Sequence record: OR545507.1
Length of the DNA: 64,000 nt
Direction: 5' to 3' (one strand)
In this document: one piece after another, positions 1 to 64,000 of the stretch
How the letters are laid out: each line of letters opens with the position of its first letter
How positions within the stretch are numbered: position 1 is the stretch's first letter
The notes under the pieces: model-generated
Databases searched by the model: none
Seen by the model: the letters and a program-made list of their open reading frames with translations, nothing else
Told to the model about the DNA's origin: nothing
Translations under genes and position numbers: made by a program

Positions 1-464
1 AAAATATTTGGATCAGTATTGTATAAGCCAATTGCGACGCGATTTGAACCGAAAAAACCAGGCTTGTATTGACGACTGGTGTTAATTGTACGGCTCATGT
101 CATCAACTGATAATGCGTTAGCCAAATATGAATAATATAATCCCTCAACACTACCGTTTGTACCACTACGTAATAATACGAGTGTACCATCGTTTTCTAA
201 TAAAATTTTATTTCTACGTTGGGACTGGTTTTCAGATGCACCATTGAAATCACCAGATACACCAGCAGGAAGATAGTTTTGTGACCCATAATGGGAAATT
301 GGCATCATACTGACGATATCTAGTACTTCATCTCTTGAATAAGTATCTAGCTCCATATTGCCATTAGCATCAAATACTTGATCATTGATACCTTGTATTG
401 TTCTTTTACCATTAACTGTCACATTATGTGTGACATCCAAGCCACCATATATTTTCTTTGACAT
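1..464 (-). CDS. partial (C-terminus runs off the window) hypothetical, probably late/virion protein
   Basis: Manual translation MSKKIYGGLDVTHNVTVNGKRTIQG..., open to the window edge; preceded by a TATAAATA box; not in the ORF track. Confidence 0.7.
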   Translation of the reverse strand, partial: MSKKIYGGLDVTHNVTVNGKRTIQGINDQVFDANGNMELDTYSRDEVLDIVSMMPISHYGSQNYLPAGVSGDFNGASENQSQRRNKILLENDGTLVLLRSGTNGSVEGLYYSYLANALSVDDMSRTINTSRQYKPGFFGSNRVAIGLYNTDPNI

Positions 465-498
465 TATATATCCCTTATAAATTAGATATTAGTTAATG

Positions 499-506
499 TA
501 TTTATA
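499..506 (-). promoter_or_regulatory. T4-type late promoter TATAAATA
   Basis: Exact TATAAATA on the minus strand ~35 nt upstream of the ATG at 464, just after a terminator. Confidence 0.6.
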
Positions 507-513
507 TACATAA

Positions 514-537
514 CAAAAAAGCACCCAATGGGTGCTT
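514..537 (-). terminator. rho-independent terminator after nrdG
   Basis: AAGCACCC-ATT-GGGTGCTT followed by a T-run on the minus strand. Confidence 0.8.
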
Positions 538-540
538 ATG

Positions 541-1011
541 TTAAAAATCTTTATTTTTATATAGTATTCTTTGATTATTTGAACCACGGAAAGGTAATTT
601 TAAATTCTTTTCGGACTCGATAAACTTACCATCAACTAATACATCTAAGTACTGAAGTATATCTTTAGCATGATTTTTCATAATCTCATCTAAAGTATAC
701 CCACTCCAGCACCAAATAGTTTTACTAGGATAAGTTTCTTTAACTACTTTGCATAGATTTAAAACTTCATCTATATTCTTTTTCATTAATGGATCGCCGC
801 CTAGAAGTGACAAACCACTAACATATGGTTTTTTTAGTTCCTGTAGTATAATCTCAACTGTTTCAGTACTGAACTCTTGTCCACTTCGGTAGTCCCATGC
901 TTCTTCATTGAAGCAACCATCACATCCGTGCGAACACCCACTAACAAATAAAGAGCAGCGAACGCCCTCTCCATTTACTAAATCATCCTTGATTATCGTC
1001 TGGTAATTCAT
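541..1011 (-). CDS. nrdG: anaerobic ribonucleotide reductase activating protein (radical SAM)
   Basis: GCSHGCDGCFN CxxxCxxC motif, LSLLGGDP, RGSNNQR; next to nrdD. Confidence 0.95.
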   Translation of the reverse strand: MNYQTIIKDDLVNGEGVRCSLFVSGCSHGCDGCFNEEAWDYRSGQEFSTETVEIILQELKKPYVSGLSLLGGDPLMKKNIDEVLNLCKVVKETYPSKTIWCWSGYTLDEIMKNHAKDILQYLDVLVDGKFIESEKNLKLPFRGSNNQRILYKNKDF

Positions 1012-1315
1012 CTAATATTGCACTCACTATTTCGACAAGAACATCGCCGTGACATGATTTTGGTTTACAGAAACAACCAAGGCGTTTCCCTGCGAGTTCA
1101 AGTAATTCATCAATCTTAACTTCTCCACAAGAAATACGTTCAATAATGTATTCTCTGAATTTTTCAATTGATTCTTCTCTTGTACTAACAATGAATTCGG
1201 CTTTAGTTTGTTTATCTTTAATATGGGTAAATGGGTTTCCCCATTTAGACCCACGTCCAATATACACATCATACGGTTCTTTGTATTTGTTAACCACAAT
1301 TGGCTTTAAATCCAT
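983..1315 (-). CDS. DUF4326-like protein
   Basis: VYIGRGSKWGNPF and LGCFCKPKSCHGDVL motifs. Confidence 0.8.
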   Translation of the reverse strand: MDLKPIVVNKYKEPYDVYIGRGSKWGNPFTHIKDKQTKAEFIVSTREESIEKFREYIIERISCGEVKIDELLELAGKRLGCFCKPKSCHGDVLVEIVSAILDELPDDNQG

Positions 1316-1323
1316 AATTTACC

Positions 1324-3192
1324 TTATTTGTGCTGAATACGCTCACAACACTCTTGTTGTTTGCCTTTATTGAATCCACGCGAAGAAGGATTACCCAAGT
1401 AACCAGAAACACGACGAATCACTGAGATTGTCTTCTCATTACGATTATCACATACCGGACAGTGGAAACCATGTTTATCTACACTGAACTCACCCTGGAA
1501 GCCACATTCATAACAATGGTCAACTGGTTGGTTAATACCAAAATATGGTATCTTAGTGTACGCATAGTTAACTAATGTTTCAAGTGCTTGAATGTTGTTT
1601 GCTAAGTTTGGAGATTCAACATAACTGATGTTTCCACCGTTACTTAGGTAAGCAAACCCTTCTTCATAACTCCATTTATCAAATGGAGAACTTTCTACCC
1701 ATACTGGTTGATGGAAGGAATTTGTGATGTAATCACGTTTTAGTACTGAAGGATATTTTGCTTCAATGCAACGTGCAAATTTATAACAAAGCGACTCTGC
1801 TGGAGTTCCATATAGACTAAAAGCAATATTACTTTCTTTTTTGAACTCATCACATTTTACTTTCATATAATTCAGTACTGACATACAAAACTCCTTACTG
1901 ATAGAACCAGTGAGGATTTCTGAACATTCAACAAGACCAACATAACCAATACTAATACTAGCATAACCATTGTAAAATAGCTTGTCAATGGTTTCTTCTG
2001 CACCTAAACGTGCTAATGCACCTTCCATGAACAAAATTGGATTCTGCTTCGCTTTAGTGCCTTTTAAACGCTCCACACGGTTCATCTGAGCACGATATGC
2101 AATATTCATGTGCTCGTCTATCTTATCAAAAAACTCTCCATCAGAAGCACTCTCAAGAGCAATTAGAGGTAAATTGATAGAAACTACGCCTAAATTGAAA
2201 CGACCGTTGTATTGTTCATTTCCATTTGAATCTTCCCATTTTCCTAAGAATGAACGACAGCCCATCGGTGTTACAGCAGTACTACTACTTCCAGTCACTT
2301 TGTGATTTAATGGAACTGAAACAAAGTCTGGGTAGATTCGTTTTGATGCACAACGCATAGCTAACTGTTTAAGGTCATAATTACTATCATTGGTATTCAT
2401 GTTTATACCATCTTGTAAAAAGAAAATTACTTTAGGAAACACTGGAGTAATCTTATCTTTACCTAAACCATTCTCATGAACTTTTAAGTACTGTTCAGTG
2501 ATTAATTTACCAAATTTAGAAGTATTAAGCCCTAAACTAAGAGAAATGAATGCAGCTTGTCCATTAGTGCTAATCATTGAATTAGTCTGGTAAAGTAATG
2601 TTTGACATCCATCGTATACTTCTTTTCGTAATTCTTCTTCAATGAACTCATCACTTAGATTATATTTCTTTTGTTTTTCTAACAGCTTATCCCATGACTT
2701 TTGGACGTAAGGTTCAAGACCAACGTCAATATGAGCCAACGATTGTCCACCGTACTGGGAACTGGCAACAGCTTGGACAATTTGTGTCAGTACTGTGCAA
2801 GCTACACTGAAACTTTTTGGTTCTTCAATTTTAGCACAACCAATAGTGAAGCCGTTTTTAAGCATATCAGGATAGTTAACCAAGCAACAATTGGTCAATG
2901 GGCTAATATAGTAATCTAAATCATGAATATGACCATATCCATCATTATGCCATTGCATTAACTCGGTGGGAATAACATCTTGTGAATAATGCTTAGATAG
3001 AATACCTGCTAGTAAATCTCTATGTGTATTGACGCATTTTGCATCTTTATTAGCGTTTTCATTAGTAAGATCAGTATTACTCTGATTTAGGAAATTTGTT
3101 ACATCGGTATATAATTTATCTAATTGCATTGTACATTCCTTGTATTTTGAAATCATCTGGGGGTGAAGATATTTAATATCACCAGACAACAT
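1324..3192 (-). CDS. nrdD: class III (anaerobic) ribonucleoside-triphosphate reductase
   Basis: TPMGCRS, YGTPAESL, CxxC...CxxC zinc site, C-terminal RRVSGYLG glycyl-radical motif. Confidence 0.97.
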   Translation of the reverse strand: MLSGDIKYLHPQMISKYKECTMQLDKLYTDVTNFLNQSNTDLTNENANKDAKCVNTHRDLLAGILSKHYSQDVIPTELMQWHNDGYGHIHDLDYYISPLTNCCLVNYPDMLKNGFTIGCAKIEEPKSFSVACTVLTQIVQAVASSQYGGQSLAHIDVGLEPYVQKSWDKLLEKQKKYNLSDEFIEEELRKEVYDGCQTLLYQTNSMISTNGQAAFISLSLGLNTSKFGKLITEQYLKVHENGLGKDKITPVFPKVIFFLQDGINMNTNDSNYDLKQLAMRCASKRIYPDFVSVPLNHKVTGSSSTAVTPMGCRSFLGKWEDSNGNEQYNGRFNLGVVSINLPLIALESASDGEFFDKIDEHMNIAYRAQMNRVERLKGTKAKQNPILFMEGALARLGAEETIDKLFYNGYASISIGYVGLVECSEILTGSISKEFCMSVLNYMKVKCDEFKKESNIAFSLYGTPAESLCYKFARCIEAKYPSVLKRDYITNSFHQPVWVESSPFDKWSYEEGFAYLSNGGNISYVESPNLANNIQALETLVNYAYTKIPYFGINQPVDHCYECGFQGEFSVDKHGFHCPVCDNRNEKTISVIRRVSGYLGNPSSRGFNKGKQQECCERIQHK

Positions 3193-3267
3193 TATAGCGT
3201 CAGAACAGGTTATTTCTCTTGACCTATATCAAGGAAAAGTCACATTGCTTTTTATTTGCACAAATAG

Positions 3268-3291
3268 AAAAAGCACCACAAGGGTGCTTTT
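3268..3291 (-). terminator. rho-independent terminator
   Basis: AAAAGCACC-n5-GGTGCTTTT inverted repeat with T-run. Confidence 0.7.
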
Positions 3292-3406
3292 AAAGTACTG
3301 CTAATATAACAACTGCCCAAATTAGCAGTAATACATTGGTTGGTGCGGAAAAAAGCATATATGCAGCAAGTGCACTGCAACCTATGACAAGTTTAGCTAG
3401 TCTCAT
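3290..3406 (-). CDS. small membrane protein (38 aa)
   Basis: Manual translation MRLAKLVIGCSALAAYMLFSAPTNVLLLIWAVVILAVL; fills a gap in the operon. Confidence 0.5.
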   Translation of the reverse strand: MRLAKLVIGCSALAAYMLFSAPTNVLLLIWAVVILAVL

Positions 3407-3629
3407 CTGGACTCCATGTAATAGTTACTGTGAACGTCCCTTCTTGAAAACCAAACTCATCTTGTGGGATTTGTTCAGCTAATGGGTTAAATCTTGAATC
3501 GAAGGCTTCATGCACATCTCTCTGAATATCATAGAGACTTTCACCATCGTATTCTTTTTTAAAGATTTCATTCTGCATTGATACGTAACGACCCTCGTAT
3601 TCTGTCTGGATAGCCATCAAATAGTTCAA
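3393..3629 (-). CDS. hypothetical protein
   Basis: ORF track; operon context. Confidence 0.6.
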   Translation of the reverse strand: MNYLMAIQTEYEGRYVSMQNEIFKKEYDGESLYDIQRDVHEAFDSRFNPLAEQIPQDEFGFQEGTFTVTITWSPDETS

Positions 3630-3978
3630 TAAGTTGGTTTAACGCATAAGAACTGAAGAATGGATTATTCTTTGCAATTTCTATTCGTTTTTCAATATCC
3701 ATTAATATAATCTCTGGTCTACTGAAATTACCTTTACGTCTATATGTTAGTAAACGCTCTTTGTGTCCGTTGAACTGAAATTCAAAATATGTTGATGATG
3801 TATAATCACTTCCATCAGGAATCGGAATTGAGAAATCAACATTGTACTTATAACCAAATGCAAAAAAATAACCACCATCTTCGAACGGTATAGTTGTATC
3901 ATTTAGGTGGAAATCTATTTCATCTCCTAATATATCAAATATCTTGGTACTTAGAGACATAAAATCATCGGCTAACAT
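3568..3978 (-). CDS. hypothetical protein
   Basis: ORF track; operon context. Confidence 0.6.
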   Translation of the reverse strand: MLADDFMSLSTKIFDILGDEIDFHLNDTTIPFEDGGYFFAFGYKYNVDFSIPIPDGSDYTSSTYFEFQFNGHKERLLTYRRKGNFSRPEIILMDIEKRIEIAKNNPFFSSYALNQLIELFDGYPDRIRGSLRINAE

Positions 3979-3988
3979 TTTTTTTACC

Positions 3989-4207
3989 TTATTTTATAAC
4001 TCGACAGTAGTACTGAATAATGTAAGGAAATAATGGATTATTCACGTATGTAGCGAAATTAGCTATTGTAACTTTTTTATAGTACGAATTATGAATTGTT
4101 ATAAGAGTGTGGGGATCTATTGATTCTCTATTAGAGAGTTCAACATAACGCCCACACTTCATATAAGCCTTACCATAATAATCGTAAATTATGTCATATT
4201 TTTCCAT
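3989..4207 (-). CDS. hypothetical protein
   Basis: ORF track; abuts the next gene. Confidence 0.55.
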   Translation of the reverse strand: MEKYDIIYDYYGKAYMKCGRYVELSNRESIDPHTLITIHNSYYKKVTIANFATYVNNPLFPYIIQYYCRVIK

Positions 4208-4567
4208 TTATTCTGGATCTTTGTTTTTATCAACTGTGTTGTTTTTATTTAAATCAATTTGTAAAGCCATTGCAGCTTCAGCATTTTCTTCATGTGTGCC
4301 ATTGAATTTATACCCATTCTTAATGAGATTCACTGTGTAGTACTTATTGTAAAGAAATGCCCACACGACCATTGCAATTGTACCCACAATCCAAAATGAC
4401 ACTGCGTTGAGGATGAAGTAAATTACAAATGCACCGATGAACGTAATAAAGTCACCACGAAACAATGCAGGGAATGGTCCAAAGAATAGTGTTGTCCATG
4501 AGAATCCAAAGAAACCATCTTTGCGTTGTCCTACATTTTCATTTTTTAAAGAAATAGTTTTAGCCAT
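4208..4567 (-). CDS. membrane protein, DUF2628/HrgC-like
   Basis: GFSWTTLFFGPFPALFRGD motif, two hydrophobic segments, GGAG RBS. Confidence 0.7.
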   Translation of the reverse strand: MAKTISLKNENVGQRKDGFFGFSWTTLFFGPFPALFRGDFITFIGAFVIYFILNAVSFWIVGTIAMVVWAFLYNKYYTVNLIKNGYKFNGTHEENAEAAMALQIDLNKNNTVDKNKDPE

Positions 4568-4576
4568 TTTAATCTC

Positions 4577-4801
4577 CTACTTATTATTTGGGTTTGGTAT
4601 ACAGTACACATATACTAGATTACTAAAGTGTTCAGTACTGGAATATTTTGCTAACTCAGTAATGTGAAAGTTCTTGTCATAAAACCTTCCACTATTGAAT
4701 GTTGTTATTTGGCAACAATGTATAGGTCTGAAAATATAATAATAAAATATATCATTTTCAACTACAACAGTATGGTTTGTATAACGCTCGATTTTCTTCA
4801 T
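4577..4801 (-). CDS. hypothetical protein
   Basis: ORF track; ATGA overlap with the upstream gene. Confidence 0.5.
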   Translation of the reverse strand: MKKIERYTNHTVVVENDIFYYYIFRPIHCCQITTFNSGRFYDKNFHITELAKYSSTEHFSNLVYVYCIPNPNNK

Positions 4802-5166
4802 GTGTGGATAATTTCCTTAACCCCGTATTCCATAATTGCTAATGTGCAAATTTCACATGGTTTGGCAGGTACAGGAATTCCATCTTTACTTATCCGTGCA
4901 ATCAGTAAAGTATGAACATCAGCACGAGCAGCCAGTAAACATGAAATTTCAGCATGAAGAAACTCACCTTGCGGTCGCCCAGCACGAATGGCGAAACCCT
5001 TCTGTACTGGGTGAGTCTGTGTATAAGAATTTGTGCGAGTTGCCAGTACTCGACCTTTTTTATCCAGTGCACGAGCAATCACACGATACCGCTTGTAGTT
5101 CCCTACTTGCTCAATAGGTGGCATCCGGCGTAATTCTTCAACAAGTTTCTCCAATTTACTATTCAT
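4798..5166 (-). CDS. cytidine/dCMP deaminase-like zinc protein
   Basis: LHAE ... KPCEIC zinc-binding motifs. Confidence 0.8.
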   Translation of the reverse strand: MNSKLEKLVEELRRMPPIEQVGNYKRYRVIARALDKKGRVLATRTNSYTQTHPVQKGFAIRAGRPQGEFLHAEISCLLAARADVHTLLIARISKDGIPVPAKPCEICTLAIMEYGVKEIIHT

Positions 5167-5777
5167 AAGTCTAAGTCTATACCCTTTTCAAGTGATTTTT
5201 CTAGAACCCAAAGTTTACATTCTTCACTCTCCAAATGTATCTTTGCCTCTTGCTGTTCTCCTATTGTACAAGACTTTATGAATGCACGCAAGGCTTGGAT
5301 TGTATTTTTTAAATTTTTTATGTCATCGATGATTTTTTCTTTGGTTTCTTCATCGATTACACATGAACTCCAACTGTGTCGTTCCTCCCAAACTGTTTTA
5401 GCGGGATTATATATTGATTGTGATGCATTGAATGAATGTATTTTATGAAATTTATCATCTGCTTCCTGTTGGGTATAATCCCCATATGTGTTCAGAACAT
5501 TTTTGTATAATTCATCAATGGCCTCTTCATACGTATCACCACCACAATCCAATTGATAATCATGTGCTTGTACCCATTCGTCGTCTTGCTCAATATACAT
5601 TGGTGAAAGAAATTCTACCCAAAATTGAGTCTTTGTATTCAATGCTTTGAAATCTTCAATTCGATTTGTCATTGGACACACATCATGAGGTTCAATATCA
5701 ATCCTAGCTGGAACCATATCTTTGTTTATGAATTTAGGATGACCCAAAATCCACCAGTACTTTTCCGATGTAGTCAT
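5163..5777 (-). CDS. hypothetical protein
   Basis: ORF track; start moved to ATG 5777 behind a GGAG RBS. Confidence 0.65.
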   Translation of the reverse strand: MTTSEKYWWILGHPKFINKDMVPARIDIEPHDVCPMTNRIEDFKALNTKTQFWVEFLSPMYIEQDDEWVQAHDYQLDCGGDTYEEAIDELYKNVLNTYGDYTQQEADDKFHKIHSFNASQSIYNPAKTVWEERHSWSSCVIDEETKEKIIDDIKNLKNTIQALRAFIKSCTIGEQQEAKIHLESEECKLWVLEKSLEKGIDLDL

Positions 5778-5823
5778 AGTAATCTCCAATTAAAAAGTAC
5801 TGCACACGATGGCAGTACTGATG

Positions 5824-6183
5824 TTAAACGTAACGTTTCTTTTTATAATCATACCCTACTGCTTTGTAAAAGTCAAACAAAGAAGCATGTTCAAATGTAG
5901 GTAATAGATCATATGGGTGCTGATAGTTCGCAATACCAACAATAGCCATCATTGATTCAGCAGTTCTTACGTTATCACTATCCCATTCATCTAAACGCCA
6001 AAGTGAGCAAAGTACCTCTCGTTCATGTTGCTTACCCAGAAAGAATCCAGCTTCACGGTCACGAAATGCACCTACACTGACAGTACTTTTGTACCAGTCT
6101 TTTTCACCATATAATGGCATACGGATAATATGTTTTTCTTTAGCTTCTCCAAAGCGATGAAGAAATGCTACATAATCACTCAT
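5824..6183 (-). CDS. hypothetical protein
   Basis: ORF track. Confidence 0.65.
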   Translation of the reverse strand: MSDYVAFLHRFGEAKEKHIIRMPLYGEKDWYKSTVSVGAFRDREAGFFLGKQHEREVLCSLWRLDEWDSDNVRTAESMMAIVGIANYQHPYDLLPTFEHASLFDFYKAVGYDYKKKRYV

Positions 6184-6350
6184 AATTTATAACCCATTAC
6201 AGGTTTGGTATGATCCGGTTCGTAAGACTTTTCAGTACTGAACCCTCTGAAATTTCCACGTCCTGGATTTGGACAAGCCATCCCTTGTATTGAATGCTTA
6301 CCCTTATCTTTGCCACAATTTTTACATTTGTAGCCAATTACTTCTTTCAT
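6180..6350 (-). CDS. small Cys-containing protein (56 aa)
   Basis: Manual translation MKEVIGYKCKNCGKDKGKH...; ATGA overlaps at both ends. Confidence 0.65.
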   Translation of the reverse strand: MKEVIGYKCKNCGKDKGKHSIQGMACPNPGRGNFRGFSTEKSYEPDHTKPVMGYKL

Positions 6351-6595
6351 TGTGCATCCTTCGGAACAGTATTAAGACGTTTGCGATTCACAATCTTCCT
6401 GCACATGAGGTTAAGATCTTGCCCATGACGCATAGTATGACATGCGTATAGTGTTCCTTGATGATTTAGTTTTGTTAAACCTTGACGGATGATTTCAGCA
6501 TCCATCTCATCAACTTTAGGAGCACAACCACAGAGAATAATGGATACAAATATTGTTAATGTAATGAATATATTTTTCATGATATTTTTTCTCAT
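6347..6595 (-). CDS. putative lipoprotein
   Basis: Hydrophobic N-terminus ending in a lipobox-like LCGC. Confidence 0.55.
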   Translation of the reverse strand: MRKNIMKNIFITLTIFVSIILCGCAPKVDEMDAEIIRQGLTKLNHQGTLYACHTMRHGQDLNLMCRKIVNRKRLNTVPKDAQ

Positions 6596-6972
6596 TTAGT
6601 AAAACACGAATTATTACTGATAAGTTCATCAAGTACTTTTTGTACTTCGATAGAATTAATATCAACTTTGTAATAATTATAGTTTTTAACTCTAAAATGT
6701 TCTTTTGATATATCAACTTTAAATTCAATAATATCAAGATTACCAATAAAATCAGACTTATCAGTTCTTAAATCCAAAATACCTAATTCCGGTTTTTGTG
6801 GTTTACATAAAATCAAACCAAATTTATTTTCTTCAAATGCCTGATTAAACATATCATAATAATCACTAATAACAAATCTAATATTATCAGTGCTTAACTT
6901 TCCTGATTTTCCTTTTTTATAAACAGAAACAATGTTTAGTTCAAAGGTTTTACCAAAGCGTGTGATTTTCAT
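6592..6972 (-). CDS. hypothetical protein
   Basis: ORF track; ATGA overlaps. Confidence 0.6.
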   Translation of the reverse strand: MKITRFGKTFELNIVSVYKKGKSGKLSTDNIRFVISDYYDMFNQAFEENKFGLILCKPQKPELGILDLRTDKSDFIGNLDIIEFKVDISKEHFRVKNYNYYKVDINSIEVQKVLDELISNNSCFTK

Positions 6973-7940
6973 TTTGGGCTATAACCACTTTTAATTTTAG
7001 AAATTACTTTCTTCTCGAAGAACTTACGTGCTTCTTCAATAGTTTCGAATTCTTCACCATCTGTAGTACTGGTTTTACCAATAGCACCGTACTCAATAAT
7101 TACTTCACACACTGGAGCATTCAATTCAATATTATAGAATTTGTTTGAAGAACCGTGAACATATTCCAAATGTACATTATCAGGAATGTTCTGTACATAA
7201 TCATAGTTCTTGAAGATAATATCAATCATATTTTCTTCGCCGCGATCAGGAAATAGTTCAGTATTATTCAGTACTAAACGCTGTGCAGCACGGAACATAT
7301 CAAAATATTGTTCGCCTTTTTTCAGTTCTTTTGTATCAGAACAGAAATGACCATAGTATTCTACATAATCATTCCAAGGATAAATTCCTTCATCAGCAGT
7401 TTCAGACACGTAAGTTTCATCTTGTGGAACTTTAAAACCACGAGTTTTTGGATGAGAAATTAAGCACAGTGAAATATTATGACCGATATCTGAATCATCA
7501 GTAATACTACCACCAACCATATGAACAACATTTTTAATACTTTCAAAATCTACATCTTCAATTTCATGATACATTAAATGTTCTTCAATATTACTTACTA
7601 GTAATGAATTACCATTTCCGGCATCGAATTCAAAAATGAAAAGTTCTACACAATCTTCTTCTTTCATTTCAATAGTATCACTGAGTTTAATATACTCATT
7701 TTTTAATTGTTCAATATTTTCATGAGAACCAAAACTATAACGTGAACTGATATAACTACTACCGTCCAACCATCCCATATCCCAAGGTTCTTCTGACATG
7801 TATTCTGAGCTATAGAAATCAGTCAAATCATCTCTCTGAGTACAAACCGTAAGAGAACGAACATTACTAAGACCTTGAACTTCAAGATTCAGTACTGTAG
7901 TATTGCCAATTTTTTGTTCAGAAATAATTTTAGTTTTCAT
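6969..7940 (-). CDS. protein with C-terminal WGR-like domain
   Basis: SNKFYNIEL...IEYGAIG...EEARKFFEKKVISKIKSGY fits the WGR pattern. Confidence 0.7.
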   Translation of the reverse strand: MKTKIISEQKIGNTTVLNLEVQGLSNVRSLTVCTQRDDLTDFYSSEYMSEEPWDMGWLDGSSYISSRYSFGSHENIEQLKNEYIKLSDTIEMKEEDCVELFIFEFDAGNGNSLLVSNIEEHLMYHEIEDVDFESIKNVVHMVGGSITDDSDIGHNISLCLISHPKTRGFKVPQDETYVSETADEGIYPWNDYVEYYGHFCSDTKELKKGEQYFDMFRAAQRLVLNNTELFPDRGEENMIDIIFKNYDYVQNIPDNVHLEYVHGSSNKFYNIELNAPVCEVIIEYGAIGKTSTTDGEEFETIEEARKFFEKKVISKIKSGYSPK

Positions 7941-7949
7941 TTAAAATAC

Positions 7950-8140
7950 CTATTGAATTGATTTACGCCATTTGGCTAGTTTAACATTCATGTAAGTAAC
8001 TCACGTTCCATCTCTTCTGAACTCATATTATCGCATTACAAAGCGAACATGTCAAGTGCACAAATGCAAAGATCTACAGCTTCACCTTTGACACCATCTT
8101 TACCTGCTTCTTTATATGATAACCCATCACGGATGTTCAT
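7950..8140 (-). pseudogene. disrupted MazG-like nucleotide pyrophosphohydrolase fragment
   Basis: MNIRDGLSYKEAGKDGVKGEAVDLCICALDMFAL*CDNMSSEEMERELLT then a frameshift to MNVKLAKWRKSIQ*. Confidence 0.6.
8027..8055 (-). promoter_or_regulatory. sigma70-like promoter
   Basis: TTGACA-17 bp-GATAAT. Confidence 0.55.
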
Positions 8141-8153
8141 ATTTCATATCATC

Positions 8154-8804
8154 CTACTTTTTCGATTGGAACAATGCAATCTGTACGCGTGTAATGAACT
8201 CACGCTCTACTTCTTCAGCACTGTGTCCTTCATATTGTGTCTTGAAAAGTTCCATTGCTTTTAGTGCCATCTGTACAGAAATGTCTGTAATACTTTCAGT
8301 ACTGGTACTTTCAAATACATTTTTGAGGCTTAGTTCATCATCACTAACATCATCAACTTCAACTGGGTTGTTGTTTTGTTCATCAATGTAACGTAAAGCT
8401 TTGTACTCTGCTTTTGTTAGATTTTCATACCAACGTGGGTGGTGGAACAAATCATGCATTGTAACTTTTGCTGCTTCCATGAGAAGTAATAGCTCTTCAT
8501 TTCTGCGAATATGTTTTTCTTCACCTTTATGATTTTTGTAAGTATATGCACAACGCATAATGGCTAATCGAACTTCACCTGCTTTGGTGATAGTGTATGA
8601 ATGTATTGCATTATCATAATCACTTTCCCATTTCTGACCAGCATATTCGTACCAAAGTTCATTAGTTTCCCATTTAATGAAATCAAATTCTAACAAACTG
8701 TCAATCAACTTAGCCAAATTACCACTGTACTCACGGCTAATGATATTGAAACCACCATTGTACTTTGCAAGGTACAGAATCTTTTCTTGAGTTACATTTT
8801 TCAT
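8154..8804 (-). CDS. hypothetical protein
   Basis: ORF track. Confidence 0.7.
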   Translation of the reverse strand: MKNVTQEKILYLAKYNGGFNIISREYSGNLAKLIDSLLEFDFIKWETNELWYEYAGQKWESDYDNAIHSYTITKAGEVRLAIMRCAYTYKNHKGEEKHIRRNEELLLLMEAAKVTMHDLFHHPRWYENLTKAEYKALRYIDEQNNNPVEVDDVSDDELSLKNVFESTSTESITDISVQMALKAMELFKTQYEGHSAEEVEREFITRVQIALFQSKK

Positions 8805-9142
8805 TACATGTAATCCTTGATGTATTTTAGCAGTTTAGATTTCTCTTCGGTACTTAATGATTTCTTGTTCATTAAGTGTTTCATTTCTTGACGTTCAATT
8901 TCTTCACATCTTTTAGATTCAGCTTCAATTCGTGTATTATATTCTTCGTCAGTTTCTTCTCTGGTCCAAATTACATTGTATCCATGAAAACCGCCGTAAC
9001 CACTGTCTGGTGAAAGACTAATGTGACCGTTATATTCAGCACGATACTTATTAAGAGTGTCAATAAAGGTATCAATGCCACACGGTTCAATTTCAATATA
9101 ACCAATCACTACAGTAACGTCAATTTTGTTCATAAAGTTCAC
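8804..9142 (-). CDS. hypothetical protein
   Basis: ORF track; TAATG stop/start overlap. Confidence 0.65.
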   Translation of the reverse strand: MNFMNKIDVTVVIGYIEIEPCGIDTFIDTLNKYRAEYNGHISLSPDSGYGGFHGYNVIWTREETDEEYNTRIEAESKRCEEIERQEMKHLMNKKSLSTEEKSKLLKYIKDYM

Positions 9143-9160
9143 CTATAAAATTAGGGAGCA

Positions 9161-9718
9161 TTAGCTCCCTTTGTATTGATGTTTACGTTTAGTACTGTAT
9201 TTCCAGCCAGTACTATGTCTTGTTCTGATATCGTCCCAATACGATGGTAATGAACGCATCTTACGTCTTCCACGTATATCAGGTTCCCCCTCATCCTTCA
9301 GTACTGCACAAGCCATACGACGCTCTTGTTGTGTCTTAGGACGCTTGTATCGGGAGTGGTTATGTTTGTACATATACGAACGCTTATGTCGCCATTCCGT
9401 ATCACGAGCTTTACGTTTATGTTCCCAGTACTCATTATAGAGTATCATGTATTCACCCATAAGTAAATCAGGAGATACAAGTAATCCTTTTTCAGTACAA
9501 AGATAATAACCCACAAACTTTTCTGGAAACATTTCGTAATAGAAACGGTTCTTCCAAAATGTTTCACGATTCTTTTTGTTGAATTCAGCTAAATCGAATT
9601 TCATCTTACTGTGGAAACGGTCTATACCGTCATGTTCCGCAATGTACTCTAACAGATTATCAATAATCTCAACTTTACCAGAATCGTGATACAACGTAAA
9701 TGTTTGGTCAAAAAACAT
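9161..9718 (-). CDS. hypothetical protein with basic C-terminal LPSYWDD...GWK region
   Basis: ORF track, AGGAG RBS. Confidence 0.7.
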   Translation of the reverse strand: MFFDQTFTLYHDSGKVEIIDNLLEYIAEHDGIDRFHSKMKFDLAEFNKKNRETFWKNRFYYEMFPEKFVGYYLCTEKGLLVSPDLLMGEYMILYNEYWEHKRKARDTEWRHKRSYMYKHNHSRYKRPKTQQERRMACAVLKDEGEPDIRGRRKMRSLPSYWDDIRTRHSTGWKYSTKRKHQYKGS

Positions 9719-9814
9719 ATGAAATCTCCTTTAAGTTAAAATAACCTAATGGAAAGTCATTCTTCCTTTAATACATGTTCTCATGATTTGTTCCTTTTGT
9801 CAAGATATAGATAT

Positions 9815-9840
9815 AAAAAATCCCTGCCAAAAGACAGGGA
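9815..9840 (-). terminator. rho-independent terminator
   Basis: TCCCTGTC-TTTT-GGCAGGGA plus T6 on the minus strand. Confidence 0.75.
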
Positions 9841-9944
9841 CGAAAAACTGAAATAACACATGGAGTTCTTTTTAATTTAATAAAAAGTATTATTATTCTT
9901 ATAAAAGTATTTATTAAGAACTCCACAATATGTCTTCAAATGAA

Positions 9945-10133
9945 TCAAAAACCTTTCTGAGCTACTAGTTCACGGTACTGTGCACGAGTTAGTACACCTT
10001 GTTTGCGTAGAGCTTGAAGACCGGATAGGGTTTCACTCTTACGTTGTTCGTACATACGTTGTTCTTTAGATTGAATAACTTTCTCTTTCTTAACTTTTGC
10101 TACTGGTTCTTTTTTCTTAGGTTGTTTAGCCAT
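9945..10133 (-). CDS. small basic protein, SHOCT-like C-terminus
   Basis: LQALRKQGVLTRAQY; AGGAG RBS. Confidence 0.6.
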   Translation of the reverse strand: MAKQPKKKEPVAKVKKEKVIQSKEQRMYEQRKSETLSGLQALRKQGVLTRAQYRELVAQKGF

Positions 10134-10164
10134 TTTATATCTCCTTCTGTATTATGATAACAAC

Positions 10165-10193
10165 ATTATATCATGTATGGGACATAATGTCCC
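10165..10193 (-). promoter_or_regulatory. extended -10 promoter overlapping an inverted repeat
   Basis: GGGACA-17-TATAAT with TG; 11-bp perfect inverted repeat at 10174-10198. Confidence 0.55.
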
Positions 10194-10201
10194 ATACAAT
10201 A

Positions 10202-11641
10202 TTACATATTTTCTTCAGCAAATTCTGCAAGTGGTGAACGAACAACACCTTCTAGTTCGATGACACGACAACCTGCCCAATCTTTAAACTTCTCAGTTAC
10301 ATATGTCAAACCACTGTTAACAGGACTAATAAACTTACTGTCAATCTGACTCAAGTTACCCATAATTACTACTTTACAGTTTAATCCTGCTCGTGTCAAG
10401 ATTGTTTTGGCTTGTGCAGGTGTAATGTTTTGGAATTCATCAACTACTAGAATAGTGTTGGTGAATGAACGTCCACGTACAAAGTTTAGTGCTTTAAATT
10501 GAATAACATTACGTTTCATAATCTCTTCAATACTACCTTGAGGGTTAGCATCATCTTTATGAAGAAACTCTAACGCGTCAATTGCGGCTCCACAGAATGG
10601 AATCACTTTTTCTGCTTCTGAACCTGGCAAGAAACCAATATCTTCAAACTGTGAGTCTTGAGTTTTAGAGAAGATGATTCGGTCGTATTTACGTTTTTCC
10701 AGTACTAATTCTAATGCAGTCGCAATCGTAATTAGTGTTTTACCAGTACCAGCAGAACCTAGCAGTACTGTTAGATGTACATCAGGATCGAGAATACTGT
10801 TGATGGCGAGTGCTTGTTGGATATTCTTTGCTTTAATATCCCATACTTTAGCACGTAAAGCTACTGATTGTCCAATATCTTGGAATACCAAAATATCTTC
10901 TGGTGTTAGTGTTCCATCATCTTCCTCAATTGCTGATTGACCTTCGTACACAAATAATACGTCTGCATCATCATATAGATAATCCCCGATGCATAGATTT
11001 TGTGGGAGCAAATGCTCAATCAAGCTTTTGGAAATGTAATGATACAAACGACGACCAACTTGTTCGGATTGAATATTAGTATTGGTTAAGTTGCTATATA
11101 CTTCCCAAAAATTGATTTCCAAATGGTGTTGACCAATGTGAATCAAATCACTATCACCAATAACAATATCATGGCGATAATCTTGTACCTCGACACCATA
11201 ACTTAGTGCTTTGATACGCATGTTGATATCACGAGTTACCAGTACTGATTCTGTTGCTAAAGCTACCAGAATGATTTTATCATCAGGTACTGTGCTTTTG
11301 AGAAGGGTTTGAACTTTCTCTTCTGAACCTTTAGTACGAATTAGTGCTTCAGCTTCTTCGTTTGTAATAACAAACAATTTGCTATCAGGATTCATATTGG
11401 TATGAACATCAGCAATATTAACACCAGTACTACTAATCTCATCATGTGATGCATCTGCAATAATTGCTTCAATGTTACGAATAGCAACACGAGCATCGCG
11501 TGAAACATCTACATTACGACTCTTAATTGAATCCAATTCTTCCAGTACTGTAAATGGTAGAATGATTGCAGCACCATCAAAAGCAATAGATGCATTAGGG
11601 TCAGATAGTAGTACGTTTGTGTCAATTGTATATTTTTTCAT
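10202..11641 (-). CDS. phoH: PIN domain-PhoH family ATPase
   Basis: N-terminal IDTNVLL PIN motif; GSAGTGKT, FVRGRSF, VDEFQN, GNLSQID. Confidence 0.92.
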   Translation of the reverse strand: MKKYTIDTNVLLSDPNASIAFDGAAIILPFTVLEELDSIKSRNVDVSRDARVAIRNIEAIIADASHDEISSTGVNIADVHTNMNPDSKLFVITNEEAEALIRTKGSEEKVQTLLKSTVPDDKIILVALATESVLVTRDINMRIKALSYGVEVQDYRHDIVIGDSDLIHIGQHHLEINFWEVYSNLTNTNIQSEQVGRRLYHYISKSLIEHLLPQNLCIGDYLYDDADVLFVYEGQSAIEEDDGTLTPEDILVFQDIGQSVALRAKVWDIKAKNIQQALAINSILDPDVHLTVLLGSAGTGKTLITIATALELVLEKRKYDRIIFSKTQDSQFEDIGFLPGSEAEKVIPFCGAAIDALEFLHKDDANPQGSIEEIMKRNVIQFKALNFVRGRSFTNTILVVDEFQNITPAQAKTILTRAGLNCKVVIMGNLSQIDSKFISPVNSGLTYVTEKFKDWAGCRVIELEGVVRSPLAEFAEENM

Positions 11642-11701
11642 AAAACATCCTTGAGTTATGAGTACATCCTTGTACTCGACTAATGTTATTGACTCGGATT
11701 A

Positions 11702-12004
11702 TTACATATTTGGTTCGTATTCAACATAGCAACGTGAACCTCGAACCTTTTCTTCCCAGCACTCCTGGTAAACAAGTTGACCAATTGAAACTGGTTCTCT
11801 TGATAGTCCATTACGTACTTCACCATTTTGGGTTTTATACATAAATGAACATTTGGACTCGCTACATTGTCCTAAACTAACAACTTCTGCGGTATTGTAG
11901 TGAATGTTGGTACGCTTAGTGTTCTCGTGATACTGTCCGAACCAAAGAACTCCTGCACCTAACAGAACAGTACAAATAAGACTTTTGATGTGTGTTTGAA
12001 TCAT
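11702..12004 (-). CDS. membrane-anchored hypothetical protein
   Basis: N-terminal hydrophobic segment, paired Cys. Confidence 0.6.
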   Translation of the reverse strand: MIQTHIKSLICTVLLGAGVLWFGQYHENTKRTNIHYNTAEVVSLGQCSESKCSFMYKTQNGEVRNGLSREPVSIGQLVYQECWEEKVRGSRCYVEYEPNM

Positions 12005-12321
12005 AATGAGTTAAATCCATTGTTTAAGTATGTTTCAATATTAATTTTACCAACAGGATTACTACTGTGAACAAAGTACTCAAACGGTTCTTTAATATTA
12101 TTATCAAACATATAATCAATAAGAAACTTAGCAAAAGAATATCCAGTCTTTTCGTCTTCGCTCACATCACCCAAGTCATGGTCGAATGATACAAATGCTG
12201 GAATTCCATTTTCAATAACATATTCACATGCACTTTTAAAGTCACGACATACCACCATATCTTGGTTTGGATAATATAGATTTGCATCACGAATATCATC
12301 CAAAAACATTGAGTAAGACAT
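12001..12321 (-). CDS. cyclic-phosphate-processing receiver-like domain protein
   Basis: FLDDIRD, SFDHDLG, TGY, HSSNPVG motifs. Confidence 0.75.
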   Translation of the reverse strand: MSYSMFLDDIRDANLYYPNQDMVVCRDFKSACEYVIENGIPAFVSFDHDLGDVSEDEKTGYSFAKFLIDYMFDNNIKEPFEYFVHSSNPVGKINIETYLNNGFNSL

Positions 12322-12330
12322 GTTAAACTC

Positions 12331-12882
12331 CTATAGATAACTAATTAGTAAGTTTTCTTTTTGAACCAGATACTCCAATTCTTGTTTTGCTGTACCGATG
12401 AAGTTCTGTGTCATAAGATTATTATATCCCGCTTCTCGATTTTGTCCCTTAGAATAACGAGAAATATGACATAAATTTACACCAGCAACTTCTGCACTTG
12501 CATGTTTAGCATTAGTGTATCCATCTCTAATGTGTTTCAACTCGTCATAGGTTACTTCATAGCTAAAACTGTGACTGTTTGCACCTGGGTAAATTTCAAA
12601 AGTTTTGAGTGGTCGAAGATGGGAAACAAAAATATTGTAATCCATTTCTTCTTGAACTTCACGACGCAACGCATCTTCTAGTGAGATATCAGTACTTTCT
12701 ACGGTTCCACCACATCCACCAAGAAGACCATCCCATCGTAATTGCAGTAATACTAAATTTACTTCTGGTATATCATTCAACTCATAGTTTTTGTAAGGGT
12801 TGCATTTTCTTGCAAAGAAATAACAAAATACAAAATTTGCACGTGTGCCATATTCACCAAAGGGAACTTCTTTAACACTCAT
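12331..12882 (-). CDS. Nudix hydrolase, NUDT16-like
   Basis: Nudix box GGTVE...LEDALRREVQEEM; LRWDGLLG and NFIGTAKQEL resemble NUDT16 from memory. Confidence 0.8.
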   Translation of the reverse strand: MSVKEVPFGEYGTRANFVFCYFFARKCNPYKNYELNDIPEVNLVLLQLRWDGLLGGCGGTVESTDISLEDALRREVQEEMDYNIFVSHLRPLKTFEIYPGANSHSFSYEVTYDELKHIRDGYTNAKHASAEVAGVNLCHISRYSKGQNREAGYNNLMTQNFIGTAKQELEYLVQKENLLISYL

Positions 12883-13637
12883 TTCATACGTTCCTTAATT
12901 ATAGTCTCTAGATGCGGTATTGCTTTGGTTGCTGGCTTGATAACTTTTTCATTAAACAAAAAATCATTATCATTTTTACGAATGTTAACATTAACACTAT
13001 AACATGGTAATGCTGCTGCTAATCTCGACCATACCAGTACTGTATCGCTACTACCAATTACAATAACTGTATCATTTTCATTAAGAGATTTCAACACATT
13101 ATTTCGTTCTTCGTAAATTGGTAAGCGAATACCATCAACATAACGATGATATTCTCCAATCATTACTACATTTGGTTTAGCAAAAACATCATGTTTTGGT
13201 ATGTATGGTTCGTATCCGCAGTTAATAACATTATAATCATCGGAATTGATACTATAATTTTCAATAACTTCGCACAAGTTTCCATGAAGTTTAAGCTCAT
13301 GACCACCAATACGAGTATAAAGATCGTCCATGTTAGAAGTCATATGAAGGAAGCAATCACCATATTGATCTTCTAACGATTTTATAAAATAATGCATTGC
13401 ATTCGGTTCGCATTGTCCCAATTTTACACGTAATGTATTATAGAAAGAATGAACAACATGATATTTTGTAGTTAAACTAGCAATGTTACATACATCATTA
13501 ATTTTAAATGTATCCCACAAACCATCATCAAATCGAAAAGGTTCCATACCACTTTCAACAGAAAGTCCTGCACCTGATATAATCAGTAATCGCTTTTTAC
13601 CTTCATTGCTTATAAATTTTTCTGATATCATATTCAA
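12879..13637 (-). CDS. Sir2/CobB family NAD-dependent deacylase
   Basis: SGAGLSVESG, SNMDDL, LHGNL, KPNVVMIGE, VIGSS. Confidence 0.9.
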   Translation of the reverse strand: MNMISEKFISNEGKKRLLIISGAGLSVESGMEPFRFDDGLWDTFKINDVCNIASLTTKYHVVHSFYNTLRVKLGQCEPNAMHYFIKSLEDQYGDCFLHMTSNMDDLYTRIGGHELKLHGNLCEVIENYSINSDDYNVINCGYEPYIPKHDVFAKPNVVMIGEYHRYVDGIRLPIYEERNNVLKSLNENDTVIVIGSSDTVLVWSRLAAALPCYSVNVNIRKNDNDFLFNEKVIKPATKAIPHLETIIKERMK

Positions 13638-13834
13638 TCCTTATAAAAAACAATTAAATATATTGATAATAACAGAATGATTCCAATATGATAGGCATAC
13701 ATAAAATTATTATCTTTGTGATAACCATTGGATTTCAAGTCCCTATATAAGCATTTAGCATTGTTATAAATTACAACAATAGAAAAAACTATAAAAAAAC
13801 TCAAAACCCATTCATAAATTGTGTATGCCATCAT
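13634..13834 (-). CDS. small membrane protein
   Basis: Two hydrophobic segments. Confidence 0.55.
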   Translation of the reverse strand: MMAYTIYEWVLSFFIVFSIVVIYNNAKCLYRDLKSNGYHKDNNFMYAYHIGIILLLSIYLIVFYKD

Positions 13835-13861
13835 CTATTCTCTCTTATAATATTAGTACTT

Positions 13862-14455
13862 TTAATATTTTAAAACATCAAACTCTTCGCTTACGCTTGT
13901 TACATTATCACTAACAATTTTAAAAATTGATTTGATACGTTCGTGTAGTGGTTTTTTAGATTCGTTCTCAACTTCAATATATGCTTGCATTGCTGCAATT
14001 GCATGATATGTCCCACTACCTACTGCGGTAATTCTTGTTTTAGGTTGTAGTACTGAAAAGTCTTCTTGAACTTCATAGATTGTATGATTGTGGAGAATGA
14101 TAAATTGTCCACCTCCTACATCTTGTGATGCATCTCGTGCACCCCATTCTTCTTTAAACATTTGACGAATAATTGGAATAACTTTAAGAACCAAATATTG
14201 TGAAAATGTTTGACTAGCATCTTGTTCAGGTAAATTAAGGTTATAATTTAACAACTGACCCATACGAAATGATGTAGTATAACCCAATGCCATTACTTCT
14301 TTAGTTCTAGTTAGTCCATCATCATGTAACTTGATAAATTCTTTCTCGAATACCTTTGGCTCAGTTTGAACAGTTTTTGTAAATCCATTGCTTCCTAACT
14401 TATCCCCAGCAATAAAAGAACTTACTCCGTCAGTGTGTGCAATAATACAGGTCAT
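13862..14455 (-). CDS. HslV/proteasome-beta-like Ntn peptidase
   Basis: Start MTCII gives an N-terminal Thr; AGD and AVGSG motifs. Confidence 0.7.
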   Translation of the reverse strand: MTCIIAHTDGVSSFIAGDKLGSNGFTKTVQTEPKVFEKEFIKLHDDGLTRTKEVMALGYTTSFRMGQLLNYNLNLPEQDASQTFSQYLVLKVIPIIRQMFKEEWGARDASQDVGGGQFIILHNHTIYEVQEDFSVLQPKTRITAVGSGTYHAIAAMQAYIEVENESKKPLHERIKSIFKIVSDNVTSVSEEFDVLKY

Positions 14456-14712
14456 AAAATAGCTCCAATTGCAAATAATGTTGTGTATAAGATATAAATT
14501 AGTGCTCCTAACAACATTAGGCACACCAAGTATGAAGTTGATAGTACATAATAAATTATTGCTTCGAATTTTGAATTGAACTTCATTGTAGTTGAATCAA
14601 TAAAGCCATTACGATAATCTTTGTAAATGAAAACTGTTAGAAAAATAACTGTAGCATACATTACTACAGTAGCATAAAAAATAATAGATGTCAAGTTTTG
14701 GATGTTTGTCAT
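14452..14712 (-). CDS. membrane protein
   Basis: Two hydrophobic segments; ATGA overlap. Confidence 0.55.
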   Translation of the reverse strand: MTNIQNLTSIIFYATVVMYATVIFLTVFIYKDYRNGFIDSTTMKFNSKFEAIIYYVLSTSYLVCLMLLGALIYILYTTLFAIGAIL

Positions 14713-14782
14713 AGTTATATAATCTCAATATAATTAATAACAAAGGAAGTACATCATAATCATCCTGTTATTTTAATTATTT

Positions 14783-15406
14783 TTATTGTTTGACTGAACC
14801 GTAAAAAACCAGTTCTGGTTTTGTTAATATTACAACATCTTCACCACGAGAACGACTAACTCTAAATAGAACTTCTGGTGGGATTCCATTTGCTGCATAT
14901 AGTGAAAAAAGGAAACCTACCTTTGTTGCCATTTCTTCGGTAAAAGTTGATAACTGTCTTACAGACACAAATGAATTATCACCATCAGTAACATTACTTT
15001 TAATCGAAATGTTATGAAGACCCAGTACTGAGCGATTTGTCATATATCGCTTTTCGGGAGATACACTAAAGAATACCACAGTACATGCTGAATTGCAATA
15101 CCTAGAAACAATTAAATTTATCCCATTGTCTCTAACAAAGTTTGCCATTCGAATACCTGCATCAAAATCACCACCAGGAGATGTAATTGTGATGGTATCA
15201 TAGTGTTCTTTATCATACAACTCTATCATACGCTTGAGTGACCCATCTGTAATATCTGATATGAAATATACATTTCGGGTTTCAGGATTATACTTTATCA
15301 CATTTTTACTTTCAATACCAGCACTGGCTGGAAAATTTATTAACAATAGAAACATTGCTGCTTGTATCACTTCAAGCCATAGTCTTTTCATATAACAAGT
15401 CCTCAA
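14783..15406 (-). CDS. ClpP/crotonase-like peptidase with signal/anchor sequence
   Basis: TSPGGD, CNSAC, LGLHN; hydrophobic N-terminus. Confidence 0.7.
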   Translation of the reverse strand: MRTCYMKRLWLEVIQAAMFLLLINFPASAGIESKNVIKYNPETRNVYFISDITDGSLKRMIELYDKEHYDTITITSPGGDFDAGIRMANFVRDNGINLIVSRYCNSACTVVFFSVSPEKRYMTNRSVLGLHNISIKSNVTDGDNSFVSVRQLSTFTEEMATKVGFLFSLYAANGIPPEVLFRVSRSRGEDVVILTKPELVFYGSVKQ

Positions 15407-15426
15407 TTTTGTTTAGGAAGATATAA

Positions 15427-15455
15427 ATAATATAGTACTTAAACACTTAAGTCAA
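15427..15455 (-). promoter_or_regulatory. sigma70-like promoter
   Basis: TTGACT-17-TATTAT, with AGTACT in the spacer. Confidence 0.55.
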
Positions 15456-15517
15456 ACTTTTTCTGTACTTAACTCAAATTTTTAAAAATAAAACTTAAGG
15501 TGTACAGTTTATAACAG

Positions 15518-15546
15518 ATCATATCATACCACTGATGTTTTGTCAA
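15518..15546 (-). promoter_or_regulatory. sigma70-like promoter (extended -10)
   Basis: TTGACA-17-TATGAT with TG. Confidence 0.65.
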
Positions 15547-15616
15547 CTAGTTCATGGTGCATCTGATGTAAAAAACAAATATATTTCATACTTATATTTA
15601 AAAAAGGAAATAAAAT

Positions 15617-15994
15617 ATGAAAGCTATCGCAGCACAAGGTAAACTACCATTCAATATCGGCGGGTTTTGTGTAACCGCAGCTAATATAAACGGTGAATTG
15701 AAATATAACTTGAACATCTTTAATCAACGTTCTAGTTGTGTTTACGATCTCATTGATACTGATTTTAATGTTTATCGTTTTGTAACTATCACTAGTTATG
15801 ATAAAGATAAAATTAGATTAGATGCATCTAAAACAGCATTGGAAATTGCACCAACTCTAGCCAAAAATACTTTTTGTATTAAGATTGACGATAGTGCATT
15901 TGCTGAATCATTCCAGTTTCATAAAATTAAATTGAGTACTGGGGCGATGAAATATCACCCTTGGGATTTGTATTATTGCAACCTCCCAGGTTAA
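15617..15994 (+). CDS. hypothetical protein, the only convincing plus-strand gene
   Basis: AAGGA RBS, lies in a gap, ends at a bidirectional terminator. Confidence 0.75.
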   Translation: MKAIAAQGKLPFNIGGFCVTAANINGELKYNLNIFNQRSSCVYDLIDTDFNVYRFVTITSYDKDKIRLDASKTALEIAPTLAKNTFCIKIDDSAFAESFQFHKIKLSTGAMKYHPWDLYYCNLPG

Positions 15995-15995
15995 C

Positions 15996-16023
15996 AAAAA
16001 AGGAGCCTTGTGGCTCCTTTTTT
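15996..16023. terminator. bidirectional terminator between convergent genes
   Basis: AAAAAAGGAGCC-TTGT-GGCTCCTTTTTT. Confidence 0.85.
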
Positions 16024-16280
16024 TATTCTACAGTATTAAGCTTCTGACAAATCATATCAGCTTCTACTCGGTCTTTATAATAAATGGTAAATCCAAATCT
16101 ACTTGTTACCCTTTTCTCACTACGGTGTATACAGTTTACAATATAGTACTTATTATTTTGTGCAGAAAAACGAACTTCATAATTTCGAAAAGAAGTATTA
16201 GGTTCATCCATAGCAACTATATATAACATAAAAATAAAAAACACTGTTATTAGAAAAGCAATAATAATTATTACTGTCAT
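16023..16280 (-). CDS. membrane-anchored hypothetical protein
   Basis: Hydrophobic N-terminus. Confidence 0.6.
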   Translation of the reverse strand: MTVIIIIAFLITVFFIFMLYIVAMDEPNTSFRNYEVRFSAQNNKYYIVNCIHRSEKRVTSRFGFTIYYKDRVEADMICQKLNTVE

Positions 16281-16768
16281 TTATCAAGACCCTTATCATA
16301 AATGCAATTAACAATAATTCCAGCATCTTCCAGTACTTTAATAGCTTCTGGTGGTGTACGAGGATAATTTTTGAGATAAATTACACGTGAAATCCCACTA
16401 CCTGCGATCAACTTAGAACAAGTATAACATGGTTGTAGTGTTGTGTAAAGAGTAGCACCTTGACGTTCAGTAGGAGAACTATAGAGTAAAGCGTTCATTT
16501 CAGCATGGATTTCATGAATATTACTCCACTCATGATGTTCATGCTTTGCTTCATCACTAACCCAGTCTTGAAAACGTCCATCATTGACTAAGTGTTGATT
16601 CACATCACAACAATTTGGTTGTTTTGATGGAGTACCATTGTATCCAGTACTCAATACTCGGTTATTTTTAACAATAACACAACCAACTTTTTGTGAAATA
16701 CATTTACTTTCCTCAGCAACTACTTCTGCTATCTTCAACCAAGTCGTATGTTTCATTATAAGCTCCAA
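16277..16768 (-). CDS. cd: dCMP deaminase
   Basis: STGYNG, IHAEMNAL, LQPCYTC. Confidence 0.9.
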   Translation of the reverse strand: MELIMKHTTWLKIAEVVAEESKCISQKVGCVIVKNNRVLSTGYNGTPSKQPNCCDVNQHLVNDGRFQDWVSDEAKHEHHEWSNIHEIHAEMNALLYSSPTERQGATLYTTLQPCYTCSKLIAGSGISRVIYLKNYPRTPPEAIKVLEDAGIIVNCIYDKGLDK

Positions 16769-17237
16769 TACTTAACAATGCGTTTTTACACAAATCATGA
16801 ATTTTCATAACTCGAATATAGTTTAACACATCTGTTTCATTAATTTCAAATGGTTTATCTGCATATGTAGACCACGTTTGATTTAATTCAATAACAAATG
16901 TAATTTTATCTGTATCCATAATATTATCACAAAATCTACGAAAATCTTGCTCTTCATCGGAAAGTCTGAAATTTAAATCATTTTTTAAACCATTAACTGT
17001 GAAGCAAATACCAGTACTGTAACCGATGCAAATATCTTCAATATCATATAATCCATAAATTAATTTAGAGATAAACGTGCTATATTTGTTTCTATGATAA
17101 TAGTTTAATATTTCTTGTTTAATATTAATTTCAATATCAGTAGTTTTTTGTAATGTAAGTTTAATTAATTCTAATGTCTTGATTATGTTATCTAACCAGA
17201 TATTAGTATCATCTATACTTAGGTGTGTGTATTTCAT
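16713..17237 (-). CDS. hypothetical protein
   Basis: ORF track. Confidence 0.6.
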   Translation of the reverse strand: MKYTHLSIDDTNIWLDNIIKTLELIKLTLQKTTDIEINIKQEILNYYHRNKYSTFISKLIYGLYDIEDICIGYSTGICFTVNGLKNDLNFRLSDEEQDFRRFCDNIMDTDKITFVIELNQTWSTYADKPFEINETDVLNYIRVMKIHDLCKNALLSIGAYNETYDLVEDSRSSC

Positions 17238-17763
17238 TATGTCCCTCTAGATTCCAATCATCAACGAGTTTAGAACAAACTTCCATATGATTATAGTACT
17301 TTTCATCCAATACATACGGTTTATTATGATATTGTCGTACATCAGTGAATATATCATAATTTCTATATATGAATGACATATTTTTATGCATTAATTCTAT
17401 AGTTTTCCAAATTTTCTCAATATCATATAGAATTGTTTCTAATGACAAACCTGTTAACTTGGAAATTCTTTCAACTTTAAACCCTGATAACATCATAGTA
17501 CTGTTGTGTTTAGTTAAGTAACTATATCCAATAGAACTATGTATTAACTCAATACTATCAGTGTATGTGATTGTTTTTAGAAATGATTTTATATTTCTAT
17601 TAAACCAATACCACTTTTTGTTTTTATTATAACAACTATACCATTTCTTCAATATATCAATTGCTTCAGAATTAATTTTTAAAGCAAATTCATCAATTAA
17701 AAACATATGATGGTAAAAAATATCACTTTGTTCTTCAGTTAAATTATATTGCTGCATATTCAC
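17209..17763 (-). CDS. hypothetical protein
   Basis: ORF track. Confidence 0.6.
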   Translation of the reverse strand: MNMQQYNLTEEQSDIFYHHMFLIDEFALKINSEAIDILKKWYSCYNKNKKWYWFNRNIKSFLKTITYTDSIELIHSSIGYSYLTKHNSTMMLSGFKVERISKLTGLSLETILYDIEKIWKTIELMHKNMSFIYRNYDIFTDVRQYHNKPYVLDEKYYNHMEVCSKLVDDWNLEGHNEIHTPKYR

Positions 17764-17844
17764 CTACCCTAGTAACAATGATTCCTTGGGTATTTAGCTC
17801 ATATAGATCAAAATATGATCAATGGAAAATTGATATACAGCAAT

Positions 17845-17873
17845 AAAAATAGGAATCCCATGATAGGATTCCT
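17845..17873 (-). terminator. rho-independent terminator
   Basis: AGGAATCC-n7-GGATTCCT plus T-run. Confidence 0.7.
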
Positions 17874-17883
17874 TTTCACAATA

Positions 17884-18330
17884 TTATTTTTGATATGGGG
17901 TGTACTGATATTTTTCACAATCAGAAACAGTTAGAACACCTTCATCATAACCATATTGAAGTACAAGGTCAAATGCTTTATCAACCATAGCAACAACATC
18001 TTTATAACGAACAATCTTATGAGATTGATTCTCAACTGCTTTCATAATCCCCATTAGCAACCAGCGACCTTCATCGGTGTGTAATTTAGCAAAGCGTGGA
18101 CGCTTTGTCGCTGCCATAATATCAGTCCATTCAGCTTTAAAAATGTGTGGACGTTTTGGAATATCATATAGTGTAGTAGGGAAAGTTACATTATTTTTCT
18201 TCATTGCTTCTGCTTGTGCTGCACGATAGCCCTGACGATATAATGGATGCTGCATTTTTAGCTGTTCAGCACTTAGAACTACTTTTGCTTTGTATGCGTC
18301 ATAACCATCTTTATATTGTGCATTGGACAT
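17884..18330 (-). CDS. hypothetical protein
   Basis: ORF track. Confidence 0.7.
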   Translation of the reverse strand: MSNAQYKDGYDAYKAKVVLSAEQLKMQHPLYRQGYRAAQAEAMKKNNVTFPTTLYDIPKRPHIFKAEWTDIMAATKRPRFAKLHTDEGRWLLMGIMKAVENQSHKIVRYKDVVAMVDKAFDLVLQYGYDEGVLTVSDCEKYQYTPYQK

Positions 18331-18331
18331 A

Positions 18332-18649
18332 TTATTCTTTTACCTCATCAGTTTGAATGTATTTTTTGTCAGAGAATGTACCGTGTTCTTTACGCACAGC
18401 TTCTGCATGTTGAACCGCATCAACTGGATTAATGTTCTTTTTAATTAGTACTTCATTCATTAATTCAAGTACAATTGCAAAACCATTCAGCACACGCTCA
18501 GATTCATCTACATTTTTTAATTCAAGTGCTACTGCACTAATTTGATCGAACGCAACATTAATAAAATCGGAATCTTCTAATACATTTGCTACTTCCGTAT
18601 TATTACGTACTAGTACTTTCATATAATCTCCACAAAGATGATGCCCCAT
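18332..18649 (-). CDS. hypothetical protein
   Basis: ORF track; true start probably MKVLV. Confidence 0.6.
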   Translation of the reverse strand: MGHHLCGDYMKVLVRNNTEVANVLEDSDFINVAFDQISAVALELKNVDESERVLNGFAIVLELMNEVLIKKNINPVDAVQHAEAVRKEHGTFSDKKYIQTDEVKE

Positions 18650-18670
18650 ATTGAGGCATCAAAATCTATC

Positions 18671-19366
18671 TTACACCCACTCTTCTACACCACCGCGACG
18701 CTTAACTAAGTACTTGCCTTCTTCGTTACGTGGACCAAGAATAATACCATCAATGAAACCATGTTCACCATATTCAAGTGCTTCTTCTGCATTTAACCAC
18801 AAATCGCGGTCAGCATCTTTTAGTAATTGTTCATGTGATACACCTACAGCTTCTGCAATTTCTTTGGTCAACAATGTATTCAGTGCATCAGAATGTTGTA
18901 GGGAAATCTTCTGGTCTGTAATTAGACCTTGTGTACCAGAACTTACTTGGTGACACATGAAGTATGAGCGTTTACCACCTAAACGGAAACCTTTAGTCCC
19001 AATAACAGATTGTGTATAGCAACCCATTGATGCTGCATAGCCCATTACTACAGTGCGAATTGGCGAAATACAAGACTTAGCAACATCTGCAATACCCAAA
19101 CCTGCGTGTACTGAACCACCCGGTGAACTAATGTAGAATGTAATAGGGGAATCACCTTGTGAGTCTAACCATACCAATTGTTGTTTGATGATATGTGCCA
19201 TTTGATCATTGAAATCAGTATCAAGGAAAATGATACGGTCTTGCATCATACGAGATGCTAGATCATATGTACGTTCTGAACCATTAACTTTCTCAACTAC
19301 GTAAGGAATAGAAATGTTACGTACTTCGCCATTAGCATAACCACCAAACATGAATTGTTCAACCAT
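18671..19366 (-). CDS. clpP: ATP-dependent Clp protease proteolytic subunit
   Basis: DLASRMMQDRIIFL, YISSPGGSV, AASMG (Ser), MCHQ (His). Confidence 0.9.
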   Translation of the reverse strand: MVEQFMFGGYANGEVRNISIPYVVEKVNGSERTYDLASRMMQDRIIFLDTDFNDQMAHIIKQQLVWLDSQGDSPITFYISSPGGSVHAGLGIADVAKSCISPIRTVVMGYAASMGCYTQSVIGTKGFRLGGKRSYFMCHQVSSGTQGLITDQKISLQHSDALNTLLTKEIAEAVGVSHEQLLKDADRDLWLNAEEALEYGEHGFIDGIILGPRNEEGKYLVKRRGGVEEWV

Positions 19367-19400
19367 TATTAATTTCCTCTATTATTTCGTTGTTGTGAGT

Positions 19401-19429
19401 ATTATATCACTAAGATTTAAAATGTCCAA
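19401..19429 (-). promoter_or_regulatory. extended -10 promoter upstream of clpP
   Basis: TTGGAC-17-TATAAT with TG. Confidence 0.55.
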
Positions 19430-19430
19430 A

Positions 19431-19871
19431 CTATTTTACTGGAATATTTGAAAAGAAATCAGTCATCCAATACGCCGTCTCTTTGTTGAATAATACTGGA
19501 TCAAACTTAAGTAACTCAACATGACTTGTATCATACACGCTTGTATCGGTAATGTCAAACAAAGTTTTAGTACTGAATAGTGGATTACTCACTAGAAAGT
19601 AGTAATCAGCAGTAGTGCTAATGTCATCATAAAACACACCGTCATACCATCCATCATCATATACATAAACAGAATCGTCATGAAGATAGTAAACTTCTAT
19701 ATGTAAACTCAAGTTCTTCATGGTTTCAATCATTTTTGCCGTATGAGGATTTAACTTATTGACATTTTCAAACACATAAGAGTGTTTTTTATTCATATCA
19801 ACAAATGAAAATATTCGTACTGAACGTATATTCATATTACTCCAAATAAACAAGTGAATTAATGAAATCAT
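19431..19871 (-). CDS. hypothetical protein
   Basis: ORF track. Confidence 0.55.
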   Translation of the reverse strand: MISLIHLFIWSNMNIRSVRIFSFVDMNKKHSYVFENVNKLNPHTAKMIETMKNLSLHIEVYYLHDDSVYVYDDGWYDGVFYDDISTTADYYFLVSNPLFSTKTLFDITDTSVYDTSHVELLKFDPVLFNKETAYWMTDFFSNIPVK

Positions 19872-20220
19872 ATTTCAATTTATCATCAACATAATTCAAA
19901 TCAACTTTAATCATCGGAGCATGGGAACGTATAGACAGTGTTTCCATAAAGTACTGATTAAGTTTGTATGTATGGAAAAGATGAATATCTCGTTTCAATA
20001 CCACCATTACTTCCCCGAACAGATCACAGAGTTCAACTTCAGTGTTAGTTGGGTCAAACCCATAACGATTCTTTAATGTACGTGGTTCTTTATTTCGATA
20101 ATAATGCACAGCTTTATTACTATTCACTAACAAGTGATGATATGCATTACTATAAACTGAGCAAATAACTCGGCTTGGATAATTGGTATATTCTGGCAGT
20201 TCAAAATAAATTAATGACAC
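19837..20220 (-). CDS. hypothetical protein
   Basis: ORF track. Confidence 0.6.
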   Translation of the reverse strand: MSLIYFELPEYTNYPSRVICSVYSNAYHHLLVNSNKAVHYYRNKEPRTLKNRYGFDPTNTEVELCDLFGEVMVVLKRDIHLFHTYKLNQYFMETLSIRSHAPMIKVDLNYVDDKLKYDFINSLVYLE

Positions 20221-20232
20221 AATATCCTCTCA

Positions 20233-21036
20233 TTAAATTTCAAATACAAATTTAGGATTGTAATCAAAATTCTCACAAGCTCCACTGTATGATTCATAGC
20301 CTCGTGGATTACAAATGATACGTGTCTTACCAATGTGGTAGTCAAAACTACTATGAACATGACCATGAATCCAAACATCAGCACCCAAATCTTCAATGTA
20401 CTGATCCATATCGGAACAGTAACAACCATTCAGTGAATCATTTTTATATTTTGGTGAAACACTTTGATAACTTGGTGCGTGATGGGTAACCACGATGACC
20501 TTGAAATCATTATCATGCATAAAGCGAACTGTGTCAATAGAATTTTTGATAAATTGTTTATCTTTGTGATGCATAAACTCAGTATCATCTGGTGTCAGTT
20601 TCTTACGCCAAGGCTCTGATGTTGTTCCATGACGGATATGTTTGTAATCGTTCATCTTCAGACGAGCATCAAACTTCGTCAAAGAATTACCTTTATCGAA
20701 GTCTGTCCACAGAGTACTACCAACAAGCAGTACTCCGTCCAGCCATACAAATTTGTTTTGCAAAAAGATGAAATTTGGAATCTCATCTTGCATATCGGAC
20801 AGTACTTTATGCGTTTTGTGGATATTGGAACCATAATATTCATGATTGCCAGGAACCAGTACTACATTCTTAAACTGCTTACATAGTGATTCTATACCAG
20901 TACGGTAACGACTGCGTTTAACTTCATCGAAGTCCCCAGCAATAATCAGTACTGTATCACTGTAATCACCACTATGGAGGTAATCAGTCCCACCGTGTAC
21001 ATCAGATGTTACAACAAATTTCATAATCACCTCCAA
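20233..21036 (-). CDS. calcineurin-like metallophosphoesterase
   Basis: SDVH, AGD, PGNHEYY, THHAP, HGHVH. Confidence 0.88.
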   Translation of the reverse strand: MEVIMKFVVTSDVHGGTDYLHSGDYSDTVLIIAGDFDEVKRSRYRTGIESLCKQFKNVVLVPGNHEYYGSNIHKTHKVLSDMQDEIPNFIFLQNKFVWLDGVLLVGSTLWTDFDKGNSLTKFDARLKMNDYKHIRHGTTSEPWRKKLTPDDTEFMHHKDKQFIKNSIDTVRFMHDNDFKVIVVTHHAPSYQSVSPKYKNDSLNGCYCSDMDQYIEDLGADVWIHGHVHSSFDYHIGKTRIICNPRGYESYSGACENFDYNPKFVFEI

Positions 21037-21043
21037 TAAATGG

Positions 21044-22462
21044 TTAACCTAATGCGTCAATAATACTGTTTGAGAACACTTCAACAGCACTCTCACGAAT
21101 TTCTAAGATACGAGTATAATCATCACAAGTGTTTTTGTCAAATCTAAATTCAATAAACACTGGTAAGAACAGTGATGGCTCACCAGTACGCTTGTCGAAT
21201 ACAATGTCATTACACTCAACTGTAACCACTTTACCAATAAGTTCTTGCATTCTTTCCCAAATGGTTTTAAATGTCCATTCAGCATCTTTCTCTTTGATAC
21301 CAGTACCCACATTAACTTTCAATGAACCACAAGCACTTTCCAGTTGTAAAGAACCTAGGCTTCCTTTACGTTTACCTTCACCTTCATTGAAACCAACAAT
21401 ACGTAAGTCCAGTTGCATTTTCAATTTCATTTTCAACTGCTTAGGTGAAGTATGAGATTTCCAGATACCATCTTCACATTTCAGTACTGAACCCTCTTCA
21501 CCTTCGTTCATTAGTTCACTATTGTACTCAAATGCTTCTTTGATGTTTAGAACTTTACGGAATCCAACCATACGAACAAAATCACTATTGAGTTCGTTAA
21601 TTGCATCTACTAAGATCTCGCGACGTTCTTTACGTTTTACATCCCATACACCTTCACAAAATGCATCATATGGAACAACATCCCATAGAACGAATACAGT
21701 ACGCATTGCTTCATTCTGACTGATGCTATCTTTACCAGCTTTCTGAATTATACCGTTGCCAGTAGTGCGTGGGAGAATGGTTTCTCCATCATTGTCCAGT
21801 ACTACACCTTCCCCCATAAAGACTACACCACTACTAAAACGTTCATCTTTACTTTGGATGATGTGAGCAAGACCTGCCATCTCACCATCACGACAACCCA
21901 GGAAGTCGTATAGTTTACCATTACGGGATGTAGAAGTTAATGAACCATTAATGACAACGTGGTTTAAGTACTGACCATCCATTTTCACTTCTGATATAGC
22001 GTAACCATAATCTTTGAAGTTGATGTTCTTTGCAGTCTTTTTGTCAATCAAAGAACAACGCATATATGGTTCGTCTTTGATGAATCCTTTACCAAACACA
22101 TCATTGCAGTTCTTCTCCTGAATACCACAATCAAGGTTCTTAGTGAGCATTCTACGTAGAACTTCCTGATCATCTTCAGATACAGAACCCAGTACTGAAG
22201 CAATGAAATCACGCCCCGCATTTCCTGTCACATCACGCTTGTAAATGCATTCTAGCTTATCAATTGCTTCATCTAACGTCATATGTTGATATACGTCATC
22301 AGCGGCAGGGAGCTTCTTATAGCCACTAACGATAGAAGGGTCTAGAGTATATTTCAGTACTTTTTGTAAAGTTACATTATCTTTATTTTGTTCAAGAATA
22401 GCCTTTTTGCCCAGAGTACTGCTAGTATTTTTAATGCTTTCAAGAATTGCTAAAATGCTCAT
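21044..22462 (-). CDS. ATP-dependent DNA ligase (T4 gp30-like)
   Basis: EVKMDG adenylation motif, EGSVLK, KMKLK, FLPVF. Confidence 0.93.
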   Translation of the reverse strand: MSILAILESIKNTSSTLGKKAILEQNKDNVTLQKVLKYTLDPSIVSGYKKLPAADDVYQHMTLDEAIDKLECIYKRDVTGNAGRDFIASVLGSVSEDDQEVLRRMLTKNLDCGIQEKNCNDVFGKGFIKDEPYMRCSLIDKKTAKNINFKDYGYAISEVKMDGQYLNHVVINGSLTSTSRNGKLYDFLGCRDGEMAGLAHIIQSKDERFSSGVVFMGEGVVLDNDGETILPRTTGNGIIQKAGKDSISQNEAMRTVFVLWDVVPYDAFCEGVWDVKRKERREILVDAINELNSDFVRMVGFRKVLNIKEAFEYNSELMNEGEEGSVLKCEDGIWKSHTSPKQLKMKLKMQLDLRIVGFNEGEGKRKGSLGSLQLESACGSLKVNVGTGIKEKDAEWTFKTIWERMQELIGKVVTVECNDIVFDKRTGEPSLFLPVFIEFRFDKNTCDDYTRILEIRESAVEVFSNSIIDALG

Positions 22463-22473
22463 TGTATATTCCT

Positions 22474-23676
22474 TTATAGATAATACTTTCCAATATAAAG
22501 TGGATTACTAATTGATAGTTGAACGTGACATGGTTTGTCTTGGTAGTAACGAGTGCTTGATGTTTTGCGTTCATTTGGTGGGAAGAATGGGGAACGATAG
22601 CCATTCCATGTACTAAATGATGAGTGTTCATTAATATCAACATCCATTACCATAATCCCATTATCATCAATTTGAACTGGATATGCACTAAAGCGTTCAA
22701 ATTTATCATTATAATGGATATTATAATCTCCACTACGCCCATAATAACTACGCGTTGTATTATTACTTACACCAAAAAATACGCGATATGTTTGTTCATT
22801 ATCTTTAGTCATAAATGGTACGTTCTCGTTGAAACGTCCATTATTCATAAGATCATCAACATTTATTTCTTCGTATTTAATTTTAAGGTCTTTTGCTTTA
22901 AATGATTTATTGTGTACCAGTACTGGAATGTTAGATTCACCTAATGGGTTATGTCTGTTTGTTCTATAGCTTTGCCAAAATTCATTAGCAAGTTTAATTT
23001 CTTCATCTGCCGTAGTCTTCTTATTCAAGAGTGCACGAGGTTCAAGATTGTAATTATCCAAACGTTGATTCAATGCATAAGTTCCACGAGTACTGTTAAA
23101 AAGTAAATGATAAACTGAACTTTTGTCGGGATATGCAAATTCTTTAGTTTTCTTTATACAAATTGCATGTACTTTACCGCAGTAATAGTAATCTTCTTTA
23201 AGATAAGTGAAACCATCACCAACTTTAAGACCTGCTACAGTTTCTTTTTGTTGTTCTTTTTTATTTTCTTTTTCAACTAACTTAGCAAACGTTTTTGTTT
23301 TACCATTAATTAATTCTAAGTTATTGTTGAAAAACATTGGGTCTACAAAAACACCTTTGATTATATCGTTATTGATAATTAAATCATTCATGTTTTTTGC
23401 ACTAATCATAAATTCAAATCCTTCTGGGTGACGGATCGTGAAATATGTTTCTCGTGCATGAGTTGTTAATTTATCAACTACACAAAATCCCGTAGTTGGA
23501 ACGTTGTCAATATATAACGATGGAAGATTGTTCTTCTTTGCCCAGTACTCTGCTCTCTCTTTCTTTGTTTCAAACGCTTTTGTATGTGATTTTGTTGCAT
23601 CGATAATAAAACCATCAACTTGGTTGTGGTTTACATAGGAACGTGCAACAAATAACTTCTCTGGAAAATCCATCAA
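22474..23676 (-). CDS. hypothetical protein
   Basis: 400-aa ORF. Confidence 0.75.
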   Translation of the reverse strand: MMDFPEKLFVARSYVNHNQVDGFIIDATKSHTKAFETKKERAEYWAKKNNLPSLYIDNVPTTGFCVVDKLTTHARETYFTIRHPEGFEFMISAKNMNDLIINNDIIKGVFVDPMFFNNNLELINGKTKTFAKLVEKENKKEQQKETVAGLKVGDGFTYLKEDYYYCGKVHAICIKKTKEFAYPDKSSVYHLLFNSTRGTYALNQRLDNYNLEPRALLNKKTTADEEIKLANEFWQSYRTNRHNPLGESNIPVLVHNKSFKAKDLKIKYEEINVDDLMNNGRFNENVPFMTKDNEQTYRVFFGVSNNTTRSYYGRSGDYNIHYNDKFERFSAYPVQIDDNGIMVMDVDINEHSSFSTWNGYRSPFFPPNERKTSSTRYYQDKPCHVQLSISNPLYIGKYYL

Positions 23677-24092
23677 ATTGTCCTCATTGTGCTGATTGCT
23701 TTTAATGTGTCAAACAATGCACCATATTTTACTTGCATTAGTTGATCACCAGCAGGAAGATTCATACGCATAACAGCCATGTCTTCAATCATTTCAGACG
23801 TACACAGTACTGCTACACAGGTAATAGCATCATTCAATCCAGCTTCATTGAATTTGGCAAACGGAACTTTTCCCTGTTTGCTAAGGTTGTTATAATAAGA
23901 ATTTAACTTATCATGTCCACCAGCATTTAGTACTACAATAGTTTCGTGTTCATAGTACCATTCATCAATAATAGTACTGAAAGCAGTACCTTCATATTCT
24001 TTAATTAGTTTAACACCAGCATGGAATGCTTGAATACCAGCTTGGACACCTTGGCAGTACATATTAGTTAAGCAATACAATTTCATTTCCAT
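23673..24092 (-). CDS. peptidyl-tRNA hydrolase type 2-like protein
   Basis: GIQAFHA, TIVVLNAG, FNEAGLNDAITCVAV pattern. Confidence 0.55.
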   Translation of the reverse strand: MEMKLYCLTNMYCQGVQAGIQAFHAGVKLIKEYEGTAFSTIIDEWYYEHETIVVLNAGGHDKLNSYYNNLSKQGKVPFAKFNEAGLNDAITCVAVLCTSEMIEDMAVMRMNLPAGDQLMQVKYGALFDTLKAISTMRTI

Positions 24093-24310
24093 ACCTCTTG
24101 TTTTTCTACGTAGCCTTTCCCATCACAGTGTGGACAAGCATAAAAGCTGCGGTAATCTTCTGACGGTACTTGTTGTGTTCCATTACATGTAGGACATACT
24201 TTACGTGCACCAGAAATAATACGTTCATGGTGTTCAGCTTGTTTAGCTGAATCAAAAATACGACCATCTTCAGTTTGGTATTTTTCTACCATAACTTGAA
24301 TTACTTTCAT
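24083..24310 (-). CDS. small protein with DnaJ-type zinc finger
   Basis: CPTCNGT and CPHCDGKG. Confidence 0.7.
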   Translation of the reverse strand: MKVIQVMVEKYQTEDGRIFDSAKQAEHHERIISGARKVCPTCNGTQQVPSEDYRSFYACPHCDGKGYVEKQEVWK

Positions 24311-24320
24311 TTCTATTTCC

Positions 24321-24590
24321 TTATAAAAATGTTAAATCTTCAGTACTTAATTGTGATAATTTACCATCATATTCTATTTCAACATATACATCTTGGTCAT
24401 AAACAGCAACTACACGTTTAATAACTCCAACCTTCACGACATTCTTTTTGTAGTTGAACTCAACTGAACAACCAATAAGTTTATTTGATAGAATCTCACG
24501 TATTTGATTTGCATGGTCTTTTAGGATAGAATTAATAGATTTTTTCATAATATATCTATCATTCAAATATTTTTTAACTACATCATGCAT
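24321..24590 (-). CDS. small paralogue, family B
   Basis: NKLIGCSVEF. Confidence 0.6.
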   Translation of the reverse strand: MHDVVKKYLNDRYIMKKSINSILKDHANQIREILSNKLIGCSVEFNYKKNVVKVGVIKRVVAVYDQDVYVEIEYDGKLSQLSTEDLTFL

Positions 24591-24595
24591 AATTA

Positions 24596-25354
24596 TTACC
24601 TTTTGAAACGATTGAATGAGTACTCATCTTTTTCTTTACGTAAGTATCTCATCCCACCACTTTGTGGAGTAGCGAGAGTTAAGTCACCCGTCAAGAACTG
24701 ACTATCAATCCAAATGCGATTACCGTAAATGAGTGGGTCTGTAACTGCTGTATGTCCACTAAAGACACAATGCACTCCATCTAACTTAGGTGCATAATAT
24801 GTATTATTAGTTCTACAATAATCGAATGTTTTTCTATCCCACAAGCACTTATCAATTATATCAGCACTAAGTGATTTTGTCCCATTAACAAATCGTTCCC
24901 ATGTTGTATATTCCAACGGAACTCCAGCATGAACTAACCCAATCTTCAATCCTCGGTGATTGATTTGGATAATCATAGGGAGATCCTTTAAGTACTGACG
25001 AAAGAATTGAATGCCTGTTCCTCCAACTTCATCAAGGAATTTATCACCACCATTACTTATCCAACAATGATACCAATCTCGAAGTGTTTCCGAATCAACG
25101 CACATCATCTCATGATTACCCGCAATCATGTAACGATTTTCTCCGAACAAAAATTCAAAAAGGAGCTTTGAATTTTGTTCTCCACGGTCGATAATATCAC
25201 CTACACTGAAAACATAATCATTGTGTGTAATACCAAATTCTTTCACTGTAGCATCCCATAGTTTACCATTACCATGCAAATCACCTACAATGTATAAATC
25301 TTTATCATCAGGTACAGTTACTTCTAAGAAGTGTTTCATTATTACTCCAACCAT
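24596..25354 (-). CDS. Ser/Thr protein phosphatase (lambda NinI/PphA-like)
   Basis: GDLHG, VGDIIDRG, GNHE, HAG, GHT. Confidence 0.9.
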   Translation of the reverse strand: MVGVIMKHFLEVTVPDDKDLYIVGDLHGNGKLWDATVKEFGITHNDYVFSVGDIIDRGEQNSKLLFEFLFGENRYMIAGNHEMMCVDSETLRDWYHCWISNGGDKFLDEVGGTGIQFFRQYLKDLPMIIQINHRGLKIGLVHAGVPLEYTTWERFVNGTKSLSADIIDKCLWDRKTFDYCRTNNTYYAPKLDGVHCVFSGHTAVTDPLIYGNRIWIDSQFLTGDLTLATPQSGGMRYLRKEKDEYSFNRFKR

Positions 25355-25593
25355 ATAATATTAGTGTGTTTAGTAACTTGTGTTCCAGCAAAAGAACCAT
25401 CTTTAAGATAAGTATTAATTTTAAAACGCCATTCACCACCACTAATATACATATCAGTAATAATATACTTTCCATACCCTCTGGAGTTTATTAATCGTAC
25501 TTCTTGACCAATATATTTTGGCTTCAGATCATTTATAAAATCATCAGCCAAAGACATAAGATATCGCAAATGTGATAAGTCAGTGTTGAACAT
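25342..25593 (-). CDS. small paralogue, family B
   Basis: PKYIGQEVRL. Confidence 0.6.
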   Translation of the reverse strand: MFNTDLSHLRYLMSLADDFINDLKPKYIGQEVRLINSRGYGKYIITDMYISGGEWRFKINTYLKDGSFAGTQVTKHTNIIWLE

Positions 25594-25808
25594 TATTTCT
25601 TTCTCTTATATTTGTTAATAATATCTTGGGTAAGTGAAATAAAAATATATACTAATGTTACAGGCCAAATAATAGCCATCAGTGCTGCTGTTTGGAGATT
25701 CATGATAATCATGATTTCATCTTTAAAACAACCCCAATTAAGTACTAGAAAGTTGGTTATAAATGTAACAAATGCTACAAAACCATATATTGCAAAAAAT
25801 GTTATCAT
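25593..25808 (-). CDS. small membrane protein
   Basis: Two hydrophobic segments, AAIIWP-like motif. Confidence 0.55.
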   Translation of the reverse strand: MITFFAIYGFVAFVTFITNFLVLNWGCFKDEIMIIMNLQTAALMAIIWPVTLVYIFISLTQDIINKYKRKK

Positions 25809-25810
25809 AA

Positions 25811-26140
25811 TTATTCCTCATCATCCACTAAAACAAGATAATCCAAACTTAACTCGGTATCTATGTAACAATCACAATTCAAGTACTCAATTTCAGCACC
25901 TATAGTTCTCCCATTCTTAAATATCTCAATGATTTTCATTCTAGTATTGGGATTAATGTGTTCAATGTCGTATTCGTATTCAGGGTCAATATACTCACTT
26001 GTCATACGTTTGATGTATTGTTCCGAATATCGTACAGTTTTACCTATAAGATCATTACTCAACGTCTGATAAAAATCATCTTGAATTTTGAATAATGACC
26101 TATAAAAAATATTATGTTGAATTAGTGGTTTCATTGACAT
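25811..26140 (-). CDS. small paralogue, family B
   Basis: NDLIGKTVRY. Confidence 0.6.
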   Translation of the reverse strand: MSMKPLIQHNIFYRSLFKIQDDFYQTLSNDLIGKTVRYSEQYIKRMTSEYIDPEYEYDIEHINPNTRMKIIEIFKNGRTIGAEIEYLNCDCYIDTELSLDYLVLVDDEE

Positions 26141-26781
26141 TAATCACAACTTCCAGACGATGAACTTGAATCAGAACTAGAGCTATCATAGGAACAAGAA
26201 TCAGAGGAAGAACTGCTGTGACGGCTATAATCACTGTAATCATCATTGTTGTAGATTGGTGATGTTACGATTGCTGCTGCGGTCGCTGCCGTTGCAATTT
26301 GTGCAGTATGGTCATGAACACCTAGTTGTGGTTCATCCTTAGATTTACCTTTGTTCTTACCTTTAGTGTAACGAGCTTTCTTTGCAGTTTTAGTATTTTT
26401 CTGTACTTTAGGAGCTTTTGGTTTCACATCTTCAACGACTGGAACTACATTCACTACAACTTTAGGATCAGTTTCTTCAAGTGTATTATACACTTTAACT
26501 TGCATTTGAACTTCAACTTCTTTAACTTCTTCTTTAACTTCTTCTTTAACTTCTGGAATAACTGTTTCTGGTGCTGGAGTGATTTTATCAAGTTCTTTAG
26601 TAATAAAGAAGCTTGTATTTTTCTCACCTAGCATAACAAGAAGACCAATGGCAATCACTGGACTTAGTACTGTACCAAGTACTACATAACCTAGAACACT
26701 TCGGTTATAGTTATATGCAAGCATACCAGAAATAATAATACCGATTACATATGCACTGCTAAGAATAATTGGGGTTAACAT
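26140..26781 (-). CDS. membrane protein with KEEV repeats and Ser/Asp-rich tail
   Basis: Two N-terminal TM segments; C-terminal SSSSSDSCSYDSSSSDSSSSSGSCD. Confidence 0.7.
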   Translation of the reverse strand: MLTPIILSSAYVIGIIISGMLAYNYNRSVLGYVVLGTVLSPVIAIGLLVMLGEKNTSFFITKELDKITPAPETVIPEVKEEVKEEVKEVEVQMQVKVYNTLEETDPKVVVNVVPVVEDVKPKAPKVQKNTKTAKKARYTKGKNKGKSKDEPQLGVHDHTAQIATAATAAAIVTSPIYNNDDYSDYSRHSSSSSDSCSYDSSSSDSSSSSGSCD

Positions 26782-27085
26782 ATTCTACTCCTTTGTATAT
26801 AAATTTACTAACTTCTTCGATGTATAAAGACAACCCTGAACGTTCATTTAGAACTAACCAAGCACCAAAACCACATCGAATCTCGGATATATGAAACTCT
26901 TCTACACTATAAATTGAATACGCGTTAAATGGACATATTTCATCAGATATACTTACCACATAGTTATTATTAATTGAATCTAACACCTGGGTATTGTATA
27001 AATTATTAGTACTGAAAATCTGCATTAACGAGCTAGAAAGCATCTCGGTTGTCTTTTCTAATATTGTTAAAAACGAACCATTCAC
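26759..27085 (-). CDS. hypothetical protein
   Basis: ORF track. Confidence 0.55.
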   Translation of the reverse strand: MNGSFLTILEKTTEMLSSSLMQIFSTNNLYNTQVLDSINNNYVVSISDEICPFNAYSIYSVEEFHISEIRCGFGAWLVLNERSGLSLYIEEVSKFIYKGVEYVNPNYS

Positions 27086-27142
27086 TTCAACTTCTCCCTA
27101 TTGGTGATGTAATCAAATTATATCACCGAATTCTGATACGTC

Positions 27143-27448
27143 TCATGATATTCGCATTTCATCTATATATAATGAACATGATTCAGAATTATCGTCTAAA
27201 CTTAAACCTAAATCGACCATCAAACCGCAATGCGTTCCCCAGAATTTCTTTATGTATAGTTTTTTGCTATTATTACCTAAATCATAAACATATTCATTTT
27301 TAAATATACTTTTTAATTCTTCACATATACATTTTATTATCTTCATTACTTGATTATGATATTCGTATGGTATTCCATCAAGTTCGTTAATTATTAATGC
27401 AAAACCATCATCATAGTACTTAAGTTTATTGAATGTTTGTATATCCAT
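27143..27448 (-). CDS. hypothetical protein
   Basis: ORF track. Confidence 0.55.
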   Translation of the reverse strand: MDIQTFNKLKYYDDGFALIINELDGIPYEYHNQVMKIIKCICEELKSIFKNEYVYDLGNNSKKLYIKKFWGTHCGLMVDLGLSLDDNSESCSLYIDEMRIS

Positions 27449-27745
27449 TTAATATATAATCTCACTAGCTTCTATTGTGTAGACACCATCATCAGTCATT
27501 AATCTAACTGCAACTTTAATATTATTAGACATTCGTGTAACTATCAATCCAATAATTACACCATTCTTTAAAGTACCGTTATGGTATCTTACTTGTACTT
27601 TAGTTTTGTTATCAATTAGGTATCTTCGAATTTGATGAATTTCAGTTCTAAACAGTTCTAAATAAACTTCACTATATTCCTTATCTGAACCGTCTGAACA
27701 CCAGTACAATAAATTTACTTGTTCAAATAATTTTTTTATATTCAT
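27449..27745 (-). CDS. small protein, possibly family B
   Basis: KTKVQVRY...GVIIGL. Confidence 0.55.
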   Translation of the reverse strand: MNIKKLFEQVNLLYWCSDGSDKEYSEVYLELFRTEIHQIRRYLIDNKTKVQVRYHNGTLKNGVIIGLIVTRMSNNIKVAVRLMTDDGVYTIEASEIIY

Positions 27746-28101
27746 AAAAATCTCACAGATTTAATATTACTGGTTACATGATTTACCCAAGTGTTATCGA
27801 ACTTGTAAACAATTGTATTAAGTGATTTATGAAAATTAACCTCGCACACTAATGCCTTGGAACCATTGATTGTACAGACCGTGGATGGTAAGTTGTTTGC
27901 TAATATCTCTTTTTCATCTAAACATAGTGAACTAATACAATCATAATAGAGAGGTTCAAGAACTTTTTCAGTACTGAGAAATTCAAAAGAAAGATCATCT
28001 ATTAGTTTTATGTAATCGAATAAATTATGATAATATTCATTCATTGCAGATCCTTTTAAATTTAGCATTATTAGAATATGTATATGAATGACCGAAATCA
28101 T
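27742..28101 (-). CDS. hypothetical protein
   Basis: ORF track; true start probably MNEYY. Confidence 0.5.
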   Translation of the reverse strand: MISVIHIHILIMLNLKGSAMNEYYHNLFDYIKLIDDLSFEFLSTEKVLEPLYYDCISSLCLDEKEILANNLPSTVCTINGSKALVCEVNFHKSLNTIVYKFDNTWVNHVTSNIKSVRFL

Positions 28102-28291
28102 TTACACCATGTACATTTAGTACACCGTCACTGAAATAAATTCGATCAATAGTGAGTTCACGTTTATAATCCCAATCATCATACCAGCACAGAACACGAA
28201 TACCTTTGTACTTTGTAGTTAAATCATTTTCTAATATAGTCAAGTAATCAATATGACTTTTGAATATCTCTAAGTCCTGCTCAAACATCAT
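28037..28291 (-). CDS. small paralogue, family B
   Basis: TKYKGIRVLC. Confidence 0.6.
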   Translation of the reverse strand: MMFEQDLEIFKSHIDYLTILENDLTTKYKGIRVLCWYDDWDYKRELTIDRIYFSDGVLNVHGVNDFGHSYTYSNNAKFKRICNE

Positions 28292-28548
28292 TGTTCCTCG
28301 TATAATTCTATATCATCAACACCAACTTGGCGAATTGCAGTACTTCTGTTGAATGTATTTTTTTCAAACAAACATACTGTTAAACGTATTTCACACTTCA
28401 ATGCACTATAATAAATCATATCAATAACACCATATGTTTCATACATTTCTACGTATACATTTCGACCTAAATACTTTTCTTCTAAATCAGTAATTAGACT
28501 ATTGATAAGATTACCTATCTGTGTTATATCTGTGTGAAATTTATCCAT
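28288..28548 (-). CDS. small paralogue, family B
   Basis: EKYLGRNVYV. Confidence 0.6.
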   Translation of the reverse strand: MDKFHTDITQIGNLINSLITDLEEKYLGRNVYVEMYETYGVIDMIYYSALKCEIRLTVCLFEKNTFNRSTAIRQVGVDDIELYEEQ

Positions 28549-28743
28549 TATAATAAACCTCTCACATAAAACATTGATGAAAATAGATAATCATCAGTAC
28601 TGGAATTTAGTAGTTTATCAAAACTATAATTTTTATGCTTATTTTCATACAAAGACAATCTATAGTATCGTTCTATATTTTCTAAGTAGTCTTTTTGTAA
28701 TAACATCTGTGTTGTTACATTCACTATAATGTACCTTAAAAGA

Positions 28744-28770
28744 AAAAGGGACCAATATATGATCCCTTTT
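28744..28770 (-). terminator. rho-independent terminator after pseT
   Basis: GGGATCA-n5-TGGTCCC plus T-run. Confidence 0.7.
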
Positions 28771-28773
28771 GTA

Positions 28774-29706
28774 TTAGAAATTTCCTTCAGCCACTTGGAA
28801 AACTTTCAACCCAAGTAGCTTACGCCACATGAATACAACTTGATCGCGGTCATCATATACCTTTTTAACATCGTAATGATCAACCACATTTTTCATGTAC
28901 AGGTCGAATTTTACAACATCATCAGGACGTTTATCATCGATATCTCGCATAAACAATGCATCGTAAGGAACACCCCAATTCTTAAGCCACTGTTCGGTAT
29001 CAGCACGACACCCTTCAGTACGCCCACTCATGACGATAATCTTGCGTTTATGAAAAACTGCTTCAGCGATAATAGACAAAATAACTTCTTCATCAGGTGT
29101 ATCCTGAAGAACAGTACTTTCATCGTAAGGATTACGACCCCATTTATGAGCAAGAGTTCCATCGATATCAACGATGATAGCAGCTTCGCGTGAATTACCA
29201 TAGTAACCAATGTGTAATGCCTTACTATAATAGTACGTATCTGCCATTGTGTCAATGATATCATCTTGTACTGAACGCTCACGCTGGAGGTTATATTTCT
29301 TACAAAGTTTTACGAACTCTTTAATCTTAAAGAATTCATGAACATCTGCACCACGGTCTTCATTAGGTACAAAATCATCATAGAAGTTCTTTTCTTTGTA
29401 ATCATAACCATTATCTTTAGCCCATACTTTCCAGAGATTACGGAAATGTTGTTTAAGGTTTGTATCGGATATGATGATGTTCCAACCATTCTCTGCTGCT
29501 GAATTTGCTGCACTGAACTGTAAATTAGTTACGTACTGCTCATTAGCATCGTTGAATTTGTAAGCATCATGTGACCCAGCCATAGATTCACGAATATCAT
29601 CACGGTTGATGTTGATAGTCTTGGATTTGGCATTTTTAATTTCTTGAACTGCCCATGTGGTTTTACCACACCCAGGTAATCCAACTGTTAGTGTAATAGT
29701 TGGCAT
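28774..29706 (-). CDS. pseT: polynucleotide 5'-kinase/3'-phosphatase
   Basis: GLPGCGKTT P-loop, NRDDIR, HAD motif DIDGTLA, SGR, DDR. Confidence 0.92.
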   Translation of the reverse strand: MPTITLTVGLPGCGKTTWAVQEIKNAKSKTININRDDIRESMAGSHDAYKFNDANEQYVTNLQFSAANSAAENGWNIIISDTNLKQHFRNLWKVWAKDNGYDYKEKNFYDDFVPNEDRGADVHEFFKIKEFVKLCKKYNLQRERSVQDDIIDTMADTYYYSKALHIGYYGNSREAAIIVDIDGTLAHKWGRNPYDESTVLQDTPDEEVILSIIAEAVFHKRKIIVMSGRTEGCRADTEQWLKNWGVPYDALFMRDIDDKRPDDVVKFDLYMKNVVDHYDVKKVYDDRDQVVFMWRKLLGLKVFQVAEGNF

Positions 29707-29718
29707 TATTACTCCTTG

Positions 29719-30033
29719 TTACTCAATGAATTCTACATCTTCGAGTTTGTGCCATCCTCTTGAAAGGTTTCTTGTTCCGTTATTGTATTCAGTGTATACA
29801 AAGCATTCACCATTTACTAAATTACCAATAGCAGTACGCGATACTTTAACATCAAGAATTATAGTACTGAACCATTCTCTGATTGTATGATCCCAGCATT
29901 TAACTTTACATCCAATCAATGTTTTCTTAAAATCGAAAACGTAATCTTCGACCATTGATTCGACAGATTCTATTAGTTCCTTTTCAATGTACTTTAACTT
30001 TTCGATCCTCTCAAATGCAAGTTCTTTATTCAT
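29719..30033 (-). CDS. small paralogue, family B
   Basis: KTLIGCKVKC. Confidence 0.6.
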   Translation of the reverse strand: MNKELAFERIEKLKYIEKELIESVESMVEDYVFDFKKTLIGCKVKCWDHTIREWFSTIILDVKVSRTAIGNLVNGECFVYTEYNNGTRNLSRGWHKLEDVEFIE

Positions 30034-30039
30034 ATGTCC

Positions 30040-30294
30040 TCAATTATCTAGAACATCCACTATCAAACAAGCTTCAATAACGAAACAATCATCTAATTCA
30101 AAGAGTAATTGATAGTCATCAGAAAACTTCACTTTAGTAATGTAAGCACTTTCAATTCCACCACTATGATAAGAACTATATAAAATACATTTACCTGTAT
30201 ATTCCTTACGGATACGACTAAATTCTTCATATAAATGAGTAATAAACGTATCCGCAGTTTTGTTGTAGTATTTTAGGTCACTTACTGTGCTCAT
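30040..30294 (-). CDS. small paralogue, family B
   Basis: KEYTGKCILY. Confidence 0.6.
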   Translation of the reverse strand: MSTVSDLKYYNKTADTFITHLYEEFSRIRKEYTGKCILYSSYHSGGIESAYITKVKFSDDYQLLFELDDCFVIEACLIVDVLDN

Positions 30295-30508
30295 TAACTT
30301 TTCCTACTCCAAATCGTTTGGAGATTTTCACAAGTACAGATTCATCACAACGAATACTAGCAGTATCATTGGATGAACTGTACTTTAATGGGGTCCACTG
30401 TAATTGAGATTCTTCTAGGAACTTGATACATCTGAAGTAATCTTTCAGAGAAAGAAATTTAACTACTGACATATCCTGAACAATACTATGCTGAACTTCA
30501 ACTTTCAT
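30278..30508 (-). CDS. hypothetical protein
   Basis: ORF track, GGAG RBS. Confidence 0.6.
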   Translation of the reverse strand: MKVEVQHSIVQDMSVVKFLSLKDYFRCIKFLEESQLQWTPLKYSSSNDTASIRCDESVLVKISKRFGVGKVNEHSK

Positions 30509-30517
30509 ATGAACTCC

Positions 30518-30775
30518 TTATAGTGGATCAAATTTATTTTCACGTTTCGATGTATAGCGAGTTACATCATGTATTCTCGGCTTAACACCTTTTGGTTTCC
30601 TTTTCTTCTTGTATTCAGTACTACTACATCCGAAGGTATTCTCGATTCGTTTCTTACTTATCTTCACACCTTTCATTGAGCGTTTGTGCTGTAATTCATC
30701 GATTTCTTCTTGTATTTTCCTGAACTCAGTCGGAGAAAGGGAACCGTCATTTTTATACTTAGGTTTAGCCATCAC
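30518..30775 (-). CDS. small basic protein
   Basis: ORF track, AGGAG RBS. Confidence 0.6.
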   Translation of the reverse strand: MMAKPKYKNDGSLSPTEFRKIQEEIDELQHKRSMKGVKISKKRIENTFGCSSTEYKKKRKPKGVKPRIHDVTRYTSKRENKFDPL

Positions 30776-30802
30776 TTCTCCTTGTGCTTAGGCTAGATAG
30801 TA

Positions 30803-31945
30803 CTAAAAATCCTTTAGTACAATTTTCATGTATTTTATAAGAGTCTCTTTGTAATCAACTTTCTTATTGTTATACATTGCAAAGGCCAAGCCCTGACGAT
30901 TCAGTTCATTAGTTAAACACTCCTGAACCTTCATTGCGAATTCCTTTCGCTCCAAGTGCTTGTGTTCCTTGACGAAGCTTTCTACTTCATCTTGTAATGC
31001 ATTATAGCACGAAAATACCAATTGTTCCATTCTTAATATCTTTTGCATAGCATATTCATCAGTACTGAACAATTGTTTTAAATCATCACTTGAACCATTT
31101 AATACTGCTTCATATAAATGAGAATCAATAATAATACTATCTTTTGTAAGATGTAATGAACTGTACCAGTCAGTCTTTATTTTACACATTGTCCCATTAT
31201 TTAGGATGCACACAAAACCCTCAATATCAAGCATTTTATGAACTTCCTCCACGCTTTCACGGAAGGTATTTCGTACCGGAAAAGTGTGATGAATATCTTT
31301 TCCAGTCATATTAGTACTGTACTGTGCAAGACATGGAAACTTATCACGTAGTGCTTTACCACATAGCAACTCACCACTCACACGATGACGAACGTTCAGT
31401 ACAAACAGTTGTTCTACCTGATATGGTAATACAATTCGGTACTCTGGGCTTGTATACTCCATATTAACTGTGTAACCTAAACGTTCCGCTTCGTCGATGT
31501 ACTGATACAAATTCTGGTTCTCGTTAATAAGTCGAGTACTGTTAATCGCATGGTCAGAATACAATGCAGTATGTGATTTACAACGAATCTCACCATCATT
31601 ATCACGGTAAGTACTGATAATCGAACCATCCAACTTAGGCATCACTACCGCAATGTCATCGCATGTGGTGTTAGCAGGGAACATTGTAGCAGGATTCTCG
31701 TAAGCATTGAAGAACTTTTTCATTGTACGTGCTGCACAACGTATCATTTCACCTTCTTCATCAATTTCCCACATAGAGCCACGGGTTTCCAACGCATTTG
31801 GTTGCATGAAATCAGTGTATGATGCTAGACGATAACTGAATACACGATACGTGCCACCAGCAGGACTTTTATGATCCACATAAAAGAATGCATCGTTTGT
31901 ATTACATAAGTGCATTAAATCTTCATATATTTGCAAAAGGGTCAT
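30803..31945 (-). CDS. rnlA: RNA ligase 1 (T4 Rnl1-like)
   Basis: ETRG, KKFFN, KLDGS adenylation motif, EGFV, KIKT. Confidence 0.9.
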   Translation of the reverse strand: MTLLQIYEDLMHLCNTNDAFFYVDHKSPAGGTYRVFSYRLASYTDFMQPNALETRGSMWEIDEEGEMIRCAARTMKKFFNAYENPATMFPANTTCDDIAVVMPKLDGSIISTYRDNDGEIRCKSHTALYSDHAINSTRLINENQNLYQYIDEAERLGYTVNMEYTSPEYRIVLPYQVEQLFVLNVRHRVSGELLCGKALRDKFPCLAQYSTNMTGKDIHHTFPVRNTFRESVEEVHKMLDIEGFVCILNNGTMCKIKTDWYSSLHLTKDSIIIDSHLYEAVLNGSSDDLKQLFSTDEYAMQKILRMEQLVFSCYNALQDEVESFVKEHKHLERKEFAMKVQECLTNELNRQGLAFAMYNNKKVDYKETLIKYMKIVLKDF

Positions 31946-32250
31946 TTTATTACCTCTATATCTACATCAGTTCCATAATATGATATTAATCCATCATCAG
32001 ATTCACACTGAATAGACAACTCAGATTCATAGTATGTTACTTTATTCACTGTTAGTACTTGTTCTTCAATTACTCCAGAAAAATAATTCATCTCACGTAC
32101 ACGAACTTTAGTTCCTTTAGGTAGTTCATCTGAGATTTTTCGAACAAGATCATAAGCAGCCTGTTCAAGTGTGTACAGTAATTGTAATCTATCTTGAATA
32201 TTCATATTATTTCCACCAACTGGTATCACGTCCATTAGACAAAGATTCAT
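31942..32250 (-). CDS. small paralogue, family B
   Basis: ELPKGTKVRV; true start probably MNIQD. Confidence 0.55.
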   Translation of the reverse strand: MNLCLMDVIPVGGNNMNIQDRLQLLYTLEQAAYDLVRKISDELPKGTKVRVREMNYFSGVIEEQVLTVNKVTYYESELSIQCESDDGLISYYGTDVDIEVIK

Positions 32251-32896
32251 TGTACTGATGCCTAAAATTAGTTTTTGGATTATTGTTCATAGTACTAATA
32301 AAATCAAATTTAACATTCTCTTGAATATATTTTTTAACACTATCTTTAAATTTAATAGTACTGAAGTCTAAATCTAGATGTTCATACAATACCGGATGAC
32401 AAAACTCATGTGTACGCAACGCTGGCATGGTATCCTTAATGTATTGCACAGTGTTAATCATTGCATTGTATTCCGGCATAGCACGCATCATCATTAGCTG
32501 AAAGTGTTCTTCCTCTGACATTGACTCATCCAAATCAATAACGACTTCATCATTTTTAGAGTCATAAACTTTAATGGTACTCTTGGTTGGATCAAGCATA
32601 GCCCACTCTGGATACAGGCATGTTTTCCAAAAAGGATTATTGCACTGAAACATACTAATGAGATTTTGATCTTTATCAAAAATAGCAAATCCAAGATCCG
32701 AACTTGGTTGTACTTCACATACACAAATATCGTAAGACGAGTCTTCAGTACTGAGTGAACCAACTACATTTGATATATGTGAATATGGAGTTTCTCTTGA
32801 CTCCAACTGAAATGTACTTTCAATTCGATTGATTTGTGGATGTAATGTAATTACACCCCTTAGTACATATAAAATTCTATCTAAATCTTTAATCAA
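32207..32896 (-). CDS. hypothetical protein with FQ module (family A outlier)
   Basis: SEEEHFQLMMM. Confidence 0.65.
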   Translation of the reverse strand: MIKDLDRILYVLRGVITLHPQINRIESTFQLESRETPYSHISNVVGSLSTEDSSYDICVCEVQPSSDLGFAIFDKDQNLISMFQCNNPFWKTCLYPEWAMLDPTKSTIKVYDSKNDEVVIDLDESMSEEEHFQLMMMRAMPEYNAMINTVQYIKDTMPALRTHEFCHPVLYEHLDLDFSTIKFKDSVKKYIQENVKFDFISTMNNNPKTNFRHQYNESLSNGRDTSWWK

Positions 32897-33471
32897 AATT
32901 CTATCCCCGTATCAGTTAATTTCGTTCCGTCCATGTACTTAACAGTTATTTCAATGCGTCGATCAGTACTCAATTTTTGAAGATCATTGTAGTACAATTT
33001 AAATTCTTCAAAGAACTCAAGTGGTGGAATATCGTATAAAGTACTAATCTGGAAGTGCTCAGGTAATCCAAATTCCAATATATCAATCTTAGGCATAAGT
33101 CCATCGGCTGCTGCACCTTCTGGAGTACTGCTATCTGCTACATAAAACATAGAATTACCATGACGCTGGATAACGAATATGCAATCATCTTCACTTACAT
33201 AAATCATATTTCCAAGGTATGGATCGTTATCACACCAATTATCATGGACGAGTTGTTCAACTTGAAGTAAATCTTTTATAATTCCCTGACCACTATCGTC
33301 AACTAGAATATGTAAACCAGAACAATCTTTGCTCAACCAGCGGTATCTTGCATCACATCCTGATTCCATAAATGGATATTTTGAAAAATCCATATCAGTA
33401 CCATTATAAAACCAATCGTACCACTCATTACGCATACTAATCAGCTTAGTACTTAATTCTAATACATTCAT
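32893..33471 (-). CDS. hypothetical protein with FQ module (family A outlier)
   Basis: PEHFQISTLYD. Confidence 0.65.
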   Translation of the reverse strand: MNVLELSTKLISMRNEWYDWFYNGTDMDFSKYPFMESGCDARYRWLSKDCSGLHILVDDSGQGIIKDLLQVEQLVHDNWCDNDPYLGNMIYVSEDDCIFVIQRHGNSMFYVADSSTPEGAAADGLMPKIDILEFGLPEHFQISTLYDIPPLEFFEEFKLYYNDLQKLSTDRRIEITVKYMDGTKLTDTGIEF

Positions 33472-33478
33472 TTTAGTT

Positions 33479-33781
33479 TTATCCTCTTAATTTAATAGTA
33501 CTGGCTGGATATTCTACAAAAGTATTATCTGGTAATCCTATACAGTAATAAGGTAAATACCCCATCTTTATATTAATACCAATTAAAATTCCTGTTTTAT
33601 ATGAAGTATTAATTCCATAGTAATCGTCTATATCAACAGCAAGTCCATATAATGATATGTTACAATCCTTGATGTATCGGTCAAACATTTTATACATTGA
33701 TGGATATAAAGTTCCATTGGATTGTCTCACCAAATCAGCCAACATTTTGATAGTACTGTTAATTAAATCTATACTGAACAT
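33479..33781 (-). CDS. hypothetical protein
   Basis: ORF track. Confidence 0.55.
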   Translation of the reverse strand: MFSIDLINSTIKMLADLVRQSNGTLYPSMYKMFDRYIKDCNISLYGLAVDIDDYYGINTSYKTGILIGINIKMGYLPYYCIGLPDNTFVEYPASTIKLRG

Positions 33782-33825
33782 CTTTGTACCTGCGAAAAAA
33801 GACCAGCAAACGCTGGCCTAAGAAT

Positions 33826-34107
33826 TTAAATTATTTCATAAAGACAATATACACCATCAACGCCAGCATCAGGAAAATCAACATAGAAATTCACACTAAC
33901 AGTGTCGTAATCTATATCAGTGATTCGTCCGGTTTTACCTACACTTTTTACAAATATATCAGACCCAAGATACACAAACTCGAACTCGTCAGCATACTCT
34001 TTTATGATATCTGCGAACCTACAACCACACCTAGGTTCTGTGTTAATAATTTCAAGATATAATGTAATATATTGTTCGTATGTCCATGTGTGTAGATAAA
34101 AATCCAT
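33826..34107 (-). CDS. hypothetical protein
   Basis: ORF track. Confidence 0.55.
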   Translation of the reverse strand: MDFYLHTWTYEQYITLYLEIINTEPRCGCRFADIIKEYADEFEFVYLGSDIFVKSVGKTGRITDIDYDTVSVNFYVDFPDAGVDGVYCLYEII

Positions 34108-34117
34108 AGAAGTTTCC

Positions 34118-34855
34118 TTAGAAATATATCATACCCATCAATTCAGAATCGGCGGGGCGAGTATAACCTTGCTTCTTAACTTTAAAATAGAATGATTCAT
34201 GCTCTTCTAAATTATAACGTTTTTTCAAGCAACGAGTGTATGTCTGACAATTTGGGTGAACCCATTCATAAATGTGAATGCCATTTTCGTCATAACCATT
34301 TATACTACAACGATTTCCTTCATGCTTCATGAAGTTTTTACTTTTTTCAGTAAATTCTTTCACTGTAGTTGTATATGGGGATTTGTATTCAAAAGGAACT
34401 TCAGTCATACGAAAATAATAGTATTCTTCGTCTTCATCATATCCCAAGAGCACTGTGTTAGTTTCACGTACATTGTAATGATTCTTACTTTTTAATTCAT
34501 TTTCGTATATATCTTTCAGTACTTCTGCAAAAACTTCCTCGCTTGATGCATTAGGATTAGATACACCTGATACTCGGCGTTCAATAATAAAATCAGTGAA
34601 TTTACGGTCTTCGGCAATATCTTCGTTCATATAAAGACTAACAAACTTATCCTTATATGTCTTTACACTATATTGCTTACTTTGCACTTCACTATAAACA
34701 TCTGCTAACATATTCTCCTGACCACACTGCACACCACTTACAGAATAAGCACATGCATGTTCAGCCATTACTGATGTTAACATTTGGAAATTTGCCATGT
34801 TTAATTCATTCGCCATCTCTGTAGCGAAACGGATACGGTCAAGCATTTCACACAC
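34118..34855 (-). CDS. hypothetical protein
   Basis: 245-aa ORF, AGGAG RBS. Confidence 0.7.
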   Translation of the reverse strand: MCEMLDRIRFATEMANELNMANFQMLTSVMAEHACAYSVSGVQCGQENMLADVYSEVQSKQYSVKTYKDKFVSLYMNEDIAEDRKFTDFIIERRVSGVSNPNASSEEVFAEVLKDIYENELKSKNHYNVRETNTVLLGYDEDEEYYYFRMTEVPFEYKSPYTTTVKEFTEKSKNFMKHEGNRCSINGYDENGIHIYEWVHPNCQTYTRCLKKRYNLEEHESFYFKVKKQGYTRPADSELMGMIYF

Positions 34856-34886
34856 TCCTTGTGTTAATTATTGTTCCTTACCCATT

Positions 34887-34914
34887 ATTATATCATGAAT
34901 TAAACTATTGTCCC
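34887..34914 (-). promoter_or_regulatory. extended -10 promoter
   Basis: GGGACA-16-TATAAT with TG. Confidence 0.5.
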
Positions 34915-35201
34915 TGTTTATAGCAATAAAGATTCTCTAATTTAAAATCTACTAGATCACATTCAGAACGTACTCGATTCTTGTTCCAGAATAAAATACG
35001 AATCCTTTCATAATCACGATAAACACTAATAATGCTTCTGTGCTTGGATTTGTAGTAATCCTGTACTATCCCCAGATACACAGTCCTCAATAAAGACTTA
35101 GTTGGATAGGGCATATTCTGTGCTGACGTGATATCGTAAATCATCTTCATTGTTTCAGCAACAAGTACTTCATTTGTTCTCATTGTAATCCTTACATACA
35201 C
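34905..35201 (-). CDS. hypothetical protein
   Basis: ORF track; true start probably MRTNE. Confidence 0.55.
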   Translation of the reverse strand: MYVRITMRTNEVLVAETMKMIYDITSAQNMPYPTKSLLRTVYLGIVQDYYKSKHRSIISVYRDYERIRILFWNKNRVRSECDLVDFKLENLYCYKQGQ

Positions 35202-35342
35202 TATGTAAAGTAAATCCTAATCCAACACCGACAAATGGAAATAGTAAATTGATATACCAAGTATTAATTGATGAAAGTAAACAAATCCCACATACTGTCA
35301 GTACTGCCAATGAAAAAAGACTCCAGATAAAAAATACTGCTC

Positions 35343-35633
35343 TCATAAAAATGTTACCTCATCAAATGAAAAGTTTAAGTACGTTGTTGAATCTTGGTCT
35401 AAAGTATGAATAGTAATATGACCATTGAAATAAAAAGAAACATCAACTATTTGAAGTTTTGGGTATTTTCTAGTACTGAAATACCTTCCTACTACTAAGT
35501 CAGAAAACATATTTCTGTATTCTTGTGTTACGTTTTTGTATAGGTTATGTAGAGCACTTTCTTGTGAATCGAAAGTAATGGAATAATCTTTCACCAATAT
35601 AGCATATGTTTTCTGCATTAAAATGATATTCAT
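35343..35633 (-). CDS. small paralogue, family B
   Basis: QKTYAILV ... DLVVGRYF ... FYFNGHITI. Confidence 0.6.
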   Translation of the reverse strand: MNIILMQKTYAILVKDYSITFDSQESALHNLYKNVTQEYRNMFSDLVVGRYFSTRKYPKLQIVDVSFYFNGHITIHTLDQDSTTYLNFSFDEVTFL

Positions 35634-35893
35634 AAATCTCCTAATATCTCAAAAATTATTGATATTGGGTATACTGGGTTATCAGATGAAGTAACACATA
35701 CTATTAGTACGTTTTTTCCAGGTGCTACATCCTTTACCGTGAAATTAATATTATTAAGAATCAGTGATTTACCAATATAATGCTCTTTCAATAATTCAAC
35801 AAAATAATCCAGTACTGGATTATCTGCACTATATGATAACTCAGTACTTGATATCATTTTATATGTATGAACTATTAGTTCAGCTTTAGTCAT
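35630..35893 (-). CDS. small paralogue, family B
   Basis: Start MTKAEL overlaps the stop of 35886..36086; EHYIGKSLIL. Confidence 0.6.
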   Translation of the reverse strand: MTKAELIVHTYKMISSTELSYSADNPVLDYFVELLKEHYIGKSLILNNINFTVKDVAPGKNVLIVCVTSSDNPVYPISIIFEILGDL

Positions 35894-36086
35894 GAACACG
35901 CTCACAATTAAGGCAATAAATGCACTCAATGTCAGGTCGCCATGATTTATCAAAATCTTTGTGTTGTTCTTCGGTGTATTCCGCATCATCATTAATAGGG
36001 AAGAAATCACCAGCACCAGTCGCCCAGTCTGAATCTAAACGGAAACGAGCTAATTGAGTACTGTTACAATATGGACATTTATTCAA
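35886..36086 (-). CDS. small zinc-ribbon protein
   Basis: CPYC and CLNC pairs. Confidence 0.65.
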   Translation of the reverse strand: MNKCPYCNSTQLARFRLDSDWATGAGDFFPINDDAEYTEEQHKDFDKSWRPDIECIYCLNCERVHD

Positions 36087-36363
36087 AATTTATTCCTTCT
36101 AACTGATATACGTTTAATGAAAATGACCCACTATTATTATCGCATCTGAAACACAGTGTTAAAGAACCATTAAAACTAACTACATCCGTACAGATACATT
36201 TTTCACCATTGGATATGATAGATTTTCCTATATATAAATCTCTTACTATAGTACGGTAATGTTGCCATAAAAAATAATACACACTTTCATAGTACTCATC
36301 TTTTACATATGATAAGTATAAGAATTTATAAAATACTTGTATTTCCTTTAAGTTGTTTTTCAT
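36079..36363 (-). CDS. small paralogue, family B (TYK subgroup)
   Basis: IQVFYKFLY ... DLYIGKSII ... VVSFNGSLTL. Confidence 0.65.
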   Translation of the reverse strand: MKNNLKEIQVFYKFLYLSYVKDEYYESVYYFLWQHYRTIVRDLYIGKSIISNGEKCICTDVVSFNGSLTLCFRCDNNSGSFSLNVYQLEGINFE

Positions 36364-36637
36364 TCTTCAATTCCAGTAAATTTACACCAATCCAATCAAC
36401 ATCACTATCAGTACTTAATTCCAATCGTAGCTTACCGCTATGACTAACAATATCGCGGAATTTGTATATTTTATTATCACGAACTATACACAAATCATGG
36501 TAATATTCATGTAATTCATCCAAAAACTTTATCCATACCGAACGATAGATTTCACTGTAGAGATATTCTCCAGCATCAACCGTAGCGTATTGGATATACA
36601 AAAATTTGTATGTGAATTGTATATCATTTAATAACAT
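36326..36637 (-). CDS. small paralogue, family B (TYK subgroup)
   Basis: LNDIQFTYKFLY ... IVSHSGKLRL. Confidence 0.65.
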   Translation of the reverse strand: MLLNDIQFTYKFLYIQYATVDAGEYLYSEIYRSVWIKFLDELHEYYHDLCIVRDNKIYKFRDIVSHSGKLRLELSTDSDVDWIGVNLLELKNEKQLKGNTSIL

Positions 36638-36647
36638 ATGTAACCTC

Positions 36648-36959
36648 TTATAAATTCACCAACTTCACAACTTTAATCTCGATAAATCCCCTATCGGTTA
36701 TTTCCTGAAATTGAACATGGATTATACCATTATATGATTGCACACCATAGAAATCGAATTTATCATTTCCATCGATAAAAGTACTGTAATTCTTTTTTAT
36801 ATATTCACCTACTGAATCTAAGTACTCAATATATAAATCAATAAATGGTTGTTCTTTGGATCGGTTATGTGAACCTATGTTGTTACTAACAAGGTATACA
36901 TCATACAAATCATATAGGATCTTATAAGTGAATTGTATATCATTTAAATTTAATCCCAA
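36648..36959 (-). CDS. small paralogue, family B (TYK subgroup)
   Basis: LNDIQFTYKILY ... VQSYNGIIHV. Confidence 0.65.
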   Translation of the reverse strand: MGLNLNDIQFTYKILYDLYDVYLVSNNIGSHNRSKEQPFIDLYIEYLDSVGEYIKKNYSTFIDGNDKFDFYGVQSYNGIIHVQFQEITDRGFIEIKVVKLVNL

Positions 36960-37216
36960 GGGAATATCTCCAACGGAATACTGGTAAATCCAAAATCAGT
37001 GTAGTACTGAACCTCAACTTTACCATCACGTCTAATGATTATATCAGAAAATTCTGCATGGTCATCACCAATAATAACAGTACTGAATTTTTTTTTAATC
37101 TTACCACGAATCGTATGAATCATTTCAGTGCATGTGTCTTCTAGACTAGGGCTATCATTGTCGTGTGCTAAATCTCGAATAATCTTGTATGTTAGTAGGA
37201 AATCTTTATAATTCAT
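36950..37216 (-). CDS. small paralogue, family B (TYK subgroup)
   Basis: MNYKDFLLTYKII ... IIRRDGKVEV. Confidence 0.65.
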   Translation of the reverse strand: MNYKDFLLTYKIIRDLAHDNDSPSLEDTCTEMIHTIRGKIKKKFSTVIIGDDHAEFSDIIIRRDGKVEVQYYTDFGFTSIPLEIFPWD

Positions 37217-37488
37217 ATGTCCACCAAATCTATACTATATCTTTCATTAGTATTACTATCTATAAATGATAGTACTAATTTACCACCAAAACTATTAACT
37301 TGTTCTATCTTCTGTTTTTTACCACGAATGATTATCTCACTATTAACAAAATATTCACGTATCATTATTAAGTGATTAATCCAGATAGTATGAGTGAATG
37401 TGTTTTCTCGTATTGTATTGAGATATCTTCCATTGTGATGTAAATCAAACAAAACACTGTATGTATATTGTAGAACTTTATAATTCAT
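37213..37488 (-). CDS. small paralogue, family B (TYK subgroup)
   Basis: MNYKVLQYTYSVL ... VNSFGGKLVL. Confidence 0.65.
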   Translation of the reverse strand: MNYKVLQYTYSVLFDLHHNGRYLNTIRENTFTHTIWINHLIMIREYFVNSEIIIRGKKQKIEQVNSFGGKLVLSFIDSNTNERYSIDLVDI

Positions 37489-37500
37489 ATATCCCCTTAC

Positions 37501-37529
37501 AAAAATAGCCCGAACTTATGTCGGGCTAT
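37501..37529 (-). terminator. rho-independent terminator
   Basis: ATAGCCCGA-n7-TCGGGCTAT plus T-run. Confidence 0.8.
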
Positions 37530-37534
37530 GTACA

Positions 37535-38221
37535 TTATTCATCGTCGTCATCGTCATCTAGATCGATATAGATACTATCATCACCATCATCAAAGTACTC
37601 CACAATAACTCCTGGAATATTAAGGGCAGTAAACATTGCATCATATTTCTCATCAGATGGAATCAAAACAAATTCGTCAATGTTTTGAACTTCTGGCATT
37701 TTATCTTCGGGGATACCCATATCAACAAGTGACTGAATAATCTTTTCTTTGAATTCTAAAAACTTCTCTTCAGATTCAAAATCCATAATAAGCTGTGCAA
37801 CATATCCTTCATCGTTACCGAATGAAATTGACATTTGTGCATCAGTACCGACATAGCACCAAACACGTTTACCTGTGTGCTGCTCAATAAAGTTTTGAAT
37901 CTGTAACACAATGTCATGGCGAGAACTGTTAGCAATGTTGTTAAGATTTTCTACACCAGCATTAATTCCAGTACTGTCATTTGTTTCTTCAAATTCACCA
38001 TAATCACCCAATACATACTGTACACCTTCATGATGTAATGCATATGCATAGTCAAGGTCAGCGAGTGAATCGCACTTTCCACGGATCGGACGTAGGGAAA
38101 GACCTAAGCGAAGATAACGGAAGTATGTATTAGTATTTGTATTTGTCAACGTAATGCTCCTTAACAATATAAAAGTAGTTGCTGTTATTGTCAAAAAAGA
38201 TAACCATCCCTTTATAGACAT
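37535..38221 (-). CDS. acidic hypothetical protein (start uncertain)
   Basis: Long ORF with a poly-Asp tail; 5' end overlaps 38130..38429. Confidence 0.6.
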   Translation of the reverse strand: MSIKGWLSFLTITATTFILLRSITLTNTNTNTYFRYLRLGLSLRPIRGKCDSLADLDYAYALHHEGVQYVLGDYGEFEETNDSTGINAGVENLNNIANSSRHDIVLQIQNFIEQHTGKRVWCYVGTDAQMSISFGNDEGYVAQLIMDFESEEKFLEFKEKIIQSLVDMGIPEDKMPEVQNIDEFVLIPSDEKYDAMFTALNIPGVIVEYFDDGDDSIYIDLDDDDDDE

Positions 38222-38429
38222 TTACACCAATTTTGATTTCACATATGTTATTTGATTTACTCGCTTCAGTCAATAACATTTTGTGCTCTTTACTGAAAGT
38301 GTGGAACAGTGGTTTGACATGCCACATTTCGATACCATCCAGTACTGAAAATTTTTCACTAAATTTAATCATTGATTCTTGTAAAAAATATCCTGTAAGA
38401 TTTATTTCATCACACATGCAAGTTTCCAA
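38130..38429 (-). CDS. hypothetical protein
   Basis: ORF track. Confidence 0.5.
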   Translation of the reverse strand: METCMCDEINLTGYFLQESMIKFSEKFSVLDGIEMWHVKPLFHTFSKEHKMLLTEASKSNNICEIKIGVNVYKGMVIFFDNNSNYFYIVKEHYVDKYKY

Positions 38430-38703
38430 GAAAATTAATCACATCTGCATGTGATAATGTATCATTACCTTCTAGTACATTAATGATAAACGGCACTTGA
38501 CGATATAGTTCAGCCAGGAATTGTACCTCATCAGATGTGTAAGAATATCCCATAGGAACAACCTGTGCAGTCCAGTTTCCTAGAGTTTTGTTAGCAATAA
38601 TTGCAACTACAGTATTACCTTTGTATTCAACATGGATGGAACGAAATCCTGATTGCTCATTTTGATCCCAAAGTACTGGATTGGTTTTGAACAGTACTGA
38701 CAT
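38410..38703 (-). CDS. hypothetical protein
   Basis: ORF track. Confidence 0.6.
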   Translation of the reverse strand: MSVLFKTNPVLWDQNEQSGFRSIHVEYKGNTVVAIIANKTLGNWTAQVVPMGYSYTSDEVQFLAELYRQVPFIINVLEGNDTLSHADVINFLGNLHV

Positions 38704-38705
38704 AA

Positions 38706-39239
38706 TTATTTCCTCATGTATTTTATAACGTCTTCAAATAATTGTATTTTTAAGTCCTCGTCATTTCCAGGTAAAAACTCACGAAAACTATCAAAATCTT
38801 CATTTTTTGCGAAGTTACGCATTTGTGTTGAGCTATATTGACTTACATTACGGTCAATACCTGCCTGAATTGCTTTTATACTACAAAAATTATACAACTT
38901 ACCATTGTACATGTCAAGAGTTTTTTGAAAAGAATCAATACGGTCAGAACCACAAATGAAAAGAACATCTAAGTACTTTCCATCCAGTTCTCTCATTATA
39001 TCAAATAGATTGTCTTCTGTGTAGATGTTCTCTTGCACTGAAGGATAGAATCCCTCTGTATAATACATTTTTAGTTCAGGTGGGAGTGGGTTTTTTATAT
39101 TGTCAGTACTGGTGCTTAGATATATTTTTAAATCAGCATTGTACTGTTCTTGTAATGTTTTGGCCTTTTCAAAAACTAAACCATGTCCACGATGTACAGG
39201 ATTAATACGACCAAACGTTAATACACATGTTTCTTTCAT
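38706..39239 (-). CDS. cytidylyltransferase-like (HxGH) nucleotidyltransferase
   Basis: FGRINPVHRGH, KNPL, GSDR, SSTQMR. Confidence 0.8.
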   Translation of the reverse strand: MKETCVLTFGRINPVHRGHGLVFEKAKTLQEQYNADLKIYLSTSTDNIKNPLPPELKMYYTEGFYPSVQENIYTEDNLFDIMRELDGKYLDVLFICGSDRIDSFQKTLDMYNGKLYNFCSIKAIQAGIDRNVSQYSSTQMRNFAKNEDFDSFREFLPGNDEDLKIQLFEDVIKYMRK

Positions 39240-39757
39240 AAATTCTTCATCACCAATCCGAGAGATTTAAGATAATTAATTTTAGCAGTGGTTAAGTACT
39301 TATCCAGTACTATCAGACACGAAGGAAATGGTGCTGAATCTGTTTTCTTATCGGGTTCTTCTGGTATACCAAATCGTAATCTTCCCTTAATAAAACAAAT
39401 ACAATCACATATTTTAGCAGCATAATCCTGAAAAGCAATTGTGTCGGTTCTTGAGGGTACAAGAATAACTACAGTTGCCCCGTTATTATATGCATCTACT
39501 GCTTTAGATAACCAAGTTTTCAAATCACTGTATGGTGGATTCAACCAAACTATATTATTTCCCCAATCCTGTGATAGTGAATCATCTTCTGGAGTGAAAA
39601 AATTATCACACAATGCAGTCTCATCAACACAAGCAGCATCAAGTGTAAATCCCCATAACTCATCCAAATCTTCAAAGAAATCTTTGGGAGTTGTCCAGTT
39701 ATCTTTTCCAGTACTGAAATGTACTGAATGTTTTTTCGAAGCATCCTTCTTCGACAT
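39236..39757 (-). CDS. phage N6-adenine DNA methyltransferase (T1/HP1 Dam-like family)
   Basis: WTTP, FTLDAAC, WLNPPYS, LVPSRTDT, GRLRF, APFPS. Confidence 0.88.
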   Translation of the reverse strand: MSKKDASKKHSVHFSTGKDNWTTPKDFFEDLDELWGFTLDAACVDETALCDNFFTPEDDSLSQDWGNNIVWLNPPYSDLKTWLSKAVDAYNNGATVVILVPSRTDTIAFQDYAAKICDCICFIKGRLRFGIPEEPDKKTDSAPFPSCLIVLDKYLTTAKINYLKSLGLVMKNL

Positions 39758-39773
39758 TATATAATTCCTTTTG

Positions 39774-40316
39774 TTAGAGACAGTTGTGTACTATCTTATC
39801 AAAAGTACTACTGTCAATGTTATATTCATATAAAAATTTAAAATGTGAACCGTAACGCATCATCAGATTAAACTCTTCTTCAGTATTGAACTTGTAATCA
39901 TGAATAGTCTCAGGGGTACATTTTAAACCCAAGAACTCTATAATTTCAGATGTTACATCATATCCTGAATTGAAGTATTTAACCCAAACACATTTTCCTT
40001 GTGGGTTGTATTTTCTATATTCTCCTTCTAGTTCTCCTTTAATAATATGAGCCTTAACACTTATTGAATTATTACTATATCTTTCTTCAAAATAATTACC
40101 ATACTGGGCTTTTGATATTGTTGGTTTTTGAGTAGGAAGTAATTTAACTGAAGTTACTTCAATTCCATTTTGTAATTCCTTTATATAAGAAATGCATCCT
40201 TTTTCTTTAATAACCACATATCCAGTAAAGATATCTTCGTCTTGTGATTGATTAATGCAATCATCAAAATTCAAAGTTTTATAAGTAACAGTTTTTTCTT
40301 TTCTAATAAATGCCAT
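39774..40316 (-). CDS. hypothetical protein with MORN-like segment and degenerate FQ module
   Basis: EGEYRKYNPQGK; TEEEFNLMMRY; start moved to MAFIRK behind an AGGA RBS. Confidence 0.6.
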   Translation of the reverse strand: MAFIRKEKTVTYKTLNFDDCINQSQDEDIFTGYVVIKEKGCISYIKELQNGIEVTSVKLLPTQKPTISKAQYGNYFEERYSNNSISVKAHIIKGELEGEYRKYNPQGKCVWVKYFNSGYDVTSEIIEFLGLKCTPETIHDYKFNTEEEFNLMMRYGSHFKFLYEYNIDSSTFDKIVHNCL

Positions 40317-40429
40317 CATTATTCCTATGGAAACATCAATGAATATACGTGACGTTGATTGCATCAACATCAGTAGAATTATCATGCTACGCATGTCTAA
40401 TTCTACACAAGTACTATTTTCTTTTAATT

Positions 40430-40935
40430 AATATTGACGGGGTTTGCTTGAGCATATTTCATCCCCCCGCAGGGGAAAGAACAAAAAAATTTGACGCTGG
40501 TGGCCTTCACATAGTTCATATCACGAATTCTCTTACGAGACGAAAGCGGGTTGCTCTGTTTCTCTCTATCGCGGTTCTTGTAGCAACGGTCGTCGGTCTT
40601 AAACATCCCGACACATAATACAAATACCATATGACCAGTACTTGTATTTGATTTCACAAAATTTGGACGCAACTATATTGTATAATTCCGACCGCATATT
40701 TCTTATGAAATCTCCCTTAGATAATTGGTAAGGTGCGATCCTTATATGTCTATCGAGGAACTCTCTTTATCCTATTGGAGTTCTTTATACAGCCGCATTG
40801 CCGTGAGTGGTTCAAACTATGCCATCATCTAACGGGTTTCATCTGCTGTTCGTACTGAAAGGACTACTCATCTACCCTCTACATTTTCGAGTGGATTAGG
40901 CTTTTAATCATTTCCTTATGGGAACCTTTCAGGAT
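40430..40935 (-). ncRNA. candidate large structured non-coding RNA or leader
   Basis: No credible ORF, GC-richer than flanks, at least six helices, downstream of a promoter; family not recognised. Confidence 0.4.
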
Positions 40936-40936
40936 T

Positions 40937-40971
40937 AAAAAAAGGTGACTAACATATTATGTTGTCACCTT
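40937..40971 (-). terminator. rho-independent terminator
   Basis: AAGGTGAC...GTCACCTT plus T7 on the minus strand. Confidence 0.7.
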
Positions 40972-40973
40972 AT

Positions 40974-41001
40974 ATTATATCATTAACTTATCATTTGTCT
41001 C
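40974..41001 (-). promoter_or_regulatory. extended -10 promoter
   Basis: GAGACA-16-TATAAT with TG. Confidence 0.5.
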
Positions 41002-41854
41002 AGTTATATTCGGTTTTTTCTGTGAAATTTGTTAGTATATCAACACTAAAACTTCGAATAACCTCAATCCTGCTTGGCATGAAACGATGTTTATTTTTAA
41101 TATACAACTCATCATCTTCAATAAAAGACGTAAAAATAAATGTCATATCTTCACGTGGAATTTGTAAAATATCACACATTTCATTTGCCGATGCTACTGG
41201 TGAATCGTTGTAGTACTGAGAGTATGCACTAGATTGGCGACCGATTATAATAGAATTTCTGATTAGAAAATTACTACAGTACTGAAAATCTTTGTAGTAC
41301 TTTTCAATAATGTAAGGCATAAGTGCTTCTTTCACGTCTTCATAACCATTAGTACTATCAATTGCTATACAGTAATCTTCACGTTCTTTTTTCTCATGAT
41401 GGTAATCATAAACATACTCAAAGAATGAATTTTTATTTAATGAATCATTTAAACCAACTGACCCACTATAGTATGATTTTCTATCATTCATTCGATCATC
41501 TGGGCATGATGCATACATAGAAGTGTCATGTGATGATGTACCAATATAAATTTTCTTAGTAATATGATTATACGCTATGTAATCATAATCTTGAACTCCA
41601 GTCAGCATTAACTGGAACATTAAATCATCAGGAACATCAATTAACGGGTACTCAAACTTCGAATATCTACTGCGGCAGAAGTTCTTTTCAAATGCTCGGT
41701 ATGCGATAAAATCTTTTAGATTTTTACAAGATTCATGTTCATGAGCACTACTGCTACGTACATTGACATTAGTCGATGTGCAATATCCATCCGAATCTTC
41801 GGTGAAGTTACCAGCATAATCCTTATTGTAGTCAACGATTAGATAAAGTTTCAT
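41000..41854 (-). CDS. hypothetical protein with FQ-like module and a YxxxxxxxxxYIG segment
   Basis: DDLMFQLML; YIAYNHITKKIYIG. Confidence 0.65.
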   Translation of the reverse strand: MKLYLIVDYNKDYAGNFTEDSDGYCTSTNVNVRSSSAHEHESCKNLKDFIAYRAFEKNFCRSRYSKFEYPLIDVPDDLMFQLMLTGVQDYDYIAYNHITKKIYIGTSSHDTSMYASCPDDRMNDRKSYYSGSVGLNDSLNKNSFFEYVYDYHHEKKEREDYCIAIDSTNGYEDVKEALMPYIIEKYYKDFQYCSNFLIRNSIIIGRQSSAYSQYYNDSPVASANEMCDILQIPREDMTFIFTSFIEDDELYIKNKHRFMPSRIEVIRSFSVDILTNFTEKTEYN

Positions 41855-41866
41855 ACATCTCCAGAC

Positions 41867-41900
41867 AAAAAAAAGGACGAGATAACAAATCCCGTCCTTT
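41867..41900 (-). terminator. rho-independent terminator
   Basis: AAAGGACG...CGTCCTTT plus T-run. Confidence 0.75.
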
Positions 41901-41906
41901 GGTTTA

Positions 41907-42212
41907 TTAGTGACTTGCCCAGCAGTAAACAGGACGTAGATTTTCCATTGGATTTACTTCAGGCTTCAGTACTGTTACACGTACTTCATATGGAGTTCCA
42001 TCTGCGTGATGGAATGTTTCATAATGAATACTTTCAATAAATGTTTCGTATTCTTCTTGTGAACGTGAACGTACTGATGATGAATATTTCTTTTTAGAAT
42101 CTGCTTTAAGTGTAACACTAACTAGTTCTGATTCCTCACCTTCTTCAAGTTTGTTGAAATCGAACTCTGGTACACCTTCAAACATATCAAATTTCATTCC
42201 ATTGTCTTCCAT
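41907..42212 (-). CDS. hypothetical protein
   Basis: ORF track, AAGGA RBS. Confidence 0.65.
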   Translation of the reverse strand: MEDNGMKFDMFEGVPEFDFNKLEEGEESELVSVTLKADSKKKYSSSVRSRSQEEYETFIESIHYETFHHADGTPYEVRVTVLKPEVNPMENLRPVYCWASH

Positions 42213-42261
42213 TTTTAAATTCCTTTTATATAATGTTAATTAGATATTTTTAATAAGCAGA

Positions 42262-42648
42262 TTAGATTGTGTCATACTGTAGTGTTCCGTGACGGAATTT
42301 TTCAAGTCGTGCTAGAACTTCTTTTCGTTCAACAATTTCTGGAACATCTTCTTGTAGTTGATCACAAACTTCAACAATGAAGTCCCAATCACTCTCACAA
42401 CTTTGTCGTACCGCCTCAATTGTTTTCCAATCAGTACTGATATCACCATCAGCATTTTGATATACAGGCCAAACTTTTCCATAATCAGCAATGGATTTGT
42501 CATTTAGAATACGAATGGCATTGAAAATCTGACCAGTACTGAAGTGTTTTGTATTCTTCATATCTTCTAAACAGCATAGCTTTGGCTCACCTTTTACTTC
42601 AATGAGTAAAACACCACCAATTGCTTTTAGGACTGAACTTGTATTCAT
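42262..42648 (-). CDS. hypothetical protein
   Basis: ORF track, GGAG RBS. Confidence 0.65.
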   Translation of the reverse strand: MNTSSVLKAIGGVLLIEVKGEPKLCCLEDMKNTKHFSTGQIFNAIRILNDKSIADYGKVWPVYQNADGDISTDWKTIEAVRQSCESDWDFIVEVCDQLQEDVPEIVERKEVLARLEKFRHGTLQYDTI

Positions 42649-42664
42649 CTATATCTCCGTTATC

Positions 42665-42712
42665 AAAAAAAAGATGTGAACATTATATCACAAGAATCTA
42701 ATATGTTCACAT
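42665..42712 (-). terminator. terminator hairpin whose loop and 3' arm contain a TG-TATAAT promoter element
   Basis: ATGTGAACAT/ATGTTCACAT 10-bp inverted repeat plus T8; TATAAT at 42682-42687. Confidence 0.6.
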
Positions 42713-42720
42713 TATTTTCA

Positions 42721-43014
42721 TTAGATTTTAATAATATTGTACCAGTTATCAAAATCCTCAATTGCTAGAATGAACATATTTTCATCATTGAAATCTAAAA
42801 TATGTTCATTGTATAGGTAACTAATGTACTTGTTTTTGCATAGTCTAGCATTCATTAGTAACATTTCTACTGCACGTTCATAAGAACAAGGAACAAGGTA
42901 TAACTTAGTACCATCTTGGTGAATAATTTCCTCAGCACCATGTGGTATAAAACGTTCTGCTGTATGTGGAATATACGGCTTAGTTTTAAAAATAATTTTG
43001 AATTTAGTATCCAT
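42721..43014 (-). CDS. hypothetical protein
   Basis: ORF track, GGAGG RBS. Confidence 0.65.
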   Translation of the reverse strand: MDTKFKIIFKTKPYIPHTAERFIPHGAEEIIHQDGTKLYLVPCSYERAVEMLLMNARLCKNKYISYLYNEHILDFNDENMFILAIEDFDNWYNIIKI

Positions 43015-43030
43015 ACCAAATCCTCCAGAT

Positions 43031-43885
43031 TTATAATGTTTCTTTTATGTTATGTAACATAGTATTAACTATGCACATCTTACCACCTAACTTGTAGTAA
43101 TATTCTAACTTATTAATAATATTACTTTTTAATATATCAAATATTTGATATTCATTTGGATCGAAACTAAGTTCGAATTGGAATGTATATAAATTGTTAA
43201 AGAGGTGAACTAATGATGCATCTGGTGATTCCATTGTAACTGTATATTTTTCACGATAACCAGTACTAATCACTACTTCGGATATATCACCTTTCATGTA
43301 TATGTCAATATTGTACATCATTGGTCTGCCTGTGGCAATATCTTTCATGCGAAAGAATGCAGTACTACGATATACAATGCCTTCTGAAACCTGTTCTTGT
43401 ATAGTGATATTTGAAACTTCACTCTCTTGGAATTTGGACTCGAATGAATGAGTGTAATTTGTTTTTTCATTATCCGTGTGCATAGTACATGTGTATTTTC
43501 CAAAATCATCTCTAGATGTATATGATTTATCACTGCTAGTTTTATAGAACGAAACACCATTAATATGTTGTTCTTTATACATCATCGTGTCATGGGATTT
43601 GTAGTATGAACAATTAGGTGTTGAAAGAGATTCAAACTTGTTCACGTCATGACAGTAAGAAATAGAAGAATCGCTATACATTACTACATCACGAATTGCA
43701 ACTTCTTTTGTAAAACCTTTTTTGACGGAAATTTGAAAGTCATTGTATGGGAAGATTGTATATCCATCGTATGCATCTGATGTACTGATACCAAATGGTG
43801 TAGTAGAATTCAGAAATTCGTTGATATGTTCAAGTACTGAATACTTTTTAAAATTAAGAAAATCTGAAATATCTAACATATACAA
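43031..43885 (-). CDS. hypothetical protein
   Basis: 284-aa ORF, GAGG RBS. Confidence 0.7.
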   Translation of the reverse strand: MYMLDISDFLNFKKYSVLEHINEFLNSTTPFGISTSDAYDGYTIFPYNDFQISVKKGFTKEVAIRDVVMYSDSSISYCHDVNKFESLSTPNCSYYKSHDTMMYKEQHINGVSFYKTSSDKSYTSRDDFGKYTCTMHTDNEKTNYTHSFESKFQESEVSNITIQEQVSEGIVYRSTAFFRMKDIATGRPMMYNIDIYMKGDISEVVISTGYREKYTVTMESPDASLVHLFNNLYTFQFELSFDPNEYQIFDILKSNIINKLEYYYKLGGKMCIVNTMLHNIKETL

Positions 43886-43901
43886 TCCTCATAAATTTAG
43901 A

Positions 43902-43931
43902 CAAAAAATTAGTCGAGAATAAATCTCGACT
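43902..43931 (-). terminator. rho-independent terminator
   Basis: AGTCGAGA-n5-TCTCGACT plus T-run. Confidence 0.65.
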
Positions 43932-44040
43932 TGTGTTTTACTTTACCATTTTTCATTTCTTTTTTACGATCCACATGTGTCTGAGGCTTGTTAAACTCAT
44001 TCATGTGTTTCTGTACGAAATTGTTTACTTTCTTAGCCAT
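43909..44040 (-). CDS. small basic protein (43 aa)
   Basis: Manual translation MAKKVNNFVQKHMNEFNKPQTHVDRKKEMKNGKVKHKSRFILD; GGAG RBS. Confidence 0.65.
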   Translation of the reverse strand: MAKKVNNFVQKHMNEFNKPQTHVDRKKEMKNGKVKHKSRFILD

Positions 44041-44042
44041 AC

Positions 44043-44516
44043 TTACTCCAAACTGGGATCTTTAACTGTTAGACTTTCTATGTCACTCGCATAAAGAACT
44101 ACATTGGATTGATTTTCAGACACTTTAAAGTCGTGATAACTGTCTTTGACGATAAAATTATCTAATATAAACCCTTTACTACAGCACATCATAATTTTAT
44201 CATCTTTGATTGTGTAGGTGTTTTTCTTTTTACGTACTTCAGATTGTGGCGTAATACTATCGTTATTACGAATAACACAATCAATATATTGTTCATTTGT
44301 ACTCATAGGCATACCCATGATAAACGAGTTTTCAGTACTGATTGTTAGTATAAAAACGTTAGTATTTGGGTTGTGAAAAAAATCATGCATTGTCTTGCTA
44401 CACAAAAATAGACATTGAATAATGTCCTTCACATTAAACATTATATCATGAACTTTGAATGCGTCCAACTCTAAAATGTCATCAATTTTCCCATTTTCAA
44501 CAGTTTTAATCTCCAT
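44043..44516 (-). CDS. hypothetical protein
   Basis: ORF track. Confidence 0.65.
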   Translation of the reverse strand: MEIKTVENGKIDDILELDAFKVHDIMFNVKDIIQCLFLCSKTMHDFFHNPNTNVFILTISTENSFIMGMPMSTNEQYIDCVIRNNDSITPQSEVRKKKNTYTIKDDKIMMCCSKGFILDNFIVKDSYHDFKVSENQSNVVLYASDIESLTVKDPSLE

Positions 44517-44558
44517 GATCTATCCTTGATCTTCTAATGCACTCCATGTGCGTTTTTA

Positions 44559-45056
44559 TTAAGTCACTGCATTATACTTCTCTATAGCATTAGTAATATT
44601 TAATATAGCTTCAGGAACCATTTCTTTATTGTATTCACGTTTTAAATTTTCCATTTTCTTAATAATTTCCAAGAAAAATGGCAAAATACATGAAGTATCT
44701 GTAAAATTACATGAGTACAAAGTACTCATTTGAAATAATTCACCTGAATCAATATTAAGAGATTTGTATTCCTTAACAATGTTTTCGTTTGTATTGAAAA
44801 TATGAAATACTGTTCCCATGTGATGAAGATATACACCATTCTCATTTTGAATATGGCATGGTGTGATTACAATAGCAGTGTTGTCAATATTATTTACTAT
44901 TGATAAACGTAGACTATGTAAACCTAAAATAACAGTACAATCACTTGAACTGCTTTGAATTTGGTCAGCAGTTTGTGTAACACTTGTAATATTTTCCCCA
45001 TCAAGACAACTCTTGATTTTATCAAATGAATTTTTCATTGATTTAGTTAGATACAT
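44559..45056 (-). CDS. family A paralogue
   Basis: SGELFQMSTLY. Confidence 0.7.
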   Translation of the reverse strand: MYLTKSMKNSFDKIKSCLDGENITSVTQTADQIQSSSSDCTVILGLHSLRLSIVNNIDNTAIVITPCHIQNENGVYLHHMGTVFHIFNTNENIVKEYKSLNIDSGELFQMSTLYSCNFTDTSCILPFFLEIIKKMENLKREYNKEMVPEAILNITNAIEKYNAVT

Positions 45057-45460
45057 TTATGAACACCTTCGAAATATTTGATTAATGATTTTATCATATC
45101 GCTACTAATGCCATGTAAGTCAACACCTAAACACTCGTATTGAAAAAAATCAATATCCTCCAGTGTGTTTAGATCAATTTCCACCTTATCATGACCCAAC
45201 GAATTCATAATAACGTTTTTATCATTAATTGTCAAGAAAGTTTTTTTATCTGAACCTAAAAAGATTTTTACATGTTTTTTTGGCATTACATCATAAGATA
45301 AAGATTGTGAACCATAAATGTATATGCCTTCCATTGAACCAATATCTATAAAATATAGACGAATCCCTTTGTGGTATTTTGACTCCTTAGTGATCGCCTC
45401 TATTAGTTCATCTGTGGTTGTTAACCTTGTTTCTTTCTTCTCTAAATTGCTCAAATGCAT
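45047..45460 (-). CDS. family A paralogue
   Basis: EDIDFFQYECL. Confidence 0.65.
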   Translation of the reverse strand: MHLSNLEKKETRLTTTDELIEAITKESKYHKGIRLYFIDIGSMEGIYIYGSQSLSYDVMPKKHVKIFLGSDKKTFLTINDKNVIMNSLGHDKVEIDLNTLEDIDFFQYECLGVDLHGISSDMIKSLIKYFEGVHKCI

Positions 45461-45881
45461 AAAATAATACCTTGATCATTTGTAATGTTTCTGACATTAC
45501 ATCAGCAGAAAATTGAACATCAGTGTATTTTACCATAGTACTTTGAGTAAAGAAAGTAGCTTCAATATCTTCAAGGTCAAATGGTTCATCAAATAAATTA
45601 GTACTGAACATATCAGTTTTTTTCTTATAAGTCAACATAAACTTAGCACTGTATCTCAATACAATTTCATCTTTACTTACTAAAATTCGTGCAATGTTCT
45701 GTCTACCCAGTGTTGTAATGTTAACATTAAACGTATTCTTTCGTGCCTCAACAATATCAACGAAATAACCATCACCTTGGTAAACGTTATGACGAACTTC
45801 TAATCCTTGTTGAACTGTATTGAACAGTGCGTCCTGGATAAAATAATTTGCAGTATCGATGTTTCCTAAAATATCTAACAT
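45408..45881 (-). CDS. family A paralogue (degenerate)
   Basis: EATFFTQSTMV. Confidence 0.6.
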   Translation of the reverse strand: MLDILGNIDTANYFIQDALFNTVQQGLEVRHNVYQGDGYFVDIVEARKNTFNVNITTLGRQNIARILVSKDEIVLRYSAKFMLTYKKKTDMFSTNLFDEPFDLEDIEATFFTQSTMVKYTDVQFSADVMSETLQMIKVLFYAFEQFREERNKVNNHR

Positions 45882-46411
45882 AACTTCTCCTTTATAGCTG
45901 TCATATTTAGAAGAAATTCAGTAAGCAATTCCTCCGTAACATGCTCTGTATACCAGAATATCACAATATCTTTTGAAAGTCGTGTATTCATAAAAATATC
46001 TACTAACTCTTTGTAGAACTCTAGTGTTTCGAGATTTGTGAGAATTAACGAGTACTGAAAGAGTAATTCTTCCGTTAGATTAAATTCTGGATAAAGTAAA
46101 TCATTGAACTCATGTGATGCAGTTTGAACTTTAATTTCTTTGAAGTTATTGGTTATACAACCGGAATAAATATTTCGGTGCAACTCTCTGTACAACGCAG
46201 CATAATCTATGAATTTTGCTTTAGGGTTAAAATCAAGAACACTTTCACCTTTATATGACAATCGGTGGAACGCCGAGAACATAGTCACTTCCCACGGTTG
46301 CTTAATATCTAGCTCAGTAATATCAATATTATTGGACAGAAGAACCGTAAAAATCTCACCAATCTTTAATAGTAACTTAGTACGTGCCAGTGCTACCATC
46401 GGGTCAGTCAT
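45875..46411 (-). CDS. family A paralogue
   Basis: TEELLFQYSLI. Confidence 0.7.
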   Translation of the reverse strand: MTDPMVALARTKLLLKIGEIFTVLLSNNIDITELDIKQPWEVTMFSAFHRLSYKGESVLDFNPKAKFIDYAALYRELHRNIYSGCITNNFKEIKVQTASHEFNDLLYPEFNLTEELLFQYSLILTNLETLEFYKELVDIFMNTRLSKDIVIFWYTEHVTEELLTEFLLNMTAIKEKLC

Positions 46412-46824
46412 TATACACCTTCATATTCATCAAGAAAATCTTCGATAATCATTTCAGCTTCATCCATATGCATAGCATCAACTTCAATGATGCGAACTTT
46501 AGATGCATCCCAAATCATAAAGCTAGGAACATTATCAGGCTCGTAGTCATTTTTGTACTGAACAGCATCATAACCTTGAGCAGTGCAATTCTCAATAAGT
46601 GAACGCCACTCATCATCACTGCCTAAATCTTCACACAGAAGCACGTTATCAACATCAACTTCTAAGGTATGCAAGTATACTGTACATGCGTCTACTACGT
46701 TCAGTGGGCTTCTCAGCTTGCGTAATGCAGCTTCCAAAGCACTGTGTTTACCTCCCATATGAAGACCACCATACGGGATATAAAAGTTATCAATTTTTAC
46801 AGTACTCGCATGATACAGTTTCAT
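46411..46824 (-). CDS. ADP-ribosyltransferase-like small protein
   Basis: LYHAS ... GLHMG ... YKNDYE ... SFMIWD pattern. Confidence 0.5.
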   Translation of the reverse strand: MKLYHASTVKIDNFYIPYGGLHMGGKHSALEAALRKLRSPLNVVDACTVYLHTLEVDVDNVLLCEDLGSDDEWRSLIENCTAQGYDAVQYKNDYEPDNVPSFMIWDASKVRIIEVDAMHMDEAEMIIEDFLDEYEGV

Positions 46825-46833
46825 ATTTCATTC

Positions 46834-47418
46834 CTATTTCAGTACTTTAGTCAATGCTTTCACAGCGGTTTCGAGTTGAGCATAGTCGTTAATTGTAAGG
46901 TAATGAATACCATGTGCCTTCATTTCAGCATCTATTTTACTATATAAATCAAACATGTCAAGGATATGATTGTATGCATATGAAGTATTTGAAACACACA
47001 ATTCTTGGAACAAACGTTCTTCCAAGTCATTCACAACTTCTCCATGAATGTCAAGTACTACACCATCTTTGTAAGTGTAGTACTCTTCACTCCACTCTTC
47101 AGAAAGTCGGAACAGTAACGGATTCCCGCCGAACACTTCCATGTCATAGGAATTTATCTCACTAAGTAGTGTTTCACCTGGTTCTGGTGTGAAGTCAAAA
47201 TATGCGAGTGTTGTACCATCATAGTCCTTGAGTGATATACCAGTATGATTTAAGGTTACTTCACCATAATTATTATTCTTGAACTTGATTTTGATATTAA
47301 TCTCAATGTATTTTATTGTCTCATCATCACTGAAATTGTAATCAACTTTATACTTTTTCCAAAGAAGTTTGATATCTTTGAAGTACTTTAATTTACTTTC
47401 AATTTCTTTAAAGTCCAT
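46834..47418 (-). CDS. family A paralogue
   Basis: LEERLFQELCV. Confidence 0.7.
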   Translation of the reverse strand: MDFKEIESKLKYFKDIKLLWKKYKVDYNFSDDETIKYIEINIKIKFKNNNYGEVTLNHTGISLKDYDGTTLAYFDFTPEPGETLLSEINSYDMEVFGGNPLLFRLSEEWSEEYYTYKDGVVLDIHGEVVNDLEERLFQELCVSNTSYAYNHILDMFDLYSKIDAEMKAHGIHYLTINDYAQLETAVKALTKVLK

Positions 47419-48010
47419 CTGGAACCACCATTTCTTGAATGTGCTTACATTTTATATTTGCCATATTGGTATGTAATATAATGCTGTGTTTACGCAATGA
47501 TTTTACTTTGTAGCACTCATTGAGTACTGAAATAATTCCCCATAACTCTTCTACACTAATAGTGATAGGTTCACTTGTACTCAGTTGCATCAGTGCTGCT
47601 TGAACATCATCTTTGTTATTAATAGTGAACTGGATTCCTCTTTTGAGAATTTTAGTTTTTGGATTGTACTCAGCTAATACATCACCTTCTGGATAACCCT
47701 CATGAAGTAATAATGTTGTTTCAAAATCACCGCAGTTGAAGTTAATTTCATCATAATCAGGTACACAAATGTTCCCTTCCCCGTACTCATTAGGTTCAGA
47801 TTCTAGTGTTAAAATACGCTGAGTCTCATTGCTCAGGATGATAGAATCATTCCAGTACTGGGTAGTGAATGCTCTACGTTTCTTTTGAAAGCACATACTC
47901 GACATTGAACCATACTTCTTGTATATGGACTTCTTGAACTCAATAGCAGCAGGAGCCACCTTGATAACTTCACGAATTAAGTCAATAGCTTCTTGATAAC
48001 TTTTTCTCAT
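47408..48010 (-). CDS. family A paralogue (degenerate)
   Basis: QAALMQLSTS. Confidence 0.65.
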   Translation of the reverse strand: MRKSYQEAIDLIREVIKVAPAAIEFKKSIYKKYGSMSSMCFQKKRRAFTTQYWNDSIILSNETQRILTLESEPNEYGEGNICVPDYDEINFNCGDFETTLLLHEGYPEGDVLAEYNPKTKILKRGIQFTINNKDDVQAALMQLSTSEPITISVEELWGIISVLNECYKVKSLRKHSIILHTNMANIKCKHIQEMVVPDGL

Positions 48011-48558
48011 TTATCGTATCCATATAAAATATGATCTAGTGTACTTTGTACTTCTTCATGAAAGAATGAAGGGTAAACTTGTATCAATTTATCTTTAAGT
48101 TCAAGGGAATGGCATAGTTCTAATGTTTTGTAACAATCCTCGTACTGTGCCAGATCATGTAATGTACTTAACTGAAAATGTTGTTCTTCGGAGTACAATA
48201 AATCATAAACCATATTATCGGATAAAAGATTAGATTTGATTGAAGGATCAAGTACTGTCTGGTGGTGACCAACCCAAAAGATAGCTTTTGAGTTAATGTT
48301 ATTACAACCCCATCCTTTCCCCATCTTTTGGTGAATAGCAAATACACAGGAATCATACAAATTAATGCTCAGACGTTCTTCGTCTGCATGGATAGTTACA
48401 CCATCAATAGATAGTGTATATTTGAAATCCATAGCCCCCTCACTTCGTGCACGAGAACTAAAGACCAGATATCGATGAATTATGGTATTGATTTTATCTG
48501 TCCATCCATCAACACATTTGGATGCACATAATGTAAAAAGATCATGATTGTAGTTCAT
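48007..48558 (-). CDS. family A paralogue
   Basis: SEEQHFQLSTLH. Confidence 0.7.
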   Translation of the reverse strand: MNYNHDLFTLCASKCVDGWTDKINTIIHRYLVFSSRARSEGAMDFKYTLSIDGVTIHADEERLSINLYDSCVFAIHQKMGKGWGCNNINSKAIFWVGHHQTVLDPSIKSNLLSDNMVYDLLYSEEQHFQLSTLHDLAQYEDCYKTLELCHSLELKDKLIQVYPSFFHEEVQSTLDHILYGYDK

Positions 48559-48576
48559 AAAATTCTCCTTTAGGAC

Positions 48577-48605
48577 AATGTATCATACAAAAATACCAGA
48601 GTCAA
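48577..48605 (-). promoter_or_regulatory. sigma70-like promoter
   Basis: TTGACT-17-TACATT with TG. Confidence 0.45.
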
Positions 48606-48619
48606 CCCCTGGTACGAAT

Positions 48620-49201
48620 TTAATCCATCATAAGTGGGATAATTGCCCATATCTTTTTCATAATCATATCTTCAGTAAAAACAAATGTTTTAGGAGCAGT
48701 ATATGATATTGACACACCAAATGGAAGTTTGATTGCATCATCAATTATATTATGAATATCAAACCATGTTTTAACATAATCATACGGTGGAAGTTCATGA
48801 ATTGTACTTAACTGAAAGTAATTCTCTTCACCAAAATCACTATATTCAATTTCACAAATTTTAGTGAATTGATGATTCCATTTAGATATAATACTATTTT
48901 TATTATTGTACATAGTAGTTCTATGCATAAAACCATTTTTGCTAGTATGATTTGATATTACGTTTTCTTCAATGTCAGTATCTATTTTAAAATTCATATC
49001 AAAGTTGTAGTACGGACTTGACGATTCTTTGAATTTTAAATGTAAATTGCGATTGTTATTAATTTCAATTTCAATACAAAACACATCTGAATCAAAACGA
49101 TTAAACTTGTAATCGTTATCTTCCGGTAGATTCTGTATTTTTTTCATAATACTAAGCATAGGGTGTACTACACTTTTAATAAAATCATTTGTTATTTTCA
49201 T
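48620..49201 (-). CDS. family A paralogue
   Basis: GEENYFQLSTIH. Confidence 0.7.
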   Translation of the reverse strand: MKITNDFIKSVVHPMLSIMKKIQNLPEDNDYKFNRFDSDVFCIEIEINNNRNLHLKFKESSSPYYNFDMNFKIDTDIEENVISNHTSKNGFMHRTTMYNNKNSIISKWNHQFTKICEIEYSDFGEENYFQLSTIHELPPYDYVKTWFDIHNIIDDAIKLPFGVSISYTAPKTFVFTEDMIMKKIWAIIPLMMD

Positions 49202-49694
49202 AGTATTCCTTTAGAACTTTATATGATTCAACAATACTATCTTGTGTATAATTTGAACTATATACAACAGCACTTGTTTTAGTTGACCATAGATATGACA
49301 TAAAGGTTATAACACTACTACATGGACTTAATGTATTGTTTTGAAATTCAATTTCTTCAATGTTATCAGTACTGGTATAGATGAATTGGAAAGTACCCAT
49401 TGATTTATTGGACAGCGATACTATAGTAGAATCCGTACCAGGACTATACATGAATGTCTCATTACTAATTGAACTATCATTAGTATATGATGGTTTGGGA
49501 ATATAAATCAAACGCATGATATCGCGTTCAAGACCTGACTTATTACTTTCCACCAAAGAAATCATATCTATATTTGATATATGTTCAACACTGACATGGA
49601 ACTTTTTGTCGAGAATCACATCTCCATGAGAATTTTTATATGAAGACAAAATCTCATACATCTCAACTAATTCGCGTGCATTTAATAAACTCAT
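49185..49694 (-). CDS. family A paralogue
   Basis: IEEIEFQNNTL. Confidence 0.65.
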   Translation of the reverse strand: MSLLNARELVEMYEILSSYKNSHGDVILDKKFHVSVEHISNIDMISLVESNKSGLERDIMRLIYIPKPSYTNDSSISNETFMYSPGTDSTIVSLSNKSMGTFQFIYTSTDNIEEIEFQNNTLSPCSSVITFMSYLWSTKTSAVVYSSNYTQDSIVESYKVLKEYYENNK

Positions 49695-50119
49695 GTTTTG
49701 TCTCTTAATGAAAGAATATCCTTAGTATAAACTGAAACAGAAATATGATTATATTTCATCATTAATTTATACACATAAGAAGCTAGTACTAAATCGTAAA
49801 TTAATTTAGTATTATACAGTACTTGGTATTGTAACGCAAGTGAATCAATATCATCTTTACTTTCAATATCCAGAAATGTACCGAAAAATGTAGTACCGTA
49901 GAGATGAAAAGTGGAATTAATGCAATCAATGCATTCATTGTCCAATAGAGTAGATGCTGATGCCCTCGGTGAATCCCAAATAGTCACTGCGTGTATGCCC
50001 TCAACGAACAAATCTATCCATATTTTGTGTCGTTGTCTTTTTTTTGTTTTATAATTTTCTGGATTTGAAAGTGTAGTTTCAATTATATCCCATATGTACA
50101 AACAATCATCTCTTGTCAT
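49691..50119 (-). CDS. family A paralogue (degenerate)
   Basis: DSLALQYQVLY. Confidence 0.6.
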   Translation of the reverse strand: MTRDDCLYIWDIIETTLSNPENYKTKKRQRHKIWIDLFVEGIHAVTIWDSPRASASTLLDNECIDCINSTFHLYGTTFFGTFLDIESKDDIDSLALQYQVLYNTKLIYDLVLASYVYKLMMKYNHISVSVYTKDILSLRDKT

Positions 50120-50697
50120 TATATAACCTTATCCATTGCTGCATTTAATGCTTTTAAACGATCTACATTCAAATTATTGAAGATGTACGTTCCTAACATG
50201 TGGAAATCGAACTGGTTCTTTTTGTATTCATGATAAATTAAACTACAAAAAATAATAGTACTAAGAACCTCTTCAGGTATAACAGTGCTCATCTGGAACA
50301 GTTCTTCTTCAACTGTACTTGAATCTGGATTGATAGATTTTAACACATACTCTTCATCACCGAATAGTACTTTAATATTATATAAAACACCAACAGTACT
50401 AATATGGAATGGGTGGTGTGAAAAACTTCCATCATCCTTAATTTGTATATCGGTTCTAATCTCACACTCTTCATTACTTTTACTTTTATTTTTTACAATA
50501 CAAATATTTCTGGCCCCAGAAATAGTAAGAATACCGTGGTCGTAATATTCATTTGACCAACATTTGGATGAAATTGATACATCACGGATGAGATATTGTT
50601 TTTCAATTTCTTTCGCACTACCAACAATTGATAGCATTTTTTTACTGATATCATATAATAACTGATGGCGTTCTGTCATATAACTATAAGCGTTCAT
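50119..50697 (-). CDS. family A paralogue
   Basis: VEEELFQMSTVI. Confidence 0.7.
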   Translation of the reverse strand: MNAYSYMTERHQLLYDISKKMLSIVGSAKEIEKQYLIRDVSISSKCWSNEYYDHGILTISGARNICIVKNKSKSNEECEIRTDIQIKDDGSFSHHPFHISTVGVLYNIKVLFGDEEYVLKSINPDSSTVEEELFQMSTVIPEEVLSTIIFCSLIYHEYKKNQFDFHMLGTYIFNNLNVDRLKALNAAMDKVI

Positions 50698-51268
50698 ATT
50701 TTTCCTTAACAGATTCTATATTTTGAAGTAGTGTATTCAGAACATCAGTCTTGCAATTGATAAAATCATTGTACATAACTAGTTCACCACAATCAAGAAT
50801 TTTTGCAGTATCGTAACAAAGCATTAAGTACTCGAATTCTTTGTAATTGTCCAACAAGGATTTCTGGAAAATGAATGCATCTCGAATATCTTCACTTTGG
50901 TCTAATTCTGGTGGAACATCCAACCCAATAAATCCATCATCTTCACTGAAATTAGATTCTACAATTTTATTCATTTTTTCATGTAATGCATTCGCAAATA
51001 CCATATTAGAAGAAATAGAACCAATACGTTCACGATTTCTGGATGTGCGAATGTACATAGTAATCGTATCCCATGAACTTTTAATTTTTTTAGAAAATTC
51101 ATAAGTTTTATATACATCCAACTGAACTGATCCAAAACGATGTTTGGATTTGTTTTCAATTTTCAGTCGATAATCATCAAATTCAACAATTTCTGTAATG
51201 TCATGAATCTCTGAAAGTTCTGCAATGTCATGCATGAGTCTCAAAATTTTAGTTCTGATATGGTTCAT
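50684..51268 (-). CDS. family A paralogue
   Basis: DAFIFQKSLLD. Confidence 0.7.
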   Translation of the reverse strand: MNHIRTKILRLMHDIAELSEIHDITEIVEFDDYRLKIENKSKHRFGSVQLDVYKTYEFSKKIKSSWDTITMYIRTSRNRERIGSISSNMVFANALHEKMNKIVESNFSEDDGFIGLDVPPELDQSEDIRDAFIFQKSLLDNYKEFEYLMLCYDTAKILDCGELVMYNDFINCKTDVLNTLLQNIESVKEKYERL

Positions 51269-51843
51269 TGTGCATCCTCGAATTTAACAGGTACATGTTC
51301 ATTAATGAAATTCTTAAGAGCCTGTACTAAATCCTCTAATTCTTTTGTACTGTATTTTAAAATAGTTTTAAAGTGAATCAAATCTTTTCTTTCCATGATC
51401 TTTGGAATTTTATATGCTAACTCTAAACAGCGTACAGTACTGGCATCATACAAAAGGTTTGCGTTGAACATTAGAACATTGTATTCATCAGATGAAATTT
51501 TATAATTATATGTATCAATCACTTCATGTGTGTATAAATTCTTATACACAATTTTATTCTCACTGAAGTTTGAGCAAACACACAGATGATCGTTGTAAAA
51601 TGAAGAACGATAATCTTGTTTACGTTGTACATCTGCTATGATTTGTAATACTGTATATTTTTCTTCAGAATCCAACTCAATGTTTGCATAACTGCTCGCA
51701 GTTTCAGATACAAGGATATTGATGTTATATTTCTCATTAACTTTAATGTACTGGCGTGAGCCAGTATCAGGAATGAACTTAAAACAATGCTTCAGAAGTA
51801 ATGTGACTTCTTTAATTAATTCAGTACTCATAGATTCCTCCAA
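51265..51843 (-). CDS. family A paralogue (degenerate)
   Basis: DEYNVLMFNANLLY. Confidence 0.6.
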   Translation of the reverse strand: MEESMSTELIKEVTLLLKHCFKFIPDTGSRQYIKVNEKYNINILVSETASSYANIELDSEEKYTVLQIIADVQRKQDYRSSFYNDHLCVCSNFSENKIVYKNLYTHEVIDTYNYKISSDEYNVLMFNANLLYDASTVRCLELAYKIPKIMERKDLIHFKTILKYSTKELEDLVQALKNFINEHVPVKFEDAQ

Positions 51844-51858
51844 CTCTAGTTAAAATCA

Positions 51859-51887
51859 AGTATAACACACCTGAATGCTCTTGTAAA
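51859..51887 (-). promoter_or_regulatory. sigma70-like promoter
   Basis: TTTACA-17-TATACT with TG. Confidence 0.6.
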
Positions 51888-51896
51888 GCCATAAAC

Positions 51897-51920
51897 ACAA
51901 AAAGACCCATACGGGTCTTT
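51897..51920 (-). terminator. rho-independent terminator
   Basis: AAAGACCC-n4-GGGTCTTT plus T-run. Confidence 0.75.
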
Positions 51921-52485
51921 ATTTTGGTAAAACACTGTCGATGTACGCTAGAACCTCATCTCGAAGGTACGTTCCATCTATAGTTAGGTAATAGTTCATG
52001 GGAATATCACTCCCAACCTTCTCATAAATTTTCATACATGATATCACATCTTCATCACAAATGGTACTCAATTGAAAAATAACTTCATCGGTTAACGGTA
52101 CGATATCATGTTTAGATAGGGGATTTGTATTTTCATTCAACACAATATTAATCAAGTTAGGAGTATTCTTTGACGAAATATAACGATGCTTACTACGAAT
52201 TACCATTCTCGATAGTGAAATACTGGAACTCCATCTTGGATCAACATCTTCATATGATAACGATATTAACATCTCGTGAAAATCTTGAAATTTCATTGAC
52301 GCATAATATGTTTTATCCTCACCGTACATACCAAATGATTTAAATTCAATATCCCCCACTTTGTATGTATCGACATCATTATTTGAGAACTTTATTAAAC
52401 TATTAATTAGTCTAATTAGAATATCATCTTTATCCATTCTTAAATAACTCCAAGTGCATGTCGTATAAATCTCTGAAGTCTTCAT
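51919..52485 (-). CDS. family A paralogue
   Basis: TDEVIFQLSTIC. Confidence 0.7.
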   Translation of the reverse strand: MKTSEIYTTCTWSYLRMDKDDILIRLINSLIKFSNNDVDTYKVGDIEFKSFGMYGEDKTYYASMKFQDFHEMLISLSYEDVDPRWSSSISLSRMVIRSKHRYISSKNTPNLINIVLNENTNPLSKHDIVPLTDEVIFQLSTICDEDVISCMKIYEKVGSDIPMNYYLTIDGTYLRDEVLAYIDSVLPK

Positions 52486-52993
52486 AGAAATCTTTTTCTT
52501 CGAGAATATTCTTTAAACTGGGAATCTCTTCCATAATTTCATCTATATCTGATTCTATGAAAAATCCTGATGGATTATCGTAGTTTTGTAACAGATAACT
52601 GAAAGTAATAATGTAAAGAAGTTCATTAGGATTGTGAATTAAACTTAGCTGGAACATAGCTGATTCTAAATCTGATTCAGTACTAAGATCAACCCAACGT
52701 GAATTTCTATAATCAATTCGTACTTGACTTGTATTTGGATTCCATGTGAAGCAATGTGTACCAATATGACCTATACAACCAACCCTTGTACTGTCTCCGG
52801 TATCAACACTGATATCAACAAATAGTTCAATACCGATATCGGTTGATGTTACACGACCTTTTTTCAGAAATAAATCATTATCCTTACGAAATTGTTTGGA
52901 TGAAAGAGTGTCAATGATGCACATCAATGTTTTTGCAAATGCAACACAATGACGAAATTCAAGCCTATGAAATTGGTAATCATTGATATTCAT
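52430..52993 (-). CDS. family A paralogue
   Basis: ESAMFQLSLIH. Confidence 0.7.
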   Translation of the reverse strand: MNINDYQFHRLEFRHCVAFAKTLMCIIDTLSSKQFRKDNDLFLKKGRVTSTDIGIELFVDISVDTGDSTRVGCIGHIGTHCFTWNPNTSQVRIDYRNSRWVDLSTESDLESAMFQLSLIHNPNELLYIITFSYLLQNYDNPSGFFIESDIDEIMEEIPSLKNILEEKDFYEDFRDLYDMHLELFKNG

Positions 52994-53532
52994 AATTCAA
53001 CCCTCAATATTTTATCAGCAATAGATATAACCTTATCATTGAATACATTACCAATCTCAATCCTTATATACATAGCAGGTGGAATCTTTCCTTGTAGTGA
53101 ATAATATGTTTGTATACCTAAGTACTCATTATCTGATAATGAAAATTTGATTCTCTCCATATCAATGTCTGTTACTGGTAAATCTATCATTTCATAATGG
53201 TAGTCAACGTTTTCATTGTATATTTTATCGAAGTAATTTGAATAATCACTACTAATGTAGATGCTATCATCACGAATAATTACTTTATAATCAGAAGGTT
53301 CAAATTTATCTTTACAGGAAAAGAATGCATCATCTATTTTCTCTTCTCTTATGCCAAATAACATTCTACCATCATATTTTACATCAAGAATACTACCTAG
53401 TATATTAATGGTACAATGCTCATCAATATTATGATGTAATGAACGTTTTTTGTATTTTGGGTTAATGAAAATTTTCATTAATTTTATACAAATTTCAGTA
53501 ATGCATTTTACATTCTCATTTTCTATGTACAT
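52990..53532 (-). CDS. family A paralogue (degenerate)
   Basis: MERIKFSLSD. Confidence 0.6.
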   Translation of the reverse strand: MYIENENVKCITEICIKLMKIFINPKYKKRSLHHNIDEHCTINILGSILDVKYDGRMLFGIREEKIDDAFFSCKDKFEPSDYKVIIRDDSIYISSDYSNYFDKIYNENVDYHYEMIDLPVTDIDMERIKFSLSDNEYLGIQTYYSLQGKIPPAMYIRIEIGNVFNDKVISIADKILRVEL

Positions 53533-54019
53533 TAAAAGCCCTCTTTAATTCTTTTACATTTTTAATGAATACTTTCATTGCAGAAATCTCAAAAGATAAT
53601 GTATTAAATTTGCAGTACTTTTTAAAGTACGACATAATATATAACATTTTGAGTTCTTTTTCTGTATAAATTAAACTGTTTTGAAAGTAACTTTCTTCGG
53701 AAATGTCCGTAAGAAAAGAATAAAATGTATTTTGCTTGTGCACAATTTTAATACTATCAGACCAAGATTTGTATGAAACGTAATCAGTACGTGCAAAATC
53801 ATATAGTGAATTAGATGTATCTGTGTATGTTTCCGAGAACACAATCTTATATATCTTATCTTGAATTCGAGAACATATGTACCTATGGTCATCTGTCTCA
53901 CTGATTGCAATGTATCTATGGAGTAAATCTTTATGAGCATTGATGAACTCAAACACTTCTAAACACTCCCTAGCGAACTTCATAGTTTCTCTGTACTTTC
54001 GGTTCATTAGTCTCTCCAA
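53516..54019 (-). CDS. family A paralogue
   Basis: SEESYFQNSLIY. Confidence 0.7.
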   Translation of the reverse strand: MERLMNRKYRETMKFARECLEVFEFINAHKDLLHRYIAISETDDHRYICSRIQDKIYKIVFSETYTDTSNSLYDFARTDYVSYKSWSDSIKIVHKQNTFYSFLTDISEESYFQNSLIYTEKELKMLYIMSYFKKYCKFNTLSFEISAMKVFIKNVKELKRAFNVHRK

Positions 54020-54420
54020 ACTTTACCAGGGAAGTGTTTCTCGTAGTACTCATCATCACTTAACATATAATCAGGAGTTTCTACTTCTATGGTTTTGAAG
54101 ATTGTTTCTGGAATGTGTGTGACTTTATTGGGTTGTACTTTATGTTCGCGTAAAACCTTCTGTATCGCTCCTAGACGTTGTAAATCGATACATGTAGGAA
54201 AGACTAAGCTGTACTGAAATAACTCATCAGGGGTCATTATAGACACATCTTTAGCTTGTTTGATTTGATAATTAGTACTAATGAATATATCAAATCCTTG
54301 TACAGCATTATAGCTTACATAGGTTGTTTTATTTTTGTCAATAGGAGCACTTAAACGATATCCATATATCCCGTGTTGGTCAACAACACAACGTTGCATA
54401 ATTTTAATCATTTCTAACAT
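54007..54420 (-). CDS. family A paralogue
   Basis: PDELFQYSLVF. Confidence 0.7.
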   Translation of the reverse strand: MLEMIKIMQRCVVDQHGIYGYRLSAPIDKNKTTYVSYNAVQGFDIFISTNYQIKQAKDVSIMTPDELFQYSLVFPTCIDLQRLGAIQKVLREHKVQPNKVTHIPETIFKTIEVETPDYMLSDDEYYEKHFPGKVWRD

Positions 54421-54766
54421 AATTTACCTCATATGTATTGTAACACCACGGTTTAACAATATCGATTTGTATATCATTTGCTTCATGAAAATGTTTAAGT
54501 ACCTTCTGGTATTCCATTATTTCGTACACATCTTCAGTACTGATAGTGCTCTGCTGAAACAATTCCTCTTCTGATAAAGTACTATAATCAGGGATTTTTA
54601 TTTCTGAATATATATCATTTATCTTTCCATTATATTGATAAATCTGGATATAAAATTGATTGTATTCTGGAATATAGGTCACATAATGGTTGTGGTTGAT
54701 TACATATCTTGAAACAAAGTATTCAGTACCATCAGTCATGTACTGAATTGTTGTCGTATTTTTCAT
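54404..54766 (-). CDS. family A paralogue
   Basis: PDYSTLSEEELFQQSTI. Confidence 0.7.
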   Translation of the reverse strand: MKNTTTIQYMTDGTEYFVSRYVINHNHYVTYIPEYNQFYIQIYQYNGKINDIYSEIKIPDYSTLSEEELFQQSTISTEDVYEIMEYQKVLKHFHEANDIQIDIVKPWCYNTYEVNYVRND

Positions 54767-55226
54767 TCAAATAATCCACGCATTTATAGTATACTACTAA
54801 ATCTAAAAAGAATCGTTGTTTGTATTTGTAATGATGAAGTAGTGCACCATAAAATAACATAGCATTAAGTACTTTTACATCATGAATACAAGAACCCTGA
54901 AAGTACATTTCCTCTGACATGAACACTAAATCATCATACTTAACAAATACTGCTTCTCTATAATTGTCAATATTAATCTTCAAATCAGACCCAGGGCAAT
55001 ATGAAATGTATCCGGCTTTGTAATGAAAGTCATTGTCATCAAAGTACTCGGCATAGATTTGATTACCTCTTTCATTAGTAAACGCAAGTCTTCCTTTGGA
55101 TGAACTAAACTCATCGTATTCGAACATACCACCAAATGGGTCAGGACTTCTGAACTCCTTTGCAATGCGATAGATATTTTCTGCAAATTCTAAAACACCA
55201 TCGTAATCATATTCTGTAGTAATCAT
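54732..55226 (-). CDS. family A paralogue
   Basis: SEEMYFQGSCIH. Confidence 0.7.
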   Translation of the reverse strand: MITTEYDYDGVLEFAENIYRIAKEFRSPDPFGGMFEYDEFSSSKGRLAFTNERGNQIYAEYFDDNDFHYKAGYISYCPGSDLKINIDNYREAVFVKYDDLVFMSEEMYFQGSCIHDVKVLNAMLFYGALLHHYKYKQRFFLDLVVYYKCVDYLNEKYDNNSVHD

Positions 55227-55699
55227 AAACCATTTTTCTCCAGGTACTCAATAATACAATCGAGATTGTTCAGGTCCAAGTAGAAATGATCACTATCTGA
55301 ATTTAGTTCATTTTTAAGGGCAGTGTAAATCACTGAACTGAAAACAATCCTCTCTGGATACACAGTACTGTACTGGAAGAACTCTTCTTCAGTGTTAATT
55401 TCAGCCGTATCAAATCCTTCATTTATAAGATGATGATTGTAGTATTTGAAATTATCTGAACTTGGGAAATGGTATGAAATAAAATCACCACTTGGTACTT
55501 CATCAAGCACTCTAATACTACAAGTTGATTCATCTGAACTATAGAGTAACCCATCCATAAAGGAAAGGTATCCATTTCGTTTTTTGACTGTATGTTTGCC
55601 TACGGAAAAATCTTCAGTAACATTTGTAAGGAATTTATAAACCCTGATAATGTCTTTTGCTATTTTTTGTGCATTGCTAAATGATAGGTCTTTGGACAT
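55223..55699 (-). CDS. family A paralogue
   Basis: TEEEFFQYSTVY. Confidence 0.7.
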   Translation of the reverse strand: MSKDLSFSNAQKIAKDIIRVYKFLTNVTEDFSVGKHTVKKRNGYLSFMDGLLYSSDESTCSIRVLDEVPSGDFISYHFPSSDNFKYYNHHLINEGFDTAEINTEEEFFQYSTVYPERIVFSSVIYTALKNELNSDSDHFYLDLNNLDCIIEYLEKNGL

Positions 55700-55732
55700 T
55701 GTGATATAACCCTTTACAATTAATATAAAGAG

Positions 55733-55762
55733 ATTATATCACAAAGAATCGGAGGGTGTCAA
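55733..55762 (-). promoter_or_regulatory. sigma70-like promoter (extended -10)
   Basis: TTGACA-18-TATAAT with TG. Confidence 0.65.
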
Positions 55763-56343
55763 GATGGGTTGCGAAGTTCTACCATTTCTTTCCAAACTAA
55801 TTGGTAATCTTCTAAGTCCAGATAGAAGTCTTCATTCCAGTGCTCATGAAAGTACTTATACATGAATAGAACTCCTAAATCGTATGCAGGAAACAATAAT
55901 GATAGTTGAAAGTAGTATTCCTGATTTAAAACTATATCAATAAACTCTAATGTACGTATGCCACCTTTCGATGAACGTATCTCAATGTGTGAGGTATCCT
56001 TCATACTGTAACACATGAAACCACCTCTAAATTCTGGATCATATTCACATTCGAACTGCTCACTGTTGTTATAGAAATCTCTCCCACTTTCTTGATCTTT
56101 CGGTCTACGTACTGATACATGAATATTTTTATCACGGTACATTGAACGATTTAGTATTTTCAAACATTTGAACTTATCTTCTTTAATGAACTTGATAATA
56201 TCAATTATATCTTGTGCTGTACTGATAGCTGATTCGAATGTATCCAACTTAAGATGATTATATTGGGTTCCAGAGTTCATTTTTTTATCTAACATATAAA
56301 CCTCATAATTCATACATTTTTGATTTGAACTGCATATGACCAC
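55759..56343 (-). CDS. family A paralogue
   Basis: QEYYFQLSLLF; true start probably downstream of 56343. Confidence 0.7.
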   Translation of the reverse strand: MVICSSNQKCMNYEVYMLDKKMNSGTQYNHLKLDTFESAISTAQDIIDIIKFIKEDKFKCLKILNRSMYRDKNIHVSVRRPKDQESGRDFYNNSEQFECEYDPEFRGGFMCYSMKDTSHIEIRSSKGGIRTLEFIDIVLNQEYYFQLSLLFPAYDLGVLFMYKYFHEHWNEDFYLDLEDYQLVWKEMVELRNPS

Positions 56344-56644
56344 CTATTTCACATGGATAACAATTCATAATTTTGTTCAATAGAATCTGGTATTTTTTAA
56401 TAACTTCTATATCAATTTTTATATTACTATTAAAAACTAATGATTCTTGAAATAATTCCCCCTCGTCAAGTGAAGTAAAATCATTTATCTTCAAGGGTAT
56501 ATTGTTGCATCGCAAGGAGAATGTATTTTCATCACGAATTAAAGTATAGAAATCATTATGTTTTTTATTATAATCAAATTTAACAAGTAGTAGTTTAATA
56601 TGAGTAGCGTACATTACTTTAACTAATTCAGATTCACGTCGCAT
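56303..56644 (-). CDS. family A paralogue
   Basis: DFTSLDEGELFQESLVF. Confidence 0.7.
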   Translation of the reverse strand: MRRESELVKVMYATHIKLLLVKFDYNKKHNDFYTLIRDENTFSLRCNNIPLKINDFTSLDEGELFQESLVFNSNIKIDIEVIKKYQILLNKIMNCYPCEIGGHMQFKSKMYEL

Positions 56645-57066
56645 ACAATACCTCTCTTATGATGCAAACATTCTTGCATAATGTGTTGTATTTTTCGTAA
56701 CAGAAACACATCCAGTTCATTAAAAACAGTACTGTACTGGAACATCTCTTCTTCCCCGTACTCAGTTAAATCATCAATTTCATCTCTAGAAACAGCTACA
56801 ATATTAAAACCACGTGTACTACAATAACCCTTAGTAAGATAATATATGTACTTGTACTCTCCGTTGATATCTAAGAGATCTTGTGTGATACAGAAGCTTT
56901 TGGGTGACAGTTTATCATCAGGAACCATATGCCTTGCTTGTACATAGCAACGGATACCATCACCTATACTATATGTAATAACTTCAAATTCAATCTTCAT
57001 AGGTGAATATAATCCTTTTATATTGCTCAGGTGCAGTACTGAAACGTTTGATTGGATAATTATCAA
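56623..57066 (-). CDS. family A paralogue
   Basis: GEEEMFQYSTVF. Confidence 0.7.
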   Translation of the reverse strand: MIIIQSNVSVLHLSNIKGLYSPMKIEFEVITYSIGDGIRCYVQARHMVPDDKLSPKSFCITQDLLDINGEYKYIYYLTKGYCSTRGFNIVAVSRDEIDDLTEYGEEEMFQYSTVFNELDVFLLRKIQHIMQECLHHKRGIVCDVNLN

Positions 57067-57352
57067 AGATTCTTTTCATTTCTTTCTGGATTAAACATAA
57101 GAAATCAAAGTTACAATCGTACTTATTATCCCATACTAAACTTTCTTGGAATAACTCATCCTCTTGCATTAGTGTAGTGTCAATTACATCTTCACGGACA
57201 TAGCTATATACTTCATAGCTCTTGAAGCCATCTTCTGATAATTCTAATTCATATGCAGCCATATCAAACATATCATCATGGTTTGTCTTCAAAGATATTA
57301 AACAAGTAACTAATTTTTTAGTTGTATAGTATGTAATACTTAATGTGTTCAT
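56990..57352 (-). CDS. family A paralogue
   Basis: DTTLMQEDELFQESLVW. Confidence 0.7.
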   Translation of the reverse strand: MNTLSITYYTTKKLVTCLISLKTNHDDMFDMAAYELELSEDGFKSYEVYSYVREDVIDTTLMQEDELFQESLVWDNKYDCNFDFLCLIQKEMKRIFDNYPIKRFSTAPEQYKRIIFTYED

Positions 57353-57357
57353 TTGTT

Positions 57358-57960
57358 TTATACCTCAGTATATAGCTTACAATAGCTTTCATCGAAATTA
57401 CAAACACTTCTCAAGTACTGACACAGGTCATTGAAAATATTTACATTTGATATATATACATTATCAAATTCTGTTCGTTGAAAGAATGTATACATAGAAT
57501 TTGTAATATATCGCATTGCATCTTCACGTCCCATAGTTATATCATTTGTGAACATTGCATCTTCATCAGTACTGATGTGTTCTATTTTAAATGATTTCAT
57601 AAATGGAATACTCTTTCCTAGGGCATAACCATCACCATATGATGCTTCTACTGCACCTTTAGAATAAAGGAATTGATATAAGTCCGAATCACGATTATAA
57701 AAAGTACGACATACGGAGGAACATAATTTATTATCTATATGAAATAAAAATCTTTTAGCATTTTTGTCTAATACTATTCGCAATGCATCACTCTCTAGAA
57801 ATATATCACCATCAAGCATAAATGAGAACTGTACTAATGCTTTTTCTAAATCCGCTCGTTTGTGATAAATCATTTCCTGCATATATATAATATCATTTGC
57901 TAATTTCTTAAAAAACAAATGCACATCTGCACTACAACATTTATTTGCATTTATTGACAT
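57358..57960 (-). CDS. family A paralogue (degenerate)
   Basis: TDEDAMFTNDI. Confidence 0.6.
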   Translation of the reverse strand: MSINANKCCSADVHLFFKKLANDIIYMQEMIYHKRADLEKALVQFSFMLDGDIFLESDALRIVLDKNAKRFLFHIDNKLCSSVCRTFYNRDSDLYQFLYSKGAVEASYGDGYALGKSIPFMKSFKIEHISTDEDAMFTNDITMGREDAMRYITNSMYTFFQRTEFDNVYISNVNIFNDLCQYLRSVCNFDESYCKLYTEV

Positions 57961-58511
57961 AATAGTTCCTTATACATATGATGTACTTTACAAATCTCAT
58001 TATAGTATTTCATATCAATGTCATTTGTATTAAAAACGGAAACAGACAATACTGCTAACTTATCAATTAAGTAATTATTATCGGCGTACTGTTTTAACTT
58101 ATTGAACATATAGATGCATTTTATACTTAATTCATCATGCAACACACTGTTCTGAAAAATATTCTCTTCAGTATTAGGAGATAAGTAATCTTCAATTATA
58201 TACGATAAACTACTATCGCAATCTTTATAGATTGAAATTGATGGATGTAATGTGTCATACATTACACTAAACAGATCACCGTCATATGTGGATATTAAAC
58301 TATTATTGGAAACAGTAGGATGATAATATTTCAGTACTGAAAACTTTGAACAATCAGTGCAGTAAAAATGATCCATCCCTCGACGACTTTCGTATGAGAA
58401 TAGTTTACTTGTATATTCAATCCCTTTGGTGCGACGGATTGTTTCATGCATTTCTGCACATTGCATTAAAATTACCATACGTTCAAACGCAAGATCTAAA
58501 TCATCGTACAT
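57951..58511 (-). CDS. family A paralogue
   Basis: TEENIFQNSVLH. Confidence 0.7.
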   Translation of the reverse strand: MYDDLDLAFERMVILMQCAEMHETIRRTKGIEYTSKLFSYESRRGMDHFYCTDCSKFSVLKYYHPTVSNNSLISTYDGDLFSVMYDTLHPSISIYKDCDSSLSYIIEDYLSPNTEENIFQNSVLHDELSIKCIYMFNKLKQYADNNYLIDKLAVLSVSVFNTNDIDMKYYNEICKVHHMYKELLCQ

Positions 58512-58692
58512 AACGGATATCCTTCTTCAACGAATTAATATATTCCAAAATAACTTGTTCCTGATATTGGGTTCCCAAGTACATCAGTACTTTCAACTCT
58601 TTGAATTCAGTACTATATGAGTCTGTTTGCATCATTCTAGTAGAATATATATTGAATAGTTTAGCAATATCATCTTGGTCTATTATTTTCAT
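58501..58692 (-). CDS. small hypothetical protein
   Basis: ORF track; weakly similar to 58670..58888. Confidence 0.55.
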   Translation of the reverse strand: MKIIDQDDIAKLFNIYSTRMMQTDSYSTEFKELKVLMYLGTQYQEQVILEYINSLKKDIRYVR

Positions 58693-58888
58693 TAACCCTC
58701 TTCTGTATTAGTTCCTGTAAGTGCTGAATATAACCCTTCATTGCAACATCCTGTTTGTTAGAGCCAACGAAGAACAAGAGCTTAAAGTCATGGTAATCCA
58801 TTTTTGGTTTAGTAGTGAACCATATGTCCCACACTGCACTCACAGTTCTCATGTATTCAATTCGATTAAATGTTTTTGAATACTTCAT
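58670..58888 (-). CDS. small hypothetical protein
   Basis: ORF track. Confidence 0.55.
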   Translation of the reverse strand: MKYSKTFNRIEYMRTVSAVWDIWFTTKPKMDYHDFKLLFFVGSNKQDVAMKGYIQHLQELIQKRVNENNRPR

Positions 58889-59402
58889 CGATGTTCATTG
58901 CCAATAAGTTAATATACAAATTACTGTTAAATGCTATCTGCAATTCCATATAGAACTGAATGATTGCATAGTCAGGGTCAGTACACGATAGTTGAAAACA
59001 CTGTTCGTCGAATGCATTGTAATTGTACTTAGGGATGTGAATTTCACGCTTCAAATCAGGTTGCCCCCACTTCATCGCGTACACACCAATGTTATTGTTC
59101 TTTTTCCTTTTCTTAAATGTTAATTGTTGAATATTTCCTGCGTTATCCAGGAAAATAGAATTATTCGACACAGGTGCACCAATAGAAAACAATGATGTAT
59201 CAATTACGTGTTTCTCACGTACATCACACTTCTGAAATGCACCTGTACCCTGTAATACACGATGAAAATTGTACTTCTCATTAACAACAGTACTAGGATC
59301 AATTAAACCAGTACTGCATTTTTTGAGTACTGGTACGATGATACGAATCTTTTTTGATAAATCTTGTAATGCATCAAAGTCATTGATGTTAACTTTCATC
59401 AC
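58866..59402 (-). CDS. family A paralogue
   Basis: DEQCFQLSCT. Confidence 0.7.
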   Translation of the reverse strand: MMKVNINDFDALQDLSKKIRIIVPVLKKCSTGLIDPSTVVNEKYNFHRVLQGTGAFQKCDVREKHVIDTSLFSIGAPVSNNSIFLDNAGNIQQLTFKKRKKNNNIGVYAMKWGQPDLKREIHIPKYNYNAFDEQCFQLSCTDPDYAIIQFYMELQIAFNSNLYINLLAMNIDEVFKNI

Positions 59403-59848
59403 TCAAATGTGGCCTCTTCAGTAGTAACAAAATTGATTAGTGTATCCAGTTCAGCAGTGTCAAGATAAAATACATCCAGTACTGATTTCTGATATATTAC
59501 ACTGAATGTGCATAGATTGTCAAGCGTTCCTTGTTCATAAACAGTACTACCCTGGAAGTACCCTTCTTCAGTACTCAGGGATAAAATGTCTGAAATTTTA
59601 AAAGATTCTTCAGTCGCATGTCTTTCTATATTAACTAAATGTCCGTTTCGGTTCAATGAAATATAATCGTATGCTAACTCAATTAGACTATAATTATCCG
59701 CATTAGTGTCAAATAAAGCGACAATTTTTCGTCTCAATCTCTCATCGTGATCATGGTTTTCATCAGCTAAGTATTCAGGATTTTCTTTGAAGAACTGAAC
59801 AACTTTTAGAATATCATTTGCTTTCTTGATTGCACTTTCGTAACTCAT
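59399..59848 (-). CDS. family A paralogue
   Basis: TEEGYFQGSTVY. Confidence 0.7.
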   Translation of the reverse strand: MSYESAIKKANDILKVVQFFKENPEYLADENHDHDERLRRKIVALFDTNADNYSLIELAYDYISLNRNGHLVNIERHATEESFKISDILSLSTEEGYFQGSTVYEQGTLDNLCTFSVIYQKSVLDVFYLDTAELDTLINFVTTEEATFE

Positions 59849-60153
59849 AATAATTCAACCACTCCATCTCTAAAGTACATATAACTACCACCATTGGATA
59901 CCTTGAATTCTATTGTCCCCAATAATATATTATATTTTTTTATTTCACATGTAGTACTGGTAGTGTAAGGCTCACCATCTCCTAAGTACATTGACATATG
60001 ACATAGAACTTTTCTACCTGCATATTTCTCTTCAAACGATTGTTCAAAACTATGCATAATTTGATTTAAAGCTGAAATGTAATTAATAAAGTCAGGTATT
60101 TCTGTCAATGAATTATAAACCGTACAAAGTGAATCAAATTCATTTTTAGTCAT
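59845..60153 (-). CDS. family B paralogue inside the family A array
   Basis: FEEKYAGRKVLC. Confidence 0.6.
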   Translation of the reverse strand: MTKNEFDSLCTVYNSLTEIPDFINYISALNQIMHSFEQSFEEKYAGRKVLCHMSMYLGDGEPYTTSTTCEIKKYNILLGTIEFKVSNGGSYMYFRDGVVELL

Positions 60154-60467
60154 TATATTTCTATCTCAATGTAATCCTGTGTGATTAAGTAATCCCAATG
60201 ATACTTCACCTGCTTTTGTAATTCAATTAACGTAAAGAAGTTGATCGATTTATCCCATACGAGCGATTCCTGGAAAATAAATGATTCATGTTCATCGTAA
60301 TAATCACACTCTAAAAAATCAGGTATATATTCACTATCGTGAATGTATTCAACAAACGAACTAGCTTGGCATTTCTTTACTACTAGTAATAATGAATTAT
60401 CATGATCAAACAGATACAATAAACTAATTTCACCAGGGACGTACTGAACACTGAATAAGTTTTTCAT
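60153..60467 (-). CDS. family A paralogue
   Basis: ESFIFQESLVWD. Confidence 0.7.
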   Translation of the reverse strand: MKNLFSVQYVPGEISLLYLFDHDNSLLLVVKKCQASSFVEYIHDSEYIPDFLECDYYDEHESFIFQESLVWDKSINFFTLIELQKQVKYHWDYLITQDYIEIEI

Positions 60468-60916
60468 TCTATACCTTCTGGATCTTTACGAAGTTCTTCG
60501 AAATCCAAATAAAATCGAGGACAGTTAACACTCTTTAAGTACCACATAATAACTAATGCTTCAAGTACTTCATCATCGTAAACAGTACTGTTTTGGAAGT
60601 AATACTCTTCACTATCCCACGGACCATCCAGTACTTCATAATTCAAAATTAATGGTTTTTTGCGATTAATAAAACGAATGCTACCATTTTCAACATAACT
60701 AATAAATTCTGCATCTCTATTGTATTCAGAAAACGATATAGGACTATTGGAATTCAACCCAAGAATAACCCTTACACCCACGGAGTTATTATACATTTCA
60801 TCTTTGTAGTAGTTGCCGTTCTCGGCTTTGTACACTTCTTTGAACTTTCCTGCCTTTATATCGTCAAAGTATCCATGTAGTTCTTTTGCTTTTTCAAGAG
60901 CACTTTGTAATGACAT
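60464..60916 (-). CDS. family A paralogue (GPW subgroup)
   Basis: VLDGPWDSEEYYFQNSTVY. Confidence 0.75.
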   Translation of the reverse strand: MSLQSALEKAKELHGYFDDIKAGKFKEVYKAENGNYYKDEMYNNSVGVRVILGLNSNSPISFSEYNRDAEFISYVENGSIRFINRKKPLILNYEVLDGPWDSEEYYFQNSTVYDDEVLEALVIMWYLKSVNCPRFYLDFEELRKDPEGIE

Positions 60917-61382
60917 TACCTTCTCCTACAGTATTCTCTACATATTCATAATCAAAATAGAAACTACTGGAGTCAATACTTTTGAAATACCACATAATTA
61001 CAATAACATCTAATTCTTCTTCATTGTACAACGTACTATTCTGGAAGTAATATTCTTCACTATCCCACGGTCCTTCCAGTACTGAATAAGGAATGATAGT
61101 GTCATCAGCATCACTATCTGTGTTGTAGATGGTAATATCTTCATTACGGCAATAACTAATGTACTGATTGTACATATGATATTCACAGTTATCACTGTCA
61201 CCAGTATCAGTGTGCAGTACTAATGTTTCTGCACATATCTCGGACTCGTCATAATCGTCACGGTCTTTTACAAAAAATTCAGTATCAGATGTTTTATATA
61301 CACCTGGTACTGAACCTTCCTGTACCATAATCATGTACTCATGAATCTTCTTTGCTTCTTTCAATGCACTTTGTAATGACAT
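60894..61382 (-). CDS. family A paralogue (GPW subgroup)
   Basis: VLEGPWDSEEYYFQNSTLY. Confidence 0.75.
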   Translation of the reverse strand: MSLQSALKEAKKIHEYMIMVQEGSVPGVYKTSDTEFFVKDRDDYDESEICAETLVLHTDTGDSDNCEYHMYNQYISYCRNEDITIYNTDSDADDTIIPYSVLEGPWDSEEYYFQNSTLYNEEELDVIVIMWYFKSIDSSSFYFDYEYVENTVGEGNVITKCS

Positions 61383-61825
61383 TACAAATCCCCTGTACTT
61401 AAATATTCACATGCTCCCCAGTCAAGAAAGAATGGTTCAAAATTCAATTCCTTAAAGTACCACAACACAACCAAGGAATCAAGAATTTCTTGGTTAAAAA
61501 TGAGACTCTGTTGGAAGTAATACTCTTCAGTACCCCACGGGCCATCAAGTACCCCGAAGTCAACAGGTGTATTTGTTGTGTCAAAAGTAATCTTAGTACC
61601 TGGAATATATACAAAAAAATTAGTATATTGACTACATGAAGAGTACTGTATAGTATTGTCTTTATCCTGTCCCATAAGTAAAATATCATCAGAGTATGTC
61701 TTTATACCTGATAGATAATACTCATCACCAAATGCACTTACTTTATCACCATAGAACCCACTTTTTATGTTATCGTGGAAGTGATGTATTCTGTGTGCTA
61801 GTTCAAGTGCACTTGCTAAACTCAT
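61382..61825 (-). CDS. family A paralogue (GPW subgroup)
   Basis: VLDGPWGTEEYYFQQSLIF. Confidence 0.75.
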   Translation of the reverse strand: MSLASALELAHRIHHFHDNIKSGFYGDKVSAFGDEYYLSGIKTYSDDILLMGQDKDNTIQYSSCSQYTNFFVYIPGTKITFDTTNTPVDFGVLDGPWGTEEYYFQQSLIFNQEILDSLVVLWYFKELNFEPFFLDWGACEYLSTGDL

Positions 61826-62292
61826 ATATCCTCTTTAATAACTCGTAGTAGATCCAAGTCCAAATAGAAGCTAGGACAATCTGTATTATTAAAGTACCAC
61901 AGAATGACAAGCTTGTCAAGTACATCTTCCTCGTAGATAGTATTCTGCTGGAAGTAGTACTCTTCACTTCCCCAGTCATTATCCAGTACTGAATACGGAA
62001 GATGTTTCTCTGCTGCACCAGATATAATGTCAGAATCTTGTATTAAAATATCAGCATCACGACAGAAGTACATGTAATTATCTTCCAAATTAACATCACA
62101 CCCATTGAGTGTTGTTTCAGAAGAATCTAAGTTTTCTTCATACATGTGAATGTACTCACTACTGTCATCGTATCTCATTCGACAATATGATTTACCTTCC
62201 TTGAATAGATATCCATTAAGACAATTTGCTACAATTTCTTTGCTGCATAAATCAATTAACTTCGCAATCTCTAATGCTCTTTCTAAACTCAT
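61822..62292 (-). CDS. family A paralogue (GPW subgroup)
   Basis: VLDNDWGSEEYYFQQNTIY. Confidence 0.75.
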   Translation of the reverse strand: MSLERALEIAKLIDLCSKEIVANCLNGYLFKEGKSYCRMRYDDSSEYIHMYEENLDSSETTLNGCDVNLEDNYMYFCRDADILIQDSDIISGAAEKHLPYSVLDNDWGSEEYYFQQNTIYEEDVLDKLVILWYFNNTDCPSFYLDLDLLRVIKEDI

Positions 62293-62293
62293 T

Positions 62294-62785
62294 TCAACCC
62301 CTGTTAATACCGTTATCTACAGTTTTCTTTACGTATTTGTAATCGAAATAGAAGTTCCCAGAACCAATACTTTTAAAGTACCACATAATTATAATAACAT
62401 CAAGTACTTCATTATCATATACAGTACTTTGTTGGAAGTAATACTCTTCACTATCCCACGGACCTTCCAGTACTTCACTCGGAATTATAATGTCATTGGA
62501 ATCGCTGTCAGTACTGTTGATGGTATCTGTATCATTAATATAGACCATGTACTCATTATGCATATTAATGAAGCATTCATAATCATTAGGGTCGGTATCT
62601 AGTATGCACGTTTCTGTATCCAGTACGCACGTTTCTGTATCTGAGCAGTCATTATAAAGGAGGTTATCCGGTACATAATATTGAGTACTTGTGTCTTTGA
62701 AAACACCGTAAACTGAACCTTCTTTTGCCATATTCATGTACTCATGAATCTTCTTTGCTTTTTCCAATGAACTCTGTAATGTCAT
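62294..62785 (-). CDS. family A paralogue (GPW subgroup)
   Basis: VLEGPWDSEEYYFQQSTVY. Confidence 0.75.
   Translation of the reverse strand: MTLQSSLEKAKKIHEYMNMAKEGSVYGVFKDTSTQYYVPDNLLYNDCSDTETCVLDTETCILDTDPNDYECFINMHNEYMVYINDTDTINSTDSDSNDIIIPSEVLEGPWDSEEYYFQQSTVYDNEVLDVIIIMWYFKSIGSGNFYFDYKYVKKTVDNGINRG
62595..62642. repeat. 21-bp tandem duplication (ETCVLDT/ETCILDT)
   Basis: gtatctagtatgcacgtttct / gtatccagtacgcacgtttct / gtatct. Confidence 0.85.
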
Positions 62786-62794
62786 TTTATAATC

Positions 62795-63154
62795 TCATAT
62801 ATTGAAATAATAATTATTCGTTCTTGATGGGGATGGATTAAATACGTTTTCTTTTTCAAATCTCTTCATTTCATTTTGCAAAGAAACCATTTCTTCAAAT
62901 GTACAGGAGTACTTATTCTTATCAAACACTAATGCAGCCTGAAATAGTTCCCCATCGTCCAGTACTGTATAATCTATAAGACTCTCAGATTCATAGTCAT
63001 AGTCGTCATGTGATACATGAATAAATTTAAAACAAGAATCTTTGTAATGCATATATAAACTCAACTCATGTTCCGAGTCGCCCTTAATAAGATTACAGCA
63101 CAAGTCCCATCCTTTAGGTAACTTATAATAGTACATAGAATAATCATATGTCAT
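62795..63154 (-). CDS. family A paralogue
   Basis: DYTVLDDGELFQAALVFD. Confidence 0.7.
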   Translation of the reverse strand: MTYDYSMYYYKLPKGWDLCCNLIKGDSEHELSLYMHYKDSCFKFIHVSHDDYDYESESLIDYTVLDDGELFQAALVFDKNKYSCTFEEMVSLQNEMKRFEKENVFNPSPSRTNNYYFNI

Positions 63155-63507
63155 TCTTGAATTCCTAAATTGAATTTGTATTCTTGATTAATACTTGCAT
63201 TGGGTTTATGCAAAGCAGCATACTCTTTCATTTCATTTTGTATTGCAATAACTTCTTCAAATGTACACAAGTACTTCTTATCAAATACTAATGATTCTTG
63301 GAATAGTTCTGCGGTATCCATTAATGTATAGTCCGGCATATCTTGGTGTGGATACTGTAATGAACTGTAATCAATGAATGTAAATTTACCCTGAGTGTAA
63401 TGAATATACTCATTTGCACTGTGCATTAAATCACCTTTGTTTAAATTACAAAAGTACTGATAACTGTGCTTGAAAGTATGTACTGATATTAAAAAATCAA
63501 ATTCCAT
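63151..63507 (-). CDS. family A paralogue
   Basis: DYTLMDTAELFQESLVFD. Confidence 0.7.
   Translation of the reverse strand: MEFDFLISVHTFKHSYQYFCNLNKGDLMHSANEYIHYTQGKFTFIDYSSLQYPHQDMPDYTLMDTAELFQESLVFDKKYLCTFEEVIAIQNEMKEYAALHKPNASINQEYKFNLGIQE
63428..63471. repeat. 44-bp direct repeat, copy 1
   Basis: aaatcacctttgtttaaattacaaaagtactgataactgtgctt, identical to 63957-64000. Confidence 0.9.
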
Positions 63508-63878
63508 CAGTACTCAACCTCTACATAAATAGATTCAGGAAACTTAGTCATATAATCTTCTGGATAGTTCTGCATTACTTTGATCATTTCTGCCTGTGTA
63601 GCACGGACGTATTCAATTGGTGCTCCTGGTAAATTCCAGACAGTACTTTCCTGAAAGAATTCCTCTTCTGACAGTACTGTCAGATTTACAAAATCATTAC
63701 GGTAATTTTTTGAATCATCATATGTGAAGATTTTAAAAGACCCATTTTCATATAGTACAAGAACAAAATGGGAGAATTTTTGTAATGCACCACCAAGGCT
63801 TTCCACGACCGCATGATTCAGTGTACAGATGACCTCTTTTTTCCTCATACCGAATTGAATTCTAATTTCTTTTTTCAT
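63507..63878 (-). CDS. family A paralogue
   Basis: TVLSEEEFFQESTVW. Confidence 0.7.
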   Translation of the reverse strand: MKKEIRIQFGMRKKEVICTLNHAVVESLGGALQKFSHFVLVLYENGSFKIFTYDDSKNYRNDFVNLTVLSEEEFFQESTVWNLPGAPIEYVRATQAEMIKVMQNYPEDYMTKFPESIYVEVEY

Positions 63879-64000
63879 AAAATCTCCTTCAGATTAGTAC
63901 TGAATTTGTACAGAATATTAGAACTGTATACAGCCTCTGTATCTGTATCCATAATCAAATCACCTTTGTTTAAATTACAAAAGTACTGATAACTGTGCTT
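63875..64000 (-). CDS. 3' end of a gene that duplicates the 5' part of 63151..63507
   Basis: ...KHSYQYFCNLNKGDLIMDTDTEAVYSSNILYKFSTNLKEIL*, ATGA overlap with the start at 63878. Confidence 0.55.
   Translation of the reverse strand, partial: KHSYQYFCNLNKGDLIMDTDTEAVYSSNILYKFSTNLKEIL
63957..64000. repeat. 44-bp direct repeat, copy 2 (may extend beyond the window)
   Basis: Identical to 63428-63471. Confidence 0.9.

Follow-up and report, generated by a model that had tools for sequence, protein, structure and literature searches.

The palindromic hexamer AGTACT is hyper-abundant in RaK2-like jumbo phages. Its excess is a signal at the DNA level that codon, dipeptide and dinucleotide usage do not explain, and it is a trait of the phage clade, not of its hosts. 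Our tentative explanation is that selection maintains the word for a sequence reader encoded by the clade, the likeliest being a symmetric protein that recognises double-stranded DNA (dsDNA) and tags phage DNA as self, although we rate the chance that this reading is correct as somewhat short of even. The DNA analysed was a 64-kb stretch (hereafter the window) forming part of the ~350-kb genome of Escherichia phage vB_EcoM_G17, an Asteriusvirus and RaK2-like jumbo phage. No description of AGTACT hyper-abundance in these phages was found in the searchable literature.

An over-represented palindrome shared across a phage clade

322..63987, no strand assigned: AGTACT field, 204 copies (54 as CAGTACTG), from counts and shuffles

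A preliminary description of this DNA had estimated ~200 copies of AGTACT and ~54 of CAGTACTG, against zero-order expectations of ~20 and <1. The exact counts are 204 and 54, with 27, 24, 31, 41, 28 and 31 copies of AGTACT in successive 10-kb bins and 22 in the final 4 kb, identical to the earlier bin numbers, and the expectations computed at the window GC content of 0.33 are 21.5 (observed/expected, O/E, 9.5) and ~0.6. AGTACT ranks first among all 4096 hexamers in the window, where the runner-up 6-bp palindromes reach an O/E of just 2.0–2.35. The whole genome carries 918 copies in 350 kb, against 362 ± 12, or approximately one per 300 bases.

Over the 918 genome sites, information is limited to the hexamer and to weak flanks, with C at position −1 and G at +6. 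All NGTACN variants are enriched ~2-fold, and half-sites alone (AGTAC not followed by T, or GTACT not preceded by A) show no greater enrichment than GTAC in other contexts. Non-palindromic AGTAC occurs 400 times on the plus strand and 460 times on the minus strand, which is near expectation except in one block.

Lytic phages were said at the outset to normally avoid 6-bp palindromes, and G17 fits this rule, so its wealth of AGTACT is unusual. GCGC and approximately 25 six-base palindromes are wholly missing from the phage, whereas GCGC occurs every ~150 bp in a 50-kb sample of the host, and CGATCG is found just 2 times in 350 kb.

The comparison with related jumbo phages that had been suggested earlier places AGTACT at 2.8–3.3/kb in RaK2, GAP32, Salmonella 7t3, an Erwinia BF-like phage and Xanthomonas XbC2, but at only 0.04–0.18/kb, with the excess absent, in PA5oct and in one T4-like and one rV5-like coliphage. 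The density in a 50-kb sample of E. coli is 0.06/kb (one per ~17 kb), some 50-fold below that of the phage. The signal is specific to a phage lineage rather than to the host.

A signal at the DNA level

1324..3129, minus strand: NrdD gene, 5 AGTACT sites (annotation and count)
10202..11641, minus strand: PhoH-like gene, 5 AGTACT sites (annotation and count)
21044..22462, minus strand: DNA ligase gene, 6 AGTACT sites (annotation and count)

Conserved enzymes such as these three had been cited as carriers of the motif, which was also described as occurring in all three frames and in intergenic DNA, and the window agrees on each point. It holds 85 sites as AGT-ACT, 65 as xxA-GTA-CTx, 43 as xAG-TAC-Txx and 11 between genes (including those at 15434 and 5796..5819). 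Thus, 193 of the 204 sites are intragenic, and yet the density is nearly the same in coding (3.19/kb) and intergenic (3.10/kb) DNA.

Three kinds of shuffle (200 of each) were applied to the window, and the excess persisted at z scores of 15–32. Compared with the 204 copies observed, 59.7 ± 5.7 remained when synonymous codons were shuffled within each gene (z 25), 99.7 ± 7.0 when all dinucleotides were preserved as well (z 15) and 35.7 ± 5.3 when codon order was shuffled within each gene (z 32). For CAGTACTG, the corresponding values were 6.4, 9.4 and 3.0 against 54 observed. The control palindromes ATGCAT, CATATG, TCATGA and TGTACA gave z ≤ 3.6 in the same three shuffles. Hence, neither disappearance of the excess in codon- and dipeptide-preserving shuffles nor equal enrichment of other palindromes, the two outcomes that the preliminary description had regarded as contrary to its claim, was encountered.

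Codon choice is biased in favour of the motif, as had been suspected, and about half of the synonymous opportunities for AGTACT are occupied. The motif spells 85 of 137 S-T dipeptides (21.7 expected), 65 of 129 xVL tripeptides (11.7 expected) and 42 of 93 occurrences of [KEQ]Y[FLSYCW] (7.8 expected). Protein content is skewed as well, with 137 S-T dipeptides against 78 expected and 160 V-L dipeptides against 101 expected. The phage encodes tRNA-Ser(ACT) and tRNA-Thr(TGT), which fits a long-term adaptation to the overuse of AGT and ACT.

The proposal that AGTACT merely follows from codon or amino-acid usage, from repeated elements or from the purging of other palindromes can draw on the favoured status of AGT, ACT, GTA and TAC (37–43% of their codon families), on the location of part of the sites inside repeated promoter and terminator modules and on the presence of paralogous gene families, but it is scarcely credible and is refuted by the shuffles, given z scores of 15–45 against every protein-, codon- and dinucleotide-preserving null, matching intergenic and coding densities, flanks almost free of information (only 56 of 918 sites share the commonest decamer) and other palindromes that are not enriched.

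Turnover and spacing

AGTACT sites are under purifying selection with balanced turnover. Between G17 and TH47, 74% of the sites are retained, compared with 44% for hexamers overall, and 46 gains are matched by 46 losses. The DNA ligase gene served as an anchor in the cross-genus orthologue comparisons; between genera, 23–32% of G17 sites are shared, against a background of 8–11%, and density is constant.

The sites are also evenly spaced. Their mean separation in the window is 314 bp and every 1-kb bin is occupied. The coefficient of variation (CV) of the spacing is 0.80 over all 204 sites. When only the 189 coding-opportunity sites are considered it is 0.83, whereas random occupancy of the opportunities gives 1.00 ± 0.06 (p ~0.001), although this evenness could partly reflect the evolution of the opportunities themselves.

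A candidate double-stranded DNA reader

We propose that selection on the DNA itself would keep AGTACT, with C preferred before it and G after it, both dense and even, and that a sequence-specific protein from the RaK2-like core genome would read it. The likeliest reader would be a symmetric (dimeric) protein on dsDNA. At approximately one copy per 300 bp of phage DNA, against one per ~17 kb in the E. coli sample, the word could act as a positive ‘self’ tag that lets a phage factor selectively load on, organise or protect phage DNA. We infer all three elements of this model, namely the protein nature of the reader, its dimeric binding to dsDNA and the outcome of binding. Perfect palindromy and symmetric flanks would be expected of a site read by a dimer on dsDNA, and the enrichment of the flanks and of NGTACN resembles the graded recognition that a binding-site weight matrix describes. 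The density of AGTACT and the absence of GCGC together suggest sequence-based discrimination between self and host by a phage that lacks both modified bases and a phage nucleus. Pfam searches returned no domain, and no candidate reader, among 10 clade-conserved uncharacterised window proteins and 8 uncharacterised ORFs beside the Dam-family gene described below.

Some sites occupy positions where a bound reader might affect transcription:

15434..15439, no strand assigned: intergenic AGTACT within a sigma70-like promoter region (TTGACT ... AGTACTATATTAT) in a divergent gap (sequence)
5796..5819, minus strand: two AGTACT copies, each supplying one arm of the hairpin of an intrinsic terminator, AGTACTGC...GCAGTACT, with a T run after it on the gene strand (sequence)

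An ARNOLD terminator is annotated in MK327931 at window positions 5797–5818. The arrangement TTGACA-N9-cAGTACTg-TATAAT recurs in the terminal-repeat early region, where the density of AGTACT peaks at 6–7/kb, and in early promoters the word keeps a fixed register, lying 7 nt ahead of TATAAT 19 times and 15 nt past TTGACA 13 times. Because such sites sit between the −35 and −10 boxes, a bound reader could shut early promoters off. However, a purely regulatory role cannot account for the bulk of the sites, because only ~40 of 918 are promoter-linked with a fixed register. We likewise rejected a promoter or operator element as the identity of the word, given its predominantly intragenic location.

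Single-strand readings

48001..64000, plus strand: zone of rising one-off variant TGTACT that leads into an AGT-free block (9, 6, 9 and 7 per 4 kb, against 1–6 elsewhere)

A 7.6-kb block, which begins 366 bp after the last base of the window, is devoid of the trinucleotide AGT on one strand. Within it, ACT is absolutely banned on one strand, the remaining NCT words are reduced 2–3-fold, and the opposite strand keeps GTACT at 5.5/kb. The strand-specific ACT ban extends over 7.0–8.2 kb in G17, ECO103, TH47 and A4. The syntenic position in RaK2 holds no ACT-free block, even though RaK2 has the AGTACT excess.

Since the AGT half-site is banned on one strand only, the block hints that the relevant reader may act on single strands, of DNA or RNA, which is not predicted by a dimeric dsDNA binder. 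AGTACT and the ACT-free block may be two faces of one single-strand system that reads ACT or ACU, a possibility that we consider unlikely. Such a system may be a primase with AGTACT as its full site, in which case one strand would never be primed over an 8-kb zone, or it may be an ACU-specific phage endoribonuclease, with some 20 immune ACU-less early genes serving as a timing switch. If true, the specificity of a single enzyme would have led a giant phage to rewrite ~900 genome and proteome positions and to acquire a dedicated tRNA-Ser(ACU).

In its specific form, the primase proposal holds that a T4-type (gp61-like) enzyme starts on template 5′-ACT-3′, that AGTACT is the optimal site on both strands, with a cryptic 3′ T and five templating bases that yield the pentamer primer pppGUACU, and that the 7.6-kb block is closed to priming on the gene strand. 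T4 gp61 starts at trinucleotides (GTT/GCT) and makes pentamers, and T7 gp4 recognises GTC but needs 5-nt sites for useful primers. RaK2 and phAPEC6 encode gp41/gp61 homologues, the motif information spans exactly 6 nt, the even spacing suits Okazaki priming, the absolute ban on ACT with milder NCT depletion is a hierarchy typical of primase specificity, and the opposite strand keeps GTACT. Nevertheless, palindromy and symmetric flanks have no explanation under a single-strand reader, because only 1.6% of hexamers are palindromic, and a 6-nt requirement would be a costly oddity, because trinucleotide sites are abundant by chance. The unremarkable half-sites and the lack of an ACT-free block at the syntenic place in RaK2 also count against this proposal, which we judge to be unlikely, if only slightly more so than the broader single-strand possibility.

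Methylation, molecular drive and host factors

39236..39757, minus strand: small phage Dam-family N6-adenine DNA methyltransferase (predicted), G17_00508 (Pfam PF05869, E 7e-32)

A dsDNA-binding reader is not the only kind of protein that might favour AGTACT. A phage methyltransferase, for instance a Dam-family enzyme retargeted to GTAC or AGTACT, may mark the word, with dense methylation selected for protection, strand discrimination or recruitment. Self-marking methylation came first among the systems named in the preliminary description, but this reading is rather unlikely. The PF05869 enzyme, present in one or two copies in relatives, is the only DNA-modifying candidate found in the window, and GTAC is the most enriched 4-bp palindrome (2.2-fold). 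AGTACT is a well-known type II recognition sequence (ScaI/Eco255I), and there are adenine methylases that act on GTAC. However, characterised PF05869-family members methylate GATC, and we know of no solitary methylase target enriched 9-fold and of no function that would require 900 methylated sites. The methylases described in papers on relatives are limited to N6-adenine and C5-cytosine (HaeIII-like, CpG-type) enzymes, and these papers report no ScaI-like gene. According to the paper on RaK2, its DNA resists methylation-sensitive enzymes, which favours methylation, but the reported cytosine methylation is at CpG, a dinucleotide that AGTACT does not contain.

The excess was originally ascribed to ‘selection or mutational drive at the DNA level’. 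The DNA level is upheld by the shuffles, whereas purely mutational drive is disfavoured. Molecular drive without function, wherein biased mismatch repair or gene conversion turns near-cognates into AGTACT during recombination-dependent replication (by very-short-patch repair, as proposed for HIP1, or in the manner of uptake-sequence drive), seems quite improbable to us. It accords with balanced turnover, with the accumulation of sites where sequence varies freely (synonymous positions, promoter spacers and terminator stems) and with the precedents of HIP1 and the uptake signal USS as iterated words that reshape proteins. However, one-off neighbours are not drained but mostly enriched, up to ~2-fold (0.95–2.1 times expectation; AGTATT 0.95, AATACT 1.19). 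The differences between G17 and TH47 fall over all six motif positions (28, 32, 34, 17, 29 and 24) with no transition or single-position signature, occupied sites are more even than random occupancy, and the same set-point of ~3/kb is seen in five genera. A word driven by very-short-patch repair was rejected on the absence of both neighbour depletion and position-specific substitution bias.

It is very improbable that the phage exploits the binding site of a conserved host factor such as the nucleoid-occlusion protein SlmA, whose site we take to be GTGAGTACTCAC, with AGTACT at its centre. The cores are identical and most hosts are Enterobacterales, but the presumed consensus needs G at −1 and C at +6, which are the rarest bases at those phage positions (56 of 918 sites, or 6%, against a 15.5% background, and 92 of 918, or 10%, against 18.6%), and an SlmA-type site was rejected on this basis. 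Moreover, the trait persists in Xanthomonas-infecting members, and other phages that share these hosts lack it.

Comparison with known iterated words

Few hyper-iterated words like HIP1, USS and Chi exist, and much has been learned from them about how DNA machines shape genomes; to our knowledge, HIP1 is unexplained after 30 years. The HIP1-like comparison made in the preliminary description is a fair one for the phenomenon. Like HIP1 (GCGATCGC, cyanobacteria), AGTACT is a short perfect palindrome found once per ~300–1000 bp, is lineage-specific and of unsettled function, and skews codon choice and peptide content. It provides the top hexamer and the top octamer, with 918 copies in the 350-kb genome and 204 in the window, and its excess is seen in every frame and outside genes and persists against codon-preserving nulls. 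Unlike HIP1, it is AT-rich, spans 6 bp with weak flanks and belongs to a lytic phage clade rather than a cellular genome, and a neighbour-depletion or repair signature was sought in AGTACT phages and not found. HIP1 proper is excluded by sequence and lineage, since the word is not GCGATCGC and RaK2-like jumbo phages are not cyanobacteria.

Other systems share fewer features. The uptake words USS (Pasteurellaceae) and DUS (Neisseria) occur about once per kb, in all coding frames, are maintained despite turnover and often pair in terminator stems, as AGTACT does at 5796–5819, but they are asymmetric 9–12-mers for the uptake machinery of competent bacteria, a step that the phage lacks. An uptake-sequence-like word was rejected for a 6-nt palindrome with two weak flank positions in a lytic phage. 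Chi, KOPS and GATC (SeqA/MutH) are over-represented words met regularly by a DNA-processing machine and imply coverage-type selection. However, Chi and KOPS lack symmetry and are strand-polarised, GATC is dense but not strongly enriched, and we know of no such word reported for a phage genome at 9-fold excess. A polar word of the Chi/KOPS type was rejected because a palindrome has no orientation and AGTAC is near expectation on both strands outside one block. The stoperators of cluster A mycobacteriophages and the TF1 sites of SPO1 are also numerous in their own genomes, promoters included, and there a phage-encoded DNA-binding protein controls transcription, but they comprise ~30 asymmetric 13-bp sites per genome, mostly intergenic, against ~900 palindromic and mostly intragenic copies of AGTACT. 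The primase sites of T4 gp61 and T7 gp4 are short words at regular spacing, with a trinucleotide core that matches the one-strand ACT ban and a 6-nt length equal to a cryptic base plus a pentamer, but known examples are non-palindromic and are not known as enriched or protein-reshaping.

A HIP1-like phenomenon is now found in a lytic coliphage that can be cultured on E. coli K-12 (Sharanji has been propagated on MG1655), and dozens of sequenced relatives span 60–100% identity; the question is therefore directly testable. The word is identical to the ScaI/Eco255I target. Phages normally avoid restriction targets, and G17 does so for most other palindromes, but it uses this one more often than any other hexamer, and the clade has no known ScaI-type gene. 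Unless the sites carry a modification, digestion with ScaI or RsaI would cut these genomes to pieces. Synthetic recoding or engineering of these phages, which are candidates for therapy, should take AGTACT into account; the word also offers a simple diagnostic of the clade in metagenomes.

A hyper-iterated palindrome in an Asteriusvirus genome

Exact counting recovered 204 copies of AGTACT and 54 copies of its extended 8-nt form, CAGTACTG, in the window (33% GC), where a zero-order model predicts 21.5 and approximately 0.6, respectively. The palindrome is the commonest hexamer in the window, next in rank being GTACTG and CAGTAC, which overlap it, while the other 6-bp palindromes have observed/expected ratios (O/E) of at most 2.35. 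The excess had been noticed in a preliminary description made from the sequence alone, whose counts per 10 kb were reproduced exactly by our recount, and it is borne out by the exact counts and by the shuffles described below.

The window is 100% identical to positions 270,450-334,449 of Escherichia phage vB_EcoM_G17 (MK327931.1), an Asteriusvirus and jumbo myovirus of the 121Q/PBECO4/RaK2-like type. The 370.8-kb G17 record includes a direct terminal repeat of ~20.5 kb, as the genes from G17_00614 onward (350.3 kb) repeat those from G17_00001 onward; a length of 20,668 bp is given in the published description of phage Sharanji. Nearly all window genes are carried by the minus strand, and these include nrdD/nrdG, phoH, a Sir2/NUDIX/WGR cluster, and genes for dCMP deaminase, ClpP, DNA ligase, PseT, RnlA and a Dam-family methyltransferase, together with ~100 small ORFs that have no assigned function.

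The excess arises at the DNA level

Copies of the word occupy all three reading frames (AGT-ACT, 85; xxA-GTA-CTx, 65; xAG-TAC-Txx, 43) as well as intergenic DNA (11 of the 204), and their density is 3.10 per kb in intergenic and 3.19 per kb in coding sequence. Only 35.7±5.3 copies are expected in the window when codon order is shuffled per gene, 59.7±5.7 when synonymous codons are shuffled per gene, and 99.7±7.0 when third bases are swapped such that protein, codon usage and all dinucleotides are kept, whereas four control palindromes gave z values of 3.6 or less. A genome-wide synonymous shuffle of OR844650.1, a near-identical unannotated genome of 350 kb, yielded 362±12 copies against 918 observed. 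Taken per 25-kb bin, the observed/shuffled ratio stays between 2.6 and 3.8, structural genes included, and drops to 1.8-2.0 only in bins rich in intergenic sites, because these sites were left unshuffled.

About half of the window peptides that can carry the word with no amino-acid change do so. S-T is written as AGT-ACT in 85 of 137 cases (codon usage predicts 21.7), x-V-L carries the word in 65 of 129 (11.7 predicted), and [KEQ]-Y-[FLSYCW] in 42 of 93 (7.8 predicted). The proteins themselves are skewed, with 137 S-T against 78 expected (T-S, 71) and 160 V-L against 101 expected (L-V, 97). The four shuffle schemes applied to the window and the genome-wide scheme thus rule out a codon, dipeptide or dinucleotide artefact, and we consider it scarcely credible that the excess is a by-product of coding. 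Given the shuffles, the frame spread and the peptide occupancy, neither of the outcomes named in the preliminary description as refuting a DNA-level signal (loss of the excess in shuffles, or equal enrichment of other palindromes) was observed.

Anatomy of the word

AGTACT is the top hexamer of OR844650.1 and CAGTACTG (204 copies) its top octamer; the top decamers are TTCAGTACTG, TCAGTACTGA and CAGTACTGAA. Information is limited to the hexamer plus C(-1) and G(+6), at 0.33 bit each, and therefore the word is not a dispersed repeat. With flanks beyond ±1 near background (<0.05 bit) and the commonest decamer accounting for only 56 of the 918 sites, a repeated element or MITE is ruled out. All NGTACN variants lacking CpG are enriched approximately 2-fold, as is GTAC overall (2.2-fold), but the full palindrome alone reaches 7.7-fold, a gradation such as a binding-energy matrix would give. 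No significant helical or 3-bp periodicity was found among site pairs.

Density rises to 6-7 per kb in the early region with the terminal repeat, where many copies are fixed inside repeated promoters.

Early promoter modules
L003:1-25000 (left end of G17; early region with the terminal repeat): sigma70-type promoter modules, almost identical and numbering in the dozens, and terminators, located before very small ORFs

These modules have the form TTGACA-N9-cAGTACTg-TATAAT, and one variant carries TTGACAGTACT. Further copies lie in terminator stems (for example, window 5796-5819). The fixed register is real in ~40 early promoters, yet a promoter motif does not explain the word, since promoter and terminator modules together hold only ~40 of the 918 sites and leave ~880 that are intragenic.

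A trait of the RaK2-like clade

Relatives from five other genera or species were sampled as 22-25 kb around the DNA ligase gene.

AGTACT copies in relatives and control genomes
RaK2 (Klebsiella): 75
GAP32 (Cronobacter): 69
7t3 (Salmonella): 70
pEa_SNUABM_19 (Erwinia, Eneladusvirus): 74
XbC2 (Xanthomonas, Mimasvirus): 63
PA5oct (Pseudomonas, distant relative): 1 in 25 kb
T4-like Mosigvirus: 9 in 50 kb
Vequintavirus: 5 in 50 kb
E. coli K-12: 3 in 50 kb (0.06 per kb)

The first five carry 2.8-3.3 copies per kb (O/E 8-10), and AGTACT ranks first or second among hexamers in each. Because all five are rich in the word and the control genomes are poor, the excess is a trait of the RaK2-like clade and not of the host. 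Host-driven composition is ruled out: the word is scarce in E. coli and in coliphages of the T4-like and rV5-like types, but is retained by members that infect Xanthomonas. The trait is also old, since orthologous genes across these genera share only 57-63% nucleotide identity. A cluster of phage tRNA genes fits a long-standing load of AGT and ACT codons.

tRNA cluster
L004:31069-34895 (in OR844650.1): seven phage tRNAs, including tRNA-Ser(ACT) and tRNA-Thr(TGT)

The unusual ACT anticodon of this tRNA-Ser is a Watson-Crick reader of AGU, and the two tRNAs match both codons of the frame-0 word. Ser and Thr tRNAs are also reported in the RaK2 paper.

Sites turn over at constant density

When 20 orthologous genes were aligned by codon, 23-32% of the sites in G17 had a positional match in another genus, against a hexamer background of 8-11%; across genera, most sites have been replaced while density is unchanged. 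G17 and TH47, which are 84.2% identical over 56 kb, share 132 of 178 sites (74%, compared with 44% for hexamers overall), and among the 90 abundant hexamers none is better conserved than AGTACT and the words that overlap it. Private sites are balanced (46 in each phage), and differences are distributed over positions 1-6 as 28, 32, 34, 17, 29 and 24.

A conversion drive without function might maintain such a word, but we judge this improbable. No transition or single-position bias was found in the G17-TH47 site differences, and no depletion of neighbour words in OR844650.1. A signature of Vsr/HIP1-type repair was thus not found, and the undepleted neighbour words argue against a drive of the Vsr type. 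In addition, spacing in the window is more even for the 189 occupied sites among 353 synonymous opportunities than for random draws of 189 (CV 0.83 versus 1.00±0.06, p ~0.001; variance/mean per kb 0.76 versus 1.05, p 0.03). Even spacing is predicted by a function that requires coverage, and not by blind drive.

Two gaps to the right of the window

Genome-wide, the longest stretches without AGTACT are two gaps of 8.3 and 5.0 kb directly right of the window (the 99th percentile under uniform placement is 4.0 kb). AGTACT is absent from the first because the trinucleotide AGT is banned on the + strand.

AGT-free stretches, + strand
G17 334,815-342,464 (L018:366-8015, G17 sequence right of the window): 7,649 bp, beginning 366 bp beyond the window
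OR844650.1 285,451-293,664: 8,213 bp
TH47 72,111-80,217 (L019 and L020): 6,976 + 1,130 bp
Phage A4, L024:4816-11797: 6,981 bp, in a more divergent phage

AGT occurs on average every 51 bp genome-wide. The gap is 160 times the mean spacing; no other trinucleotide has a gap of more than 25 times its own. On the gene strand of this block, and in the mRNAs of its ~20 small genes, ACT/ACU is absent in every frame (Thr codons: ACT 0, ACA 73, ACC 17, ACG 14), and other NCT words are depleted 2-3-fold. The palindrome is replaced by TGTACT, with 45 + strand copies in all three frames (5.5 per kb; AGTACA on the gene strand) and none of its reverse complement. Between G17 and TH47 these copies turn over (12 versus 10) with ~45 kept in each, which indicates that pressure towards the word is still active in the block but is overridden by the ban.

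The block is conserved across Asteriusvirus, and BLAST matches for its genes are confined to that genus. A clade-wide ACT-free block is rejected, as RaK2 lacks one at the syntenic position. Domain searches with 10 block proteins gave no informative matches.

The second gap is of a different make-up.

Second AGTACT-free stretch
L018:~11000-15200 (G17 ~345.4-349.6 kb): ~4-5 kb, tandem array of 21 paralogous ORFs

These ORFs (~70-85 aa, 119 paralogous pairs) bear AGTACA on the + strand instead of AGTACT, and the gap may be explained by inheritance through duplication.

A long run of ORFs of ~150-200 aa without known function extends over window 44000-63900 and L018:1215-6785. Weak matches of several first-block members to a single PHROG (phrog_12674) point to a large family of diverged paralogues. 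Copies of AGTACT in window genes are concentrated in the two deciles between 60% and 80% of gene length, which hold 38 and 31 copies (versus ~14 per decile), and this may reflect the same family.

What might read the word

The preliminary description had proposed a phage-specific system acting at the DNA level. This part of its interpretation is upheld by the shuffles and the clade distribution. We tentatively favour a reading in which AGTACT would be a dense self tag on phage DNA, recognized by a putative clade-encoded symmetric dsDNA-binding protein. The grounds for this reading are that the palindrome and its flanks are symmetric, that the weight matrix is graded, that coverage is even, that the contrast to the host is ~50-fold, and that copies in early promoters are placed as operators would be. 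No Pfam domains were detected in ten clade-conserved window proteins of unknown function.

Readers of single strands are serious alternatives, because the banned triplet is the exact half-site of AGTACT (~3% chance for an unrelated triplet). Two possible readings of the block are a primase-free strand and an ACU-less cassette of genes immune to an ACU-specific RNase, and either agent could lie behind both word and block. That AGTACT is a gp61-type primase site is nonetheless unlikely in our estimation. The papers on RaK2, CBB, Sharanji and phAPEC6 describe a T4-like replisome with gp41/gp61 homologues; they also describe a capsid inner body, terminal repeats of 20-22 kb and early promoters that are sigma70-like.

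A methylation mark seems rather unlikely. The same papers report restriction-resistant DNA, and their methylases are N6-adenine and C5-cytosine enzymes (HaeIII-like, CpG). The window methyltransferase is a PF05869 enzyme (small phage Dam family), and a second, suggested by the Sharanji annotation, had no Pfam match in eight neighbouring ORFs. AGTACT is also the target of ScaI. A host-factor site is very doubtful. AGTACT forms the centre of the SlmA site, but the flanks in the phage are opposite to those of that site.

The closest phenomena are cyanobacterial HIP1 and uptake sequences, although the AGTACT field lacks the sequence, the lineage and the machinery by which these are defined. The four phage papers do not mention AGTACT, and literature searches on AGTACT or CAGTACTG in phages and on Asteriusvirus methylation yielded no description of the word. 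AGTACT is a hyper-iterated genomic word, here in a lytic phage clade, of which we found no prior description, and it has two striking companions: the strand-specific triplet-free block and a total loss of GCGC.

Missing palindromes and other window genes

GCGC is absent from the window and from 350 kb of genome (293 expected), as it is from every RaK2-like sample; besides the window, the sequences covered were L004-L010, L011-L015, L019-L021 and L024. E. coli carries 6.8 per kb, and levels are normal in PA5oct and in other coliphages. The loss might stem from extreme avoidance of restriction, or from immunity to a nuclease of the phage itself that is directed at GCGC. Of the 64 6-bp palindromes, 27 are missing from the window altogether. 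About 25 6-bp palindromes have 0-2 copies, including GGTACC, CGTACG, GGATCC, CTGCAG and GTCGAC.

Among 4-bp palindromes genome-wide (L004-L010, the pieces of OR844650.1), TGCA is the second most enriched (1.63-fold), and GATC, CTAG and TCGA stand at ~0.5-fold despite the phage Dam-family methylase. ATGCAT is enriched 2.2-fold in the window.

The window also holds a probable counter-defence gene set.

Probable counter-defence genes
Window 6969-7940, 12331-13631 and 28774-31945: WGR-domain protein, NUDIX and Sir2-like deacylase (NAD-related), PseT polynucleotide kinase and RnlA RNA ligase

In T4, the PseT and RnlA pair repairs damage by anticodon nuclease.

Follow-up and report, generated by a model that had tools for sequence, protein, structure and literature searches.

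The window analysed here, a stretch of 64,000 nucleotides from sequence record OR545507.1, belongs to the Escherichia jumbo phage vB_EcoM_G17. Between two minus-strand genes, G17_00509 (39774-40316) and G17_00510 (41000-41854), positions 40317-40999 form a gap of 683 nt without any annotated CDS. As pointed out by an earlier reading of the sequence alone, this is the largest gene-free gap of the window, and a mechanical ORF map of the whole stretch contains only one other of comparable size (15407-16022, 616 nt). The same reading described the gap as GC-richer than its flanks, which is indeed the case for its core (40489-40937), with 40.5% GC vs 31.8-33.4% in the flanks and a window mean of 33.0%, a level reached by just 0.9% of the 450-nt windows. 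Read 5' to 3' on the minus strand, the gap consists of an extended -10 promoter, a core RNA of ~450 nt (40937-40489) and a conserved tail of ~170 nt that extends to the ribosome-binding site of the next gene; it is a self-contained minus-strand transcription unit. Searches of the window with blastn and nhmmer found this copy and no second one.

The promoter, already recognised in the sequence-only reading as a TG-TATAAT motif, was located by a consensus scan at 40974-41003 (minus strand), with the TG of the extended -10 at 40982-40981, TATAAT at 40979-40974 and a TGAGACA motif in the -35 region. Among 68 non-redundant homologs of the unit, TGnTAnnnT occurs upstream of helix P1 in 59 and the exact TATAAT in 56, and a recurrent TG(G/A)(A/G)AC motif is found in the -35 region. 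Transcription would start near 40967, a position overlapped by the intrinsic terminator of G17_00510 (40942-40971, minus strand; GGUGAC...GUCACC and a U run, annotated in MK327931.1). Because of this overlap, the terminator would insulate the unit, halting the transcripts that come from upstream but sparing the RNA's own transcript, which would lack the 5' arm of the hairpin.

Covariation and fold of the core RNA

The earlier description of the gap as helix-dense cannot be sustained by single-sequence folding, where the minimum free energy is unremarkable (z = -1.34 vs dinucleotide shuffles, with 11 of 100 shuffles folding equally well), and it is the comparison of homologs that supports a structure. 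The covariation analysis suggested in that reading was done with about 65 non-redundant homologs and gave a very strong signal. A nested structure obtained with RNAalifold on the raw MAFFT alignment was partly wrong because the RNA has pseudoknots; in its place we searched all against all for diagonals that are compatible and covary. Pairs were counted in the two core domains, with slid partners and 500 shuffles as controls. In the 5' domain (alignment A3), 96.1% of the cells are paired compared with 31-43% after sliding, double changes affect 31 of 42 pairs, and the covariation score is reached by none of the 500 shuffles. The 3' domain (alignment A2) shows 92.5% of paired cells vs 36-43%, double changes in 39 of 48 pairs and a covariation score of 0.489 vs 0.06-0.09 in the controls, again with 0 of 500 shuffles at that score; the controls of the two domains together span 0.04-0.09. 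Altogether, compensatory double changes occur in 70 of the 90 pairs, at least three pseudoknots among them, beyond what the controls give, as is generally asked of a conserved structured RNA. The core has at least 15 helices and at least three pseudoknots, and about 100 of its unpaired nucleotides are nearly invariant; the frequent G-U pairs assign the RNA to the minus strand. At the level of sequence comparison, these data prove that a pseudoknotted fold of the minus-strand RNA has been conserved.

The 5' domain (40713-40937; this and all the following elements are on the minus strand) contains helices P1 (40925-32/40855-62), P2 (40920-24/40912-15) and P3 (40889-94/40875-79), the latter closing the conserved loop GAAAAUGUA, as well as P1b (40865-67/40852-54), which forms a pseudoknot with P1. 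The domain also includes P4 (40845-49/40789-93), P5 (40832-35/40801-04), P6 (40779-83/40758-62) and P7 (40741-43/40730-32), together with a possible loop contact at 40880-83/40794-97. The junction (40649-40729) comprises an invariant UAAGGGAG block, helix P8 (GAUUUCA/UGAAAUC) and a variable insert. All 5 pairs of P8 covary with several pair types in a 68-sequence alignment (columns 307-311/365-369), and the UAAGGGA block is unchanged in every homolog aligned. The inserted sub-domain, of the UACAAUAUAGUUGCGUCC type, is present in some paralogs but not in others, and recurs at two different helices. In the 3' pseudoknotted domain (40489-40653) we find P9 (40642-48/40617-23) and P9a (40637-40/40625-28), whose loop L9 (40629-35) pairs with 40515-21 through a 7-nt 'code' that differs between paralogs. 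They are accompanied by P10 (40609-13/40591-95), by P11 (40583-87/40550-54), which crosses both P12 (40569-73/40522-26) and P13 (40562-66/40542-46), by P14 (40536-40/40529-33), and by P15 (40504-08/40493-97), weak in the window copy. Five of the six helices listed by the sequence-only reading coincide with elements supported by covariation: 40617-27/40638-48 (P9/P9a), 40592-96/40608-12 (P10), 40550-55/40582-87 (P11, a pseudoknot strand), 40758-63/40778-83 (P6) and 40462-66/40472-76 (the G-rich hairpin of the tail). The sixth, 40715-19/40729-33, has no such support; its CCUUA strand pairs instead with an upstream UAAGG to form the covarying P7.

The tail has a fixed order of box 1, an optional terminator, a G-rich hairpin, box 2 and two further hairpins; these tail hairpins were read by eye, whereas the pair counts given above are those of the two core domains. 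Box 1 (40483-40496) carries CGUCA at 40496-40492 followed by a U7 run at 40489-40483, a site where 27 of the 68 homologous units (~40%) have an intrinsic-terminator hairpin. The window copy has lost this terminator and shows no stem there. The G-rich hairpin (40456-40482; CCCC at 40475-72, a UGC loop, GGGGGG at 40468-63 and then AUGAAA) is found in every unit, with a nearly invariant 3' strand, GGGGGGAUGA. C/U variation in its 5' strand keeps either G-C or G-U pairing, which fits an RNA transcribed from the minus strand. In the genome of a relative, the G-rich motif is found at the RNA units and nowhere else, and box 2 likewise occurs in all four units and at no other place. In the window, box 2 (CAAACCCCGUCAAU, 40433-40446, with CGUCA at 40439-40435) is followed by an A+U-rich stretch. 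Only three departures from CGUCA were seen among the 68 units, each of them in box 1 and box 2 jointly. The distal tail (40318-40432) contains a GAAUUAGA block, a hairpin at 40354-40368 and a last hairpin at ~40318-40345, which in the window copy includes the Shine-Dalgarno (40326-40323) just upstream of the start codon of G17_00509 (40316-40314). Homologous tail hairpins retain their stems despite differing sequences, and most units keep a loop GAACGAAGUGAG and a UUGAC...GGCAA stem; the window copy has the most diverged tail of all. The possibility that box 2 and a TATAAT generally form a downstream promoter was considered and dropped, because conservation of the -10-like hexamer does not extend to the island clade described below.

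Known RNA families and coding potential

The Rfam search proposed in the sequence-only reading was performed over the whole 64-kb window with Rfam 15 (4227 models) and gave no match at the gathering thresholds. When relaxed to E ≤ 10, the gap showed matches at chance level only, the best one (27 bits vs a gathering threshold of 60) falling on the terminator hairpin, and no family was matched either by one island unit and one unit of phage GAP32. ARAGORN detected no tRNA or tmRNA genes in the window, and in the predicted fold the 5' end of the RNA pairs ~70 nt downstream (P1) and not with the 3' end as in those molecules. RNase P RNA gave no match at E ≤ 10, and a CR-V-like ACAGAGCAACCCGCUU has its partner nearby (P11/P13) instead of in a distant CR-I. 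The earlier statement that no tRNA, tmRNA or RNase P signature can be recognised is borne out. Group I introns and RNase P RNA share with this RNA a size of 350-500 nt, long-range pseudoknots and invariant junction nucleotides; they differ in that the unit matches none of their covariance models, has its own promoter and lacks flanking exons. For group I introns in particular, Intron_gpI was not matched at E ≤ 10 in three units, the terminator of the upstream gene precedes the unit and the flanking genes are complete. Moreover, only 7 nt lie between the crossing helices P11 and P12, and the strands that would correspond to P3 and P7, between which group I introns have their P4-P6 domain, are separated by only 7 nt, which does not suit the group I helix order. 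Group II introns and HYER-type ribozymes were also discarded, with no match at E ≤ 10 and no domain-V-like hairpin among the covarying helices, and three representative units had no match (E ≤ 10) to the models for GOLLD, ROOL, OLE, raiA and HEARO-type large ncRNAs. Neither this RNA nor its repeats are described in the literature that we searched on jumbo phages, RaK2-like phages and large structured RNAs, and a survey of candidate structured RNAs in IMG/VR reports motifs of 29-151 nt only. The RNA family is new, as judged from sequence, matching no described RNA family. Covariation combined with the negative Rfam and ARAGORN searches thus supports the original suggestion of a structured ncRNA or long leader without a known signature.

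A protein-coding gene, or a decayed pseudogene, is a hardly credible explanation for the gap. Two mechanical ORFs occur within it, 40424..40672 (82 aa) and 40349..40618 (89 aa), and small hypothetical proteins are annotated there in a few deposited relatives. However, these ORFs have no Pfam match and are absent from the paralogs, and the sole PHROG match is a marginal one (19 residues of the 89-aa ORF, E = 0.003). Among 1283 pairwise indels, just 185 (14%) are multiples of three, the frame and the strand of the longest stop-free stretch vary from one homolog to another, and substitutions are compensatory across helices. Translation of 40424..40672, named in the sequence-only reading among the findings that would speak against an RNA, has no family match, no ORF in paralogs and no multiple-of-three bias in its favour.

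Copies in jumbo phages and bacterial islands

Every RaK2-like jumbo phage keeps four or five units homologous to that of the window. The 62-71 phage records with matches, at four to five sites in each genome, are RaK2-like without exception, and no copy was detected in non-RaK2 phage records or in a collection of 72,556 plasmids. Within RaK2-like phages, the paralogs are ~70% identical, diverged, well spread and oriented like the local genes, as seen for the four co-oriented copies of OR844650.1. They group in five position-specific clades (support 98-100%) common to GAP32, CBB, Serratia BF and Yersinia fHe-Yen9-04, the copies being old and position-orthologous across genera. Their spacing is more even than that of randomly placed points (smallest gap, P about 0.005-0.06), and recombination that removes direct repeats lying close together could be reason enough for the wide spacing. 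GC skew, examined as a sign of origins, has no inflection at the units and tracks gene orientation, which counts against origin activity there. Neighbouring genes differ between copies, and those located downstream are unrelated to each other; the unit is therefore not tied to one protein, and the proximity of a methyltransferase one gene away, remarked on in the earlier reading, has to be seen as incidental.

In bacteria, the unit occurs in Enterobacterales islands of ~10-12 kb with an integrase and defence genes, including that of E. coli LR-29-1, which lies beside ffs, and those of Buttiauxella, Serratia, Citrobacter, Silvania and Enterobacter, in which no structural or replication genes were found. 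Each island carries a single complete unit beside the integrase, just within one end and directed inward, and in most of them nothing follows downstream on the strand of the unit. The unit is the sole sequence that the islands share with a RaK2-like phage. Island copies contribute to the compensatory changes, and the structure is therefore under selection in the islands too. Some rows of the 'island' clade derive from a T4-like phage fragment, so that islands may hold the unit for another reason, such as a decoy.

Several copies per genome, presence in unrelated mobile elements and a sub-domain inserted at two different helices would suit a selfish mobile RNA element that moved through phages and islands, for instance what is left of a transposon or an intron-like ribozyme without an ORF. 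We regard this origin as very improbable, as the copies are ancient and position-orthologous without recent spread, lie outside host genes under their own promoter and with no exon continuity, and have no match to the models of group I or group II introns at E ≤ 10; nor did we notice any target-site duplications.

Possible functions of the unit

Same-strand genes lie downstream of every phage unit, and the tail hairpins, which covary in an RNA-like manner and reach the ribosome-binding site of the next gene, fit a leader too. Such a cis-regulatory leader would be a sensor of the riboswitch or attenuator kind, though a very large one, gating downstream transcription and translation and, in the islands, controlling antisense transcription into a convergent cI-like repressor. 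The final hairpin of the tail adjoins the Shine-Dalgarno, with the window copy's hairpin including it, 40% of the units have a terminator after the core and before the tail, and alternative pairings are possible between box 1 or box 2 and the 5' strand of P15, as well as between GAUGA and box 2. As it has no terminator, the RNA of the window copy probably runs into G17_00509. Nevertheless, the 60% of units without a terminator have an equally conserved core, and a structure of 450 nt with three pseudoknots far exceeds known leaders. Terminators in only 27 of 68 units, unrelated genes downstream of the phage copies and usually none on the same strand in the islands are not what an attenuating leader or riboswitch would show, and we consider this role improbable.

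The complexity of the fold and its invariant junction nucleotides resemble instead those of ribozymes and RNP RNAs. In this line, the unit may encode an abundant early RNA that works in trans through its three-dimensional fold, be it as a ribozyme, a subunit of a phage RNP or a scaffold that assembles itself in the manner of ROOL or GOLLD; this is one of the main rivals of the explanation that we prefer, although we find it rather doubtful. The gene copies would give dosage, and island copies would be titrating decoys or hijackers of a phage partner. Such a molecule would be in keeping with a discrete unit with its own promoter, a predicted insulation from upstream transcription and a terminator in 27 of 68 copies, and with the selection on structure in the islands. 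The paralog-specific 7-nt code of L9 is also expected if a molecule has to pair exclusively with itself or with others of its type. Among the large ornate RNAs found in phages and prophages, GOLLD and ROOL, which have Rfam families of their own and cryo-EM structures (PMC12286853), are similar in having hundreds of nt, many helices, a phage or prophage location and their own transcription unit. They differ in their models, unmatched here at E ≤ 10, and in lacking the 4-5 position-conserved paralogs per genome and the conserved non-core tail of this family, whose hosts are Enterobacterales and their jumbo phages. A role in trans leaves unexplained why five paralogs stay at fixed positions across genera, neither homogenised nor lost, and why the core is everywhere accompanied by a conserved non-core tail with its pair of co-varying boxes, nor does it give a clear reason for islands to keep just a single whole unit beside their integrase.

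Our preferred explanation, tentative and in our estimate somewhat short of an even chance, is that the unit would be an RNA-based cis-acting module for replication or mobilisation, copied by the islands to hitch-hike. Its own promoter, the position-fixed paralogs, the tail motifs found only at the units and the jointly changing CGUCA boxes argue for it. In this cis-acting model, RNA polymerase would fire the unit promoter early, and then either of two options could follow. The folded core could direct the 3' portion of the transcript to form a persistent hybrid in the G-run/A+U-rich tail or, alternatively, offer a landing pad for phage replication proteins recognising the two CGUCA boxes. The RNA would prime leading-strand synthesis in the direction of transcription, giving the phage four or five origins, and during infection the phage would also amplify an island with one unit, which could then be packaged and transduced.

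A precedent for the first option is RNA II of ColE1, a structured pre-primer of plasmid replication of about 500 nt with a sigma-70-type promoter, whose fold governs its 3' part and where a G run is important for the persistent RNA-DNA hybrid. Transcript size, promoter type and G run are alike, and the likeness may extend to the role of the hybrid. The two RNAs differ in having no sequence relationship, in the few stem-loops of RNA II compared with the pseudoknotted core, and in the terminator that many units have ahead of the G run. Preceding the G-run/box 2 tail in ~40% of units, this terminator would sever the proposed primer from its site.

Phage T4 has at least five early origins (oriA/C/E/F/G), each needing a promoter, an R-loop RNA primer and an A+T-rich unwinding element; oriE combines an early promoter with direct repeats, and plasmids with T4 origins replicate in T4-infected cells (PMC3016281). 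The units described here are similarly dispersed at several sites per genome and have a promoter. An A+U-rich stretch follows box 2, in a genome that is 67% A+T as a whole. T4 origins have no common motif, ~100 bp are enough for them and no structured RNA is needed (PMC3016281), whereas the units, whose origin role is only putative, are homologous to each other, measure about 650-800 nt and have a constrained structure. The fold is far more elaborate than known RNA-primed origins need, which counts against the cis-acting module.

As for mobilisation, Pseudomonas islands with an integrase and defence genes but no transfer genes have been described as satellites of a jumbo phage (PMC12595487). 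These I55-type islands, located at tmRNA and transduced by the jumbo phage, have no common RNA or cis element reported (PMC12595487). The Enterobacterales islands equally occur in bacteria that jumbo phages infect, and carry an integrase and defence cargo but no genes for transfer, capsids or replication; they differ in host genus and helper phage, and their mobilisation is only putative. In its full form, the proposal would make the large pseudoknotted RNA a specificity element for replication or mobilisation, the units RNA-defined origins or hitch-hiking signals, and the islands jumbo-phage satellites that pirate by means of the RNA unit alone, which we think possible rather than likely.

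The list of complex structured RNAs of this size is short (GOLLD, ROOL, OLE, RNase P and self-splicing introns), and each new class of large RNA has led to new biology. The comparative support for this one is unusually clean, and the system is culturable, as E. coli K-12 can be used with Sharanji, G17 or 121Q. A testable role is indicated by the ancient fixed paralogs, by the tail with its co-varying boxes and by the sharing with defence-gene islands of the hosts. Should these islands be satellites, the unit is an obvious candidate for the signal by which jumbo phages transfer defence islands, a question that arises from the Pseudomonas work (PMC12595487), and it would be, if this is true, the first natural complex structured RNA to serve as a cis 'ticket' for phage-mediated island transfer. 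Even if the cis-acting model is wrong, an early phage RNA of this complexity would be a strong candidate for a new ribozyme or RNP.

The gap: coding capacity and known RNAs

The 701 bases around the unit, a minus-strand RNA gene made of a promoter, a ~450-nt core (40937-40489) and a ~170-nt tail, are 100% identical in blastn against phage records to Escherichia phage vB_EcoM_G17 (MK327931.1), an Asteriusvirus of the RaK2-like jumbo phages, and to phage Sharanji (window position = G17 position - 270,449). The unit lies between two hypothetical minus-strand genes, G17_00509 (39774-40316) and G17_00510 (41000-41854), in a gap left unannotated in most deposited relatives, and for which the G17 record contains a single annotation, a terminator (40942-40971). 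The sequence-only reading had singled out this gap as the largest and visibly GC-richer, which is borne out: it spans 683 nt by annotation, the next comparable one being 616 nt (15407-16022), and the core reaches 40.5% GC where the window averages 33.0% (sd 3.3%, 450-nt windows), a value attained by only 0.9% of such windows. The second gap, of ~616 nt, is also ORF-poor, with no minus-strand ORF of at least 60 aa nor plus-strand ORF of at least 150 aa; it is not a homolog of the unit, of which nhmmer locates just one in the window, and it has no Rfam match at gathering thresholds. Outside the window, the G17 record keeps another ~1.9 kb (19040-20934) with one predicted terminator and no annotated CDS, which shows no blastn similarity to the unit.

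The two mechanical ORFs of the gap give no Pfam match, and the sole PHROG match is a marginal one covering 19 residues of the 89-aa ORF (E = 0.003). Neither ORF is found in the paralogs, and 14% of the 1283 pairwise indels with respect to homologs are multiples of three. A coding gene is on these grounds rejected as highly improbable, and translation of 40424..40672, which would have spoken against an RNA, finds no backing at the sequence level in either Pfam or the paralogs. As for known RNAs, ARAGORN agrees with the initial impression that no tRNA or tmRNA is present, and Rfam 15 gave nothing for the whole 64-kb window at gathering thresholds and chance-level matches only at E<=10 for the units of the window, of an island and of Cronobacter phage GAP32. 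Full-text literature searches returned no account of this RNA or these repeats. The RNA is alike in kind to GOLLD and ROOL, as a large, ornate and phage-borne orphan, but it belongs neither to them nor to any other Rfam family when membership is tested. In size and pseudoknotting it also comes close to group I introns and RNase P RNA, but fits neither their models nor their topology; that it could be a mobile ribozyme seems to us very unlikely.

Fold of the core RNA

Helices were found by searching all alignment columns against one another for pairs that are compatible and covary, from which a consistent set was extracted (P1 to P7 in the 5' domain, P9 with its loop L9 to P15 in the 3' domain), and were examined by pair counting on two independent MAFFT alignments, with partners slid by 1-3 columns as controls. 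In the 3' domain (40489-40653, 66 sequences), 92.5% of the cells are standard pairs versus 36-43% in the slid controls, and changes on both sides affect 39 of the 48 pairs (559 cells, versus 52-88), for a covariation score of 0.489 against 0.06-0.09 that was reached by none of 500 shuffles. Similar figures were obtained for the 5' domain (40713-40937, 65 sequences), with 96.1% paired versus 31-43%, double changes in 31 of 42 pairs and a score of 0.491 against 0.04-0.08 (0/500 shuffles). Three crossing interactions, each supported in its own right, complete the fold: the L9 hairpin loop forms 7 bp with a strand lying 110 nt further downstream (98.5% paired, double changes at all seven), P11 crosses over P12 and P13 (100%, 99.7% and 99.7% paired, respectively), and P1b crosses over P1. 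A fourth contact, between a GAAAAUGUA loop and CAAUGCGG, shows one-sided changes only, and P15 is weak (67% paired). Moreover, some pairs are G-U or U-G in most sequences, such as the U-G found in 49 of the 57 scored at columns 16/27 of the 3' domain alignment; these would become A-C mismatches on the opposite strand, which places the RNA on the window's minus strand, codirectional with the flanking genes. In the core alignments, some 100 unpaired nucleotides vary little or not at all, including the blocks CGACCGUU, GAAAC, AACCCGC, CACGGCAAUGCGGC, GAUAGACAUAUAAGG, UAAGGGAG, ACCCGUUAG and CAGAUGAG.

The proposal of a structured ncRNA with no known signature is therefore upheld by strong covariation and the lack of Rfam 15 matches. 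Comparative analysis recovered five of the six helices originally drawn and discarded the one at 40715-40719/40729-40733; its CCUUA strand pairs instead with an upstream UAAGG (P7), covarying as AAG/CUU, AGG/CCU and GAG/CUC, whereas the UAAGGGA block never varies. The description of the region as helix-dense could not be sustained from a single sequence, which folds no better than its shuffles (z = -1.34). A sub-domain of ~30 nt (UACAA-NNN-AG-UUGCGUCC type, with AAAUUU/AAAUUU flanks) seems to be inserted in P8 in some paralogs and in P14 in others (sites at window 40649-40729, and at 12144-12337 and 6497-6687 of the homologous sequences L007 and L029), behaving like a portable RNA module.

Promoter and tail

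An extended -10 promoter is present on the minus strand, as had been claimed, with TGnTAnnnT in 59 and an exact TATAAT in 56 of the 68 units, and the -35 region (window 40974-41003 and homologs) carries a recurrent TG(G/A)(A/G)AC, not TTGACA. These phages also encode an RpoD-like sigma factor (PMC11895373), whose holoenzyme is one candidate for use of this promoter. In the window copy, the terminator hairpin of G17_00510 (40942-40971) lies downstream of the -10 (40974-40982), so that both signals interlock; overlapping the presumed RNA start, the hairpin would halt upstream transcripts and spare the RNA's own. In other paralogs a terminator sits just upstream of the promoter.

The tail is kept wherever the core is kept. 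Its features were read by eye, except for P15, which went through pair counting. It opens with this hairpin, whose 3' strand is a CGUCA (box 1, 40496-40492). In 27 of the 68 units an intrinsic terminator comes next, of which the window copy retains only a U7 run. Then come a G-rich hairpin with an almost invariant 3' strand, GGGGGGAUGA, and a 5' strand that varies between C and U, a second CGUCA (box 2, 40439-40435) within a conserved CAAAYCYCGUCA, an A+U-rich stretch, a hairpin with a variable stem and a conserved GAACGAAGUGAG loop, and a last hairpin, UUGAC...GGCAA, with a conserved A-G mismatch, which in phages immediately precedes the Shine-Dalgarno of the next gene. In the genome of OR844650.1, an unannotated near-identical relative, the box 2 motif occurs in all four units and nowhere else, and the G-rich hairpin, by the pattern used, in three units and nowhere else, the fourth copy having a variant. 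Only three departures from CGUCA were seen among the 68 units (UGUCA twice and CGACA once), each in both boxes jointly, which suggests that the boxes have the same partner, be it a single protein or a strand complementary to both.

The window copy combines an intact core with the most diverged tail (weak P15, no terminator), and its last hairpin takes in the ribosome-binding site of G17_00509, into which it is probably read through. This copy would fit a giant regulatory leader, an explanation that does not work for islands where nothing lies downstream or for the 60% of units lacking a terminator, and that we regard as unlikely for the family.

Copies in phages and islands, and their possible role

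Among 50,697 phage records, blastn detected the region in 62-71, all RaK2-like jumbo phages, with hosts in Escherichia, Salmonella, Klebsiella, Erwinia, Yersinia, Serratia, Cronobacter, Pectobacterium and Xanthomonas; it is absent from the other phage records and from 72,556 plasmids. The window holds one copy (blastn, nhmmer), and each phage genome carries copies at 4-5 separate places, with 66-100% identity. OR844650.1 has four, at ~18, 128, 208 and 262 kb, in one shared orientation and ~70% identical to one another, and their alignment alternates near-identical blocks with variable insertions, as is the mark of a structured RNA. Scanning IMG/VR and collections of metagenomes and genomes by pattern, with nhmmer as the filter, brought the set to 146 matches, with 111 complete units and, at a 93% identity cut-off, 67 non-redundant sequences. 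In a maximum-likelihood tree, the core sequences resolve into five clades, one per genome position (~32, 95, 174, 259 and 335 kb), common to Cronobacter GAP32, Pectobacterium CBB, Serratia BF, Yersinia fHe-Yen9-04 and metagenomic jumbo contigs with 98-100% support, so the duplications predate these genera and the copies have been held in place without homogenisation. Neighbouring genes vary from copy to copy. All copies are oriented with local genes, which by itself is hardly informative because transcription uses that strand over most of the genome. Copies are also spaced out: no two are closer than 53 kb in GAP32 (P = 0.0045 against five points placed at random on a circle), and P lies between 0.02 and 0.06 in three further genomes. 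As these genomes are related, this amounts to essentially one observation, and Sharanji has fixed ends and a terminal repeat of 20.7 kb.

A genome scan revealed complete units in chromosomes of Serratia fonticola, Serratia spp., Citrobacter amalonaticus, Silvania hatchlandensis, Enterobacter chinensis, Buttiauxella and unnamed Enterobacteriaceae, and in 2 of 5,426 complete E. coli genomes. In every island the unit, with promoter, core, covarying helices and tail, is found just within one end of a small integrated element, facing inward and adjoining a tyrosine or large-serine integrase or, in Serratia, at the end opposite the recombinase. Two islands are readable in full. The one of E. coli LR-29-1, ~10.5 kb beside ffs, contains an IS3-broken integrase, hypotheticals, the unit, three hypotheticals, a three-gene mSLOG-DUF4326/DUF488/DuOB cassette (L405:9997-11728; PADLOC candidate PDC-M45, with PDC-M45A for DuOB) and a resolvase. 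The Buttiauxella island (~12 kb) encodes an integrase, the unit, a convergent cI-like S24 repressor, a Cro-like HTH protein, a 286-aa protein, LprI, a resolvase, an nSTAND3 NTPase, AbiGi and DUF4238. Neither has capsid, packaging or recognisable replication genes, and blastn and tblastx of these two islands against the jumbo-phage genome leave the unit as the sole shared sequence, except for a 39-residue match of DUF4326 (OR844650.1, ~221.3 kb). In LR-29-1, three close repeats of (T)ATCGATCGTT (L405:7960-8040) follow the unit after ~400 nt, ahead of the next gene, and look like iterons or operators. The S. fonticola island (NZ_CP183218.1) has a large serine recombinase at one end and the unit at the other, and contains a tandem pair of ParB/RepB-like genes; it borders on tilS and on two rof genes in tandem.

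In the tree, E. coli and Citrobacter island copies fall beside the phage 174-kb clade, and most island copies form an old separate clade that includes a T4-like phage fragment, so the family extends past the sequenced RaK2-like phages. This 15.7-kb fragment (IMG/VR 3300031414_000131) has its unit between a baseplate gene and an endonuclease VII gene that adjoins gp47/gp46-like nuclease genes; its metagenome of origin also yielded a 371-kb jumbo contig with several units.

Altogether, the unit is an autonomous RNA gene under strong constraint, together with a conserved tail; phages carry it in several copies at fixed positions, and islands share it. For its function, we tentatively infer a cis-acting, RNA-based replication or mobilisation module: conserved positions and a tail accompanying the core indicate a role at the locus, the jointly varying boxes resemble paired recognition sites, and islands devoid of replication or transfer genes hold this unit and nothing else from the phage. 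Its invariant G run just past a structured ~500-nt transcript recalls ColE1 RNA II, a likeness that may point the same way. T4 would offer a precedent, with at least five dispersed origins needing a promoter, an R-loop RNA primer and an A+T-rich region, and plasmids bearing such origins replicate in infected cells (PMC3016281); the unit may operate similarly to either system. For one jumbo phage, integrase-plus-defence islands lacking transfer genes have also been demonstrated to be its satellites (PMC12595487), which by analogy would favour such a module. However, its fold goes far beyond the needs of any known origin RNA, 40% of units terminate ahead of the tail, no skew signal appears at the units, and their wide spacing can be explained neutrally. 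The main rival, possible although less probable, is an RNA that acts in trans as a ribozyme, RNP subunit or scaffold and is produced early and in bulk, with island copies as decoys or hijackers; this reading accounts best for the fold and worst for the position-fixed paralogs and the tail.

Whether as a cis-acting module or otherwise, what sequence comparison supports to an exceptional degree is a real, hitherto undescribed family of large pseudoknotted RNAs, whose distribution suggests a concrete role in the traffic between jumbo phages and genomic islands.

Follow-up and report, generated by a model that had tools for sequence, protein, structure and literature searches.

A tandem array of small single-domain proteins with an FQxS signature in RaK2-like jumbo phages

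Analysis of Escherichia phage vB_EcoM_G17, an Asteriusvirus of the RaK2-like jumbo phages with E. coli as its host, shows that a long run of minus-strand reading frames arose as one family of small, single-domain alpha/beta proteins expanded in this lineage; the family is common to the RaK2-like enterobacterial jumbo phages. The genes form tightly coupled operons with two intergenic promoters, scored by scanning, that are close to the host sigma-70 consensus, and judged by sequence comparison every copy is a real gene under purifying selection. A non-structural, probably early and host-directed role is plausible.

The array and its signature

The window is the whole stretch of DNA analyzed, 64,000 nucleotides of record OR545507.1. 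ORFs are designated below by their lower coordinate where a single number is given.

44559..63878, minus strand: part of the tandem array inside the window, 42 consecutive ORFs, of which 35 belong to the FQxS family
32207..32896, minus strand: family member standing apart, 12 kb downstream of the array, matching the family profiles at E = 3e-5 to 6e-6

The original prediction counted 32 of 42 ORFs with a literal FQ in an acidic motif. A recount gives the identical number, but the regular expression exactly as it had been written matches just 12 ORFs. FQxS is present in 27 of the 42, lying 39–74 amino acids from the C-terminus (40–70 had been proposed as usual), and FQ occurs with the same acidic surroundings in five more, 45047, 46834, 49185, 61822 and 62795. 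Among minus-strand ORFs FQxS is found in 27 of 51 inside the array versus 4 of 114 below position 44000, and it occurs in none of the 90 plus-strand ORFs. Rather than stopping at 63878 as first supposed, the array runs on past base 64000 to position ~343,706 of the G17 record, where the upstream extension is seen at 334,328–343,706. At least 12 further copies lie upstream of the window, giving a genome total of ~48, and the family takes up ~29 kb (~8%) of the 350-kb genome.

How many of these ORFs are related? Comparison of the array ORFs by blastp gives one cluster of 19, which an iterated HMM raises to 25, and wider profiles bring in 48007 and 48620. A jackhmmer search of the local pool links a further eight (45047, 46834, 49185, 49691, 50684, 51265, 52990 and 58866). 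With 27 ORFs linked directly and 8 transitively by profile, 35 of the 42 are therefore one family, bearing out the homology among members that had been proposed. The family spans PHROGs 9317, 12674, 34017, 13866, 28549 and others, which cross-match and are all annotated as of unknown function.

In the family profile alignment of 294 sequences F is conserved at 100%, Q at 99% and S at 86%, while mean column identity outside the motif falls to ~16%; indels cluster at model positions 24–60. The codons of the motif are mixed (F 14/13, Q 16/11, and S drawn from both codon boxes). Because synonymous codons are mixed at F, Q and S, the motif is conserved at the protein level, and a DNA-level repeat as its origin is ruled out. 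The data support a large library of paralogues marked by an invariant acidic FQxS signature. The members are mostly acidic (median pI ~5), with net charges that span +6 to –26, and acidity is also seen in the flanking genes. The five long copies at 60464–62785 are the youngest duplicates, 35–56% identical over near-full-length alignments, and certain adjacent copies are mutually closest paralogues.

Scans of members and non-members against Pfam, NCBIfam and PHROGs returned nothing informative, with no match of the family in Pfam or NCBIfam, and a PDB sequence profile search with the family gave chance-level matches only.

Seven ORFs of the array stand outside the family. Five of these (45408, 46411, 47408, 57358 and 59845) have no profile link, and motif-like remnants are seen in four of the five. 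The other two belong to a different tandem family of tiny ORFs, which has 30 more copies upstream in G17.

59845..60153, minus strand: 102-aa unlinked ORF, possibly a shortened copy, with a motif-like remnant at the N-terminus
57358..57960, minus strand: 200-aa unlinked ORF within block A, with a degenerate motif-like string only
47408..48010, minus strand: 200-aa unlinked ORF with MQ instead of FQ in the motif; hhalign probability 17.5%, on the motif only
45408..45881, minus strand: 157-aa unlinked ORF, motif remnant shifted by one residue
46411..46824, minus strand: 137-aa acidic non-family ORF with neither motif nor profile link; PHROG 11632, function unknown
58501..58888, minus strand: two tiny ORFs (58501 and 58670) of 63 and 72 aa, PHROG 4148

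The slot matching 59845..60153 in the related phage EC.P1 is occupied by a 147-aa family member. The ph0011 orthologue of 46411..46824 carries the label 'putative ADP-ribosyl transferase', which searches of Pfam and the PDB did not support.

Organization into transcription blocks

The ORFs overlap at 34 of the 41 junctions, consistent with the translational coupling originally proposed, and gaps of more than 12 nt occur at just three. The array comprises four transcription blocks.

55759..63878, minus strand: block A, 20 ORFs (HMM and jackhmmer); direct members 63507, 63151, 62795, 62294, 61822, 61382, 60894, 60464, 60153, 59399, 57951, 56990, 56623, 56303 and 55759; transitive member 58866 (jackhmmer)
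51919..55699, minus strand: block B, 8 ORFs, every one in the family; direct members 55223, 54732, 54404, 54007, 53516, 52430 and 51919; transitive member 52990, linked via 51919
48620..51843, minus strand: block C, 6 ORFs, every one in the family; direct members 50119 and 48620; transitive members 51265, 50684, 49691 and 49185
44559..48558, minus strand: block D, 8 ORFs; direct members 48007, 45875 and 44559; transitive members 46834 and 45047; unlinked 47408, 46411 and 45408
55733..55762, minus strand: block B promoter, consensus sigma-70-type with extended –10, 12/12 hexamer matches plus TG
51859..51887, minus strand: block C promoter, sigma-70-type with extended –10, 10/12 plus TG, kept in three relatives
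51901..51920, minus strand: block B intrinsic terminator, from the scan and the G17 record annotation; hairpin kept in relatives
48593..48615, minus strand: block C intrinsic terminator, the second one, from the scan and the G17 record annotation
48577..48605, minus strand: weaker promoter-like site of block D, read from the gap sequence

The scan recovered the promoters predicted to end at 55733 and 51859 together with the terminator near 51897. Both hexamers of the block B promoter are kept in EC.P1, A4 and Turkey5. A promoter had also been placed at 48577; a promoter-like site is present there, but it is weaker and is not among the sites listed by the scan, and the gap that holds it is reduced to ~12 nt in EC.P1. 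A literature search found no transcriptome of Asteriusvirus or other RaK2-like enterobacterial phages.

Predicted structure and the position of the FQ helix

Structures were predicted with AlphaFold for one long and one short member.

62294..62785, minus strand: long-form reference, 163 aa, pLDDT 89.9, pTM 0.84
63151..63507, minus strand: short-form reference, 118 aa, pLDDT 79.8, pTM 0.78

The long form is modelled as an N-terminal helix, six strands, the FQ helix (residues 113–119), a long helix (125–139), a strand and a helix, with the FQ motif helix at a pLDDT above 90. The short form has the same core minus the N-terminal and C-terminal helices. Two independent models thus have in common a beta-meander, the motif helix, the long helix and a closing strand, and both members are predicted to be one compact alpha/beta domain. 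Taken together with the family profile, they place the variation in the beta-hairpin loops and the optional N-terminal helix.

This alters part of the original prediction. Its paralogue library with a constant signature stands, but its two-module architecture, a variable sensing or binding domain followed by a separate C-terminal docking module, is not supported, for the FQ helix lies inside a confidently modelled single domain in both models. The N-termini had been described as largely unalignable by eye; the N-terminal helix and the beta-sheet align by profile across the long members.

Foldseek searches of the PDB with both models gave nothing at E <= 0.001, the best values being E = 2.4 (long form) and 0.09 (short form). 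The short form bears only a non-significant likeness to sheet-plus-helix platforms in the PDB. Structure matches in BFVD are limited to RaK2-like phage proteins.

Relatives, selection and genome position

Relatives of the family are found only in RaK2-like phages. Phage 121Q is 98.2% identical to the window over the array region. A comparison of copy number among relatives had been suggested: at least 30 copies bearing this motif lie in the syntenic place of Klebsiella phage K64-1, and CBB, which has whiskers, shows only ~3 weak copies. G17 and EC.P1 show 1:1 synteny, and 33 pairs of family orthologues have a median dN/dS of 0.20 with 78.6% amino acid identity, compared with a dN/dS of 0.13 and 87.3% identity for 81 flanking genes. 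The family is under purifying selection, yet it is diverging faster than the flanking genes. Positive selection was not detected in the dN/dS comparison of G17 with EC.P1, and the dN/dS of the family, being just mildly raised, gives no signal of an arms race. In A4 and Turkey5 the array copies are mostly 25–50% identical to those of G17, and the flanking gene 44043 is 85–89% identical. The pattern is one of allelic replacement and of the presence or absence of copies between relatives.

Leading leftward from the right terminal repeat, one arm of the genome takes in first the tiny-ORF array, then the FQxS array, and then RNA ligase 1, PNKP, DNA ligase, Sir2, PIN-PhoH and NrdD. The idea that the array is part of a terminal repeat arises because the Sharanji record has the array at its end, and a 20.7-kb repeat is described in the Sharanji paper. 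In G17 the copies of the repeat lie at 1 to ~20.7 kb and at 350,150–370,817, and the array ends ~6.4 kb before the latter, so a location inside the terminal repeat is excluded.

The phAPEC6 orthologues of the array genes are gp404c–gp445c. The virion table of that phage lists 62 proteins, with nothing between gp347 and gp549 (PMC7247149), so virion proteomics agrees with non-virion status.

What does the library do?

We tentatively favour a reading in which the array encodes an early-made cytoplasmic library of diversified binders or inhibitors of host targets. Host RNA polymerase would transcribe the array early from the sigma-70-type promoters, a timing suggested by promoter type and genome position only. 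The members would work in the cytoplasm, the beta-hairpin loops and optional N-terminal helix of each engaging a different host target in defence or takeover, and the invariant acidic FQxS helix would act as a structural keystone of the fold with no separate docking module. One feature counts against the keystone: the near-invariance of the Gln across three genera is beyond the usual need of fold maintenance and fits a shared functional site. Also against the library reading, neither sequence nor fold searches tied the proteins to a known binder or anti-defence family. Literature searches turned up no study of the function or expression of the FQxS family.

Such a site is at the heart of an alternative that we consider unlikely, that the invariant FQxS helix docks all the members on one phage or host hub while their variable parts recruit clients. 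The contrast between the near-invariant motif, shared with K64-1, and the diverged remainder of the proteins favours it, and judging from the periodicity of the helix, the Gln and the second Glu should lie on one face. On the other hand the models contain no separable module, the motif helix being in the high-confidence part of one domain; no candidate hub was identified, and sequence and fold searches found no homology with known adaptor, anti-defence or effector families. In its fullest form, which we regard as more doubtful still, some fifty receptors would share the docking helix and a single hub (for example a protease, RNA polymerase or phage enzyme), each delivering a different host protein to it. 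By analogy, and with the same doubt, such a set might play in the phage the part that multigene families of substrate receptors or adaptors play in large eukaryotic viruses.

It is improbable that the members act as immunity proteins, neutralizing toxic enzymes of the host, of competing phages or of the phage itself. They have the right character, being small, mostly acidic, tandem and highly diverged, and RNA-repair genes that counter host nucleases are nearby. However, 25 members have no match to SUKH/SMI1_KNR4 in Pfam even at E = 5, other immunity families in Pfam gave no match either, Foldseek against the PDB gave no fold match from SUKH/SMI1_KNR4, and toxin genes were not recognized within or beside the array. 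DNA-mimic anti-restriction proteins of the Ocr and ArdA type likewise gave no sequence match in the PDB and no fold match with Foldseek.

The unusually complex fibre sets of these phages (PMC7247149, PMC5259590) raise the question of whether the members help in morphogenesis without entering the virion, for instance as chaperones of the numerous fibres and whiskers, and absence from the phAPEC6 virion table is what would be expected of such helpers. We give this little credence, as the array lies among small early-type and nucleotide-metabolism genes distant from the structural modules, sigma-70 consensus promoters stand ahead of it, and the whiskered CBB has so few copies.

Functionally neutral filler, left by tandem duplications once the capsid had enlarged, an idea that Hua et al. 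discuss for 121Q, would account for neighbours that are mutually closest paralogues, but it is already disfavoured and very unlikely given the dN/dS of ~0.2, intact frames, 1:1 synteny and retention into another genus. Least credible of all is the idea that the motif marks where a Gln-specific protease cuts every member: the acidic-aromatic-Gln pattern resembles some viral cysteine protease sites, but the residue after the Gln is variable and often bulky (the top three residues at 27%, 17% and 16%), the motif is in a confidently modelled helix in both models, and no protease was recognized among the ORFs scanned.

A stretch of 'hypothetical proteins' can now be handled as one family, equipped with a profile and a motif, two confident models, promoters that have been mapped, and copy numbers compared among relatives. 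Genes without an explanation abound in jumbo phages, and here a substantial portion of a jumbo genome is given over to one orphan-fold family under purifying selection in at least two genera. If the members turn out to be target-specific binders, many new inhibitors of bacterial proteins could be drawn from the array, which would also illustrate how a phage diversifies a single scaffold. A docking role for the FQxS helix would expose a hub of host takeover, and were the receptor-set reading true the phage would have a broad and evolvable means of disabling host systems.

Comparison with known systems

Reports on the same phage clade have noted that 121Q has a tandem run of more than 30 genes and that ~10% of RaK2 gene products are paralogous (PMC5646251, PMC3622015). 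Those papers define neither the family nor its motif, fold, extent or expression signals, and the remark on 121Q may refer instead to the neighbouring tiny-ORF array.

The multi-copy paralogous head and ejected family PF12699 of phiKZ consists of virion proteins processed by the head protease (10.1101/2025.11.23.690004). Like the FQxS family it is a set of multi-copy paralogues in a jumbo phage, but the FQxS family is missing from the phAPEC6 virion proteome. The orphan immunity arrays of polymorphic toxins, such as the SUKH superfamily, are composed of tandem, diverged, small and often acidic alpha+beta proteins. The G17 array resembles them in these respects, and differs in its lack of a Pfam or fold match and of adjacent toxin genes.

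Bacillus phage G has an expansion of a Zn-ribbon to ~35 copies, with a function that is only proposed (PMC7824862). As in G17, a small domain has been expanded in one jumbo phage lineage. The domain in phage G is a recognizable Zn-ribbon, suggesting DNA binding, whereas the FQxS fold is without a recognizable relative.

In T4-like and T5-like phages the early regions with accessory and counter-defence functions contain many unrelated small genes with strong promoters of the host type, and their early timing has been measured. The likeness lies in the small genes, the strong host-type promoters, the variability between relatives, and a position beside a terminal repeat or amid early genes for nucleotide metabolism and RNA repair. 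For the G17 array early timing is inferred, and where those regions mix unrelated genes there are here ~50 copies of one fold.

Composition and extent of the array

The array at 44559-63878 is tiled by 42 minus-strand ORFs, of which 35 belong to a single homologous family. Pairwise BLAST joined 19 of these and an iterated HMM 25; 48007 and 48620 (ORFs are named by their lower coordinate) were gained through profiles widened with 106 database representatives and, in a further round, with copies taken from phages A4, Turkey5 and EC.P1 and from the part of G17 that precedes the window on its upstream side. Eight others (45047, 46834, 49185, 49691, 50684, 51265, 52990 and 58866) are tied in by jackhmmer runs from each leftover ORF against a pool of 765 local sequences; over 90% of the sequences that these runs recruited fall within the family set. 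The makeup of the array is established by these observations.

Profile searches gave no significant link for 45408, 47408, 57358 and 59845, which carry only degenerate motif-like strings, and 46411 bears no likeness to the family by motif or profile comparison. Phage ph0011 carries an orthologue of 46411-46824 labelled 'putative ADP-ribosyl transferase'; Pfam and PDB sequence searches lend this label no support. Finally, 58501 and 58670 (58501-58888) are members of a second tandem family, of ~70-residue proteins (PHROG 4148; median pairwise identity 31%), and 30 further copies separate the array from the right terminal repeat (about 341.9-350.05 kb of the G17 record; 7942-16083 of L002, the G17 segment upstream of the window). 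This may be the array of 'more than 30 genes' reported for 121Q.

The FQxS motif occurs in 27 of the 42 ORFs, 39-74 residues from the C-terminus, and five more have FQ in an equivalent acidic context without the full motif. The 32 FQ-bearing ORFs of the original prediction are thus recovered, while its pattern as literally written matches just 12. FQxS is scarce beyond the array (4/114 minus-strand and 0/90 plus-strand ORFs). Synonymous codons are mixed at the F, Q and S positions, and therefore the constraint on the motif operates at the protein level.

The window matches Escherichia phage vB_EcoM_G17 (MK327931.1, Asteriusvirus) and phage Sharanji at 100% identity, and the region is 98-99% identical in phAPEC6 and 121Q; all its genes are annotated 'hypothetical' in every record examined. 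A window base n corresponds to n + 270,449 in the G17 record. The array does not end at 63878 as had been proposed, but is cut by the window edge: 12 extra HMM-supported copies and three motif-only candidates lie at 334,328-343,706 of the G17 record. Together with the window members and an outlying copy at 32207-32896, this brings the genome to ~48 supported copies spanning ~28.7 kb. Adjoining the outlier, a 192-aa ORF (32893-33471) has borderline family scores (E 0.004-0.07), with alignment confined to the motif region.

Predicted structure

AlphaFold2 modelling of 62294-62785 (163 residues, alignment of 25 paralogues; pLDDT 89.9, pTM 0.84) predicts an N-terminal helix followed by six strands and two short helices, the second of which (residues 113-119) bears F117 and Q118; beyond these come a long helix at residues 125-139, then one strand and a final helix. 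The predicted core recurs in 63151-63507 (118 residues; pLDDT 79.8, pTM 0.78), without the N- and C-terminal helices. Across 294 sequences the motif columns are occupied by F (100%), Q (99%) and S (86%), and each of the two acidic columns before them by E in 73-74%. The N-terminal and long helices share a conserved hydrophobic periodicity, and indels fall mostly at model positions 24-60.

The models and column statistics thus point to a single domain whose hairpin loops vary and whose terminal helices are optional, rather than two joined modules. The proposed paralogue library with an FQxS signature stands; its division into a variable N-terminal domain and a separate constant docking module does not.

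Expression signals and genomic context

Translational coupling is borne out, since 34 of the 41 junctions overlap (ten by 4 nt, five by 1 nt) and just three gaps exceed 12 nt. Scanning, together with a reading of the gap sequence, placed signals in these gaps:

Expression signals within the array
55700-55758, minus: perfect sigma-70 promoter with extended -10 (promoter scan)
51844-51918, minus: terminator, then a 10-of-12 promoter with TG (promoter/terminator scan)
48559-48619, minus: terminator and weaker promoter-like site (scan and gap sequence)

The predicted promoters and terminator are therefore present in the first two gaps; in the third the site is weaker and promoter-like. EC.P1, A4 and Turkey5 retain the promoters of the first two gaps along with the terminator hairpin, despite strong divergence of many array coding sequences in A4 and Turkey5.

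The terminal repeats of G17 occupy 1 to ~20.7 kb and 350,150-370,817. Leftward of the right repeat, all on one strand, come ~30 tiny ORFs, the FQxS array, RNA ligase 1, PNKP and DNA ligase, and then a Sir2-family protein, PIN-PhoH and NrdD.

Genes downstream of the array
30803-31945, minus: RNA ligase 1, T4-type RNA repair pair
28774-29706, minus: polynucleotide kinase/phosphatase (PNKP), T4-type RNA repair pair
21044-22462, minus: ATP-dependent DNA ligase
20233-21036, minus: metallophosphatase
12879-13637, minus: Sir2-family protein
10202-11641, minus: PIN-PhoH
6969-7940, minus: WGR-domain protein
1324-3192, minus: NrdD

None of the phAPEC6 orthologues (gp404c-gp445c) is among the 62 virion proteins of the published list (PMC7247149).

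Evolution between relatives

Array copies are syntenic 1:1 between G17 and EC.P1, with median dN/dS 0.20 and identity 78.6% over 33 family pairs, against medians of 0.13 and 87.3% for 81 flanking genes. Along the array dS swings between neighbouring genes from ~0.01 to >3, which suggests that segments have been exchanged mosaically between phages by recombination. Copy 56623 is confined to the G17/phAPEC6 group, and 59845 is absent from EC.P1 and ph0011. Most copies in A4 and Turkey5 are 25-50% identical, with flank gene 44043 at 85-89%. The youngest duplicates adjoin each other (60464-62785; 62795 with 63151).

In A4 (L004) a family member at 8165-8701 is annotated 'DNA ligase', probably a mislabel; the array there also contains an insertion (22232-23644), a gene for 470 aa labelled 'methyl-accepting chemotaxis protein' and without a G17 counterpart. 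Of the 42 array genes, about a dozen match over <60% of their length in Salmonella phage SD-1_S14 and two were not found there; the record of this phage is ~40 kb shorter than those of its relatives, and these differences may reflect either genuine decay or a poor-quality assembly.

Function and distribution

The function of the array, as distinct from its makeup, we infer. Host-type promoters, position, absence from the virion, per-copy selection and diversification centred on the loops are in keeping with an early library in the cytoplasm whose members would bind host targets; in that case the FQxS helix would form the keystone of the fold. A common partner for all members is a less probable alternative, which the almost absolutely invariant Gln keeps alive. 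Readings of the array as immunity-type proteins, morphogenetic helpers or filler, or of the motif as a cleavage site, are less probable still.

Pfam, NCBIfam and PDB sequence searches gave no match for the family, nor did Foldseek against PDB with either model at E ≤ 0.001, and literature searches found no function, motif or structure described for it, while paralogues in RaK2 had been noted earlier (PMC3622015). A comparison with predicted viral structures gave seven matches at E ≤ 0.001, every one a protein of a RaK2-like jumbo phage, as are almost all the weaker hits down to E = 0.3; the RaK2-like phages matched are 121Q, RaK2, GAP32, SP27, Yersinia fHe-Yen9-03 and -04, and Serratia BF. Among 1.84 billion representatives just 106 clusters matched at E ≤ 0.001, and FQx[ST] is present in 96; the named sources of the clusters are Asteriusvirus genomes or ~350 kb contigs labelled E. 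coli. At least 30 copies bearing an identical motif occur in Klebsiella phage K64-1 (Alcyoneusvirus), upstream of its RNA ligase and polynucleotide kinase genes, and ~3 weak ones at the equivalent place in Pectobacterium phage CBB. G17 has its T4-type RNA repair pair at 28774-31945; in T4 such a pair classically counteracts the anticodon nucleases of the host.
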